Shown here one piece after another: positions 1 to 64,000 of a stretch of DNA of 64,000 nucleotides (position 1 is the first letter of the stretch; the number at the start of each line of letters is the position of its first letter). The notes under the pieces are model-generated. The model worked only from the letters and a program-made list of their open reading frames with translations. It was not told the DNA's origin and searched no databases. Both the position numbers and the translations under genes were made by a program. Where the stretch lies: NCBI GenBank assembly GCA_964304625.1, contig OZ199839.1:10089201-10153200 (forward strand), given 5' to 3'. Source of the DNA: Kudoa neothunni (taxonomy: Eukaryota > Animalia > Cnidaria).

Positions 1-1085
1 TTTTTACGTGTGGATTTGACTAGCAGGCGCCGAAAACAATGAATCATCAGTTGTTGAAAATCCATTTAACCCTTTATTGTTATCACAATGTAGTTGAGTG
101 TTTGAATGGCCCATTGCTAGCTTAGTATGATCTATATCACAGATTTTAAATATAAGAATATATGTACAATAGAAATACCTTGAGCGTAACTTTGATCGGA
201 AAGGTTATTCGTCGTACATGTAGGGGGAAGCTGACTGACTTTATTGATCAGTTGAAGTGGCTTAGTGTCATTTAATATGGATGCTAACTGGCGTACACTT
301 TCATTTAGGCTAACTGGAGGTCGATTGCTTTGGTAATACTCAATCAAATTTCTCATATTATTGGTTGGATTTGCATCCAGAGAAAAAGCAGAATTGTTGG
401 TGGTATTAATGTTTCTTGGGTTACAATTTTGTTGAGAGTACACTAATTGATGCTCTTGTGGAAGTGGACCGTTGTTTTTTGATTCCACTATTGAAGCGGG
501 AAAGAATGCAGGGTAGAGAGATTGGTTACGAATACGGCTGAAATTGTTATCGAATTGAGTTACAGGAATACCAAAGTTGGTTGAGGAGAGTGTGCAAGAC
601 CAGTCTGGGTAAGATGGCACAGAAGTGTTCTGTTGGGATTGGATCTGATAGTGATTGAAATCTAGCTCTGGAAATTGGCTCACTGTTTGGGGAAAAGAAT
701 TTTGGATATGCTCTTGTTGTGGGTAGAGGTTACCGTTATAATTGTAACTATTTGGAAACGTAGCATTGTTGATGACGTGGAGATTGTTTATTTGCCCAAA
801 GTTTGGGTTTGGTGGCAAGAGCTGGTGGTCATATGAGGTGCGGAAATTTGGAGCCAAATTTATCCCGCGAATCGGATAAGCAGTCGTTAGATTATGGGGT
901 ATAACTGTCTGATTGTCATAGATACTTCCAATCATTGGATTCGACTTGTATCCGTTCACGCTAGCATCATTACCAGGTAGATAATACCCATTATTGACTC
1001 CATTGACAGCGGAATTGTTGCCCAGTGTTTGCTGGTTACTTGTGTATGGAACTATATTATTCATTGGTACCGACCGATTCTGCAT
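1..1085 (-). CDS. 5' part of an unidentified gene with a long N/Q/P/S-rich low-complexity N-terminus; continues off the window start
   Basis: A 330-codon ORF is unlikely by chance in DNA this AT-rich. First ATG is at 1085 (MQNRSVPMNN). A GT-AG intron at about 178-118 (CAAG/gtattt...ctag/CA) rejoins an open frame (AMGHSNTQLHCDNNKG...) that stays open to base 1. No recognisable domain in the window. Confidence 0.7.
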
Positions 1086-2363
1086 TTTCGAAGTTTTAAA
1101 TCCTTCACACCTCAAACAAAACAAAATAACCTAATCTAATTGAGGTAATCAGTAAATTTGCCACATTTTGAAAATCCGCCGCTTGTCACCCATTTAGCTC
1201 TCTCCATAATTGGCTGAACAATAAACATAGAAGCAAAACAATGTTCTAGGAGTTACAAAAAGTTGAAAACCAATAAAATTCTGTTGTTAACTTCTTAAAC
1301 CTTCCATCATAACATCCTTATAATGATGATTAGGCACCAAAATTTAATTAATAAATTAATATAGTTATTCCAAACCCAAAAGCATAAGAATAACTAAGAT
1401 GGTGGTTAGACTAACATACGCCTAATCAAAAGAAGTTTTCACCAAATTGCCACTAAATTTTGAGGTGTTGAAAGCCCATATAAGGAGGTTACATCATCGG
1501 ATTAAATTCAAGAGTCCATTTAGGTTTAATCTCTTGTTTTACCACCAAATTAGATCAGCTCGCAAAACAAACTACTAATAATTTAAGTTTAGACCAATAA
1601 TGTAATATACGTGGGTTCCCCTTCGAATTCTCTTCGACTGATTGTAAACTACAATATTTGACTTGTATAGCGAATAAGTGGTTAAAAATATTTTGTTATC
1701 ACCTTATTATTTGCTGGTAATTTCATGAATCTAATATCGTAAGGCAAACAAACTATTGTATATATCCTTGTGTTTAATTGCAGATAGCGCTGTAAAGCAG
1801 GCTTTATAGTAAACATAATTATGTTATTTCCATTTCTTGGAGAAGAGCCATTATAAATAGTAAATAATAAATAATGATCTAATTTTGAGTTTCTGTCAAC
1901 CTGTCAATGAAAATTAATGGAAGTCAACTGGCTCGAATGTGACGCCGGCGGATTCTAATCCAAAAAGTATCTTAGACATCCAACTAACTTGTTTGGATTT
2001 TGGTTCTGTTGGAGATTAATAGCTACAAAATCTTTTACTCTTAAACAATAAATACTTTGATAGATTCTATAATTGCTACGTTTTCATCAAAATCCTTGAT
2101 AACTTTTTATCCATTTAAAAACTTTGTTTGTCCAAGCGGCGTATGTTTAGATTTAATAAGCTTACGTTCGCCAATTTTGAATTTGCGGAGCGTAATAAAT
2201 TAATAAAACTATCAAAAATGAAATTAATAGCAATTATATTCAAAGTGGAACATTATGCGTTTAAACTTCCTCACTTTTGTTTATTGATGTTTATTACACA
2301 ATTGTTAGGGCAAGGCAGCATCAATGATTGTCTCATTAATCTCTTAGTAGACACATCTATCAA

Positions 2364-2364
<1 letters not shown>

Positions 2365-2402
<38 letters not shown>

Positions 2403-2442
2403 TGATGTATCTCTAGGCCATTCGAAAAACATTCTATACGTT

Positions 2443-2472
<30 letters not shown>
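2365..2472. repeat. Two (TA)n microsatellites
   Basis: Perfect TA runs at about 2365-2398 and 2445-2472; similar runs at about 7101-7133, 52353-52381 and 63513-63536. Confidence 0.9.
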
Positions 2473-2477
<5 letters not shown>

Positions 2478-3317
2478 ATGCAATTTTAGACGTTTATTTC
2501 AATAAAAATTAACGTCTATAACTAAACATAGAGCTTTTCGATGCTTCTATGCATGCAAAATATATGTCGATCTGCGCAAAAAGCACAAATTAACATTACA
2601 TAGAATATAATTGTAATTTAATTATAACATCAAGATGTCCTCACTATAGGCAGAACATGGCTAATCTCAGAACAACTTTTTATTACTGAGACTGGAGACA
2701 CGACAAGTATAAAAATCCATAAAAATTGTCACCATTACTGTTTGAGATATTAATTTAATTTCATAAAAAAATTAAAATCCCCTCAAGATTTGCTTTTTTC
2801 TTCAGTTCCCAAGAAATGTGTAACATCATAAGATATTATTGAATTTATATTTTAGTTTATCACAACATATCCATATTATTCATTATTTGAAATAACGTAT
2901 TCTATCGGAGACATCCAATAATATAATATTAATGTTTCAATGAAACAACAATGTGCTTTATATATTATATCCCTATCATCAAATAGTCACGATACAAGAT
3001 AATTTTTAAGGAGAAAATTATATCAGACTTATTATTTTTAAACCTACAATAAACAAAATTAGAGAATTGGCAGTTGTACGTTAATTTATTTCTTTCGATA
3101 AATTTAGAAAATATATAAATTGAACACCGATTTCAACGGATTAAACTATAATAAAGAAAAAAAATCTTTAAGAAATTTTATTATTAAATCAACTTCTTTA
3201 AATCTCAATTTTTTTAGTAACTATGCTACTCAGGAAATCTCTCATCACTTACGAATAAGTCAATACAACATGAATACAATCACATAAGTTATAACTTTTT
3301 GAATTATTAATTCTTGG

Positions 3318-3675
3318 TGTTGAGTAACGTGACCAACCGCACGATATCCGTCAAAAAACCGTAAACGATTTCAAGGGAACCAGAATTATCAGGGGGCCTA
3401 CTCCGATTGCCAATAAGTGAGTAATACGGTTAACCACAAAACGGTACAACTCAAACCTGAGTAAAATTCACACAGAAATACCCAGAGGTGAATGTAAAAC
3501 TGTTCGACAATCGGGTGTAGGGTCCGCCTCACAGATGCGTTATTTGGCCCAGCATTGAATCGGTTTTTGGCACCCTTCACCACATATAACGTTACTTTTT
3601 ACTAACATTAGCATTCTCTTTTTTTGAGTCTTCTTCATATGTTTCTTTTTGCCGCATGCATTCGAGGATACAACA
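3318..3675 (-). mobile_element. Solo LTR of an LTR retrotransposon (358 bp)
   Basis: Termini TGTTG...CAACA, flanked by a perfect 5-bp target duplication CTTGG (3313-3317 and 3676-3680). Homologous to 22799-23072. Strand is arbitrary relative to that copy. Confidence 0.85.
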
Positions 3676-4730
3676 CTTGGCAATTCTATTGGATCATTCA
3701 TATGAGATTTTCTAAAGTGGGAAATAAACATTGTTTGGGCTGTCTAATTTGTAGCGAAAATCGATGAGAGTTTCATACAGAAAAATCGCACAGTTTTGGA
3801 AAAACTTGATTAATAGTTTTTTGACTGAACGATGAATCAGGCAAGCGAAACAAACATTCAAATAATATCCTTATACAGAAAAGGAATATATTTTATGTGA
3901 AAAAATCTCTTGATACTATTGATAAACCATTTTTTCAACTAAGTTTTAATCTTTCCGAGCGATCAATATATCGCTTGGAATAAAAACCTAATTACATCAG
4001 GTTAAAATAATGGTGTCCAACATAAACGTCAGTCTTCTTTAGTTTGATATGTCCTTGAAGTAAACGAAAACGTTAAATGTTGGTTCATTTTTGAATCATA
4101 GGCCCCATCGATTATTAATAAGTATCCAACATTTCATAATATATTGACTAAACACGTCACATTTTTTCCAACAATGTATGTATGTGCTTATCAACAAAAG
4201 TTTTAACATTAGGAAGCGAACGCGCTGTAGGACTATTATATTTTTAGGAAAAACGTCTACGTATTTTGTAAATATCTATTGATTAAATGGTAATTTATCA
4301 CACCCCTAGTTGAAACAAGATAAATATTTATTTTCGTATTTTTATGATCTCTAAATAACAAAAGGAGGCTGGAGAAATGTGTTTCAACCTTTCTTTCACT
4401 GAACAATGCTTCAATAATGCAATATGTTTCTGCACATAGTTTTGTTTTGTAGGTAATTTGAACTTTCTGCATTTGTAAACAAATTCATTTTAAGAAAATT
4501 CCAAATTAGCTCATTCCTCAACATAATTTTCTAAATCAATCTTATTAACGCGCCATTTCTAAATCACCACAAAAAATAAACGTCGAACAACTCAAATAAA
4601 GTAAGAAAGTCATAAAATCATGAAATCGGCGGCTTGAAACGATCGAATTTGATTAAAATGGAAAATTACACGCCATAATAAGTACTCATTATATCTTTTT
4701 TTAGTTATATTTTCTTTAAGTTGTACAGTA

Positions 4731-6304
4731 GGTAATCGAATTTTCGCCGGCCGCGCTCGCAAAAATGGCGTTCAATTATAAATACAAGAATATATAGGGC
4801 AAACTAAAAAAATATTTGTAAACGAAAGTTAACGTGATTATAGAATATGATTCTAATTTATTTTCTAATTATACATCAAGGAAATAGCTTCTAAATAATA
4901 CGTTTCGTAATATTTCTCGTAATTAGGACATACGTCTTTAATTTTTTCCATTTTCAGAACATGATGTTTTTCAGATAAAATAGAATTTGGATTGCACATG
5001 CGATATTGAATATCTTGTTCGGTATTACTATGGGCTTCTTTTAACACCTCCACAAATGTTTGCAATCTAGCATGGTCCTGATCGAATCGATTACGAGCAT
5101 GACAGTTGAATGCTTCTGCAGGATTGGAGGTAAGGTTTATTCCCTAAATAACACGATCGAAAGAATTCCAATTTTTTATTGAAAATCTTTGACAATTTAT
5201 AAAATTGTTTTCGAAATAAGTTATAAACGATGCTGAATAGACACCAACAAACTTGTTTCTTTTATTTTTCAATTTGATAAACTAGTAGCGAACGAAATCT
5301 ATTGGAACAAAGACTAGAGACAAGTGATATACATTTTGAAATCAGCGTTTTTTCACATACTTTAGAAAATCCTACTTGTTATTGTACTCGTCTCCAGACG
5401 CATTGTCCAAAATGGAAAAGGCAGAATTTTACGGATGTATTATTTGATGTCTTTTTAAAAGCATTGAATACTTGAATTTCAAAGTCTATGATCAAAAATT
5501 TGGGAAACTTCACTTTCTTATCTTTGAGAATAGACAAAACTTTGGTAAACATTGTACATTGCGTCGGTACTATTTGCCATTAATACATAGATGAGTGGAA
5601 AATCCTTTCTTCATATCCTCCCATGAATCATGCATAATTGTGAGAACACTCTTGGCATCGCTTTGAACGTCCCGTCCGATATCCAAACTTCTGAATTATT
5701 CAAATTTACAAGGTTTTGAGGAGTGGAAAAATGATGACACGTTCAGCATCCTTGAAACCAGAATCGTATAGCACTAAATCTTCATTTCTGAATGATTTGA
5801 TATTAAGTCGATTAAATTGGACTCGTAGTTCGCATCAATGGAGTTCCTTTTTCTAGAATGTTGAATATTTTTATAGATTGAATTCATTGAAATTATCGGG
5901 AGATCATGAAGAGTGATAGACTTTGTAGCCATAGAATAAACTTTATTAGTTAGATATTTTGTACTTTCAGTCAAATCCTTGATTTTTTTATTAAGAGTAA
6001 TTTTTTTGTTTCATTATCTGATAGAGAGTAATTATGGGTTCCTTTTTATTCAATTTGCAAGGAAATATCCAATGGTGAAGTTCTAAGCCTTCTTTTACAT
6101 GTTCTGTATTGACATCTCCAATGGTGATTGTTACTATTAGAACAATCCTTCACATAACAAAATCTATTGAGCATGATTTTTGCCTCATTTGTTATGGTTT
6201 CAAATAGCAAATAATTTTGTTGATTAGGGTTAGATCCACGATATACGTTGAGTTTTTGTTAGTGCGCACACACGCGCAGCGGTGCCGGACAAATTTCGCC
6301 ATCC
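4731..6304 (-). mobile_element. Decayed MULE (Mutator-like) DNA transposon with FLYWCH and MULE transposase remnants
   Basis: Minus-strand fragments broken by stops and frameshifts: HWRCQYRTCKRRLRT (FLYWCH-like), WISDGTFKAMP, IDFE, CLFHFGQCVWR, PAEAFN. Imperfect GC-rich terminal inverted repeats (GGTAATCGAATTTTCGCCGGC / GGATGGCGAAATTTGTCCGGC); no clear TSD. Confidence 0.8.
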
Positions 6305-7097
6305 ATGCCGGGACCATCAAAAAAGTGCGAAAAATCGGTCACCACTATTCTTTCGCATTTTTTAAAGCGCGACATAGGAGAAAAATTTAATTTAGCCCTA
6401 TAAATTTATACAACGATATTATTCTACCTTCGTTTTATTTAAATTATATTATTAAATAATATATTACATTCACTTTACAGTATAATTAGGGGCCCTTCCT
6501 TATGAACTAATCTAATCTATAGAATGTGTGACATTTCTTTAAGAAAAAAAGAATTCCCGTCAATACGTTTACGCTAATTATTATTAATATGACTAGATCT
6601 ATTAAAATTATTATAATTCTCGTATTTCTTTTGACGTAGAACACCTTCAGCAAATACGGGAAATAACACGATAAGGTGGTAGCCAGTAAATGTTTGTAAA
6701 TGGGAGTTGTATTTATGCGGAAGTTGGAATTATCGTAAAGCAATATGTACGTTTATCAAAGGTATCGAAATTTGATTATTAAAAAAGAGTTTTAAGGAGA
6801 ATAATACGAAAAATATGCATACATTATACAAATTTGCCGCCCAACTAAACTAAAATTATTTTTATCGCATGCTCATCAGAGCAAATATAGGCGAAAAAAT
6901 GTGCGAATAATCGCTAATCCTTTTTTCGTCAAAAAAACAGATACGAATGTTTCACTGATTTAAAATTTCACAAATATTATAACAAAAGGGAGCTACACTG
7001 ACTAATCACTCCTTGAAAATTATAAAATTTTTAAAACGTTCATTGGGAAATTTCCAAAAGTGCAGAAAATCGGTTAACTACTGTAACATATACCAGA

Positions 7098-7138
<41 letters not shown>

Positions 7139-7523
7139 TATAAAATAAAACAATTTTTTAACATAAATACATTAATTAAAATTTCTAAATATATACGATT
7201 ACCGAATCTCGAAATTATTTCGCCACAATACTAACCGAAATATTCAATGGCTAGATGATGATCATGAAATCTAAATATTTTACAGATTTATATGGAAAAT
7301 AAATTTTTTCGCATTAAATTTATTCCGATAATAATATTAAACACTATAAATTACTTGTGTGATAAAGAAAGGCTTAGAATGGGGAAAATAAATAGCACCA
7401 CGATTGTTATGAATGTACGCAAAACAAGCCCACCATGAACCAATAATGAAAACTTAGAAAAATTAAAAAGAATCGTTTAATTTGACCACCATCATCAATC
7501 TATATGCAAAGAAGATCGCACCA

Positions 7524-10500
7524 TCAACTGCTGTAACGTTCGATAAAATCGTATTTATTGATAACATCTATCGTACAAGGAATGCTTGATAGCACTCCAG
7601 AAAGGTGAAGATTTTTTGAGCGTTTCTCCACATCGAAAACAACCATTGAGAAATTGTCCTCGCATTCGGCGATAATATGCATAAGTTCATCACGGCGACG
7701 ATGCAACACAAACACTCCATTCACCTCAATGATCCACATGCCGACGCTAATGTAGTTGCCATTGGATATAGAACAATTGGGTTCAATGCGATTGATGTAG
7801 TTGGGTTTGAGGGCGCCGTTATAATAATATCCACCGTTGACAGAAAATCCAATTGAGTTTTCTCCTTTGTGGATGTGCACTTTGAGGAAAAATTCAGCGG
7901 GCGGATCATTTCTTAAGGTTATCGATCTGATACCATGTCTATTTTTGAAGAAGAACTGAGACAACGCAATACTCTCCTTGAGTTCCTCATTGAGGGGAGC
8001 ATTGTTGATCTAATATTTTAATTCAAATAACATATATTATAAACCAAATTAAAAATATCATATGTGTAATATGTGATAAGTTGATATTGGTATTGAATTG
8101 GAAAATTACCTCAATCAATCTATCTCCTTCGAAAATATTTGAAGAAGCTCGAATAAGATCCATGTCCACCTACCACAATAAAGCAGAATTCTTAATAGCT
8201 ACAAAGAGCAAATGTAATCAATAAATCTCACAAATGATATCAAAATCGGCGACTGATCGTTTCCAAAGGGTAGAAAATGCTCTGTGACACCACCTTCAAA
8301 GTAGATCGGTAGTGCTCCGAAATCAGTCATCTCCATCGATTGTATATAAACAACACGAGTTTCAAAATCGATAGCTTTTTTATTTTCTATTATGGTGCTG
8401 TTTTCTTGGATGCGATATTTTTCGAGGCTCACCTCAAGAATCACGTCGGATTCTATTGAATTTCGTATCATAGATTTTATTTTATCCACGGAAAATTTAT
8501 TGCTGGGAATCGAGTTGATCTAATACAGCAAATAAAACATTAATTATCAAGTTGTATGAGTTCCACTTTGCTGATGATATCTCCGCGTTGAATATTAGGG
8601 TAGGTAGGATTGACAAAGTCCACAAATGTTAGCTGATTCACAGAATCTCTGGCAATCACCAAGTCATTATCTTTTCTCAGCGATAGTTGAACAGTAGTTA
8701 ATTTTTCATAGTCAGTCTACATTGGAATAGCATATAGTCTTTTAATTGGGATATATTTAAAATTACGTTTGATATGGAATCACCACGGGAATTAGAATTT
8801 TTCGAACTACCTTTGCTCCTACTTGCCTCGATTTTGAATTGGGGTAATAATGTATAATCTTGAGTGACACTCATAAATTCGTCTACTTGAGGTTCTGGTT
8901 CAACAGCTGTTCCCTCCTCTTCCTATATTCAAAGCGGTATATTCACATATACCCAGGTTTGTATGTGTCGTATTGAAATACTTTCGAGGAGCGACTAGAC
9001 GATATAGACATATAATTGTAGGCTGAGGAAAGTGATTCTATAGTTTCTGTTTCTGAAACCTCTGAAAATACGTTGCTTTCAACTGTATTTTCATCATCGT
9101 TAATATCTAAAAGAGAATAATTACACTTGTTCGATGCAAGTAAGTTCTAACACACAGGAAATATCTTCAGTTCCGGACAATCTTGTCGATCCGACTTTAT
9201 CGGGTATACTGAGTCTGGCTGAATTATTAGAAGTGGAATTGTTTTTAGTTGTGATAGTTGTTGATGATTTTCCACTAGTCACATCATCAGTCATATCATT
9301 GGCTGCTCCACTTGTGGAAGAGGAACTTTTTCTTGATGTTAGGTAGGATTTTCGAACTTGAACTCTTGAAATTGATTGTGGCAACAAATAACAAGTGATT
9401 ATATTCCCTTCGGTGGGATGGGCGGTGTATTGCAACGAAATGGTAGGTTTTATCTAAATTAATTCATAATTATCGATTGTTGGTTGGCTGACGGTGGTTA
9501 CTTGGCCTGGACAGAGCCATAATGCTTTCAAATTTAACTGACTAATACTGAATGGTAGATACTCCAATCTAATGATTACAATTCCGATTAATACAGTATA
9601 ATGTCAGCTGTGATATACCTATTGTTACTCACGTCTATAATTGACAACATTTTCATACTACCAATGTTTCTTGGTAACAGTCTAAGCATGTTGGTATTTA
9701 ATGATAGAATTTTCAATCGTTTACATTTACAAATCTAGTAATAATTCCATAAAAAATAAGCACATCCAATTTACGCTATCTGGAAGAGATTTAATTTGAT
9801 TGTTGTCAATATATAACACAGATAGGGATGAAAGAACACCAATTTCATCTGGTAGAACCTAAATATTGATTGTAGTTAATTAGATTATTTCATCTTAAAT
9901 GAGTAACTTACGGTTAATGCATTGTTCTTCAAATAAAGATCTTCCAAACTATTCAATCTAAAATAGACACATTTAATGTATACATTATACATTTATAGGG
10001 AAAAAATTTATCGAATAATAAATAATTTATTAAATTCATTAAGATAAATATCTTTTAATAGTAACAAATAGTGAAAATATTAAATGGCATTAATTATATA
10101 TATTTCATTAAAATATATAATTTTATATTTTTTTCAAATTTAATTTGTTGCATATTATGTATAAGTAATAATTCATTAATTATCTTATTTTTTTCATCGA
10201 ATTTTATTTATTTAATATTACATATTATTAAAATAATAAATTCCTTATTTCTTATTGAATTTTATTGAATTTATAAAAAATAATAAACTTTTATCACTTT
10301 TTTAAATAGAATGTGAGTCATTTGATAATCGCATAAAAATATTATTCTCTAGATAACAATACAACAAAAACATTTATTCGAACGCTTACATCATATATTT
10401 TGAATATTTAAATTATTAATGTAAATATAAATTACATAAATCTTAATAATTTGAAATGTATATTTTGGTCATAATTATTACTGTATGTTACTCGAACGTT

Positions 10501-12254
10501 TATATGACAAATGCAATCATAATACTTATTATTAATTATTTAATTTAATAAATCAATTTAATTGGATTAATTAAATTAAATTAATTAAAGGAAAATATAG
10601 TTTTTATGCATAAATGAGTTATTGAAAATATTATATTGCAAAAAAAAATAATTTAATCGATGTTATACAATATATTATCAGTATAATCACATTTTAATTT
10701 CTTTAATTATGTAATTTAATATAATCAAAAAAAAATACAATGTATCATACTTTTTAATTAACTGATTAATTGATCCGTTAAATTATAATTTTTGGACTCT
10801 GAAAATTAATTTAGACAACCCAAGTTTAAAGATTCATTGTTATATTTATAAAACGATCAATACTCAAATTATTATTCTATTCATAAAATATATAAAAATA
10901 CTAAATGATATTCAATAAAATGAAACAATTGTATTGAAAAGTAATTACTGGCATATGGAATCTGGTAATTTATCAAGCATATTATCTTCTAAGCGAAGTA
11001 TTTTAAGTGCCTTGAGGTTTCCTAGGAAACAAATGAAATAGCCATAAATATAGAATTACCTATTGATTCCGGCAAGGAAATTAAATGGTTGTTTGACAAA
11101 ATGAGTTCATTTAAATTTTCAAGACAACCAAACTCATTAGGTAATGAAGAGATGGCGTTACAAGAAAGATCTAATATCTGAAGTTTGGAGCACTCTTTTA
11201 TTTCCTAATAAGATTGATATCAAATGAAATAATGATTGATATTTTATATCGAAACGTAGCAAATATATGCAAATACATTTGGTACACCCATAAGCGAGTT
11301 TGAATCAAGATATAATTCTTCAAGATTGACTAGAAATTGTATAGTTGGAGGCTATAGTAGATTTTATATATATATGTATATATCAGTATATTAGAGCAAA
11401 TACTATATTTGTTATTTCGTTGCACCCTATATCCACCCGTTTCAATTTGGCTAGCATTCCAAGTTCACTAAACGAAATTAGATTCATCTATGTTGAGTGT
11501 GGGAACACAATATTTATTGAAATTGATTTTTACTTTGGTAAAACTGAAACGAAATTGTCTCTCGCTTCAAAAACAACTAAATTTACAAGTCTATGAACTA
11601 TATAAATATGTGAAATTTAAAATATGATGAACTTGGCAATATTTGCAGGAATATCTCCTAACGAAGTGTCATTGAATAACAACGTTTCAAGGTTGTTCAA
11701 TATACAAATACAATCTTTAATGCTACAAGTTTTTAATATAAATCAATAGTTCTCTTCATGTGAGAGAAAATAAAAGCTTACACCAATAGAACGTTACTGC
11801 TTAAATCGAGTTTTTTCAGTTTTGTACATAATGCAATCTCATCGCAAATATTGTTTAATTCTTTCCAATTAAAAATAACCATTAAAAGCTATTTATGTTA
11901 ATGAGAATACCATTTTTAGAAAAATTAGCATCCTCAAGCAGATGCAAATTTGATATCTCTGCTGGTATATACTCGATATTATTTTCTTGGAATGAAATTT
12001 TTCTCAAATTGGTAATATCAAACAGTTGCTATAACAAACAAACAACAGATCACACTACAACCTCTACAGTTGGTTACAGTCGGAATAGTGGAAAAGTTGT
12101 TATTATCAAATATTAGGCCGGTTGTAATTTTATAGTCTTTGCGAGAGAGTTTTGGAAAATCACACAACAGCTGATTTGAGAAATCCAAAACGTGGACAAC
12201 GTCTACAGTTTTCTGTTGTCTCTTTTTCGACCATCCCATACATTTAGCCCACAT
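7524..12254 (-). CDS. SCRIB: Scribble-type LAP protein (LRR array + LAPSD + 3 PDZ), about 20 exons
   Basis: Splicing GT-AG introns gives MWAKCMGW, then tandem LRRs, then LEYLPFSISQLNLKALWLCPGQIKPTISLQ...NIITCYLLPQ (LAP-specific domain). A Ser/Thr linker leads to three PDZ domains. GGVTEHFLPFG followed by LRNDPPAE...IGFSVNGG matches the Scribble PDZ3-PDZ4 tandem. One intron is about 1 kb (9958-10948). Confidence 0.85.
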
Positions 12255-13840
12255 CTCTCAATATCTAATAGTTCATATAGTTAGGTTAGCACCGATGATA
12301 AGCTTTTGTTGGAAAATAATTTTTTACAGTGTAATAATATAAAGGGGGTGTCTTTAGTTCTATTTGGAATAGTAAATAAATCAGAATATCCAACTGCTGC
12401 AACATCACAAACAATATACCCTGTTGCAAGTTGTTTATCGTGATTTGTCAACAACTCAAATTAAAAAATAAGTACACTAGGTTAGCGAACCAATACACGC
12501 AATAGCGAAATTAGACTTAGATCCTTGTTTTCGTAACCTTTCACATTCTATAAGTCGGAATCATTTTATTATGTTATTAGCTGATCAAGTGTGATATTAT
12601 AGATATTAACTTGGTTGATAATTTTTTGACACGCCTTCAAAATTACACACCAATTCAATAAAAGTTTCTATAATGTGAAAATTGTGGTAATTAGCTGTGA
12701 TCTTGTCAGTTTTCACTGAGGGATTTATCCCTTTGTTAATCCGATTAATGTTGTTGTTTAATCGGTAACTTTGTGATACTTCCCTGTTTCTTTTTTAACA
12801 CCGATGATGATGCCGTTAACTTTGATGTGATTCCTTTATAATAATTTGTTCTCATATTATTCCATCCGACAGAATCTAAATTGAGTGTATTTACACACTA
12901 GTAGTTGAATCCCTAATTTTGTTCAAAGTAACCATCCGAATTATTAATAATTGTATTCTTTGATCTAGTTATAAATATAAGAATAATCTTAATTAATCGT
13001 TGATATTTTTAATGCTAATTTTATTCGCATTACACAGATTAGAGAATTGTGTATAAAAAATTGATAAGCTAAAATTAACCAAAACAACTTATTTATTGTC
13101 GTTTTACAAGTATTGACAGTTGTACTTAAATTTTAAATAAACAACTGTGCAATATTATGCATGAGCAACATCATTGTGATCTAGTGAGATGATCATCATG
13201 ATGATGAATGTATCCTATGAAATAATCCCTTGGTGTGAAACTGACTAAATCTGCGTAACCCAAATAATTTGATAGCGAGTTGAATATAACTTTCTTCAAT
13301 TATCAACATATAAATAAGATAATAATTTTAAAAATTTCACTTGGTGTTTAATTTTTTGTTTGGTCACATGACAAATTTATAATTACTTGGTGTCATAATC
13401 CCTCGATTAGATCAACAAACCAGTCGGTTTCGTTTTATTCTTTCATTTTATTTTATTTTTTTATTGCAGATTATTTATATATATATTATTTTCCTTAATA
13501 AAAATAAATTTTATTTATATTGGTACCCTATGGAACTTTTAAAATAATTGAGTTTTTTATCACAGAATATCACAAACACATCGATAGTTTACTAACTTAG
13601 AGATAAAATCGGTGTATAATTTATAGAATTGCTAATAATTTAAAAATAAACACAAAATCTATGTGGATTTAATTAAGTATTATTTAATAATAAATAATAT
13701 TTGATTTCAGGATTACCTAGTTATAACATAAAGTCTAAATACCTTATATTAAATTTACTAGCGACATATGTAGGTCGGCGGCCGTCAAATTATATTATGA
13801 CGAAATGGCAACTTTTAAAATATATGAATCAATTTATGTT

Positions 13841-13924
13841 CAATTTATTTATGTATGTTCAATTTATTTATGTATGTTCAATTTATTTATGTATGTTCAA
13901 TTTATTTATGTATGTTCAATTTAT
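13841..13924. repeat. 19-bp minisatellite (CAATTTATTTATGTATGTT) x4 plus a partial unit
   Basis: Four exact units at 13841-13916, then CAATTTAT. Confidence 0.9.
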
Positions 13925-15499
13925 GGTAATGGTTAGGTAGTGACTCCAGAAAACACCATCCTAAGTGGGGTTTTTCTCTTTTTTTTATTGCGATTATCAA
14001 TAATAAATAAAAAGAATAATGATTGTAAGCAATGAGCTCAAATAAATTACTTCCAAATTTTTGCCTAATTCCTATTCTACTAGAGTCGGATACACGTGTA
14101 ATCCACATCGTTTTCAAATAAGCACCGAAAAATTAGCTGATTTTTTAATTATTTTACTCTAATCAGTATACCATTATCGTTATTTAAATTTTCTTAATAT
14201 TTACATATCAAAGTCAAAATTAGCGCAGTAAACCTTCCAAATAAGCTTGTCTAATATTAAGAAATTATGTGTCGTCTATCTATATTTATAAATGTCAAAT
14301 TAACTTTTAAACCATTTAGAAACATCTATAATTATTTATTTTAGTTTGTGAATTTTTATTAGTATATTATTAATAGTGAAGAAATTTTTATACACTAATT
14401 ACTTGTGAAATCGAAACTAACAATAATTATATTAATCGTACATTGATATTTTCGGTTATAAAATCAAAGAAGGGCAATAATTCCAAATATTCCAATACGT
14501 ATTCTATTTGTCTGAAGATATTTAATTGGAGAACTTTTACAAATAATAAATCGTATATTTATCTGTTTATTTTTTAAATACGACATAGTGTATATAATTA
14601 ATAAACATTACAAATTTAATTTATTGGGACAAAAATATTCGTTTTAATAAAATATTGTTATACTATATAATTAAGCTTGGAAATGAAATCATCTATAATT
14701 TTATTCGGTATTTTACACCAAAATCATTCTTTGCAACAACCACCATGTTGTTAACGTGCAGCTGAAGTGTTATGAAGATTTTCTTATAAATTTTTCTAAA
14801 TGAATATATATTTTTTACCGTTAATTTGTTTGGTGAACTAACGGAAGCCATACCAAAGAAAAAAATACCATTTCAAAGAGAAACACTAGTTTTACACCTT
14901 AACTACCTTAAGTCGTTATTCCTCAGATGATGAGTAATTTTTATGGCTGTAAGTGAAGGCATAATCAATATGATTTCTTTCACAGCACGAAGTTTCTGTC
15001 ATTGGTCTCCTTACAACGAATTTTCCCTTTATTAAAGTAAAGGACTCAAAATTCCATCAATTTAAACATCTTTTTGTAGCAACTTCAAGGTAACCCTTCG
15101 TTATTAATTTGTAAAATAACCTATCATGATTATTAATTAAACAGAAAAAGTCATCGTTCCCTCTAAAAATTAAAAGCTCCATTATCGCGATTTTCACGTG
15201 ATAAATAAACACAGAAAGATTGATTATCTTTTTAATCAAAAATAATATAAACTAAAAATTTTGGATAATTTTCGAAATACGCAAATAATTAGCCATTTTT
15301 AGGTGTTTATTTGTAAACGACTTGGATTACACTCGTATCCTACTTTAGTCGAATAGGAATTAGGCAAAAATTGAAAAGTAATTTATTTTAGCTCAATACT
15401 TGCATTTAGTATTCTTTTTATTGATTATTGATAATTGTAAAAGAAAAAGAAAAAGAAAAAAGATGGTGTTTTTCTCAAGTCACACACTTTACCATTACC
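13925..15499. mobile_element. Non-autonomous DNA transposon with about 200-bp TIRs, Merlin-like ends
   Basis: 13925-14140 is the imperfect reverse complement of 15290-15499. Both ends begin GGTAATGGT. The flanks CAATTTAT / CAATTGAC match 6 of 8, consistent with an old 8-bp TSD. Confidence 0.75.
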
Positions 15500-16233
15500 C
15501 AATTGACAACACATATTAATAAAACACATTATATTAAATTTAATGTTGAACTTCTTAATCCTAAGATCAGTTCTTCACCGTCATGTGGCAGTCAAGTGTT
15601 ACCGATAAAACGTCCAAGTGTTGCGTAATATTATACCTCATTTACTTTCTAACTATTGATTTCATAATGTCTTCAGTTTCAGTGGAAAATTAAACTTTGC
15701 ATGATGCATTAACAATATATGCACATATCAAAGTGTATAGTGTGCTCATTCAAGTGTAACCTTTGTGACCTACCGAACCACAAAAATTTAGATATTTATT
15801 GACAATCAAACAATTATATAATAATTGTAACATCAATCAGTTTAATATTATGTTTACTTTTAAATGTACGAGTTTGATGTGATTTAATTAGGTTTAAGTA
15901 TTACTTTTACTGGGGTCTCGCGAGATCCTGCTTGGGCAAACACGGTTTTTCAAAAGGTTTGATCCCTGAAGGGTTAATGGAGGTGACCTAATCAGTCAAA
16001 ATTACAAAATATAATAACTATCGTCAAGGGTTTTACCTTGTAAACAAAAAAGTTCAGCAGTGAAAAAAAATGACTATGATTTTAATTAAAGTTGTAGATT
16101 TTTGTGTTCTAAAATGAACCAAAAAGTAAATTTAAACTATTTATCCATACGTTCCAATAAACTAACATACACAATAATAACACTATTCATTAGAATACAC
16201 ATTCTAAACTAACATCAATAATAAAAGTTAAAA

Positions 16234-19200
16234 TCAATCAGTGACATTGTAGTGGTTGAGGATATGTTTAAAAATTTCAACCAAATTGGAAAGACCAAGG
16301 ACAAAACTTTCATCCGGACCAATGTGTTTGATGGAACAATCGATATCTGTGTTGTTTGGTAGTGATTTGTCGGGGTTTTCAAAACTTGATTGAGCGAAGT
16401 CGATCAATCTTAGATCCAGAAAATTTTCGATTTCTCCAGGTGAAAGCAACTGACTTTCCTCATGGGTGAGATTGCCTTCGTACACCAGTAGAACCGATGT
16501 AGCAAACAACCTCACAGATGGAAGTTGTTCGAGTGTTACCATGAGTGATTGTAATCGTTTTATAAATGGTTCAATCAACTCATAGCGATAGAATTCTCCG
16601 TCGAAGAAATAATCCTTTAATTTTTCTCTCAATTGATCCATATCGAGATTCCGGCCGTTGTATTTGTTGAGAAAGGTATACGAATCGGTTTTCACGTGAT
16701 AGGTCTGAAGCCCACACAATCGAATGCCACATTTTGAGGTGGTTGTGGTCTGACATCGTTCTACTTTTCTTTTCATTTTTTCAGCTCCGGTATTATCGCC
16801 ATGAGCTCGAAATCCTATTTTAACGTCGAGCACACATGGTTTTTCGAATTTAGTGGTCACATTTTCCAACATCATAAATACTAGCATAGAATAATTTTAA
16901 ACAATCATTTTAACACAAATGCACATACTTTTCTCATCATAATTGTATTTTTCCCACTTTATATCAAATCTTTTTCTAGCTTCCAGGTACCATGGATGGC
17001 ATCGTTCTAGATTATTTAAATTACAAATTGGAATTTTAAACTAACATTAAAATGGATAAGGATATCGGCGCGCAAAGCATAATCACTTATGTTCTTGACG
17101 AAGATCCTATTAACCTTCGAACACCTGAGCAAAAAAGTTACACGAATACCTGGAGGTGGCCGCATGCAAAAATGTATTAAAATATTAAACATCGTTACAC
17201 GTAAGGTTAAGAACATAATTATTTACGTTATTTTTTACATTTTAAAATATAATAAATTCAATACAAATAAATCAGTGATGAATATTCCTCTTTATTATTA
17301 TTATTATTATTATTTATTATTATTATCAAACCCCATGATTTTATTATGAAATCTCTTCCCCTGGTGACAGAAATATGTTGAATATATAAATTATAAATTC
17401 GTTCTTTATAAATTGAAATTTGGCATTGAAATTAATTAATTAATTAATTAATTAGTTAATTAATGACAAATATATAGTCTAAGAATTTTTAGATTTTGAA
17501 TTTTTGAGTTATGATAAGATGGTCTAAATTAAACTTAAAACGATTAAATCGAATTTATTACATTTTACTGATACGTAATTTAACAAAATTATTATAATAT
17601 GCGCGATTCACTTTCCAGATTAAATTAGTTAACCGAATTTTTTTATAGTAACAAAAAAAATCACTTTGACAAAAATCTTTGCATCAAAGTACATTTATAA
17701 TTTTTGTTGTATTGCAAAAAGGCATTTTTATATACTTTAACTATTTAAACGTTATAATGTATACGGCGGGAATTTTCAGGTATGTGTGTAACTTATTTTT
17801 GTTTTTTAATTTTAAGCAAAAAAATTAAGCGTAAAACTCCATTATTTAAGTATTTTTAAAAGCCTCCACATTATACTATAAAATATACGTAAGGAAACAA
17901 AATATTTTGTAAAAATTAATGATATGATAAGAATTGATTGGTCACCCACAGGTGGTATTCGAGAGTTAACAAAAAACTCCATTCCTATTACTTCCCAATC
18001 TCGATTCAATAAACCAGCTAATATAAACATTATCTACTATATGAAGCAAACCGGAAATCATTGTGTGTGTAGGCATTTTTCATTCTTTGTTGAGAGGCAT
18101 ATCGCCTCCTTTGAGCAAACACATGGAAAGATAAAATTTTGTTTTAACACAGAAAAATACGTAAAGAATTATAAAAGATTTGCATCCTACAAAATGACTA
18201 AAAACATTTGCACGTGGTATCATTGGTATGATTTTTAGATTTCTTTGAAAAAAAGGAGAAAATCGATTTTTAAACGCTCAACAGTATTTATTCATTTTTA
18301 AAAATATCAAATAAGGTTCATGCGTCTAATTATTTAAGGTAAGTTGATTAAAATACAACTTAGGACTAACTACAGTAACTGTATACGAACTTAGTTCAGC
18401 ACCGACATACTACATACACTACATACAGTCGGAATAAAATCGTTCCCTACAATTTGTCCTACTAATTGATTTCTCTTTTAAAATTTTTTCACATTTTTTA
18501 CATCATAAAAAATTTAAAATTAAGGAAAATTAGAATTATTTTGAAGAATTTATCAACTGCATAGAGATCTCAAGTGAATTCGAATGTGCTCGACGTAAGA
18601 TTTATTTCCAGTTTGCGAGAAAATTCTTGTTGGTTTAGAAATTATTAAATTTCTTTTTTTATGATAAAAAAATTGAAAAATTTTCAAAAACTAACTAAAT
18701 TAACAGGACAAATTGTAGGAAACAACATTTCCGATTGTTTATATGATACCGCCCGAAATTGACACACATATTGTAGCTTAGTCCAATTTTATGTAAAATC
18801 TTAATAGAGACTAGAGACTTTATCGGTTTATATTCGCAATATTAGTCTTAATACGTCATTTAATAGATCACATATCGATATTTTCTTAAATTCAAGCTGA
18901 AATGGTCAAAATCATTACACTTTTTATACTTTAATAAAAATTAAATTTTTATCACAACAACGTATCTGACTATTTTAGTGATATTTGAAATGAAAACGAT
19001 TGACATTTACTTATCCTATTTTTCCTTTTTTTTATTCAATATTTATTAGTGTTTACTTTTCTGCATAATATCAGGGTCATATTCAAAATATGCTACAATA
19101 AAGTGCATGAATGTTATATTTAGATGGTTATTATTGTGCTATTGTGGGGACGGTAATTTGATCTACTTTTTCGCGTATCTAGAAATATAAAATATATTTT

Positions 19201-20412
19201 TCGTAGCGCCATTAATGACTAATCATATTTTTTACTAACCCATTCTTTTTTCTTATGGAAAAATAACGTGAACAAATTTAACGGACGCATGTGATGATTA
19301 ATTAAATTAAATAATCTGATTATTCGATTTAGATATTTCGATTAAACATTGAAATAATAAAAATACGCCACACAACATACACCAATGTATTAACATATAT
19401 TGAAACAAAATTTAATTTAAAGTGTTGAAAAGAATTTGGTGGAGAAATCAACTTCAGAATTCATAGTTGAGCAGAACATTATGTGTTTACACGCGGATAA
19501 TCTAATTTTTTATTAATCTGATTCGTGCGCTATCAAAATGACTTTATTAAATTAGATCCGTATTTATGTTGTGATATTTTACTGAATAAAAGGAACCCTT
19601 CCTCTCTATATTTTATTTCCTTTATATTTTAGTGAAATGTTCCAAATTACCAACAACAATTGGTTACGTAAAAACATTGGGCAAGGATCCCTAGCGTGAG
19701 TCAGGGTTTGCGCTAGTCTGATATATTTCATAGTGTAATAATAATTATATCAGCGTTTTGACTTGTTAATATGCTAAATATTTACTTTGTCGAATAACTT
19801 TGTCGAGTGATTCGGTACGTTTGATACAATTTGCCTCCCTGATCGATCATTAAATAAGTGATTACAATAACCACCATAAAATCATATCAAATACCATCTA
19901 TCTTGTTCGCTTCTAACTTCCCCCTCGGAAATCAATTTCGGATCAATATCTCCCTCGTTTATACAAGAGCCCACATAGCACACTGTACCATTGTCATCAA
20001 CACAACGATGCACATTTGCCAAACCTATCACAATCGATTATTCAAATTTGTTTACGTCGAGTTGTTAATCACCATTAAAAGCTGGTATGAAGTCTTTCAG
20101 CGATGGTGACATGTGTTTATAGAAAAGATATTCGTATGGATTGAAAACTTTACATAAAAGATTGGAGTTGTAGGTGAGAAACACGTTGTGACCTCCCACC
20201 TGATGTATAAAAGGCTCCAAAACTACTTTTTCGTGTATGTTGTCACTTGGATCTTTACAGTTTTGATGGGACTTATCAGAATTGTTTTCATCCGAGCAAA
20301 CATTGAGATCACCGCGGCAATGATTATGCGACTGTGAATTCAAACTTGAGTTCTCACGATTAACAACCTCGTCAGGCAGCATTTGCTTCTTCACACTATC
20401 CGTATAGTCCAT
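16234..20412 (-). CDS. IP6K: Inositol hexakisphosphate kinase (IPK family), 5 coding exons
   Basis: Motifs LEPFIHQVGGH, EYLFY, HPW, LENVTTKFEKPCVLDVKIG (PxxxDxKxG), GIRLCGLQ, TSVLLVYEG and RLIDFAQ. Three short introns and one 2779-nt intron (17007-19785). An acceptor-like ctag just before the ATG suggests a further upstream exon. Confidence 0.92.
18033..19716 (+). mobile_element. Helitron-like non-autonomous element inside the long IP6K intron
   Basis: Starts A|TCTACTATATG...TGTGTGTGTA like the other family copies. Ends CCCTAGCGTGAGTCAGGG-TTTGCG-CTAG|T (short hairpin then CTAG, inserted between A and T). Pairing of these two ends is inferred. Confidence 0.5.
18426..18737. mobile_element. MITE with about 100-bp TIRs
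   Basis: CAGTCGGAATAAAATCGTTCCCTACAATTTGTCCT... pairs with ...AGGACAAATTGTAGGAAACAACATTTCCGATTG. A related partial copy lies at about 35566-35790. Confidence 0.7.
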
Positions 20413-21959
20413 ACCTAGGTAGTGAGAATAATTTGTAGTCAAGTTAAATATTATTGATCAAGTTCCCCTCCCCCCCATTTATTAATAAATTGAATAAAAT
20501 ATACAAATATGTTTTTATATTTAATATATATTTTATGTACACTGTATTAGGAATAAATTAATTTTTTCAGCTTGAAAATAGAAGAGAATAAATCATAGAC
20601 ATCTTATATAGGTATCAATATTGAGAAAAATCAATTTACCTTATCAAATACCACAAGCTACAGACAGTGAGCAAATAGTTTCGACTTTAGAGAAAAAATT
20701 GTTGGAGAATTAAACACTTGGTTCGACTCGTACTAATAGGATCAATTAATATTCCTACCAGACCCATCCAGCCTATGTAATTCGACGATTATTTATTTTT
20801 GTTTCAATGATCCAATCCCTACGAAGACAAGTAGAATTGGAGAATACTTTTGAGCAAACCTTTAAAAGATAATTGATCACAAAGCGCTTGCGTTAATCCT
20901 ACTTAAATCTTATCATCAAATGTCGTCATTCTTCGTAAAGTTTATTGAATATATTGTTGGCATTATTTTCCTCTGAAAATCTGTGTCACCAACCCATTTA
21001 AATTATATTTAACATATGTTCGTCTTATTTCAGATTAGAGCGAGACTTTTCGAGCCATTGCAAATTTTAATTTAGAATTAAGCCGAGATATTTTTTATGG
21101 AGTGCTCTAATAAAAACGTTCCAATTGAATTAAAAAAATCTTTACGACGTGACAAATAATATAAGCTTCAAGTCTATCGATAATTTTTTTGGTGTACTAC
21201 TTTAACAATGATGATGAATTAAATGTCATAACGAATGGATTATGGCTATATTTACAATTTTTAGCATGACAATAACTATATTAATTTTTCTCATATCACT
21301 TTTTAGTTACTCAATAAATAAATGAACTGTATTAAAACAAATTATTCCGCACATTATATGTTGAATTAAATTATTAAAATTTCACTTCAGTTATTATACT
21401 TTTAATCCTTTATAATGATTCACTTTATTTTTCATTATCACTAATTAAAATAGGATGTCTTTTAATATTTTTAAAATTCCTTTTTCTCTAAAATCGTTTT
21501 AAATCTGATATGTAGGTTTTTGGAATGCGTGTAACATAAAATCGTGTTTAAGAATTTTAACGTCGCTCATCTTTCTATTTATGTATAAATATTTTGAATA
21601 AAATTTAAAATAATATAACAATTGTAATGGTGCCATTGAATAAATATACTTAAGTAATGTAATTTAATGCACTAAAAATTGAGTTTTATATACTTGAAGT
21701 CATTTAATGATCAAAAGTGCAATGAGTTTACGCTTAAAAAATTTTTGAGTCATAACGATAGTAGTTTGTTGATTTTTCTCAAGAATTCAGAGTTAAAAGT
21801 ATTGAGGAAGACACATCAAGAGTAATTTCTTTTATTATTCGGCGCGTGTACGCCCCGTAATATAAGGTTGGAATTGTTTTGTTGGTCGCTATAAAACTGA
21901 TTGAATGTCATTATATTTGTTCTGATTAACTCTACTGTAGGGTATCAAGGCCAACGTAA

Positions 21960-23212
21960 GGTATAGCGACGAAAGTCGTGGCGATCATCCCTCTTCATCG
22001 CTAGAAAATAGATTATTCTACAGTCGAAATTGATGATATCCTTATAAAAGATGTATTTAATCTACAAGAGACTAGCCCAAAATAATATTCATATTGCAAA
22101 GATTTGGTTTAATGCCAAGAATTCATTCGTGTGAAACTTGTCATTCAGATATGCTACTCAGACCAGAAAGCAATATTGACTAATTTATATTTCGATGCTA
22201 TAGATGTATTAAAAAGAAACCACTCAAAAAGAGGACGTTTTTTTGAAGGACGAAGCTTACATTAAGACAAATTTTTTATCTGATTTTTTCAGACGTTAAT
22301 GATATTTATATGAATTATGATACTATAATGAGACAATTGAAGATCTGTTCAAGAGAAACAGTTAGCAACTGGGAAAATTGTATACGTGAAATCTACATGG
22401 AGTATCTTAATATCAAGAGTCCTTCAATTGGTGGTACAGGTATTATTGTGCAAATTGACGAGTCCCAAATATGCAGACTCAAATGCCATAGCAGTAGAGT
22501 GCTTGTGAATCAAAATTTGTGGGTAGTTGGAGGAATCGACGAAGATGAGAATACATTTCGAATCTTGACTGAGGTTAGAAATCAAGCCACATTGGAAACG
22601 ATTATCTCTCAATATGTCCTAATGGGGTCCACCATCTGGACCGATTTGTGGGGTGGCTACAATAATTTAAGCATGGTAGACTATCATCATGATAAAGTTA
22701 ATCACAGTATTGAATTTAAAACGTCGGATGGATTCTACACGAACAGAATTGAGGCTGTTTGGGATGCATGCGTCAAGCGCAAGTTCTGTTATATAACTTG
22801 TTATATCCTCGAGTGCACGCGGCAAAAAGAAAAAAAATGAATAAGACTCAACAAAGAGAGAATGACAATGTATGTAAAAACAACGTTATATGTGGTGAGG
22901 CAGACCCTGCACCCGATTGCCGAACATGTGTACATTCATCTCTGGGTATTCCTATGTGAATTTTACCCAGGTTCGAGGTGTACGGTTTTGTGGTTAACCG
23001 CATTACTCACTTATTGGCAATCGTTAACGGTTTCTTTGACAGATATCGTACGGTTGGTTACGATACCCAACCTAACTAACAAATAATCGGAATTAATGTG
23101 TTCCTCCTTGGCCGAATACCAATTTAAAAAAACATTTAATAAGGCCGAACTTTGATATGCACCTCTAATCCGATTTAATAAAGGATTGACGCCATCAATA
23201 CAAAAAATATGA
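21960..23212 (+). mobile_element. Decayed Merlin/IS1595-family (ISXO2-like) transposase A, interrupted by a solo LTR
   Basis: IGGTGIIVQIDES, WVVGGID, IWTDLWGGY, HDKVNHSIEF, TNRIEAVW. After removing the LTR the frame continues to SLAEYQFKK. Left end GGTATAGCGAC at 21960. Confidence 0.85.
22799..23072 (+). mobile_element. Solo LTR (same family as 3318-3675) inserted into Merlin transposase A
   Basis: TGTTATATCC...TACCCAACC flanked by the 5-bp duplication TAACT (22794-22798 and 23073-23077). Collinear with the 3318-3675 copy apart from two internal deletions. Confidence 0.85.
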
Positions 23213-23250
23213 TGAAAACATAACAAAAATAAAAATCTGATTGATATTAA

Positions 23251-24422
23251 CTACAAATTTTTTAATGAGGATAAAAAGCCAGTCCATAAATCATAGTTAT
23301 TTTTTTGTCTCCATTGAAGTTCACCAAGAAACGAAGTGATATCATCCATACCGACAGAACCATCTTCATTTATTAAAGATGTTCTGTTTCTTGGTGATAT
23401 TTTGTATTTGATGGCATCCCACATTCCCTCAATGGTGTTTGTATGGGCCCCCGTGGTACTATCCACATATTCTATACTGTGATTTACAATGAGATGAGCA
23501 TAGAAATTATGGAATGCCCTATAACTTTTGAAGCAGTCAGTGTGAACGTATGTTTTAATTTATTGGATAAGAGTCCAGGCGGTTCTGTTAGGAGCCTCTA
23601 TTAAAAACATCTTTCGCTCTGGTGTCCTTTCTACACTTCAAAGAATCCAGGCCCCATTAACGCCATGCCCTCTGTTATGCCTCACGTTGCCAAATTGGGA
23701 CTTATCAATCTCAACAATTATGTTTTCACCACCAATAATTATGTCCACAAAGTCAAGACTGTCTTCTGTTACCGGATGGCGAAGGTAGTGACAATAGTTA
23801 GTAATTGTTTGAGAAGAGTGCCCGGTAATTGTAACCAAGTTAAAGATTTTCACACCCACAAGCCAATAATAAGTAATACGCCAACTCCAAGAAATTATGG
23901 AATTTTATTCTCATATTACTGAAATACGTTGACTCGAAAATGTAAATTTCCTTTCTACACATTTTGGAACAGCATCCCCATTGTTTTGATGTATTAAATC
24001 GCTGGTACCATTGCTTTTCATACAGTTATCCGGTGCTTTGAAAATATCCACATTGATTAAATATGGATATAGTTATCCTCATTGCAAAAGATACTACCAA
24101 ATGACTTCCTTGGGGAAATCATTCATACAGATCTAACAATAAACGGTGGGTATTCGTTAAATAGTACATTTTTTTCTGCTTAATCCGTCTAATGCGACAA
24201 TATTAAAAAGACGGAACATCTACTAAACTATTAATTAATAACCACTAAAATGCAGCAAATTTCACAGGGATCTCTAAATCAAATGTGATCCTTTAAAAAT
24301 GATAGACTTCAAAATATATATTTATTATTAATCAAATTTATTTACACTAATAAATATGTTTTGTTTATGCTACGAATTTCTGCCCAATAAGTCTCGAACT
24401 GGACCTACCCTGTTGCTATACC
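23251..24422 (-). mobile_element. Decayed Merlin/ISXO2-like transposase B, convergent with A
   Basis: IIGGENIIVEIDKSQFG..RHNRGHGVNGAWIL, VHTDCFKSY, IVNHSIEYVDSTTGAHTNTIEGMWDAIK, FLGELQWR, with frameshifts and stops. Outer end GTTGCTATACC at 24412-24422. Confidence 0.85.
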
Positions 24423-24646
24423 GTACTCTAGCCGAGTATCAAGATAGAACAATTATTAATTTCCTTTAATTTAATTAAGTATTGGAGAGGATTTAGCATA
24501 GGGACGTTTTATAAATAATATTTATTAAATATATTGAAGTTTCTAATTAACCCATAGAAACAAACTAAATAAAAATTTTAAGCATCATACTTTCAACGAT
24601 TAAAATTAGCGAAATAGAAATTCTAAACATTATATGTAGAGATCTA

Positions 24647-26419
24647 CTAGTCCCGGAGTTCATTTAAATTACCTTAAGCGTTATCTAAAACGTTATTTTT
24701 TGACCCGGTATAAAAACTAGAGCATTTTCCCAAACAAACAGCTAAAAATCGCTTCAACATCAACATAAAAAATTTATATAATTCGATGAAATAAGAATAC
24801 CACCATCTGCATTAAATTTAATCACTGAAAGTTAAACATAGCGGACGATTTCAATGAAATCCACGGACCCAGCGCTTGCATTACAACGCTTCAATCTATC
24901 CTATTATAGCGCGTTTATCAAGTCAAATACGTTAAAACTCCACAAATAAAGAGTGTATTTGCACAAACACCAAAAAACTCCAACCTTATACATAAAGATA
25001 GATGGTATCGCTTAATTGACATTTAATAAAGCACATAAGAGAGAAAATAATGTCTCCCGCCACAAGTTGGTGCATGCGCTTCAGATTAAAGGATTATTTT
25101 TATTTTACATGTTGTGCTACGAACAATAAAACAAAAATCTTTAATACTAAAACAATATATTTTTTCATATACGTTGAGTATACTAGTTTGCAATTGTAAT
25201 TAATAAAATGTGAATTGTTGATATTACCATCTCAGACGATTTTATACCATTATTTTTGTAAAATTAATAGTTTGGAGATGTGAATAAATTTTTTAATTTG
25301 GCTCGAACCATCTATTTAATAAATATTCTTTTAAAATTTACGCGAGTTCTTAACTGATTAAGTGCATTGATATGGCGGATAACACACAGATTTTTTCACG
25401 GTCGATTTTATTCATATTCTGAAATAAAACAATGTCTTGATGACTTTATAAAAGTATTAAATTAGAGAAACGTTATATTTAAACAAAATTAGAGTTCTGG
25501 ATTCACATACAGAGTGGACAAGAGTGTCAAACTAAAGAATGATATCACACAGGATGAAAACAAAATGTTAATTTAAAGATATATCAAATATATTTGTCCC
25601 TATGGAGACAAAAACTCTAAAAGAAAATATTTAAAAGATTTCCAGTAATCATTGATGAAAGGTTGTCCAGCATTCATTGTGATATCTTTTCGGGATGAGT
25701 CACTTAGTGTACTTAAATATTACATCATCCTAAATATGATGTAAGTTATTACAAACACAGTCAAAATGTGTCATGTGAATTAAAATGAATTTTGTCACAA
25801 TGTCTCATTTGGGGTGCAGACAATAAACGAGTGAAAGGAACTCTCGAATCCGATCTCAATATTCCGTTTAGTTGAAAAAAAAATACGAAATTTAAAGCAT
25901 CGCACAAAGAAGGAATCCCAGTATTCGTTTGATATGGATAATCTTACTAAAAAGTACAGTAGTGAATTATTACTTGACGTCTACAAAAATAAAAATACGC
26001 ACGAATTAAACGTTTTAAGTTTCAGTACTCAACGTATATGAAAAAATATATTGTTTTGGTATATTGAGATTTTTGTTTTATTGTTCGCAGCACAACGCGC
26101 GAAATGAAAGGAATAAAAATAATCCTTTAACCTCTGAGCATGCGTCAACGTCGTGGCGGGAGAATGTTAACTTCAACCCACCATCACCATGGCTTAAGCC
26201 TGTGTTAATCCTATTGTTGAACTCAAATAATCCAATAGCCAAACTTTGAATTGGCAAAATCACCATTTTCTAAACACCTTTTAGAACATCTGGTAGTGTA
26301 AAAACGTTTTAAAGATTTTTTGAAAAATTGTAATTTTTAAAAAAAAATTTTCAAATGTCTCTCTATAGGAAAATATTTTGTCGCACACACGGACAATTCA
26401 GCTTTTATATATAAGAAGA
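24647..26419 (-). mobile_element. Helitron-like repeat, long copy carrying a nested TIR element
   Basis: 5' end A|TCTTCTTATATATAAAAGCTG...GTGTGTG...TTTTCCTATAGAGAGACATTT is shared with the 63145, 63502 and 58440 copies. Segments 26163-26300 and 24910-25045 are collinear with 63670-63910. The 3' end CCGGGACTAG|T is tentative. Confidence 0.65.
25054..26162 (+). mobile_element. 1109-bp TIR element (about 130-bp TIRs starting CTCCCGCCAC) with a MULE/ZSWIM3-like zinc-domain remnant
   Basis: 25054-25180 is the reverse complement of about 26025-26162. AATGT flanks both ends. Internal remnant RYIKYICPYG...MKGCPAFIVIS. The element is absent from the homologous host repeat at about 63790. Confidence 0.75.
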
Positions 26420-27042
26420 TAATAGATTATAATAATATTGAGGACTTAGGTTTACTTGTTTTTGAATCAATATACTCAATAATTCTATTTTTTATTGGAG
26501 GTAATTTATGCTTAAAACATCTGCTTATTAAATTATTGCCTAAATTTTCTAAATCTGGTCGTTCGGCTATGTAATTGTCAATTTGTCTACTTTGTCCACC
26601 CATAACGAAGCGAAAAATAACACATGAATTATCTCGATATTGGCCGAAAGTGGGAAAATTTAGAAAATAACTTTTTTCGGTGCTTATCAATTTTAGTATA
26701 AAATTACGATCTTTAGTTTTAATGTTAATAACATAGTTCATAATCGCTTATTCATTGTTTCGAATTATATTTTTCTTTCAGTTGCGTTATTAATTATTTA
26801 GCGCGAGAGAATAGACTTGTGTGTAACCGATAATATCAGATCGCCTAGCTTGGGTATCGTTATACTATTTACGAATAACAATTTTGTTATTCATAAAAGA
26901 GATAATACGCAACCAGTCCCGAATGTATCTAATAAATTTGATAAGCGAGTTTTTTGCTAGATGATTATTTGATTTATACGAATAGTAGCTGTTTCTTCAT
27001 CCTATAAATTATATAATTTTATTTATATACAACACAACAAGA

Positions 27043-29964
27043 ATGGAGATATTCTTCTTGTTGCTTAGTTGTTTTTCTCAATTTTTATGTAATTAATTAC
27101 AAGTATTAACGTGAATAAAAATATTTAGTCATAAACAAGGATTTTGTGCATGCAGCTCTAGATGCGTCTAGCGCCCCTTCTAAAAACCTATTCTATAACA
27201 TAGCAGATAGGGATAAAGTACATCTCACATTATCTGGAACAGAGTACGTTACTAGTGGGAAAAAATGCCTTATAAGAAAGGAAAAGGATAATGCTGTTGA
27301 ATTTGATCAGATTAATTCTTGCCCTAAAAATGAAGTTTCTGATGGAACTGGCAAATGCGTTCGATCATGTTTCGGGAGTGATATTAATCTGGCGTTTAAT
27401 GTCCTATCACCTAGAACAAAATATATTTATGTTTATTCTGGGGAAGTTGCAAACACAATAAAAGATAAGAATACTGGAGGAGACGTATTTGGACTCTCTA
27501 TTCGTATATTACACTAAATAATTACATATAATAAATTATAAATAGCACTTTTGGTGAATCCATTAATTTCAATCTCTACGGATACTAACAAAAAATTAAA
27601 GTTTGAGACTAAAACATGTCCGAATGTTGCTTGTCCTATTTTATACAAAAGTGTTGAATACGCCAAAGGTACCGCTGGTGGTTCTTGTATAGCTGAAAAT
27701 CAAGAGAATACGGTTGATTTTGACATATTGATTCCTCATTATGAGATGAAATGTACAAATTACCCCAGATTTTTCTACAATATGCCCAATTCTTATATGA
27801 AAAAAAATATTGATGTGTATAAACCTCAATACTATGTGACATATAAAGAAGGTGATGATACAAAGAAAAAATACCTTCTCAAATTCCAAAATACATTCCC
27901 ATCAGAAATATGTCTATTCAAGATAAAGGATGCAGCAAACAATGCCAGTGGTAAAACAGCCACCTATGCATCATCGTGTGGTGGTGAAACAGGGGAAAAT
28001 TGTTACGCTCCATGCGATAATGTTGAACTGACACTTGCCGCATCTAAGCCAATCGTAAAAATATTGATTCAAACTAGGCATCATAAGCCAGAAGCTACTA
28101 ATAATATCTTTGAAGGTTATGAAGCAACCAAATTCGGTACGATTTATAGTAAATGTACTATAATTAATATTATTTATAGTTATCGTAGAAGGTACAAGTG
28201 CAAGCACCTTGTTAACATCACCATCCGATGTGGGAATAACACTTAATCGACCTTTATTTAGTCCAAAGAACAACCCTGGGAAATTTTACAATTGTTTATT
28301 AGAGCATTTTCCAGCCGATAAAATCAGACCTGAAACAGGGACTACTTCAAGATGCTCCGACGATATGTGTGGAAACAACTGCCCAGATATTGCTGACATT
28401 ATTGGTTTGGAATCAGGAAAAGCATATATAATTCAAATAAGAAGTGGAGGAATAAATGATTACGGTGACGTCAAAGAATATTTATTTTTCAAAACAAGTG
28501 ATTTAACACAAAAGATCACATTTTATAATTTTTTTAGATAATAAAGATGGATCAAATTTCGTCACTACGGCATCAACCGTAACTGACGTAACTGCTGCAG
28601 TCAAGGCGATTGACAGAACTGTGGGAACCGACCCTACTGAACCAACATGTTCATATTACATCAGTAAAGCAGGTAAACACATGTTTGTAGAAGCAGAATG
28701 TGAAGATAGTAATCCATGCAGAGGATTTTGCACGGAAACTCAGAAATTGATAAATTTACACCTGAAAACAAATTATGATATCAAAGTTGTTTCAAATAAA
28801 GATTATGGTGAAAAAATATTTGAAAATGTTTCAACTAGTAAAAATAAGCTATCGCAATCATATTTAATTTACATTTATTAGCCTTTTCAACTCTCACTCT
28901 ATCCCACAAATTCCTAGACAGGGGATTTCAAGTGATCGGAAACTTGGCAACTGCATATCCAGAAGCGATCTGTAGCTACAAAATTAGAGTAAAAGATGAG
29001 ACTAGTTCAAATGAAGTTTATTCCTGTCCCACGGTTACCCCTAATCCTCCACAGGTCATCCCACCTACTACCAATGCTGACCAGTCTTCCATAAATAAAG
29101 AAATAAGACAACCTCAGTTGGTCGATGCGGCCAATTATCATACTAATAGAGTAGTCAGGGCCAGTATTGGAGCGGATTCAACTCTAAATTCATCTACGAT
29201 CACCCAACCTAAGTTCCCTCCATGCAATAAACCACCACTATGCAGCAACATAATAATTAGTGATGGTTACGAGGCTGATAAAGAGTACCAAGTATTGGTT
29301 ATCGCTGTAGGCAGATCAGAAGAAGTTACCATCGATATTCCCAAAAGTACAATCTTTACCCATCAAACTATAGAATTTTGAATGTATCACACATAAATAG
29401 ATGTTCCTCCCGAGAATCCAGTGGAAGTAGACAAACAAATCACAGTGAATATCGAAAGAGTCGGTGAAACCTTAAAAATCACATCATCGTTTCCAAAAGA
29501 AAAGGCTGAAAATTCAGTGTGTCAATGGATTTTGAAAAATACGAGCGATCCTTGTTTACCTGTAGTTAAAAAATGCGTTACTGTTGGAGTTGGCGGTTGT
29601 ACGCTTCCAACATGCAAATCATTCATAATTGATGATGTAAGCGATACCAGTGATTATCATTTAACGGTTATTCACTCGGAAGATCCTACAGTTAAAGGCG
29701 TGGGGAGAATAAAACGAGGTATTCAACATGAAATAATTAATTTAATTATCAATATAGGAGAAACCTCTAATAAATCAACGTAAAATTATGTAAAAATAAT
29801 GTTAAATAAAATTTATTTAGGGCGAGCATCAAAATGTATTGTTTTTTTTTATTTGAGCATGTTTGAATGAGATAATATTTAGAATAATTGGGATAGTTGT
29901 ACCGATTCTAATTGTCGTCGTAGCTGTTGGATTGTACTATGGTTGCATAAAGAATAAAGCGTAA
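27043..29964 (+). CDS. Uncharacterised type I membrane protein (about 843 aa): signal peptide, seven Cys-rich modules (several FN3-like), TM helix, short tail
   Basis: Exons 27043-27088, 27129-27503, 27546-28136, 28180-28497, 28538-28837, 28882-29346, 29401-29718, 29758-29779, 29821-29835, 29883-29964. All introns are GT-AG, 39-54 nt, and the frame stays open. Starts MEIFFLLLSCFSQFLF and ends IIIGIVVPILIVVVAVGLYYGCIKNKA*. Paralog of 49575-51892. Confidence 0.85.
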
Positions 29965-31024
29965 CTGTAGACTCCAAGCCTACCCATTGACCTAATTAAA
30001 AATTATAACATACATATGCATGAATTTTAATAGCATATGTTTATCAAAAATTTAGATGTTATTTCAGTCATTCGAATTTTATTGAATCGTTATATAAAAA
30101 TAAGTTGGAATTGTATAAGTGCTAATCATTATAATTTCGTACTATAAGACAGCTCTGTTATTCAGTCATTGTAAATGATATCGAATTAAATTGGGGATTA
30201 CCATAAATTAATATAATATTTATTAGAATTAGAGTAAATGAGTTAAGAGTAATGTTGAAACAAACATATTTAAATAAATATGAATATATTTTTTATTTTC
30301 ATTGATAAATACACAGTAAAGTCTCCATACAACGTAGAAAACCTAAATTTGCTACGATGTAACAAATCATTACATATTATAGGGGTGGGCAACAGAGGTG
30401 GCCGGAAGAACCAAATATTGATGATGGAAGAAAATGTTTCCACTTTCGGAGCCATAACATTAAATATAGGCTCAAACATCAAAAGCTTTATCATAAATAT
30501 TATAGAATACATACATTCCAGGCGAATCTCGAGATAATTATTGAATCGGCATATATATATGCGTGTCTGTAACCAATTAATCTATTATTTCAAGAAAGTG
30601 GCTATTGACATGTTAAATAATATATATGTGACACTAATGTTGACTCTACTTTATTTATTTCTGGTCCACCGCTTTGCTTTTTTGGGCCAGAAATAATTAA
30701 ATCTGTGAACGACTTGTAAGTAAGAGTTGCTGAGGTTAAAAATTTCTATTGCGCTACTTACATGCCTTTTAGAATTAAACTTTAACGTTCCAATAAATAT
30801 TCTATGCCTTATTTTAATTCATAAAATTATACAATTTGATTGGAATCAGCGCATACCGGAAAATAATGAGCAAAAATTAGTTTCATTGGAACACTGCTGA
30901 TTCGTACAAATAAATTTTGTAAACAACACTTTTAAATATCAATAAAATAAAGTAAATGAACAACAACATTTTATACGATGAAAATTCTACAGTTGAAGCT
31001 AGAACAAAACTTACGCTCCAAAAA

Positions 31025-32109
31025 GGATGGCGTCTCTTTCTACAACAACAATGCATGTGCGAGGTTATAAGATTAAACTTATTTTCATTATTTTTGTATG
31101 TTATTAGACGAATAACTAAATTTTAATAAATGATATCATATTTTTATATTTTATTATAACGCATAAATAATGTTTATGGCCAATTCTAGCGTTTAAAAAC
31201 AAATGCAACAATTCAGAAAGAATTTAATGCTATATGAGATTTTTAAAATGAGTTATTGATTATAAATAACTTTTTTTTATTATTCATATTTATTCGTGGT
31301 AAAAATATTTTGGAGAGCGATTTCACTATTCGGGAAAACTAGTTATCGAGGAGTCCGGACAAGATGACTGATGATGTAATAATGAGCACTTTTTTATGTT
31401 TTTCCTCGATACAACAGAAACTATGTTGATTTTATGTTTAATAATGTCATGGTTATCAAAATCGGTGAAGAAATGTTTTGCGATTGTTTTTTATTTTGCA
31501 CCAAATACCGCGTAACCATCTACTAAGATTGGTAAAACCATCTGAGGCCAGTATAGAAACATTTATTATCCTCATTTGGATTATAAACAATAATTCAATC
31601 GGCTCAAAAAAACATAATGTTGCATCTGAATATGGCGAAATAATGACAAACAGCGATGTATCAGCTGACCCGAGAGTGTACACCGAAGAAGATAATGAGT
31701 CTAACTGTAATTAATTCATTCAAACTCATAATGAAACCAAAATATATGAAAATAATAACTATGAATACAAAAGGTGACAGACAGATTATTTCATACATTA
31801 AATTAACTTAGTGAAAGTGATTGTAGAAAATGATTTATTGAATTTAACTCCTCTTCACAGCAGTATGAATAAACTTAATTTTATTATGAACGAGGTAAAA
31901 GCTACGCGTAGACCCAAAACAATGAATACTTATTTTGAATTTGATAAACAACTTCTTGATATCTAAATGTTATGTTTGTAAAAAACATAAGCACTTTGTT
32001 TGTAAAATTGTTGTGGGTTATTCGCTTTATAATATATAAATCTAACGGAAATAAAATTAATCTAATAATCCTGGCACATGCACCATTGTTGTGGAAAGAG
32101 ACACTACCC
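31025..32109. mobile_element. Non-autonomous TIR element (about 95-bp TIRs, degenerate 8-bp TSD)
   Basis: GGATGGCGTCTCTTTCTACAACAACAATGCATGTGC... is inverted at 32016-32109. Flanks TCCAAAAA / TCTAAAAG match 6 of 8. Confidence 0.65.
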
Positions 32110-32322
32110 TCTAAAAGCAACAATTGAGTTAAAATATAATTCATTTTATTTAAATTTCGAATATATTAATGTCAAGATAATTTTAAATATTAAATTAACA
32201 TAAAAATGAGTATCTAATAATACATAAATAAAAGTATAATCAATAGCATACATTACTAAATAAACCAAAAAGTAAAATATTTTAATTAATGAAAAGAAAA
32301 AAAGAATATAAATAACAGCAAA

Positions 32323-34672
32323 TTATACAACTTTATATATAGGAAACCAATTAGTTATTTTCCTTTCATTCCTAGTCGACTTTTGGGACTTTTCTACCGA
32401 AAATAGAGCAGATTCGAGTTTGTCATGATCCCAATCAAATTTTTCATTACAGAACTTAAACAGCGATTTCTTATTGATTTTGCTCCACGAAAAAACTCGC
32501 TTAGAATAATCGTCAACAATTGGTTGTAGGAACGAATTTATTATGGTTCTGTTAGGAAAACTTTCAGGTAGCGATAAATTTTTTAATTTTTTCATTATTG
32601 GATGTGTTTCTGTTTCACATTGTACAGCTTCTTTAAATTTTTCAAGGGTATCAAAAGCACTATTATTTGTGAAAAATTGATTGACAATAGAGAGGGCCTT
32701 AACTGGCCCTATATTTTCGATGCCAGAAGTGTAATCACAACCACTCAACACAGCAAAAGCAATCAATTGAGCTCTCGATAAAGGCATATCACAACTATCA
32801 AAGATGCGTCCATACCTACTAGATAGATGTTTAGTGGTTTTGATGGTGGCTCGACGAATATCTCCAAGTTGATGCAAAAATCCTTTAAGCACTCTTTTAG
32901 CGCCAAAAAGCAAAGCATCTCCATCGTTAGTGAGAACGAAGTCACATTTGGATATTCTACAATAAAATTACCAGGCCACATATTACAAACCCAATTTAAT
33001 ACAAGTTCAAATGAGCACATTGTGCTTCCGCCTCTCCAGGCGCGAACATCCACGGTATACCGAAGCAATCAAAAAGTTCTATACAGTCTCTAATAATCTG
33101 CTCTGTTACTGATGAGGCTTGTCTCTCAATCTTAGTTATTTCCCCAATGAGGGAAGATGTATCTTCTTTAATTTTTTGAGAAACGTTTTTCAGATCAACT
33201 TTTTCTGATTTTAAGCTCGGAAATATCCTTTCAACTGCTGGTTCGTCCTTAATCTTTAATAAATCGTTTTCATTTTCCTCCTTAGCACCAACATCTATAA
33301 TATGACTTTGGACGACATGCTCTTTTGGTTCAACAATAAAATCTTCCGTCGACCCCAGCACCATATTTTCAATCATTACATTCTTAGTTGACTCCTTAAT
33401 AGGAGAATTTGTGGATAATTCCGATTTCATTATATTTATATCATTCAACTTATTTAACTCTGTAGCTGTCTCAATTTTATGGTCAGCTGGCGATATTGGT
33501 AGAGACCTCTCATCGACACCGTCGTCATCATCAGAAAGATTAGATTTCACAAATACTACCGAGCATTTTGATTTTTTTAGTGGATCTCTTATTTGGGTGG
33601 GTAATTTGCGTTTGGTAAAGTTCATGGATTTCAATTTGGAGACGTTTACTTGGATACCATCAGAATCTAACTCACTATCCTTAACATTGTTATGCGAAGC
33701 GATGTAGCCTTCTTGTTCCAGTAAAACATAATAAGAATGTTCATCTGAAGCTAATCTACTCCCTGATAAGATTTTGTCTCTGCCGATTTTATTGTATTCT
33801 TCATTGAGTTGAGTGAGGTTGTTCTGTCTGAGTTGGGTTTCAATTTCATTCAACTTGTGTGTGATACGAGCCTTTCGCATAAGTCTCTGATACTACAAAA
33901 GTATTGAAACAAAGCAGCATAATACAGGATTGAACAAATTACTTGATATTTTGAAATGTCATCAATTTTTTCGTTAAAAGAAAACCCAACGTTCATATCA
34001 TACTTCAGTTGCTCCCTCGCATCATTTAATAGTTTGTGCTGTTCAGGGAGTGAAAGTTGTTCAAATTTATCTCCAAACATACTCGTATCCTCATTAAGTT
34101 CACTTATTTCTAACAAATCTTCTCGATCGACACAACAAAATGTATCAACATTATTGAATATTTCCATAGAGCTTTTTATAGGTACATCACGAACCGGAAT
34201 ATTCTTCAAATATTCCCTGTGAGGAAGATCGAAAGGATCTTTGTAGACAGGTTGTGAAGTGCTAACTATGAATTCACTATTGGTACTGTTGTCGATATCT
34301 GGATTGCAAACATTTAGTTCTGCAGCAACCAATTGATTGACAACTAGCCTCCGATGTTTTTGGTCGCGTTCACTCTGTTGATTAATCTGTCGTTGTTTTC
34401 GCTTTCTTCGAGTTTTCTGCTTTATAGTGGGCGCCTCACCATCAAATACAAATATTGGTTTCATTCCAAGCTCTAGCATTCGGCATATTCTCTTGAAAAT
34501 GTAAAGGAGGTGTGCATTCGCCATTTTGGAACCGTCCACATTTCGCATTCCTTTGGTTGCAATATTCAACCACACACTCACATCCACTGCAGCTGTAGCA
34601 CCATTAAGATCATCATAACAAATATTTTTTCCAGCATTATCTATTATTTTCCACAATCCTTGAACCCCCCAT
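32323..34672 (-). CDS. ERCC5: XPG/Rad2 nucleotide-excision-repair endonuclease, 3 exons; start codon one base out of frame in this sequence
   Basis: N domain GVQGLW...AVDVSVWL...NAHL...KPIFVFDGEAPTIK. I domain FGIPWMFAPGEAEAQCAHL|ISKCDFVLTNDGDALLFGAKRV. H3TH motif LSGCDYTSGIENIGPVKA and PIP-like ERKITNWF. Two short GT-AG introns at about 33893-33942 and 32957-33002 join the three ORFs. Confidence 0.92.
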
Positions 34673-35565
34673 GATCTAGTGGGCTGACTCTCAAATCAGT
34701 TTCAGTCTACTCCTACTAACTAACGACTATCATATAATCTAACACGCGCATCACAAAATAATAAAACATTGTTCGTTTACTCTTGATTCACGAGAGAGTT
34801 TATATGTTAGGCAATACTAACAATGCTAATACATCGAATTTTCTAAGCTCGACTTTGTTTATTACATTCTAAGTGATAAATTACAGCGAATAATTTTATA
34901 ACGCATATTAAATTATTTATAATTATTTCAACATCGTTTCAAATAAAATTTCTGAACGAAAATTATTAGAATAATCCCCCTGCTCGCGCAACATATAACC
35001 AAAAGGTCATTTAACTAAGTAAATAATTGTGCATGGCACTCTTCATTTCTTATTAAACAACGATTCACAACAGAAACTACACTTAAAAATATTATCTTTC
35101 TTATTTTTTATCAGAAAATAAATTGCAACTAGCCACGTTTGTTAACTTGCGAAGTTTTTAAGATTAAGATAAGTTTGGCAGCCAATATCAAAACTGCAGT
35201 CATCAGTTCTAAATAGCTCGTAATCTTCGTAATTATATAGCATAAATTCGAATTCTTAATTAGTTTGTTATATAAAAATATTAACTCTTGATAGGTATCG
35301 TTAGTCACGTATAATATAGGTCACAATTAGGCCCTCAACAAATTGAGGGTAAGGGGATAATCCTCTACTTCGAAGAGATTAAGTCAATCTATTAATAAGA
35401 TAGCGTGATTCGTTCACAATGTATTTTTGTAATCAATGTTAGGAGAAATTTTTTACCGAAATTCAGCAGTGCATTATTTTTTGGAATAAACTATTTTATC
35501 TATTTTAAAGTATCAGCTAAACTACAGTATTAAAGTATCAGTGTAGCAGTTGGGGTGTTGTCGCA

Positions 35566-35790
35566 TACAAAATCGGAAATAAAATCGTTTCCTACAATTC
35601 GGGCTGTTAATTCACTTCTTTTTTAAAAGTTTTTTCATTTTTGATCTTATCAAAAAAATACACTATGTATTTAAATTCAGCTCAAAAAGAATTAACCTAT
35701 AAACTGGAAATAAATCTTAAGTCGAGCACGTTCGGATTCGCGTGGAATCTCTATGTTGTTGATAAATACATCAAAAATATTATTATTTCT
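35566..35790 (-). repeat. Partial copy of the 18426-18737 MITE
   Basis: AATCGGAAATAAAATCGTTTCCTACAATT...GTCGAGCACGTTCGGATTCGCGTGGAATCTCTATG matches the reverse complement of 18540-18737. Confidence 0.7.
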
Positions 35791-37326
35791 CTATTATTTT
35801 AACAAATCCAGAGTCGCTAATTGTTCAATGAATTTTTTATTCGTATCTGTTAATAAAAGTTTGTAAATGTTCAATCTTGTGATTTCGTATTTTACATACA
35901 GACCTTTTTGATTAATTCTATTCAAAACTAAAACAAAGATGTTTCAATTTAACTATGGCGTAACTTAATGTGATTTTTAGTTTATAAATTTTTTTGCGTA
36001 GTTTATTCGTGAATAAAAAAATTTTATAATAATATTTGTTCCAAAAATCCAACTTGAAAATTTATAATTTACTCTATTAAGTTATCTTTTTATTTATATA
36101 CACTAAGTAATTATCAACAAAAATATTCAATTTAATTTTTTTTAATTAAAGTAACTTTAGAACAGAACATTCGTCACAAATCAACATGTACGTTTTTTAA
36201 ACATTTTATGTTAAATCTATAATGGATGTTAATATGTCAAATGCATTTTTTTATTATTTATTTCAACAATATTTCTGCGTGGTTGAATGTTTCAGGCTTT
36301 TTAACTAATATAATTAATTTACTGAGACGCATTATCTATCAAAATGTTTTTTAAAACTAGTAACAACCCCAAAACGTTTGAACCATGAAATCCTCAATAA
36401 TCCTCACTTCAACACATAATCACCTTCGTTTTTTTAAGTCTAGCCTAGCTACAATGGATCAACGATGACAGGTAGATTAGTTTAATCATTTCACGGGTAA
36501 ACACTAAACCAAATATTGAGGTCTCAAGTATTGTTATTTAAGGGAATGGTTATTGGCATGATATGTAATATCCAGTTGTCACCATTTTCGACTATATTTA
36601 TTAACGACCCTAAGAGTGAATTAATGGGTAAGAAATAATTAGATATCACGAATTTGAAAAAATTACGTCTGTATACAACGTGTGAACTAAAGCTACTCGG
36701 ATAAAATTTGTTTCTTGGGCTTACTTATGCTTACATGACGATTTGAATTAAAATTTACCAAATTAATAGCCTCTGCCATTTTATTTATATAGATCAGACG
36801 TCACCAAAGTTTTTAACTGGCGGACTAAATTTTTAATGTCCAAACTCTTCGAGGGACGGATCAAAAATTTTGTTTCGAAAAGCAATTATAAAGAAGAAAC
36901 AAAAATAATATATTGAATGAAAATAGGTCATTCCTGGCGAAAGTTATAGCATGAATATAACGCTAATCTGGGTTTAAAAATATAGAATTGATATCCGATC
37001 TAATTATAATCTACAATCTGAAAATTCGGCCATTATTCTGCATTTTAACTTATAAAAATTAATTATAAATGCTTTTAAGGTAGATATTAAAGTAATATTG
37101 CGGAATAACATCAATTTTACTGCCTACATTTAGATAGTCATTTTTTTAGATTTCTTCTTAATCTAGAATATGAACTTCAAGAAAATTTATCACTTCAAAC
37201 AATCTTCATAAAGATTCTAATACGATTAATATCGAAAGTTGACAACTGGTTTCCGTCTGCACGGATTTTCTCACGAGAAGTCTCCATTCAACTCTATTCA
37301 ATAAAATAGGCTTTGATGTCAACGCG

Positions 37327-38055
37327 ATGAGGTCAAAAAGTTCTTTACAATGTCTGTTGATAATGAATAACAATGGATTGGGTGTTGATGCTATGGATTG
37401 GTGTAGAATTCATTCCTATCTCACCAAAAAACAAATAACAGTACAAATCGCCACCAAATTAGGTGGAGCAATCAAAATTGAAAATCTGGATCCTACATCT
37501 GACGAGCCTTACCAGCAATATATTCAAAATAATCCTATCAACACATCAGTTCCATTTGATAGTGTAGATCCTTCCGTGTTCGACTGTGTGATAATTCCTT
37601 CATGTGAAAATTATTTAATGGAGTTGGTGAGTTGCAACCGACTCGGATACATACTCTACGAGTTTAACTCACTTAACAAAGTGATATGTGCCATTGGTTT
37701 TGGAGTAGCAGGTTTACTTTCTGCCAAATCGGACTCAATCAAAGACTTCTCTTCTCTTGTTCAAAATTCAGACAACACCTCAATGAAATGGTCATTTGCA
37801 GGTCGGTCAATAACTGGTCCAACAATTCAACAAATATTTCAACATTTCCACTCAAAAGATAATGCTTCCTGTGATTATCCTATGTTTTTGGAAAATCAGA
37901 TTCGGTTCGAGGGAGGTAATTTTGTTTCCTCGACCGACCTATCCAAACCCCACATTGTCATAGATAACAATCTAATAACTTCTCAAAATACAGTTTCTTA
38001 TGGATTACTATTGAAACTTGTAGTTAATTTAATGAAATCAAAAAACTCTGGATGA
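37327..38055 (+). CDS. GATD1: GATD1/PDDC1-like DJ-1/PfpI-fold protein (FERRY complex subunit Fy-5), single exon
   Basis: CLLIM...GV, VQIAT, VIIPSC, KVICAIGFGVAGL, WSFAGRSITGP, HIVIDNNLITSQN. IPSC and the Gly at the DJ-1 nucleophile position are GATD1 hallmarks. Confidence 0.88.
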   Translation: MRSKSSLQCLLIMNNNGLGVDAMDWCRIHSYLTKKQITVQIATKLGGAIKIENLDPTSDEPYQQYIQNNPINTSVPFDSVDPSVFDCVIIPSCENYLMELVSCNRLGYILYEFNSLNKVICAIGFGVAGLLSAKSDSIKDFSSLVQNSDNTSMKWSFAGRSITGPTIQQIFQHFHSKDNASCDYPMFLENQIRFEGGNFVSSTDLSKPHIVIDNNLITSQNTVSYGLLLKLVVNLMKSKNSG

Positions 38056-38160
38056 TATAAACTTAATTTGCTTTTAGGAGCGATGTCATTTTAAATTTGT
38101 TGTTTATTTGCTTTCGAAGCTTATCGCTTGCCAATTATTCATTTGTTTTAAAGGTAATTA

Positions 38161-40051
38161 CAGTAGGCGGCCGATCTTGTACACCTTTCAAAAAATTGTT
38201 ATGATGAAATTTTTAGTATCTAGTCAGCTTTAAATAAAATATATGTATAAATTTTTAGCGTTTTAACTAAATATAAATAACTTCAAATAGTTGAAGTGAG
38301 ATAATAAATGCCACATGACTAATTGATTTTGCACACTTTTCTCGACCATCTTTTGGTTTAATTTTTGTTTGATATCAATTAAATAATACAGATGGCAATA
38401 ACTAATTTAAAAATTATTAGAACTTTGGAAGGTTTATGCAAAATAATAAAGTATTTCGAATATCGCCACCCTAAATGGGATTCTTCGTAAGAAAGAGAAA
38501 CTAATTCCTACTGTTGAAGGAGGATTGACATGAAATAAAAGAAAAAACATAAATAATGGATCAAACGTTGAATATGAGCAAGATGTTTACGATTGGATAT
38601 GTTTGATAAGGGATAAAAATCGAAATCACCGCCTCTGATATCATAAATAAAAGAATTGAACGTTCATTTGAAAATATGAATCCGGAAATTGTGACAATTT
38701 TGTGGTTTAAGGGCTTTAAAAACGATTTAACCTAAAAAATTAATTTCCCTGGCGAAACCGCAGATGTGGATTCTGCAGTTGTTGAAGAATGGATTCCACA
38801 ACTTAAAAACATATGTGAAAATTATAGCTCAGATTGTAAATATAATATCGACGAATCTGCATTATTCTACCAGCAACATAGAGGTATATGTAGTTTTTTA
38901 ACATTTTGATTTATTTTGTAGGTAAAAGTTTTGTAGTTTCATCAGAAAGAAATATAAAAGGGATAAAACAATCGATGAAGCGAGTAACTATTTTTATGAG
39001 GTGCCTCAATGAGCGGTGAAAATCTCGAACCACTAATAATCGGCAAGAACAAAAACCCTCGTTGTTTTAAGAATATTAAAAAACTTCCGGTGTCATCTGG
39101 AAACAATAATAAAGGTTGGGTGAATAGTGAAGTATTCTTGAGATATATAACCAATCTTAATCAATCATTTGAAAAAAGGAATAAACATGTGTTATTATTT
39201 CTTGATAATGCATCCTCTCATTGAAAAAAAAATTGAGAAATATTAAAATGGTTTTTCTCATAAAAAAACGAATGTTTTACAACCTCTTGATCAGAGGATA
39301 ATATATTCGTTTAAATCTTCCTACAAAAGAGCTATGATTAAGGGATATATTGCTCGTGTTGAAACAGGTATTGATCCCATCCCTCCGAACCTATTAGAGG
39401 CAATGTTTCTTATAAGAAGTTCTTGGGATATGGTTATTCCAGAAATAATTAGAAATTGTTTTAAAAAGGCGTATTTTCCTATTGATGAATTGTCCTCAAT
39501 ATCACTACCACTAAGCGAGAATTTAATAATAAAAAATGCATCTAATGGAGAAAGCAATGATATTATATGTCCAGTGAAAATTAATGATCAAATATAGGAG
39601 ATGATTCAGGAGGAGGATGAAATTTGTTGCTTATATAATGGCCATTCTACGTTAGATTTAGACAGTAGGGTAATTTAGTGGATCTGGTGAGGAAGTGCCT
39701 GAAGATAAATCTGAGGATACTCCTGTTCTGAATTTCAAAGAGGCTATTGATTCTATCAGTGAACTTCAAAAATTATTTCTGAAAAACGACATTAATTGAT
39801 CAAAAATTCTTTCAAATCTTGAGAACAACGTATGCGATATCATGTGGAAATATACTAAACAATCGAAAATAACCGATTTTTTCAAACGTTAGAATATAAA
39901 TATTATCTAATTTACTATATTGAATTTCATCTTTATCTAAATATATTTCCTAGGCGATTAAGAATTAAAATTTTACTTTTACGTGTTAAAAATATAATAT
40001 TAAAATATTGTTTGCACACGCATAAAGCGTGTAAAGTCAATTAAACTACTG
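38161..40051 (+). mobile_element. Decayed pogo/Tigger (CENP-B-like, DDE_1) transposon
   Basis: TA|CAGTAG...CTACTG|TA ends. Fragments YNIDESALFY, MSGENLEPLIIGKNKNPRCFKN, KGWVNSEVF, VLLFLDNASSH, LQPLDQ, IIRNCFKKA, KQSKITDFFK, with stops and frameshifts. Confidence 0.88.
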
Positions 40052-41019
40052 TAGTAGTTTAATTTCCGACTAATATTTTTAAAATCCGTCTTATTCTATT
40101 CTGATAATGAGTTGTAAATTTAATCAATTTTATCTAATAATTGATATGGGTGAATAATGATTATAATACATTTCAGTTACACATATAGACGAATGAATAT
40201 TTCATATTTAAAGGCAAATCATGTTATATAAAATAATGAGTATAGCCATTAAAGCTACTAATATTTCAAATACATATTTTAAAATGTAAAATTAATTTAA
40301 AACATGTAAACCAACCTAATTTATTCTAGATATTGATTTATAAACTTTAATATAAACAAAAACAAAATTTGATAAATAATTAGCATTTTCGAATTAATAT
40401 CTTCTTTCAAAATTTCATCAAAAACTATTTATAAATTTATTGGGCGTAATTAGAGAAAACACTATGAACTCCTAAAATGAAACCTTACAGCTACCTCGGA
40501 ACTGTTATGATAAGGGGTAATACGCATTATTTGTTTATATCATTTTTTTAATATAAAATAAATATTATTTTAAATGTATACTGTGGTTAATAGGATCCTA
40601 TCGCAGAAATAAATATCTTCTTTATTTTCATTATATTTTTTAATCCGAAAGTGTATTATCATTTCTATTGTAATAACTTGCATTATGATTTATTCTTAAC
40701 CTCGACACTCTCAAATTTTTCATCCCCTATTAATGAGTTACATAAATTATTTTTATACCTATTAAATTTAATTATTTATTGCCTGCGCTCCTATAATCCA
40801 TAAGTAATTATCTACTGATAGAAAATCAATTTCTGCTGTAATAGACATTACTTCATTGAAAATAATAAATTGTTAAGAACTACTCAAAATGTTCACACAA
40901 AAATTCCATATATTAATGATTTAATAGATTTTACAAATTGAAATTTTATCAACCAAAAAATGAGACATTTTAAGAAAACAACAACAAAATTTTTTAAAGA
41001 AAAATTTAAAAGTCTGGAT

Positions 41020-41825
41020 TTATTCACGTTCAACTAGAACTAAAAGTCCCAAGATACCAAGAAAAACATACTAAAACAAAACAGTTGAATAACCACAACA
41101 ACCGAAAATAGCAATACCTTAATCATTGGGGTGTCTGTCATTAGAATTGTTAGCATGCCAAGATATGGAATATTGCTACACGAATTTAGAATTTTTTCGT
41201 CCACACAATCAGTTACCCTTTAATAAATCCTGTGATTTGGTCAGGTAAAACCCACAGTTCTTTATCGTTATAAAGACCACGATCGTCGCCATTGTTGTTA
41301 TCTCCTTTGGTTAGAACTTTGAATTTTCTTGTTTTCCCCCTAGATCGAATTTTCAGTCGTTGGTCATCCATTACCCAAATAATTCACTATTCATACGTGT
41401 CATGGATAGCCACAACTCTATGAACTATAGGGATCTCTCTTCCTTCTATCTTAAATACTACAATGTCTCCCACAACCACCTCTTTGTAAGGATCATAACT
41501 GACAAATAAAAGATCCCCTCGGTAACACATTGGCTCCATACTTCCACTAAACACAATTGAAATTAAACTCCACACTTTTAAGCAGTTTGGTTATTTTCCG
41601 GTAACCTAGATAATTCATTTCAACTCACCCACCTTAAAACTACAACTATAGGGCTCTCACAGTTGGCATACACACACAATCCTTTCCATATCATAAATGC
41701 CACCGATAATACCAAACCTAAGCTGGCCACTTGATTAACCGACTAAATTATTGTTATTGGGAATTTTTATAATCAAACACTTGTCGAAAATCGTATCTTT
41801 TGCATTCATCAAAAAGTCCTAACAT
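41020..41825 (-). CDS. SEC11: Signal peptidase complex catalytic subunit SEC11, 6 exons
   Basis: Spliced product [15 protein letters not shown]|SVNQ...IWKGL...ESPIVVVLS|GSMEP..RGDLL...REIPIVHRV|...LTKGDNN.DDRGLY...|IPYLGMLTI...|[16 protein letters not shown], with five GT-AG introns. Confidence 0.95.
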
Positions 41826-44800
41826 TTTATCAGATGACTGTGCGCGCACGGTATACAATAATGCTGACACGTAGCATTTTTTATTGCTGTATCTCCTGTA
41901 TCTTTATGTATTAATACATGGTTTTTTTAATGTTTTAATTGTAAAATGGATTTATCTTAAGAATTTTAATTGATTTATTAGGAAATTTTTGACATAGTTC
42001 TCAGAAATTATTATTCATACTATAATTATTTAATAATTATACTTTCATTAATTTTTATTCAAAATTGCTCATGAAAATCTTCTTAAAATTTTTTTAGGAC
42101 ATTGTTATATTACAATGACATATGGGTTTTTCGTAATATTGAGATATATTTAGATTTTTGTAGATAAAATTCTTGATTTATTGTATTGACAAAAAATATT
42201 TCTATATAAATTTTGTTAAAATTTTAATGTTTAAAAACGATTTCATTCGACCAATTTTTTAATGAATTTATATTATGTCAAATTTTGGATTTTAAATTCT
42301 GCATTTCCAGGTGGTAAAAAGATAGACAGAGGCTATTGACATGGTAAAATTTAATCCTAAACTTCATATATGCAAGCGAAATGAGAATTGATAATCTCGG
42401 CAGCTCTTACTTAAAAGCTGGTATCAGATTAAATAGAGTCAAAACTAATTCCACCTGAATATTATTTTATTTATTTTTATTCAAATACATTTAGACAGCT
42501 TCTTTTCTGGGTTTATTAAATTTTCATTAGCCCACTGCCACAAAATTTAAATTAATATCTAGCTGAGTATATAACAGCGCTTCCCTATTCATTTTAATTC
42601 TCGCCCCCATCATGTACGAGATTTAAAAAATTATTAAATTCTAGGCAGGAGAAATATTTTTACTAAAGTTATTTTAAAACGAAAACAGATTTGAATTAAA
42701 TTAATAAAACTGATAATAAATTGTTTTGACTTTTTTCTTGTCTTGATTGGACAATTATTTAAGTTAAAATGGGGTTCTTTATCAGTTAAAGATATAGATA
42801 AATCATTATTTGTGGACAAACTAGATATAATAATATTTTAGTGAAAAATATAAAATGAGAATAATTGCGCTTGCGCCAAATTTTTGATTTTGTATTTTTA
42901 TTGTTGGTTATAAATTTATAAACTAAATGACAAAAATAAACATTTGACCAGATCTAGAATAAAAAGTTTTAGTTTATATAATTTTTGAGTCCAAATTGAT
43001 ACTAATTTAAAGGATTAAAATTTAAAATAATTTAACAACAAAAATAAATATCTTAATCTTAATGCTAGTGAAAGTTTAATTACAATTTTCTCTATAGTTT
43101 ACTTAAGAAAATAAGCAATAAAATTTTAAATAATTCGACCTATTTCAAAACTCTTAACGAATCATTATCTTTTTTATTAAAAATTAAAAATTTCATAATT
43201 TTCTTTGTTGGAGTATTAATAATTTCAACTAAATAATTTATTTTAAAATTAAAATGAAATAAATTATCAATTTTATTTTATGTACTAATTAATATAAAAT
43301 GAAATTAATTTTCAATTAGATTCTTCAAATGACTATTTTTTTATCAGATTTATTTTCAGCTTCGATCGCGCACATGATATATTTTCGAGAGAGATTCTGA
43401 TTACCTAGAATCGGTACATTATGTACGAAGCAAACAACCATAAAATTTTTTCGTTGACTCAAGGTGAGTCTTAGACCCTCAGTAACTGTCTTCCTGGCGT
43501 ATGGAATAAGAAATTTGTTAGGTCTATTCATCACAAGATGGCGGCCTGTGAGGCGAACTTTTCGTCTTTATTTTATACAAAAAATACGTGTCCGAATTCA
43601 CTATATCTCAAAAAGATTTTTGCGTGTCTCATTGACCAACAAAGTGCTGAGATTTGAATTTCTGATTACAAATAGAATAAGAACTAGAAAGCCCCCAGAT
43701 CCAATTAATATTGAGCAGTTATTTTTTGAAACTTTTTTTTTGTGGACTATATAGATCAGTGTTTTCCTACAAATTTTACACCTGTATCCCATCCTAATTT
43801 CGGTATTCACTTCACACCCCCTCCTCCATGTGAATGTCAAGACTCAATTATACTTTTTATTTAAATGCGACAGTAATAATACCAATGAAAAATGTCTAAA
43901 AATTATAATTTTAGTTTATATTTTAATTTTATAATTTTCCCAATTACTTCTAAAATAATTTAAAACTAAAATGTTTTGGTTAACTCAATCTGCTATACAT
44001 TATTGAAAAAGGATGAACATTATCTTTTCACTACTCATGAGTTAAAAAAATGATCGGAGCTATTATTCATTCCTGCTTATATATATATACGTACCATTTT
44101 TATGTAAAGTAATAAATAATTCGAATAGATCATGTTGTTATAATTATTTCAATATATTTGATGCAAAAATGAATATAAAGGTAATACTAAACTATAAAAA
44201 GTATGGTCGCTTGATAAGTTTCGTACTTAAAGTTTAAAATTAAATAAACCAAATAAAGATAGCCAATTCGTATAGTTCACAAGAAATATTATTTCGAAAT
44301 CAGTTGTTATTTGTTATTTATTTGATCTGTCGATTCTCTTGCTCTCGTCGGGTTTTCATAAGTAGTTCAAAGCAGGATATTTTGTTGGATTATGAAACAT
44401 GAAAATCGTTTTCGATGTATAGTGAATTCCAATACTTATTATTTGTATATAATGAAGTCGATAAGCTTGTTTCATATGCTATCTTGTGTTGAATAAATCT
44501 AGCGACTTCCCTATTCTATATTGAGTCAGACGTTAACTTAAATTTTGAGGCTGTGGGTTAATAAAAATGCACTAGATTCAAAACAATATGCCTTTTAAAT
44601 ATACCTTAATAAAATAACTAATATATATATATTGTTAAAATGGGTATTCATTTATTAATACGCATAAATAAATGCTTTGATTCTTGTTTTACCTATATAT
44701 TAAACATTAAAGAACAATTCAACTTAGATTTATATCGGAGGTAAGGTACAAATTCTAAAGTAAAACTTGAGACGTAACAATAAAAACTACGAAATTAAAT

Positions 44801-46689
44801 GATGGATCTCAAATTTAGATCGAAGACAAAGTTACAAATACGCCGTGGTTTCATTTTTATGGATGTAGATTATTTCTAAGTAGATAAAAATGTCGACAAC
44901 ATACTTACAGCTTAAGCATATAAATATGTTATTTTGAAAGATAACAAAGTTACGATTTTACATGAAAATAGTGATAGTTAGGTTTTGCACGCTGAATAGG
45001 TTTAATATAAACTATTACCATACTGAGCTATTTTATAGAATTTAACAGAATAAATTATATCCCATTTTTTGAATAGATACTGTTTGATATCAAAACAATC
45101 AAAAATTTTATTACACGTATTACTTCCTTACATGATTTAAAAGGGACAAACGAAAATTACGAAGTGAATAAATTAAGATTAATTTTTAAATTTATTTTAG
45201 AACGACTCCTACACCGTTTGTAGGGAAACAATGATATAGACGAATGTTTATTTGGCTCATTTAATTTTTTTCCCTTAAGCACATAGTTTAATTAAACGAG
45301 AATAATTTTGCTTCTAATATTTCGTAATATTTATAACAACATTTTTGATTTTTGGTTATTATTTTGGGTAAAAATGATATATTCAACCAGAGACAAATCA
45401 TAGATCCAACCATTTAGCGTTGATTTATGACACAGAAACAGATAATATTCATCCTTCTTAAATTATACGTAGAAAGTTAAATTAATCTACACAGCTTTGT
45501 TTTTGATTTATCCATTTTATAAATATTTAGGAAAATTTATATTTTAAAATATAAACTAAAATAATATAAAATATAATTTTAGGGTATTTTTCGCATTTAT
45601 ATAAAAAGTAAATTTCGGGTGAAGTTGAATCTTGACTTTTTTATGCACGAGGAGATGCAAAATAAGCGCTGAAGTTAGCATGGATGTACGGGAGGAAAAT
45701 ATGTAGGGAAAAAACGCCCAAATAAGAAATAATAACACAACTATTAAATTCCATCAATATTAAAATATGACATGTTTGAATAATTATTATTTTTAATGAC
45801 ATCAATAATATTTTGTGATAAGAAGCACGGAACACAAAAATTTTTTAAATTTGAAAAAAAACGTTCTTATAGAATATTCCTAAATAAAGGAATAAAAATA
45901 TTTATGTAATAATATGTTTTACTTGGCTAATAACAAAGAAGTATATTATTTTTTGCAATTTTTAAGAAGAATATCGCTAATTTATTTGACCCTCTAAGGG
46001 GCTTGGGGTCTTTTAGACATCAAAAGGATTTTAATTTGTTAATGGAATATTTATTGTTTATCTGAGATACTTAAAATTTAGTCTTTTCTCCTAAATTATT
46101 TTATTAAATAAATTCATAAAACATTTGATGTGGAACATTGATATCTTATCAAACAAAGTTTCTGTCCTCCAAGGGGCTTTGGGGTAGAAGTGACCCCTGA
46201 ATTTTTTAGTTCAATGAATGCATAATATTATCACAAAACGATATGGAAGATTTTAAAAAATTCTATTCAAGGAATACTGAGAAATTAAATAATTATTATT
46301 CAAGATAATCCTATTAATTATGCGGGGTCATATATGTCGTAAGCCGTCCTTTCAACAAGTATTATGATATTGTGACGCTAAGGTTTATTATCCGAAACAA
46401 ACAAAATTAACAAAGTTACTAACTCCACTAACGATAAATATTTCATAATAAATAGGCCTTTAATAATTTACAGATAGATTTGTAGAACAATGACAACATT
46501 CACCAATGAAAGATTATAGTTAGAGCGATAATTAATCCTATAATTTTAAATTTGAATTGTGACATTTATTAAACAGTTTATAATAGGAGTGCAAATAATT
46601 TTGTCAAATAATTTATTCTTGATATTGGCGTTAAACATTTTCTACATTGATTATCTAATATTTGTACTATATATGAAATTCTCATTCTT

Positions 46690-46970
46690 ATAGTTGGGTC
46701 TTGAGCCTTCCACGAATTGGCGCCAAAACGGAATCCCCGTTGCGGCAAGAATTGGAAACCATTTCCTTCCTTATTCAACGAGTATTTGGTCCCCGCTTCT
46801 TCATGAATTATAACTCTTACATTGTCCCGTCGATTCGGTGAAGAAACGTGGGACCAATGTTCCCCTCAACAACGATCACATCATGAAACATTCTTACCGT
46901 CGGAAACGGCGGTACTAATTATCAAAAATGAAGGTAGGACCACATCGGGATGTAGGGCCTCTCACCCTAT
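46690..46970 (-). mobile_element. Possible decayed retroelement fragment (GC-rich islet)
   Basis: Local GC enrichment. The minus frame reads CDRC*GEHWSHVS, resembling a broken Gag zinc knuckle. No other motif is secure. Confidence 0.25.
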
Positions 46971-49574
46971 TTAAACATGTTCTTAATATTTTACTATTTG
47001 ACTCTCTCGTGCTTTTTTTCAATTCACTCTGTGTATTCTTTGGCATTTGGCGCGTATACAACATTTATGAATTCCTGTATTTAATATTTAATAATACGTA
47101 GCTGCTAAGGAGAAATTGTTAAAACGCATAGAAATCAGTTGCAAAAAATAAATTATAGAATACATCAAGGATGCTTTACTCAATTAAGTGTTATGGCCTG
47201 TAAAAATGATCACAAGGGGCCAGGGGGATACATAATAGATTAAAACAACTATCGTGTATATCTGAAAGATAATATTAAATGTAAATTCATGTAGGATCAA
47301 AAATAAACTATTCATCGTGGTCGATTTGATTCGCTGTGTCTGTTTTTGATTACGGTCACTATTCTGCATTTTTACAGCATAGATTGTCTTTATTAGAATT
47401 TATATTTTATTTCTCATTAAAATTTTTGTTTGTCATTGTTTCAAATGAGACTAAACTTACTTTGATTATAATCACGAGTTATTACGAAATAATACCTAAT
47501 CTTACTGAAGCAGATCACCGAGGATTAATTATGCAGTAATTGATTGTTTCCTCAATATTCTTTGAGCAGAAGTTCTTCATATTTTTCTCATAACTTTATA
47601 ATAATTTTTTGAATATCTTAAGAGAACAAAAATTCTGGGCTCTTTTTACCCCGAAACCCGTTGGAGGGTGGTTGTTTTTTCATTTGTTAGTGGGTTAATG
47701 CGGTAATCCAGTTAGTTAACCAATTACATAAAACTAAGTTTAATAAAAGCTGGATTATTTATTGTAAATCTATTAACTTTTAATAAATTTCAAATAGATG
47801 AGTGAATCATTTGCATATAATATGTCTAAAATGTTATCATGACAAAAATTCAAATAGAAATTTTTTTCACGAATGATTTAGTTATAAATATTAAATTTTC
47901 GTGTTAAACTGTTAGTTAGTCTATTTCTATGATAAATTTTTATAATTTTTAACGCCTGTTTTTAAAAAATCCACTAGATAATTAGTAAAAAGTTTCTGTA
48001 AAAATTCTAAGTACTGCAAAGAAAAGAAAAAATGAAAAATACATTCAATAAATTGTAATACTATAACCTAATATATATCGTACTGAATATTAGCTATATA
48101 TAGGGAAATATTGTAGGAAAAACAATAATAGTATCTAATCACAATATATCAGTACCTAAAAACCAAACATATTCCAAACAAGAGTATTACTAGGTTACGT
48201 GTAAACGAATTGCTATAGGATGTCATGCACTGAGAGATCCATAATCAGTAAATTACTCTATAACTAAAAGTAAAATTATATGAACATACACAAAGTTTAA
48301 TTTAATCAATCATTCGTTAATTAATTAGTAACAAATAAATCAATATTTTATATTATTTGGAGATTATAATTTATAGTAATACTTCAAAAAATAATTCTAT
48401 TAGTTTTACGATGGCACTTTAAGAAATAAATTCTACAGTTTAAACCAAATAGTTTTATTCAATAAATAGAACCAATTAAAATGTAGGTATATATATCATT
48501 AATTGATCCTTATAGTTGTATCATGAATCCAATGAAATATTATTTCATTAATTATTTATTTATCTGTGTTATGGTGTATACAAAATGATGTATTTTACTT
48601 CGTAGAATCTAAAAAATTTATATCTGGCGGAATAAATAGAAATTTTAATCATATACACATTTTGTACAACTCAAATGGTTGGATTTAAATGTAGCAGATA
48701 ATTCTTCATATTTGTTTAAACACACATATTGTTAATGTAAAATTTATATAAACATTTCACTAAAAAGTACCATGTATATATTATATATATATATATTTGA
48801 TTTGTCAGTTCATTCATTCATTCATTTTTATTTATATTTATTTTACTAATTTAAAGAGATATGCCTTATATACAAAAAAATTGGAATTCCTGACAGGTAA
48901 GCTAGATAAACTAATTATGATAAAAATCCTCAGAATTTTCCAAAAAATATTAACATTTAGTTATACTGTACTATTTCTATAGTAATTTGTTATAAATAAA
49001 AATAAACTTATGTAATGAAAATTATATAAATATAAAAATTAAATGAAGATTCTGGTTTCTTGAAAAATTTAATAACAAATAATAATCTTTGACGTATTTT
49101 CTAGTGAATATTTTCATCTTAAATATACGTTATCTAATTTACTATGAAAAAGAATATATAACTTTATTGATATATGAATAAACTTAATATTTAATGTTTT
49201 GCGATTCATGATAATACCTTGTACATAATGCATTAAGGACATTTACATCCCAAGTACCAAAATTATTTTAATCGCCATCGTAAAAATTGGTAAAAAAATT
49301 TTAAAACATACAAATTCAGATTCTGTTCAGTGTTAAATTTATAATTTTCGGTGAAGACATGTTAATACATCAAATGTAAAAAATTAACACCCACGAACTT
49401 CAATTATACTTATTTAATGGATAGTCATAAAATAGTTAAAAACTTTATTTAGAATATTCAAAAATCTTTGTCAAGCAATGCGTAGAATTTAGGTTTTATT
49501 TATTATGTGTATATATACAAACTGGCATTTCCTTTTAAAGTTAAATCTACGTAAGAAGAATAGAAATTACCTAT

Positions 49575-51892
49575 TTAATTACCACCACCTAGTGATTTTT
49601 GCCTCTTTCTTAATAATCTTTTATATTTTCTTTTTACTTTAATTCTCCTCTCTATAAATTGATCATATCATACCATATTCGAATGAAACATACTTGCTGG
49701 AATAACCACGCTAACTTTATTTGATTTTGTAGCAGGTATGACATGAACCGTGTATTGTTTCCTGGCTCTGTATTTATGATTATAGATTATGGATGAGCAT
49801 AAAGGTGCAGATGAACATTTCCCGGCATTAGGATCTTTATAGCTGTCGGAAACAGACGCTGAATTGTCTTCTACCCCCAAATCTGAGGGCAAACAGGAGT
49901 ATACGGTCTCATGTTTATCGTTCGTTTTCACCTGGACGACGAAATAACAAGTAGTGGTTGTTTGTTTACCGTTTGAAAATTGTCCGTTCAGCTCAAAACC
50001 TCCTCGAATGTGTTTGTATGATACTTTAAAAGTATCCCTCGCTAAATGTAGTCCATATTTGCACGCAATTAAGATAATATACTACCTAATGTAACGTCTT
50101 TGTAGATAACGGATCCATAGGTAGAATGAGCCGTAACTTTGAAATCGTACAGAGCATTTGGATCCAATTTGACAATCGCCTTGGTGTCTCTACACTTACC
50201 TCGACATGGATAGCTGTCAGTGCATACGGCACATCTGTATATGTTTTTTCCAGCAGGGCTTAGGTAGTAAGCGCATGTAGGTTCATCCGGAGAATTGCCA
50301 GGATTGCCTTCGAGAACCTTGGCCAAAATAACATTACCATTCAAGTGTAACCCTTCGTTTGAGAAATGTTTATCTTTCTTATGAGCTTTAATAATATGTA
50401 ATAAATGACATAAATAAATGTCACCATTGGCTACCTGTTCTAATAAATATATGTTCTTTAAACTTCACAGTTCCGTCATTGGCAATATTGGCTACTTCTA
50501 ACACGTAAGGACTGCCACTTTTTAGATCATTCAGCACTAGCTTGCTGCAATCTTTTTTGCAATTATGAATTTGAGGGAGTGAACTTCCGGGTTCACAACT
50601 TGTTACATCTCCCACAGGTTTGCGAGGTTGATCTGCATGATAGTGCGAAATCACGCACGTCTCAAACTTTTCAGATTCATCTGACGTTGGTTTAAATAAT
50701 TGAGCATTTAAGGTTAACCCATTTTCTGTGTATTCGGATAGCAACTCGTTATCATTTTCATTGAATACTACACAAAATAAACACTATCCAGCTCTGTTAT
50801 CAATAGTTTATTACCAAATTTTTTCGCTTTGTATCCAATGTAGGTGTTGTATATTTTGAATAATGGGAAATATCGGGTTTGGATGATGACCTCTATAACC
50901 GGAGTGGACTCACTAAGTACCAATTCGACGTCTCGGCACAACGAATAGCAGTTCGAGTCCCCACTGTTTCCACACTTTGATTCGTAGGGCTTATTGTTAG
51001 ATGCAGAGTGACCACTTCTCGCTCTGAACAAACACATCTCAAATGGAAACGCGTTTGTGAATTTTAGTAGATATTTGTGGGTATCCCCACCCTTCGAACG
51101 TGTCACATAGTAGTGTGGTTTGTAGATATCAATTGTAGACATCATAAATACGTTGGGAATGCTATAGGTTAGACTCGGAAGACTTTCGCATCTCATTTCA
51201 AATCGAGGAATCATATAGTTCATTTGGACGCTGTTATCTGTGTTGTCTGTGGCACATGACTTACTGGCTGTTCCTGCAGCATATTTTATATCTTCATAGT
51301 AGATAGGACATGCAACTGGGTTGCAGGTTTTGGTTGCAAACTTCAATTTTTTCGTTTCACTATCAATAGAAATTCTCACGCTGGGATTAATCAATAATGC
51401 TATGAGTTGATAAAAATAATTCGAAAAACTCTATTTACGTGTAGAGAAGGCAAACAAATGTTTTTGTTCTGCGCCGCTATCACCATTGGCAATTACTTGG
51501 ATATATTGATTTTGACGCGGATTGATGGCGTCAAATGAGAAAGTGTAGCTACTTCCTTTTTTTCCACAATTAACCACACAGATATTTCCATCAGATGATT
51601 CATTCTTAGGGCAATTTGCAATATTATCAAAGGTAGAGGTGGCACTATTGTATTTCAACAATCGGCACTTTGTTGCGTTATTGAAATCGCCAAGTTCAAG
51701 TTTAAAGGCCATTTCATTTTCGACGCCCAGTTGATAATTACTGTAGGATAATTTACTGCTGTTATCGCTGTCATCTAATGGTTTCGTTTCAAAACTGTTA
51801 ATGTCTAATGTGTGTAACAATCAATAAATTTAAGTTTATTATAAATTACATAGCAGAACCAACAAAAATAATATTGTTGAAAACTTTGGCAT
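49575..51892 (-). CDS. Uncharacterised secreted protein (about 683 aa): signal peptide, six Cys-rich modules, polybasic C-terminal tail; paralog of 27043-29964
   Basis: Exons 51892-51850, 51804-51439, 51399-50815, 50767-50435, 50385-50086, 50041-49694, 49651-49575. Introns are GT-AG, 39-49 nt, all phase 1, at the same positions as in the paralog. Starts MPKFSTILFLLVLLY and ends KRRIKVKRKYKRLLRKRQKSLGGGN*. Confidence 0.85.
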
Positions 51893-52348
51893 TATACATA
51901 CGATAAGACTAGCCGAATACTATCTAATTATTGTGAATATTCTCAATTTTTCATATTGTTGTGCATAATACATGATTGAATTTTATTCATGGTTAATAAT
52001 ATTTTGATTCACTATCCCATCCAAGGGTTTATTGCGATCTGTTTTCAATCACATTAACCTCAATTAAGGCCCCTCCCATTACCTCTAATAAAGAGATCAA
52101 CAAGAACGGGTCTCAACATGGACGTAAATTCTTTAAATGTCTTAAAATCAAATCAAATCAAATTCAATCAATGAATATTTAATTTATCATACAGAAGTTA
52201 AATAAGTTAAATAGATGTATTTAAATTTGAATGAATTAATCGGTTAATTTATAAAGCAAAACTCAATTTTGTACAGGCTTAGATAAGCAAAATATATTCT
52301 GTTTAAATCAAATGTCAAAATTATAAGAAGTCAAATATACATTGATTG

Positions 52349-52385
<37 letters not shown>

Positions 52386-52819
52386 TTAATCAAGACTTCC
52401 ACAATTCTATTGCTACAATATATCTTATTGAACAAATAATCGAATGAGATTAACTCAACTTGTTGATGTCTATAATTTTAAAGTATTTTTAAAAAAATTT
52501 AAATAAGTATATATTAAAGGTTGACTTTAAAAAAAATATACTGTATTAATGTATTCCCTGTTCCTAAAAATATTAAATGTTCACAGCGTTAAAACACAGC
52601 GATGTATGGATTTTGCTCCATATGTGAATATCTAATTATAACTTCATTATTTTTCTACGATTTAAGTTTACTATACATATATATATTAGTTTTTAGTTAG
52701 AAATCACATAAAAACTCAGTAAATTTGTTGAACGTAGCGCATTTTCTGTCAACAATGCGAATTATGACTTTATCGTTGTAATAAGAGAACAAAATATGAG
52801 TTAAATTGTCTTAAAAACT

Positions 52820-53662
52820 TTAAGAAAAATTATTTAGAAAAAAGGGAAACGTCGTATACAATACATTTGGAACAATGAGACTGTCTGCTAATAAATAGAC
52901 ACATTTCTTGATATTTTTACAATAAACCGTATTTTTTCTTTTTTACTATAATTAAACTATTCTTCAAAGTTAATTAATATATCCATCATAAAGATATTTG
53001 TAATTTAGGGAGACCTATGAGAAAAAAAGGAGAAAGAAAAATGTGTGGAGTTTTGATAATCTAAAGCCCCATAATGATTGCTGTTGGTGGTTTCAAAAAG
53101 TTTTCAAGTCAATGCATAGTTCTCTGAATATATTTACTTATTTTTTTTCATTGCCAAAACATAACAACAGTCTGTTCCAACCAAAGGACTTATTTTGACA
53201 GATAAAAAGTTTGATAGTCAATTTAAAAAAAATATTTCAGCATTCAACTTCGTTTTTATAAAAATAATTAGATAATCTGACTGATGTTGATGCGTATTAG
53301 TTTTAAAATTGAAATTATTCACAAAAAATTCGATGTATAAAAATAAAATTCTTGTGATGTATTTAAATTTGAAGAAAATAGAATTTAATTTAAAAAGATA
53401 CTTTTCAGCAGTTCAAAAAAGCGTGATCGTTAATCATTTCTTTACTAATAAATGCCTTAAGTAATTACCATTACTTAATTCTTTTATGGATAAATTAGGT
53501 TTTTTTGATTACAATTAGAAGATAAAAATCCATGATATATACGGCTTTCTTTAAAAATGTTTAGCGCTTATGCTTTTCATATGATCCTATATTAGATAGT
53601 GGTTCATTATAGCGTGGTAAAATTCAAGTCTTGATTTATTATGTTATATCGTGGCTCTACTG
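52820..53662 (+). mobile_element. Highly decayed pogo/Tigger 3' fragment
   Basis: Remnants DNLKPH and LPKHNNSLFQPKD (compare the DDE_1 pattern LDN..H / LPPNTTS.LQP.D). Right end GTTATATCGTGGCTCTACTG|TA. Confidence 0.55.
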
Positions 53663-53967
53663 TACACAAACAAAATTTTCATAAGGCATTTTTGTTGCAA
53701 CTTCTCTCCTAATTAATAATTTTAATATTTATTTAATTAATTAAAACCGAAATTTTTAATGTTTTAAAACAACTGAGAACCGCCAAGCTTATTCAGCATT
53801 AGCAAATAATAATGGAAATGTCAATAGCAACTAATATCTGTAGGTGAACAGAGGAAAAAATATATGGTTACAAAAATAACTGAAAATTATATCGATAAAA
53901 GGTGTGTATTGAGAATTGGTTGATAATAAAAAACTCCAGCTATAATATGAAGACAATCCGTTGACAA

Positions 53968-54822
53968 TCAAGATACAAACGGAAATCCAAATGGAGTTCT
54001 TTTCATGTAGTCACGATATTGATTTTGGTACTGGGACAACAATAGTTCTTCCTCAAAGAGGATGCGTTCGCGAAAGAACAAATAGATCACCACCACTGAG
54101 AAAACCAAGGAAACGACGTTGCCAACCATAATCTGGAGGCCAATAGCAAACATTGACCATCCAACATACGAAGGGTGACGGCACAATGAGTAAATCCCTG
54201 TGGTAACAAGGTGACAATTGTTGATAGAATTATCTTCCTGGATAACATGATTGAAACTATCTCCCGCATGTAGAATTGCACATTTTCTAATACAATCTCC
54301 CATAAGAGCCATACACAAGCCGAAAAATTCAGTATAATGGCAGACAGAATATTTGAGATTGGGGAAAAAATATGAGCCCACGAAAAATTCTATCACAACA
54401 GCCATCAATGTTAACTGATAGTGATAATCATCAGAAGGATTGAGTAGGTAGTTGCAATATGTGACTCCATTCCGAAATTTTGAGTAAGTAATACACACAA
54501 ATTCGAGCATATGAAACAACGAGAGCAGCATTAGAAAAAAGAAGATGGAGCGATGAAATCCAAAATAGTGAGGGTCCACTGCAGTTGCTCTTAGTGCACG
54601 ATTCGAAACATTTGCCACAACCCCCAAAATTGCACTCGTCAAACAAACTTTCGTGCATTTGCGTCCACTCAGCAGCATGGCAATCATAATAGGGATAACT
54701 GTACCCACCACATTAATTGTTATAGTAAAATGTGGTAGAATAACCCATTCAATTAGATAGGTGATCACACACAACCAAAATAAATATAGTTGTTGGTTGT
54801 AATGAGTATGATGGGGGTCCAT
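53968..54822 (-). CDS. ICMT: Protein-S-isoprenylcysteine O-methyltransferase, single exon
   Basis: Multi-TM ORF of 284 aa with LSLFHMLEF, IRKCAILHAGDSFNHVIQ, HLVTTGIYSLCRHPSYVGW, FFRERILFEEELL and YMKRTPFGFPF. Confidence 0.95.
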   Translation of the reverse strand: MDPHHTHYNQQLYLFWLCVITYLIEWVILPHFTITINVVGTVIPIMIAMLLSGRKCTKVCLTSAILGVVANVSNRALRATAVDPHYFGFHRSIFFFLMLLSLFHMLEFVCITYSKFRNGVTYCNYLLNPSDDYHYQLTLMAVVIEFFVGSYFFPNLKYSVCHYTEFFGLCMALMGDCIRKCAILHAGDSFNHVIQEDNSINNCHLVTTGIYSLCRHPSYVGWSMFAIGLQIMVGNVVSLVFSVVVIYLFFRERILFEEELLLSQYQNQYRDYMKRTPFGFPFVS

Positions 54823-54938
54823 TATGATTAAAAAATTTTCTCTTGTAAAAAAGGCTTACAAAAAACAAAACAAACTTGAAAATGTTAACTATTCAACAAA
54901 AAATAATCAAGGGGGATTTTATCCTCCTGGTTCTTCAT

Positions 54939-54948
54939 TGCGCATGCG
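54939..54948. promoter_or_regulatory. NRF1-like element TGCGCATGCG upstream of ICMT
   Basis: Match to the NRF1 consensus about 120 nt upstream of the ICMT ATG, in very AT-rich surroundings. Confidence 0.4.
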
Positions 54949-57530
54949 TGTCCGACGAATAGATTATTAAATCGTTAATCATTATTTCCAGTTTCCTATT
55001 CTACTTCTTACAAAAAAATTTGTTTTTTGCATTATTTGAATGAAATAAAAATAATTTTCAAAGATACATAATTGTGACGTCGGCATAGATAACGAATAGG
55101 TTCGGATACCCTTCCTATTATTGTCCATTAATACTGACTCTTTGCTTTGATTGCGTCACAATAATTGAATTATTAAATTAGAATTTTGTAGATTGCGTCG
55201 TTATATTCTTCGTACACCACAGAAAATAGATAAATGAATTTTTAGGGAATCTCTTATCACGAAAACATAACTATGCTCAATAAAATCATATTTTTACGAA
55301 AATAAAATAAATCTAATTTTTAATTTATGTAAAAACAGATTTTTTACACTTTGAAACGAAAATTAATATATTTTTGTCATAAAATATATTCCAAATAAAA
55401 TTATAATTTTTGTAGATTAAATAACTATTCATATTTTTGAGTTATTAGGTAAATTAATAATTAAAATCGCCACGTTGCATTTATGTAATTATACAAAATT
55501 TTCTTATTTTAAATAAAATTTAAAATAAATATTTTTACTTGATTTTTTTAAGAAAAATAAAATTTTTAATATATCTAATCAAAAATGCTCCTATTATAAT
55601 TCAAAATTAACACATCCCAGTTTTTATGTTTTAATTTAATGCTGTATATAAAAAATTATTTTTAATAATTTTAAATTGAATTAATCTATTAAACCTTATT
55701 TCATATTTTTATTGATTTCATACAAAACTATAAAAATTTAATGAGTCTATGTAATTTTTTAGCTTAATGCCGCAGTCGTATTCTCGTATTCTCGTATTCA
55801 CAAGGAAGTTCATAACTAGCGATAAATCCCATATTTTCCCGCTTGTGGACGATGAAAAAGTTTCAATGGTATTTCTTCAACTAGTTAATCTTGCGTTTAC
55901 ATATATTCAAAAATAACACTGAAATATCGAAATTATTATTTGTCCTTTCACATGAGGTGTTGTAATGTTTCTCTTTATTTTCTGCATTACGGTGAAGTCT
56001 AAATTAATCAAACTTTATATATAAGCATTATATTAATATTATTATAAAAAATTTAATTAAAATCAATGCTTTCTTTTAATTATATTTTCAATATTCATAA
56101 AGCATTAGAGATACATAATATTTAATCTTAATTAAACAAAAACAAAGTAAGAAACATTAGCTAATTTTGATATATTAACGCTTTCCTACACTAATGTGAT
56201 GCAAGTAACAAATCGGAGAGTTTATTCCTCACACGTCACAAATTTGATATAACCGTCAATATATTTGTAGATAAAGCCTTTAAAAAGTGAATAACTTCAA
56301 ATATTAATCTCTTACGAGAATTTTATAGGATTTTTTTCTCGTTTAAATTATAATATTAAAATATTAAACCAACAGTCATATCTTTGTTAATCAAGTAATA
56401 TTTTTCCAAGCCGAGATAGAATTGTTAACCATTTAAAACATCTTGAAATAAATCTTGCAAAGAACTATAAAAAATTTAATATTTATCTAAACATATACTT
56501 ATTTTATTATTATAAAAAAAACTAAAATTTTTTTAATTTCGATTAATTTTATAAAGAAAGCGCTCTTTTTTAAATTCATTGTGATTTTTAAAAAATACCA
56601 ATTTCGACACTAATTTATTCTCATATTTTGTGCGATCATATAAAAATATCATTTCGAGCGAACATGATATTAATGATCTATTTCAAAAATAAAACACACC
56701 TTATGACTAAATTTAATCTGATAATTTTATAAATACCCCTAAAATTAGAAATACCAGATAAATATCGCGCTTTGAACAAATAGAATGTGAGATAATCTAA
56801 AATTATATTCCAAGTCATTTTAGATATGAATTAATTTTATTTTTCGGAATTCACATCCTAAATAGAGATAGCATTGTTTGCTTTTTACATATACGATCGG
56901 CATAAAAATAGTTTTGATCACGTGGCCGTCCAATTTGAAAATAAATCATCAAATAGAATAAATTATTAAAAATTAATGAAAACGCTGAATCAGTAATAAT
57001 ATGTAATTTTTAGTCAAAATATATATCTAATTAACATAAAAGTACAACTCTGATAAAACTAAGTCCCTAAGGCAAATAGTTTCAGGTAAAAGGTAGGATT
57101 ACGTAAAATTATCCAAACTAATCTATACCCCAAAAATTCTAAAACGAAAAATTAAGATGTGTATTTCTTCAGTCAAATTATGCAAAAAGCATCAATATGT
57201 AATAAATGAAATATTCATAATAATAAATATTTACAATAATTCTGTAATTCCTTTATGACATTTGAATTATGTGTAAATTCACACACACCGGATTGATTCA
57301 ATAAATGGCAAATATCAGATAATAGTGCGAACTGCCAAGCTTCGCACGATATTGAGAAAACTTCATCATATATGAAAACGGTCAAGTAATAAACAAATAT
57401 GGCTCTTTTGATTAGCCCTATGGAGAGATTAAATAAATCTTTGTTTAGATATCATACTTTTAACGACTGTGATGGACACAGTAAAAAATTGAGATCATAT
57501 TAGAGAGATAATGAAAGTAGTAAACCCCGA

Positions 57531-57646
57531 ATAACTCGATAATAGCTCGATAATAGCTCGATAATAGCTCGATAATAGCTCGATAATAACTCGATAATAA
57601 CTCGATAATAGCTCGATAATAACTCGATAATAACTCGATAATAACT
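57531..57646. repeat. 11-bp tandem repeat (ATAATARCTCG), about 10 copies
   Basis: Directly visible array with two variants, ATAATAGCTCG and ATAATAACTCG. Confidence 0.9.
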
Positions 57647-58299
57647 TACGATAATTAATTTTTATTGCTCAAATTAATATTTTTATCCGACACATTTTTA
57701 GACACTCTCTCCTTAAGACTGTTGAGTAACTTCTTAATATACACAAAAATACATTGAATAATTAGATAAAGTAGTATTTCAATCTATACATTAACTTTTA
57801 TCGCTTAAAATTAAGTCTAGCGGTCACTATAAAGAAATTTGGGGGTCTAGTTTCAGTTCAGTATGTAAGGATTGAATCTATCTGATTACAACATACCCTT
57901 CCAATTCTTCATTAATTTAGCAAATTTTCATATTTCCGCTATATTAAATTCCACTTATAGAACTTTTAAAGTGTATTTATCAAGTCAAGTCAAATATACT
58001 AAAATTTCCAAAAATAAGGATTGTATTTAAGCACACATCTACATAAAATGTACAGATAGATAAACGATATAAGGTGTATCTTGAAATTTTAGATGTATAT
58101 TTTAAGGCTGAACCACTAAAAACGTTAAAAACAACTTGAATAAGTTCATTATAGATAAATGTCGCCATAAATAAACAAATATAATCTTATTATTTAAGTC
58201 GCGTAATCCGATTAACAACCCTAACATCGAGGATCGAAGACAACCAAATTTCCTACATTAATTTTGAACTTTAGTAATTATAATAAAAATGAGAGAATT

Positions 58300-58440
58300 T
58301 CTAAGTAATCTTAAACTATAAAAAGTTCCATAAATGTCTATCTATAAGGAAAATTTCTTCCGCGCATGCTTACCTATGTACACACACATACCGACAGCAC
58401 TCCTTTCCTTTCCTTTGTATATATATATATTTATAAAAGA
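58300..58440 (-). mobile_element. Helitron-like repeat 5' end
   Basis: Minus strand reads A|TCTTTTATAAATATATAT...ATGTGTGTGTAC...GCATGCGCGGAAGAAATTTTCCTTATAGATAGACATTTATGGAACTT, matching the 63145 and 63502 copies. The 3' end was not located. Confidence 0.6.
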
Positions 58441-58515
58441 TATGATATTGGTCACTCAATAACTTCTTTTAACTGATCTATATTGATGATATCAACTTAG
58501 GTTTGAATACAAGTA

Positions 58516-59255
58516 CAGTCACCGACCGATTTTACGTAATCTCCTCGGGACCACAAACAAGTCTGTAATGTAAAATTGGTCACGCCTGATTTTACGCAGT
58601 TATGTGCTCTCGCATTACAAAAAATGATTCTATTATTTATTAAGTGAGAGAATTAAAATGTTAATCTTTTTTTAAATGCAAATACTGTCATTAACAACCG
58701 GTTCTGAGTAATCTCTTTGGGATCGGGGAGAAAATGTGTGTCAAGTCATATAGATGACGTCTAGTTGTAATCATTTATTATTCCGCGCATATAATAAATA
58801 GTCATTTAATACAATTGAATTGCATAAATTTAAGGGATAAACAATTTCTCTCACCTAGAGATACAATAATTATTTATTTTGATCACAAAAAATTCTTTCA
58901 AATATTTTGAAATATAGTTTTCTCTATCGCGAACATGATCGGTTGATCCTTTTTTATCAAATTTTAATAATTTTTTAAACTCATTATAATAAATTCGAAA
59001 ATTAAAATATAAACTGGTGTTTTCAATTATTTAAATAATTTCTTTTGTTTGAAAAATGTCATAACAGAGTTGGACAAGAAGGATATGTTTGGTGTTTTAT
59101 AATAACACATTTGGCACCTTTTGGGGATATATTATGAACTTATTTGATTTGATTTTATTCCATTGAACACTGAACATATTTCATTTATTTTTTCGAGAAT
59201 GTTCCGAAAAAAGCTGCGTAAAACTGGCCACCGACCTACTGCTAACTACTGACTG
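58516..59255. mobile_element. Probable Tc1/pogo-type MITE
   Basis: TA|CAGTCA...TGACTG|TA ends with repeated subterminal TTTTACG(C/T)A motifs in inverted orientation. The TIR is imperfect. Confidence 0.4.
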
Positions 59256-60054
59256 TATTACGATATTTCCTGAAGGAATTTGTCATGGGATTACGAGATA
59301 ATTACATTATTTGTTTGTCATTTTACGGCTGGTAAATTAAATAGAGCGTATAGTTAGCTTTTGTATTTTAACCACCATATCTATTCACCTTTATCAACCA
59401 ACAAAAATATATTAATCACCTAAAAATCCATTCAAGGATCCACAGCGGTGTAACTTCAGAATGCTCAAAGGATTAATATCGATATATTGGAAATTCTTTT
59501 AATCAACTCGCTTAAAACTAGTATCACCATCACCATCTCCATCCCCGCCTCCACCACCACCCCCACAGATGATCAAACACTACTATATTGCATTGTATAT
59601 TTCCATCTATTAAAATTGAACCAAATATGCCTCATGATTACAGAAATAACTAATATCTCAATATCGTAATCAATATTAATCATTTAATGTTCACTCGGTT
59701 TATTAGCGTTTAAAGATTGTTACAAGATAGCCATTACGAGATAGAAAGGTATCTACGTGAGAAAACGAAATTTTACGATAAAAATCACACTTGATCACAT
59801 TTAACAACCGAGCGCAATGTAATTGGGTTAGAATAGTGCAGCCAATATGGCCGCAAAGCCGCTAAGAACAACTTCGAATAGATTCGCAATGAATGGAGTG
59901 ACTAAAAAATAGACGGAATTAAATGTTGTTTATCGAGTCAAATAAATGATCAGCCAGTTTTCCGCATTATCAAAAATGAGCGAATAAATTCTATAGTTGA
60001 AACGCTGAGGGAAACAAATTTCCAAGGCTGACTAAAAATGACGCTTCACGACGT

Positions 60055-61339
<1,285 letters not shown>

Positions 61340-63144
61340 TCTTTTCTAATCCATTACATATGTATTTAATTACAAAGTGTTTGTGAGAATAAAGTCAACC
61401 GTATTACATTATCATCTACAGATGCAGATACAAATACAGTGTTTACATCCATTAATTGCGAGCCTACCTTAGTGTATATTAATTTCTATGTTTAAATATG
61501 AAAATTCGAATATTTAAAAACTTGTCATTTTTTTACGCGCATAAATACGCTTGCTTGGATTTATTTCATAGACATGCACTTGCTTAAGTTTAATCCAGCG
61601 GTTTTTATCCTGGGTCCCCGAGTGATTTAGATAAAATCCGATTACAATTTTATCATCATATATTCAGTATAATTAGGTATTTTTAAACGTTGGCATAATT
61701 TTTTAAAAGTAGAAATATATATTTGCGTCGTTGTTTCTCATCAATATATTCTATTTATTACAAAATTCCCTGTGTTGTAATTTATTTTGTAGAAAAAAAC
61801 TATAAAAAAAATCATTCGATCAAAACTAAAAATTTCAAAAATATACTTTTTAATGCTGCAGAGTGTGCAATTAGATTGATTATTCCTTTTACAACAACCA
61901 ACCTATTTTATCGCGAAACTAGATTTCCATGCTGGTTACCATAAAAACAAAATCACGAAATCACGTGTATGTGTGTTATTCCCTTGAATACTTTGTCAGA
62001 ATCCGGTAAACTTTTTGATAAAAAGATGGTGAAAAATCTCATTAGATATTCTTTTAATGCTTATTAACTTTTTATCGTAGTAAACACAATAATTAACAGA
62101 AATAAAGATTTTTTATGAACTTTACAATTACACATTTGCTCATGTATAAATAAAAAATCAACGTAGTTCAGTTATGGTTTTATTTTGAATATTATGAATC
62201 ATTGTCTATATTTTTGTTTTGTTTTAATATAAATGTGATTCACGTATTAGTGATTAAAAATTTTTAATACATATTTAAAACAAAACTACATAATTAATTT
62301 ACATAAAAAATATTTTAATAAAATCCGGGATAGATAAATAATTCCGGTTTTTCCTTTCTATCAATTATTTTCTAAATTAAACTAACATTAAAATTATATA
62401 CAATTCGAATTTTATTTCTTTTTATATAAAATTTGCAACAATAATTTTATATCTATTTTAGTCTGTTCACTGAAGTTATAAAATGGAACAAATGGGTAAA
62501 ATATTTATATGTATGATTGGATTAGGAATTTAAACTGGATGGGGTCAGCGAGGAAAACAGGTCAATAACCACTGAGTTAATCTGTAATGATACAAGTTTG
62601 CGTGAATTTGTTATATAGATATAGATATGCGTCTGCTGTATAGGGCGAGTGGGATTTTCGGTGACATCCTCATTTAGGGGAGAAATTCCTAGTGCCTTTT
62701 TATCTCATTGTTTTATAATCTTGTTTGTCTTTTCTCAAAATTAAAATTGTTTTTTGTTGTTTTTTTAATTTTTGATCTAACTTTGATAATTATTTTTTTT
62801 TTGACTTCAATAATGCAGATTCTAGACTTTGTTCAGATTTTACTTGGTTTTTAAAAATCATTTTTTATATCATTAAAATTTGAGAAATATAGCTTTATTT
62901 CTTTTTGTTCATTTGAATTTAAAGGTAAGAAATAAATCTGAGATAGGTATTCGAGTGGAATAGAACGCTTTGGTGGATCCCCACCTCACCCTACATCAAG
63001 TAATGTGATCAATCCTAAAAATAAAATATCTGGATAATATGTAATTTCCATATTGGTATACAACTCGTGGCGATAACTGCGAGGTTTTTTTTCGTTTCAA
63101 TTATTGTGCTTTAAATTAAGTTAGACCTGTTTTCTATTATCATA

Positions 63145-63500
63145 TCTACTATATATAAAAGAGAGGCGTCCGTGTGTGTAACTTTGAGTACATGCGTGCG
63201 CGGGAAATCTATTCCCTTATAGGAACAGATGTTGAAACTTTTGACCATATAGACATAATTTAAACGCTGTTTTCTGATCATTCAACCAACATTATATGCA
63301 TTTGCATTATTATTAACTGATATATAGACCATTTTATGCTTTATGCTGTATGCTTTATGCGCGCGACGAATTGGATTAAAAGGATTTATTTGTGGATTAT
63401 CAAGAACATTAAATTTTTTAGGGGCCAAAGAGAATATTAACTTCTCCAGGATAAACATTAAGATCCTTAGGTAAACGAAATTATTCATATCATATCTAAT
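63145..63500 (+). mobile_element. Helitron-like repeat copy
   Basis: A|TCTACTATATATAAAAGAGAGGCGTCCGTGTGTGTA...CATGCGTGCGCGGGAAATCTATTCCCTTATAG. The right boundary is uncertain. Confidence 0.6.
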
Positions 63501-63501
63501 A

Positions 63502-63930
63502 TCTACTATCTACTATATATATATATATATATATATAAAGCTGAAGTGTGTGTCAGCAAGTACGCATGTGCATAAAACATTTTTCCTTATAGAGAGACAT
63601 TTATGAAGTTTTGTAAAAATCATAATGTTTAAAAAAATCTTTGAATCCTTTTCACGTTACCAAGTGTTCCCAAAAGTGTTTAGAAAATGGTGCTTTAGTC
63701 GTTTCAACGTTTGTTTAACGGATTACTTGAGTCCAAGAATTGAATTAACATTGGCTTATACCATGGTGAAGGTCGGTTGAAGTTAACATTCTCCCTTATA
63801 TGCTCTATTAAATGTCAATTAAGCGGTGCCAACTATCTTTATGTATAAGGTTGGCGTTTGTGCAAATACACTCCTTATTTGTGGAGTTTCAGCGTATAAG
63901 ACTTGATAAGTATATTTTAAAGTTCTAGTA
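63502..63930 (+). mobile_element. Helitron-like repeat copy lacking the nested TIR element
   Basis: A|TCTACTATCTACTATATAT...AAAGCTGAAGTGTGTGTC. Collinear with the 26419-to-24910 minus-strand copy but without 25054-26162. Confidence 0.65.
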
Positions 63931-64000
63931 ATGGTTTTAGATATGATTAAAAGTTTATATATGTTTCATGAATAGCGAAATGGTAGAGAACGTTAAAATT

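Follow-up and report, generated by a model that had tools for sequence, protein, structure and literature searches.

FN3 domains, seven-strand beta-sandwiches of ~100 residues, occur as tandem arrays in metazoan receptors and adhesion molecules (fibronectin, tenascin, Dscam, LAR/PTP-delta, gp130), where type I membrane proteins carry one module per phase 1-1 exon and where disulfide-bearing variants are found in IL-17RA and CD45. Among cnidarians, the Alr proteins of Hydractinia form a clustered type I surface multigene family of high sequence diversity, with a V-set domain 1, I-set domains and an FN3-like ECS fold containing six invariant Cys, all encoded in the ARC; these Ig- and FN3-like folds are invisible to Pfam and carry non-canonical invariant Cys (PMC9546547). 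Parasite variant surface repertoires (Giardia VSPs, the VSP-like proteins of Sphaerospora molnari, apicomplexan 6-Cys/SRS proteins) are likewise large, cysteine-rich and type I or otherwise anchored, with a short conserved basic tail and with diversity generated by duplication and recombination. In the myxozoan S. molnari, VSP-like and RIFIN/STEVOR-like genes have been reported, where a VSP must have a Cys content of >5-10%, no fewer than 5-6 CxC/CxxC motifs, a single membrane span and a C-terminal motif that is short, basic and conserved (10.64898/2026.02.11.705288). Recent papers still call the molecular basis of antigenic variation in myxozoans unknown, or refer to small VSP-like sets in another genus.

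The window analyzed in this study is a 64,000-nucleotide stretch of the genome of the myxozoan Kudoa neothunni, a parasite of tuna muscle, and it contains genes A and B, which belong to an undescribed gene family with several hundred members. Fisheries and aquaculture suffer major losses from myxozoans, and the flesh of tuna and other fish is spoiled by Kudoa; to our knowledge, very little is known about myxozoan surface molecules. An earlier note on this DNA had described two paralogs that might act at a host-parasite interface. The organism is indeed a parasite, and both genes were recovered as intact models: gene A (27043-29964, forward strand) has 8 exons totaling 2556 nt and 851 codons, and gene B (51892-49575, reverse strand) has 7 exons totaling 2052 nt and 683 codons, based on exon models built by coordinates. 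All introns are GT-AG, neither model contains an internal stop, and a tblastn search of the open frames of gene A against the gene B region gave five collinear matches (26-47% identity, E 5e-11 to 4e-60). The exons are as follows.

Gene A exon 1, 27043..27088, forward strand: start codon and a signal peptide that is hydrophobic (15 codons + 1 nt); the intron after it is 40 nt long and in phase 1
Gene A exon 2, 27129..27503, forward strand: module 1, 4 Cys, phase 1-1
Gene A exon 3, 27546..28136, forward strand: modules 2 and 3, 8 Cys; conserved better than any other exon of the family
Gene A exon 4, 28180..28497, forward strand: module 4, predicted FN3-like fold, with hypervariable Cys-bounded loops
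Gene A exon 5, 28538..28837, forward strand: module 5, 4 Cys, well conserved
Gene A exon 6, 28882..29346, forward strand: module 6, in which ~65 residues rich in Pro, Thr, Ser and Gln are inserted between Cys 2 and Cys 3
Gene A exon 7, 29401..29779, forward strand: module 7, membrane-proximal, 5 Cys; phase 2 at its end
Gene A exon 8, 29883..29964, forward strand: predicted membrane span of ~20 residues, then a basic tail of 6 residues that includes a juxtamembrane Cys, and the stop
Gene B exon 1, 51850..51892, reverse strand: start codon and signal peptide (14 codons + 1 nt)
Gene B exon 2, 51439..51804, reverse strand: module 1, 4 Cys
Gene B exon 3, 50815..51399, reverse strand: modules 2 and 3, 8 Cys; identity to every other copy <=52%
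Gene B exon 4, 50435..50767, reverse strand: module 4, 4 Cys
Gene B exon 5, 50086..50385, reverse strand: module 5, 5 Cys
Gene B exon 6, 49694..50041, reverse strand: module 6, 4 Cys, without the long insert of gene A
Gene B exon 7, 49575..49651, reverse strand: 24-residue polybasic tail and stop, in place of module 7 and the membrane anchor

The architecture described in the earlier note was borne out by these models. A hydrophobic mini-exon of 14-15 codons opens both genes, which agrees with the common signal peptide that had been proposed, and an equivalent mini-exon is present in 26 of 34 paralogs. In each gene introns 1-6 fall at homologous residues and are in phase 1, as had been claimed for six shared intron positions. 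The modules are ~100 residues long with four Cys each, again as described, and most modules occupy a phase 1-1 exon of their own; the number of Cys per exon is 4, 8, 4, 4 (5 in gene B) and 4 across exons 2-6, with five in exon 7 of gene A. The usual C-x3-5-C pattern was seen as a C-x3-C spacing of the final Cys pair in four modules, and the conserved blocks and FN3-like motifs quoted earlier were located in the translations. The conserved Cys suggest that each module is stapled by disulfides; for module 4, one paralog in which Cys2 and Cys3 have disappeared jointly hints at pairing of Cys1 with Cys4 and of Cys2 with Cys3. Gene A is a typical, canonical anchored member of the family, while gene B is a divergent but intact gene that lacks both the anchor and module 7. 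A search of the whole window recovered no exon that could supply either of them to gene B, and the polybasic exon 7 of gene B is unique in the genome.

The number of paralogs was where the earlier note fell far short, as its two paralogs proved to be two of roughly 350-490 copies, nearly all of them open. Exon 3 of gene A identified 491 candidate loci in the K. neothunni genome, exon 3 of gene B identified 452, and a profile of exon 5 identified 367. In each search 150 candidates were scored (all with E <1e-46 for exon 3 and all <2e-27 for exon 5), and 146-148 of these 150 had stop-free reading frames. Anchor exons resembling exon 8 of gene A number 97 in the genome, and those checked lie ~2.4 kb 3' of an exon-3 match. 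The copies are 40-78% identical, module order is unchanged in divergent relatives, and each of the three chromosomes carries tandem arrays (at C2:9.788-9.872 Mb, for instance, ~84 kb contain 12 anchor exons). A large repertoire of arrayed paralogs, as seen in the variant-surface multigene families of parasites, is thus present in this genome. Such a family has not been described in the literature searched.

Searches, alignments and folds were all run exon by exon. The absence of a named homolog, which the earlier note had put forward, was confirmed throughout. No significant Pfam match was obtained for any exon of genes A and B or for 32 module-4 paralogs; fn3 (PF00041) was absent from this entire set, and the sole Pfam traces were isolated Fn3-like families (E 0.04-0.13). 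A sequence profile search of the PDB returned just non-significant FN3 chains (E 0.6-1.3), while a profile search of 1.84 billion proteins retrieved no more than 19 fragments, all of them unnamed and from three further AT-rich datasets. Nothing usable was obtained from a feature search of the ESM Atlas with exon 3, and a homologous-protein search with a 479-residue relative (P0017) retrieved itself alone. Orthology to a named family, an outcome that would have refuted the reading of the earlier note, was not found. The modules fall outside the Pfam fn3 sequence family, which calls for a profile match that includes the strand-B Trp and the Tyr corner; they have no such match, and modules 1-6 have no Trp.

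Structure prediction nevertheless points to the FN3 structural class. The AlphaFold2 model of module 4 is a beta-sandwich (pLDDT 78.6, pTM 0.68), the type of fold on which the earlier reading depended, and both Foldseek and the ESM Atlas rank FN3 domains top for this module. Nearly all of its top 50 VIA matches were FN3 domains (Z 7.4-6.4, rmsd ~3.2 A, 80-84 residues) and module 3 matched fibronectin FN3-1 at Z 6.1, although the tool warns that Z scores below 8 may reflect just a common arrangement, and such values speak for the fold class alone. Module 4, as modeled, would have the seven-strand Ig-like sandwich of ~90-100 residues, with FN3/C2 topology, by which the class is recognized. Exon 3 was modeled as a tandem of an Ig-like and an FN3 sandwich, with mediocre quality (pLDDT 65.8), and in an alignment of modules 4 and 5 each of the four Cys of one module faces its counterpart in the other (hhalign E 0.0016). 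The Kudoa modules also resemble known FN3 arrays in having a hydrophobic G strand and an F-strand motif that contains Tyr. However, unlike those arrays, modules 1-6 lack the canonical strand-B Trp and indeed any Trp in the exons of genes A and B, every module has four conserved Cys, and the proteins have no cytoplasmic domain. If surface-expressed, the family would offer a new form of the FN3 fold, stapled by disulfides and without tryptophan.

Compared to the VSPs of Giardia type, just the membrane span and the short basic tail are alike. The published VSP definition (10.64898/2026.02.11.705288) does not apply to the Kudoa proteins because CxxC motifs number zero in every exon of gene A and one in gene B. 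No sequence or domain relation to any of the parasite variant repertoires was found, and the predicted Kudoa fold is FN3-like rather than EGF/VSP-like or s48/45. Two other assignments were rejected. A class I cytokine receptor homology region, which has paired FN3 domains with the canonical N-domain Cys pairs, does not fit, as the WSxWS motif is missing from every exon of genes A and B and the resemblance in structure is weak (E 1e-3 to 1e-2, rmsd >10 A in tandem). A receptor kinase, receptor phosphatase or IL-17 receptor would have a catalytic or SEFIR domain on the cytoplasmic side of the span and does not fit either, as gene A ends 6 residues past its span and gene B has no span.

The strands of the modules are under purifying selection and the loops are much less constrained, with dN/dS of 0.16-0.22 in strands versus 0.34-0.88 in loops, values that are confounded by gene conversion. 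Between gene A and its nearest relatives dS is uniform (0.5-0.8), while dN is 0.42-0.45 in exon 4 versus 0.11-0.21 elsewhere. Positive selection is not demonstrated, since no module class reached a dN/dS >1. Neighboring genes within arrays show a different pattern, in which dS for the same gene pair ranges from 0.00 in one exon up to 1.57 in another. This exon-by-exon variation indicates gene conversion at the scale of modules, and segmental conversion among paralogs is a further feature shared with variant-surface families.

It is probable, although with considerable room for doubt, that these proteins form a variable coat on the parasite surface or serve there as an adhesin, facing the host. 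According to this reading, a Kudoa-lineage-specific family of several hundred genes would encode type I proteins of the secreted pathway, each with a signal peptide, 6-7 tandem FN3/Ig-like beta-sandwich modules, one membrane span and a six-residue tail. The signal peptide, the single span and the very short tail suggest that the modules are extracellular, as the earlier note had supposed, and that the proteins are displayed on the outer surface of the parasite with no signaling of their own. The repertoire would have been built by tandem duplication and would be continually reshuffled by exon- or module-scale gene conversion, with purifying selection holding the beta-strand framework and the Cys while the loops, above all those of module 4, change rapidly. 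The most likely role would be that of a variable coat or adhesin at the contact with either host, the annelid or the tuna (muscle and blood stages). Gene B may represent an old, divergent offshoot, still intact despite the loss of its anchor and module 7; its product would be released as a soluble six-module protein, and the polybasic tail might favor anionic partners such as glycosaminoglycans or membranes. A point against this reading is that in muscle the plasmodia of Kudoa live inside cells, so that antibody pressure on the muscle stage may be weak. With respect to expression, parasite RNA reads are very few according to the genome paper (PMC12239612), and three metatranscriptomic runs carrying the species label of one relative-bearing dataset yielded zero reads, which is no test of expression.

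A stronger version of the coat or adhesin reading is tentative and on balance somewhat unlikely, namely that the family is a true antigenic-variation or variable-adhesion system in which several hundred cassette-like genes are converted module by module, the myxozoan surface shows the products of one or a few of them at any time, and soluble relatives, gene B among them, serve as decoys or bind matrix. If the antigenic-variation reading were true, the family would be a metazoan counterpart of protozoan VSG/VSP/var systems, derived from a previously unknown cysteine-stapled FN3 module.

There are several other potential explanations for a family of this kind. Myxozoa belong to the cnidarians, as does Hydractinia, and the proteins could serve the parasite's own cell-cell recognition or adhesion (cell-in-cell stages, control of plasmodia fusion, self/non-self discrimination), in a manner analogous or even homologous to Alr. 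Both families consist of clustered genes encoding sequence-atypical FN3-like folds with extra Cys, those of Alr belonging to type I proteins that also contain Ig folds. As judged by its description, however, Alr comprises 41 genes in one complex, having domains of the V-set and I-set types, a single FN3-like fold that keeps the FN3 Trp, and tails that often contain ITAM/ITIM motifs (PMC9546547), whereas the Kudoa proteins have seven FN3-like modules, no Trp in modules 1-6, a 6-residue tail and several hundred copies spread over all three chromosomes. A role in recognition within the parasite is regarded as unlikely. It is more doubtful still that the family supplies receptor-like molecules that bind or decoy host ligands such as cytokines, growth factors or matrix proteins, with gene B as a soluble decoy. 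The ectodomains of IL-17RA, gp130 and the IL-12, IL-31 and IL-7 receptors are among the best matches of the exon-3 tandem model, and the gene B product is predicted to be soluble; however, those matches are weak (TM ~0.3, in addition to the E-values and rmsd given above), WSxWS is lacking, 6 residues are too short for a signaling tail or SEFIR-type domain, and a dedicated ligand receptor is at odds with hundreds of copies.

Cysteine-rich modular extracellular proteins are common as structural materials, and the strands and Cys of this family are strongly conserved, as would be expected of disulfide cross-linked parts of a spore or sporogonic envelope (valve, suture, pansporoblast matrix) with copy number reflecting dosage. 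Dosage amplification predicts near-identical copies, however, rather than copies that are 40-78% identical with hypervariable loops, and a matrix protein is not expected to carry a membrane anchor and a tiny tail, so that a structural role seems very improbable. Finally, the copies might be a dispersed repeat or a pseudogene graveyard instead of functional genes, given that the published assembly is 45.6% repeats and was annotated from protein hints alone (PMC12239612). This explanation is largely refuted by the open frames in nearly all scored copies, by the conservation of splice sites, intron phases and all Cys, by dN/dS of 0.16-0.46 in the family and by the constant module order in divergent relatives.

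On the reading preferred here, the family is a candidate variable coat or adhesin of a cnidarian parasite. The K. neothunni genome comprises three chromosomes and a mitochondrial genome, with 5,316 predicted proteins, and the genome paper makes no mention of this gene family (PMC12239612). A nematode origin of the genome was considered and rejected; a search for the N domain of cuticle collagens found none, although its control gave no signal either, and the genome matched K. neothunni instead. The literature on orthonectids gave no match. Roughly 350-490 intact genes would represent several percent of such a genome, and the case illustrates that hint-based annotation and repeat masking can conceal the largest gene family of a parasite. 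If the proteins are surface-expressed, the family would provide a source of candidate antigens and diagnostic markers as well as a tractable system for the study of module-scale gene conversion. As a separate observation on the same assembly, the mitochondrial contig yielded nothing in its first 10 kb when scanned with Rfam and for tRNAs in standard mode, while the permissive mitochondrial tRNA mode gave 14 doubtful calls over the whole contig.

The window is AT-rich eukaryotic DNA (approximately 30% GC) whose introns measure 37-57 nt, and both genes under study yielded clean models in which all introns are GT-AG, with junctions read and then checked by coordinates:

27043-29964, + strand: gene A, 8 exons, 2556 nt (852 codons including the stop)
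51892-49575, - strand: gene B, 7 exons, 2052 nt (684 codons including the stop)

Comparison of the open frames of gene A with the gene B region returned five collinear matches (26-47% identity, E 5e-11 to 4e-60). These matches and the GT-AG models bear out the earlier note's description of two genes sharing a signal peptide, six phase-1 introns and four-cysteine modules, and the conserved blocks and FN3-like motifs named there were found in the translations. Each gene starts with a hydrophobic mini-exon of 14-15 codons, and introns 1-6 are all in phase 1 at homologous residues, so that exons 2-6 are symmetrical (1-1) with lengths that are multiples of three. The modules are approximately 100 residues long and have four cysteines each; exon 3 comprises two modules, and the cysteines per exon from exon 2 onward number 4, 8, 4, 4 (5 in gene B) and 4, with 5 in exon 7 of gene A. 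Four modules have a C-x3-C spacing of their last two cysteines. In gene A, exon 6 (28882-29346, + strand) carries an insert of approximately 65 residues, rich in Pro, Thr, Ser and Gln, between Cys 2 and Cys 3 of module 6; this insert varies among paralogs, is much shorter in gene B and may be a mucin-like hinge or glycosylated loop. The last exon of gene A, the anchor exon, separately encodes a membrane span of approximately 20 residues and then a basic tail of 6 residues that includes a juxtamembrane cysteine. The combination of signal peptide, long modular ectodomain, one span and such a short tail predicts a displayed, non-signalling surface protein.

In gene B the donor that follows module 6 has the same position as in gene A and is spliced to a 77-nt terminal exon, which encodes 24 residues, most of them basic, before the stop codon. 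No module 7 or anchor exon was found for it across the whole window, and no second copy of the polybasic exon was found in the genome. Its six modules are intact, as are every cysteine and every splice site, and its exon 3 is at most 52% identical to any other copy among the 150 scored of 452 candidates. Gene B may be an old, divergent, soluble offshoot whose basic tail might contain convertase-type cleavage sites or attach to anionic partners. The rest of the window contains ordinary housekeeping genes, both between A and B and on either side, together with transposase remnants and long low-complexity open frames:

132-1124, - strand: Asn/Gln/Ser-rich open frame, without Pfam match
7524-7964, - strand: PDZ protein
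16234-16887, - strand: inositol polyphosphate kinase
22310-22840, + strand: transposase remnant, IS1595/ISXO2-like DDE transposase open frame
32323-34656, - strand: XPG-type nuclease (XPG_N, XPG_I)
37327-38055, + strand: DJ-1/PfpI-like protein
39009-39597, + strand: transposase remnant, pogo/Tigger-type DDE_1 open frame in pieces
41040-41575, - strand: signal peptidase S26/SEC11 exons
53968-54822, - strand: isoprenylcysteine carboxyl methyltransferase
60055-61339, + strand: Asn/Gln/Ser-rich open frame, without Pfam match

Since housekeeping genes flank and separate them, A and B are isolated members rather than parts of an array.

The earlier note had counted only two paralogs, a figure that searches of the whole genome replace with several hundred members (367-491 candidate copies). 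Exon 3 of gene A identified 491 candidate loci, of which 150 were scored (all E <=4e-57, 148 without a stop); exon 3 of gene B identified 452 (150 scored, all E <=4e-46), and an exon-5 profile 367 (150 scored, E <=2e-27, 146 without a stop). The anchor exon has 97 matches in the genome, and those checked lie approximately 2.4 kb downstream of an exon-3 match on the same strand. The order of exons 2 to 7 is kept at 40 paralog loci, and a simple rule applied to 34 paralogs recovered the signal-peptide mini-exon in 26 of them, together with its phase-1 intron (37-57 nt). Arrays of the family are present on all three chromosomes (C1-C3, the large contigs of the assembly), as located by exon and anchor searches:

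C2:9.788-9.872 Mb (approximately 84 kb; loci L006-L009, L013, L016, L018, L020, L022 and L023): tandem array of approximately 12 copies on one strand, with twelve anchor exons
C1:16.30-16.91 Mb, C3:0.07-0.46 Mb and additional sites: further runs of copies

Scored against gene A, nine of the anchor exons in the C2 array share one score and three share a second. The nearest relatives of gene A are 60-100 kb away, with exon 3 77-78% identical (among the 150 scored of 491 candidates); judged by sequence, gene A is an ordinary family member and gene B the outlier.

Every search, alignment and fold in this study was performed exon by exon. Pfam returned nothing for any exon of A and B or for 32 module-4 paralogs, and a module-4 profile had no significant match among all PDB sequences (hits only at E 0.6-1.3, three of the four to FN3-bearing proteins). 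An exon-3 profile (28 sequences, HMMER) matched only 19 of 1.84 billion representative proteins, all of them unnamed single-member fragments, in keeping with the earlier statement that no named homolog could be recognized. Eight of the 19 were traced to a metagenome assembly in ENA and a pair of Logan runs. Their contigs are AT-rich (17-35% GC) and show identities of 23-54%, with modules 2-3-4-5-6 in unchanged order; eukaryotic housekeeping genes also occur on one of them, and one of these genes shares 51% identity with the K. neothunni version. The shared module order and these housekeeping genes indicate that the family exists outside K. neothunni, presumably in other myxozoans. On three related AT-rich contigs from other datasets, L070 (protein fragment P0002), L068 (P0017) and L069 (P0014), several modules occupy one continuous frame, so that some introns are missing there or the contigs are RNA-derived; in L070 the equivalents of exons 2 and 3 meet with zero length difference at the intron-2 site. 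The K. neothunni genome paper, whose annotation used protein hints only and which called 45.6% of the assembly repeats, does not mention the family (PMC12239612), and the surface families of another myxozoan, Sphaerospora molnari, differ from it in being CxxC-rich or Plasmodium-like proteins (10.64898/2026.02.11.705288). The sequence family is undescribed, while proteins of its general type are known: FN3-like modular surface proteins belonging to the multigene surface repertoires of parasites.

The FN3-like fold proposed earlier, with its beta-sandwich, was upheld most clearly by module 4. AlphaFold2 (32 sequences) gave a seven-strand-like topology (pLDDT 78.6, pTM 0.68), and nearly all of the top 50 VIA matches are FN3 domains (Z 7.4-6.4, 80-84 residues at approximately 3.2 A), including those of fibronectin EDB, Dscam, tenascin, PTP-delta/LAR, ROS1 and gp130; the same assignment came from Foldseek and the ESM Atlas. 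The exon-3 model (28-sequence alignment) is poorer, an all-beta, two-domain structure of modest confidence (pLDDT 65.8) for which Foldseek ranked IL-17RA, FN3 arrays and cytokine-receptor pairs at the top (E 1e-3 to 1e-2) and in VIA-align the first half resembled Ig-like sandwiches (Z ~7) and the second FN3 domains (Z ~6). Z scores below 8 are taken as support for fold class, not for homology. Profile-to-profile comparison aligned modules 4 and 5 (E 0.0016, all four cysteines matching in register) and, weakly, modules 4 and 3 (E 0.25, cysteines likewise in register), so the chain looks like an old internal repeat. Unlike canonical FN3 domains, Kudoa modules 1-6 lack tryptophan, and each module has four conserved cysteines. 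In module 4 of one paralog (L012:2138-2455, + strand), Cys 2 and 3 are gone together while Cys 1 and 4 are kept, which hints at disulfide pairing 1-4 and 2-3.

Among the closer paralogs, whole-exon dN/dS is 0.29-0.46; when codons are grouped according to the secondary structure predicted for gene A, it is 0.16-0.22 in strands and 0.34-0.88 in loops, highest in module 4 in the loop preceding the last strand. Entropy profiles likewise show a conserved framework with hypervariable stretches bounded by cysteines. Between gene A and its two nearest relatives dS is uniform over the exons (0.53-0.80), whereas dN is 0.42-0.45 in exon 4 and 0.11-0.21 in the other exons. Neighbouring genes in the C2 array differ in dS from one exon to the next, over a range from 0 to above 1.5; one pair has values of 0.00 (exon 5), 0.13 (exon 6), 0.66 (exon 3) and 1.57 (exon 4), a mosaic that indicates gene conversion or recombination at the scale of exons or modules. 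No site class reached dN/dS >1, and conversion confounds these estimates; diversifying selection on the family is plausible.

The hundreds of copies, arrays, conversion mosaics, conserved framework with fast-changing loops and parasitic lifestyle all fit a host-facing role, and the family probably serves as a variable coat or adhesin at that interface, which supports the surface or adhesion function put forward in the earlier note. Ig/FN3-like folds that escape Pfam and have additional cysteines also make up the Hydractinia Alr family (PMC9546547), and by analogy the Kudoa proteins could instead serve self-recognition or adhesion among parasite cells, although this seems rather unlikely. That the proteins bind host ligands as receptor-like molecules or decoys is improbable, and a structural role in the spore somewhat more so; that the copies are non-functional repeats is very hard to credit, since their frames are open, their splice sites conserved and selection on them purifying. 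The family would be of considerably greater interest were it displayed on the surface and variably expressed.

K. neothunni is a myxozoan, a parasitic cnidarian, of tuna muscle, and its published assembly from yellowfin tuna long reads (40.2 Mb, scaffold N50 12.0 Mb) comprises three chromosomes and a circular mitochondrial genome, with 30.41% genomic GC, a median intron of 49 bp and parasite-read k-mer coverage of approximately seven (PMC12239612). The assembly used here totals 40,260,978 bp in large contigs of 17.15, 12.04 and 11.05 Mb and one of 18,219 bp; the window lies on contig 2, and the DNA run containing it covers it approximately 7-9x. Three RNA runs filed under that run's species label yielded zero reads, which carries no weight for or against expression. 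Contig 4, of 18,219 bp, is the mitochondrial genome (44% GC versus approximately 30% for the nuclear genome), in which TGA is read as Trp; mitochondrial genomes of Kudoa have been reported elsewhere at 15.9-19.4 kb. Neither the standard tRNA scan nor Rfam produced a hit in the first 10 kb; calls came only from a permissive mitochondrial mode over the whole contig, and all 14 are doubtful. Very divergent cox1, cob and cox2 are present, plus several unidentified open frames.
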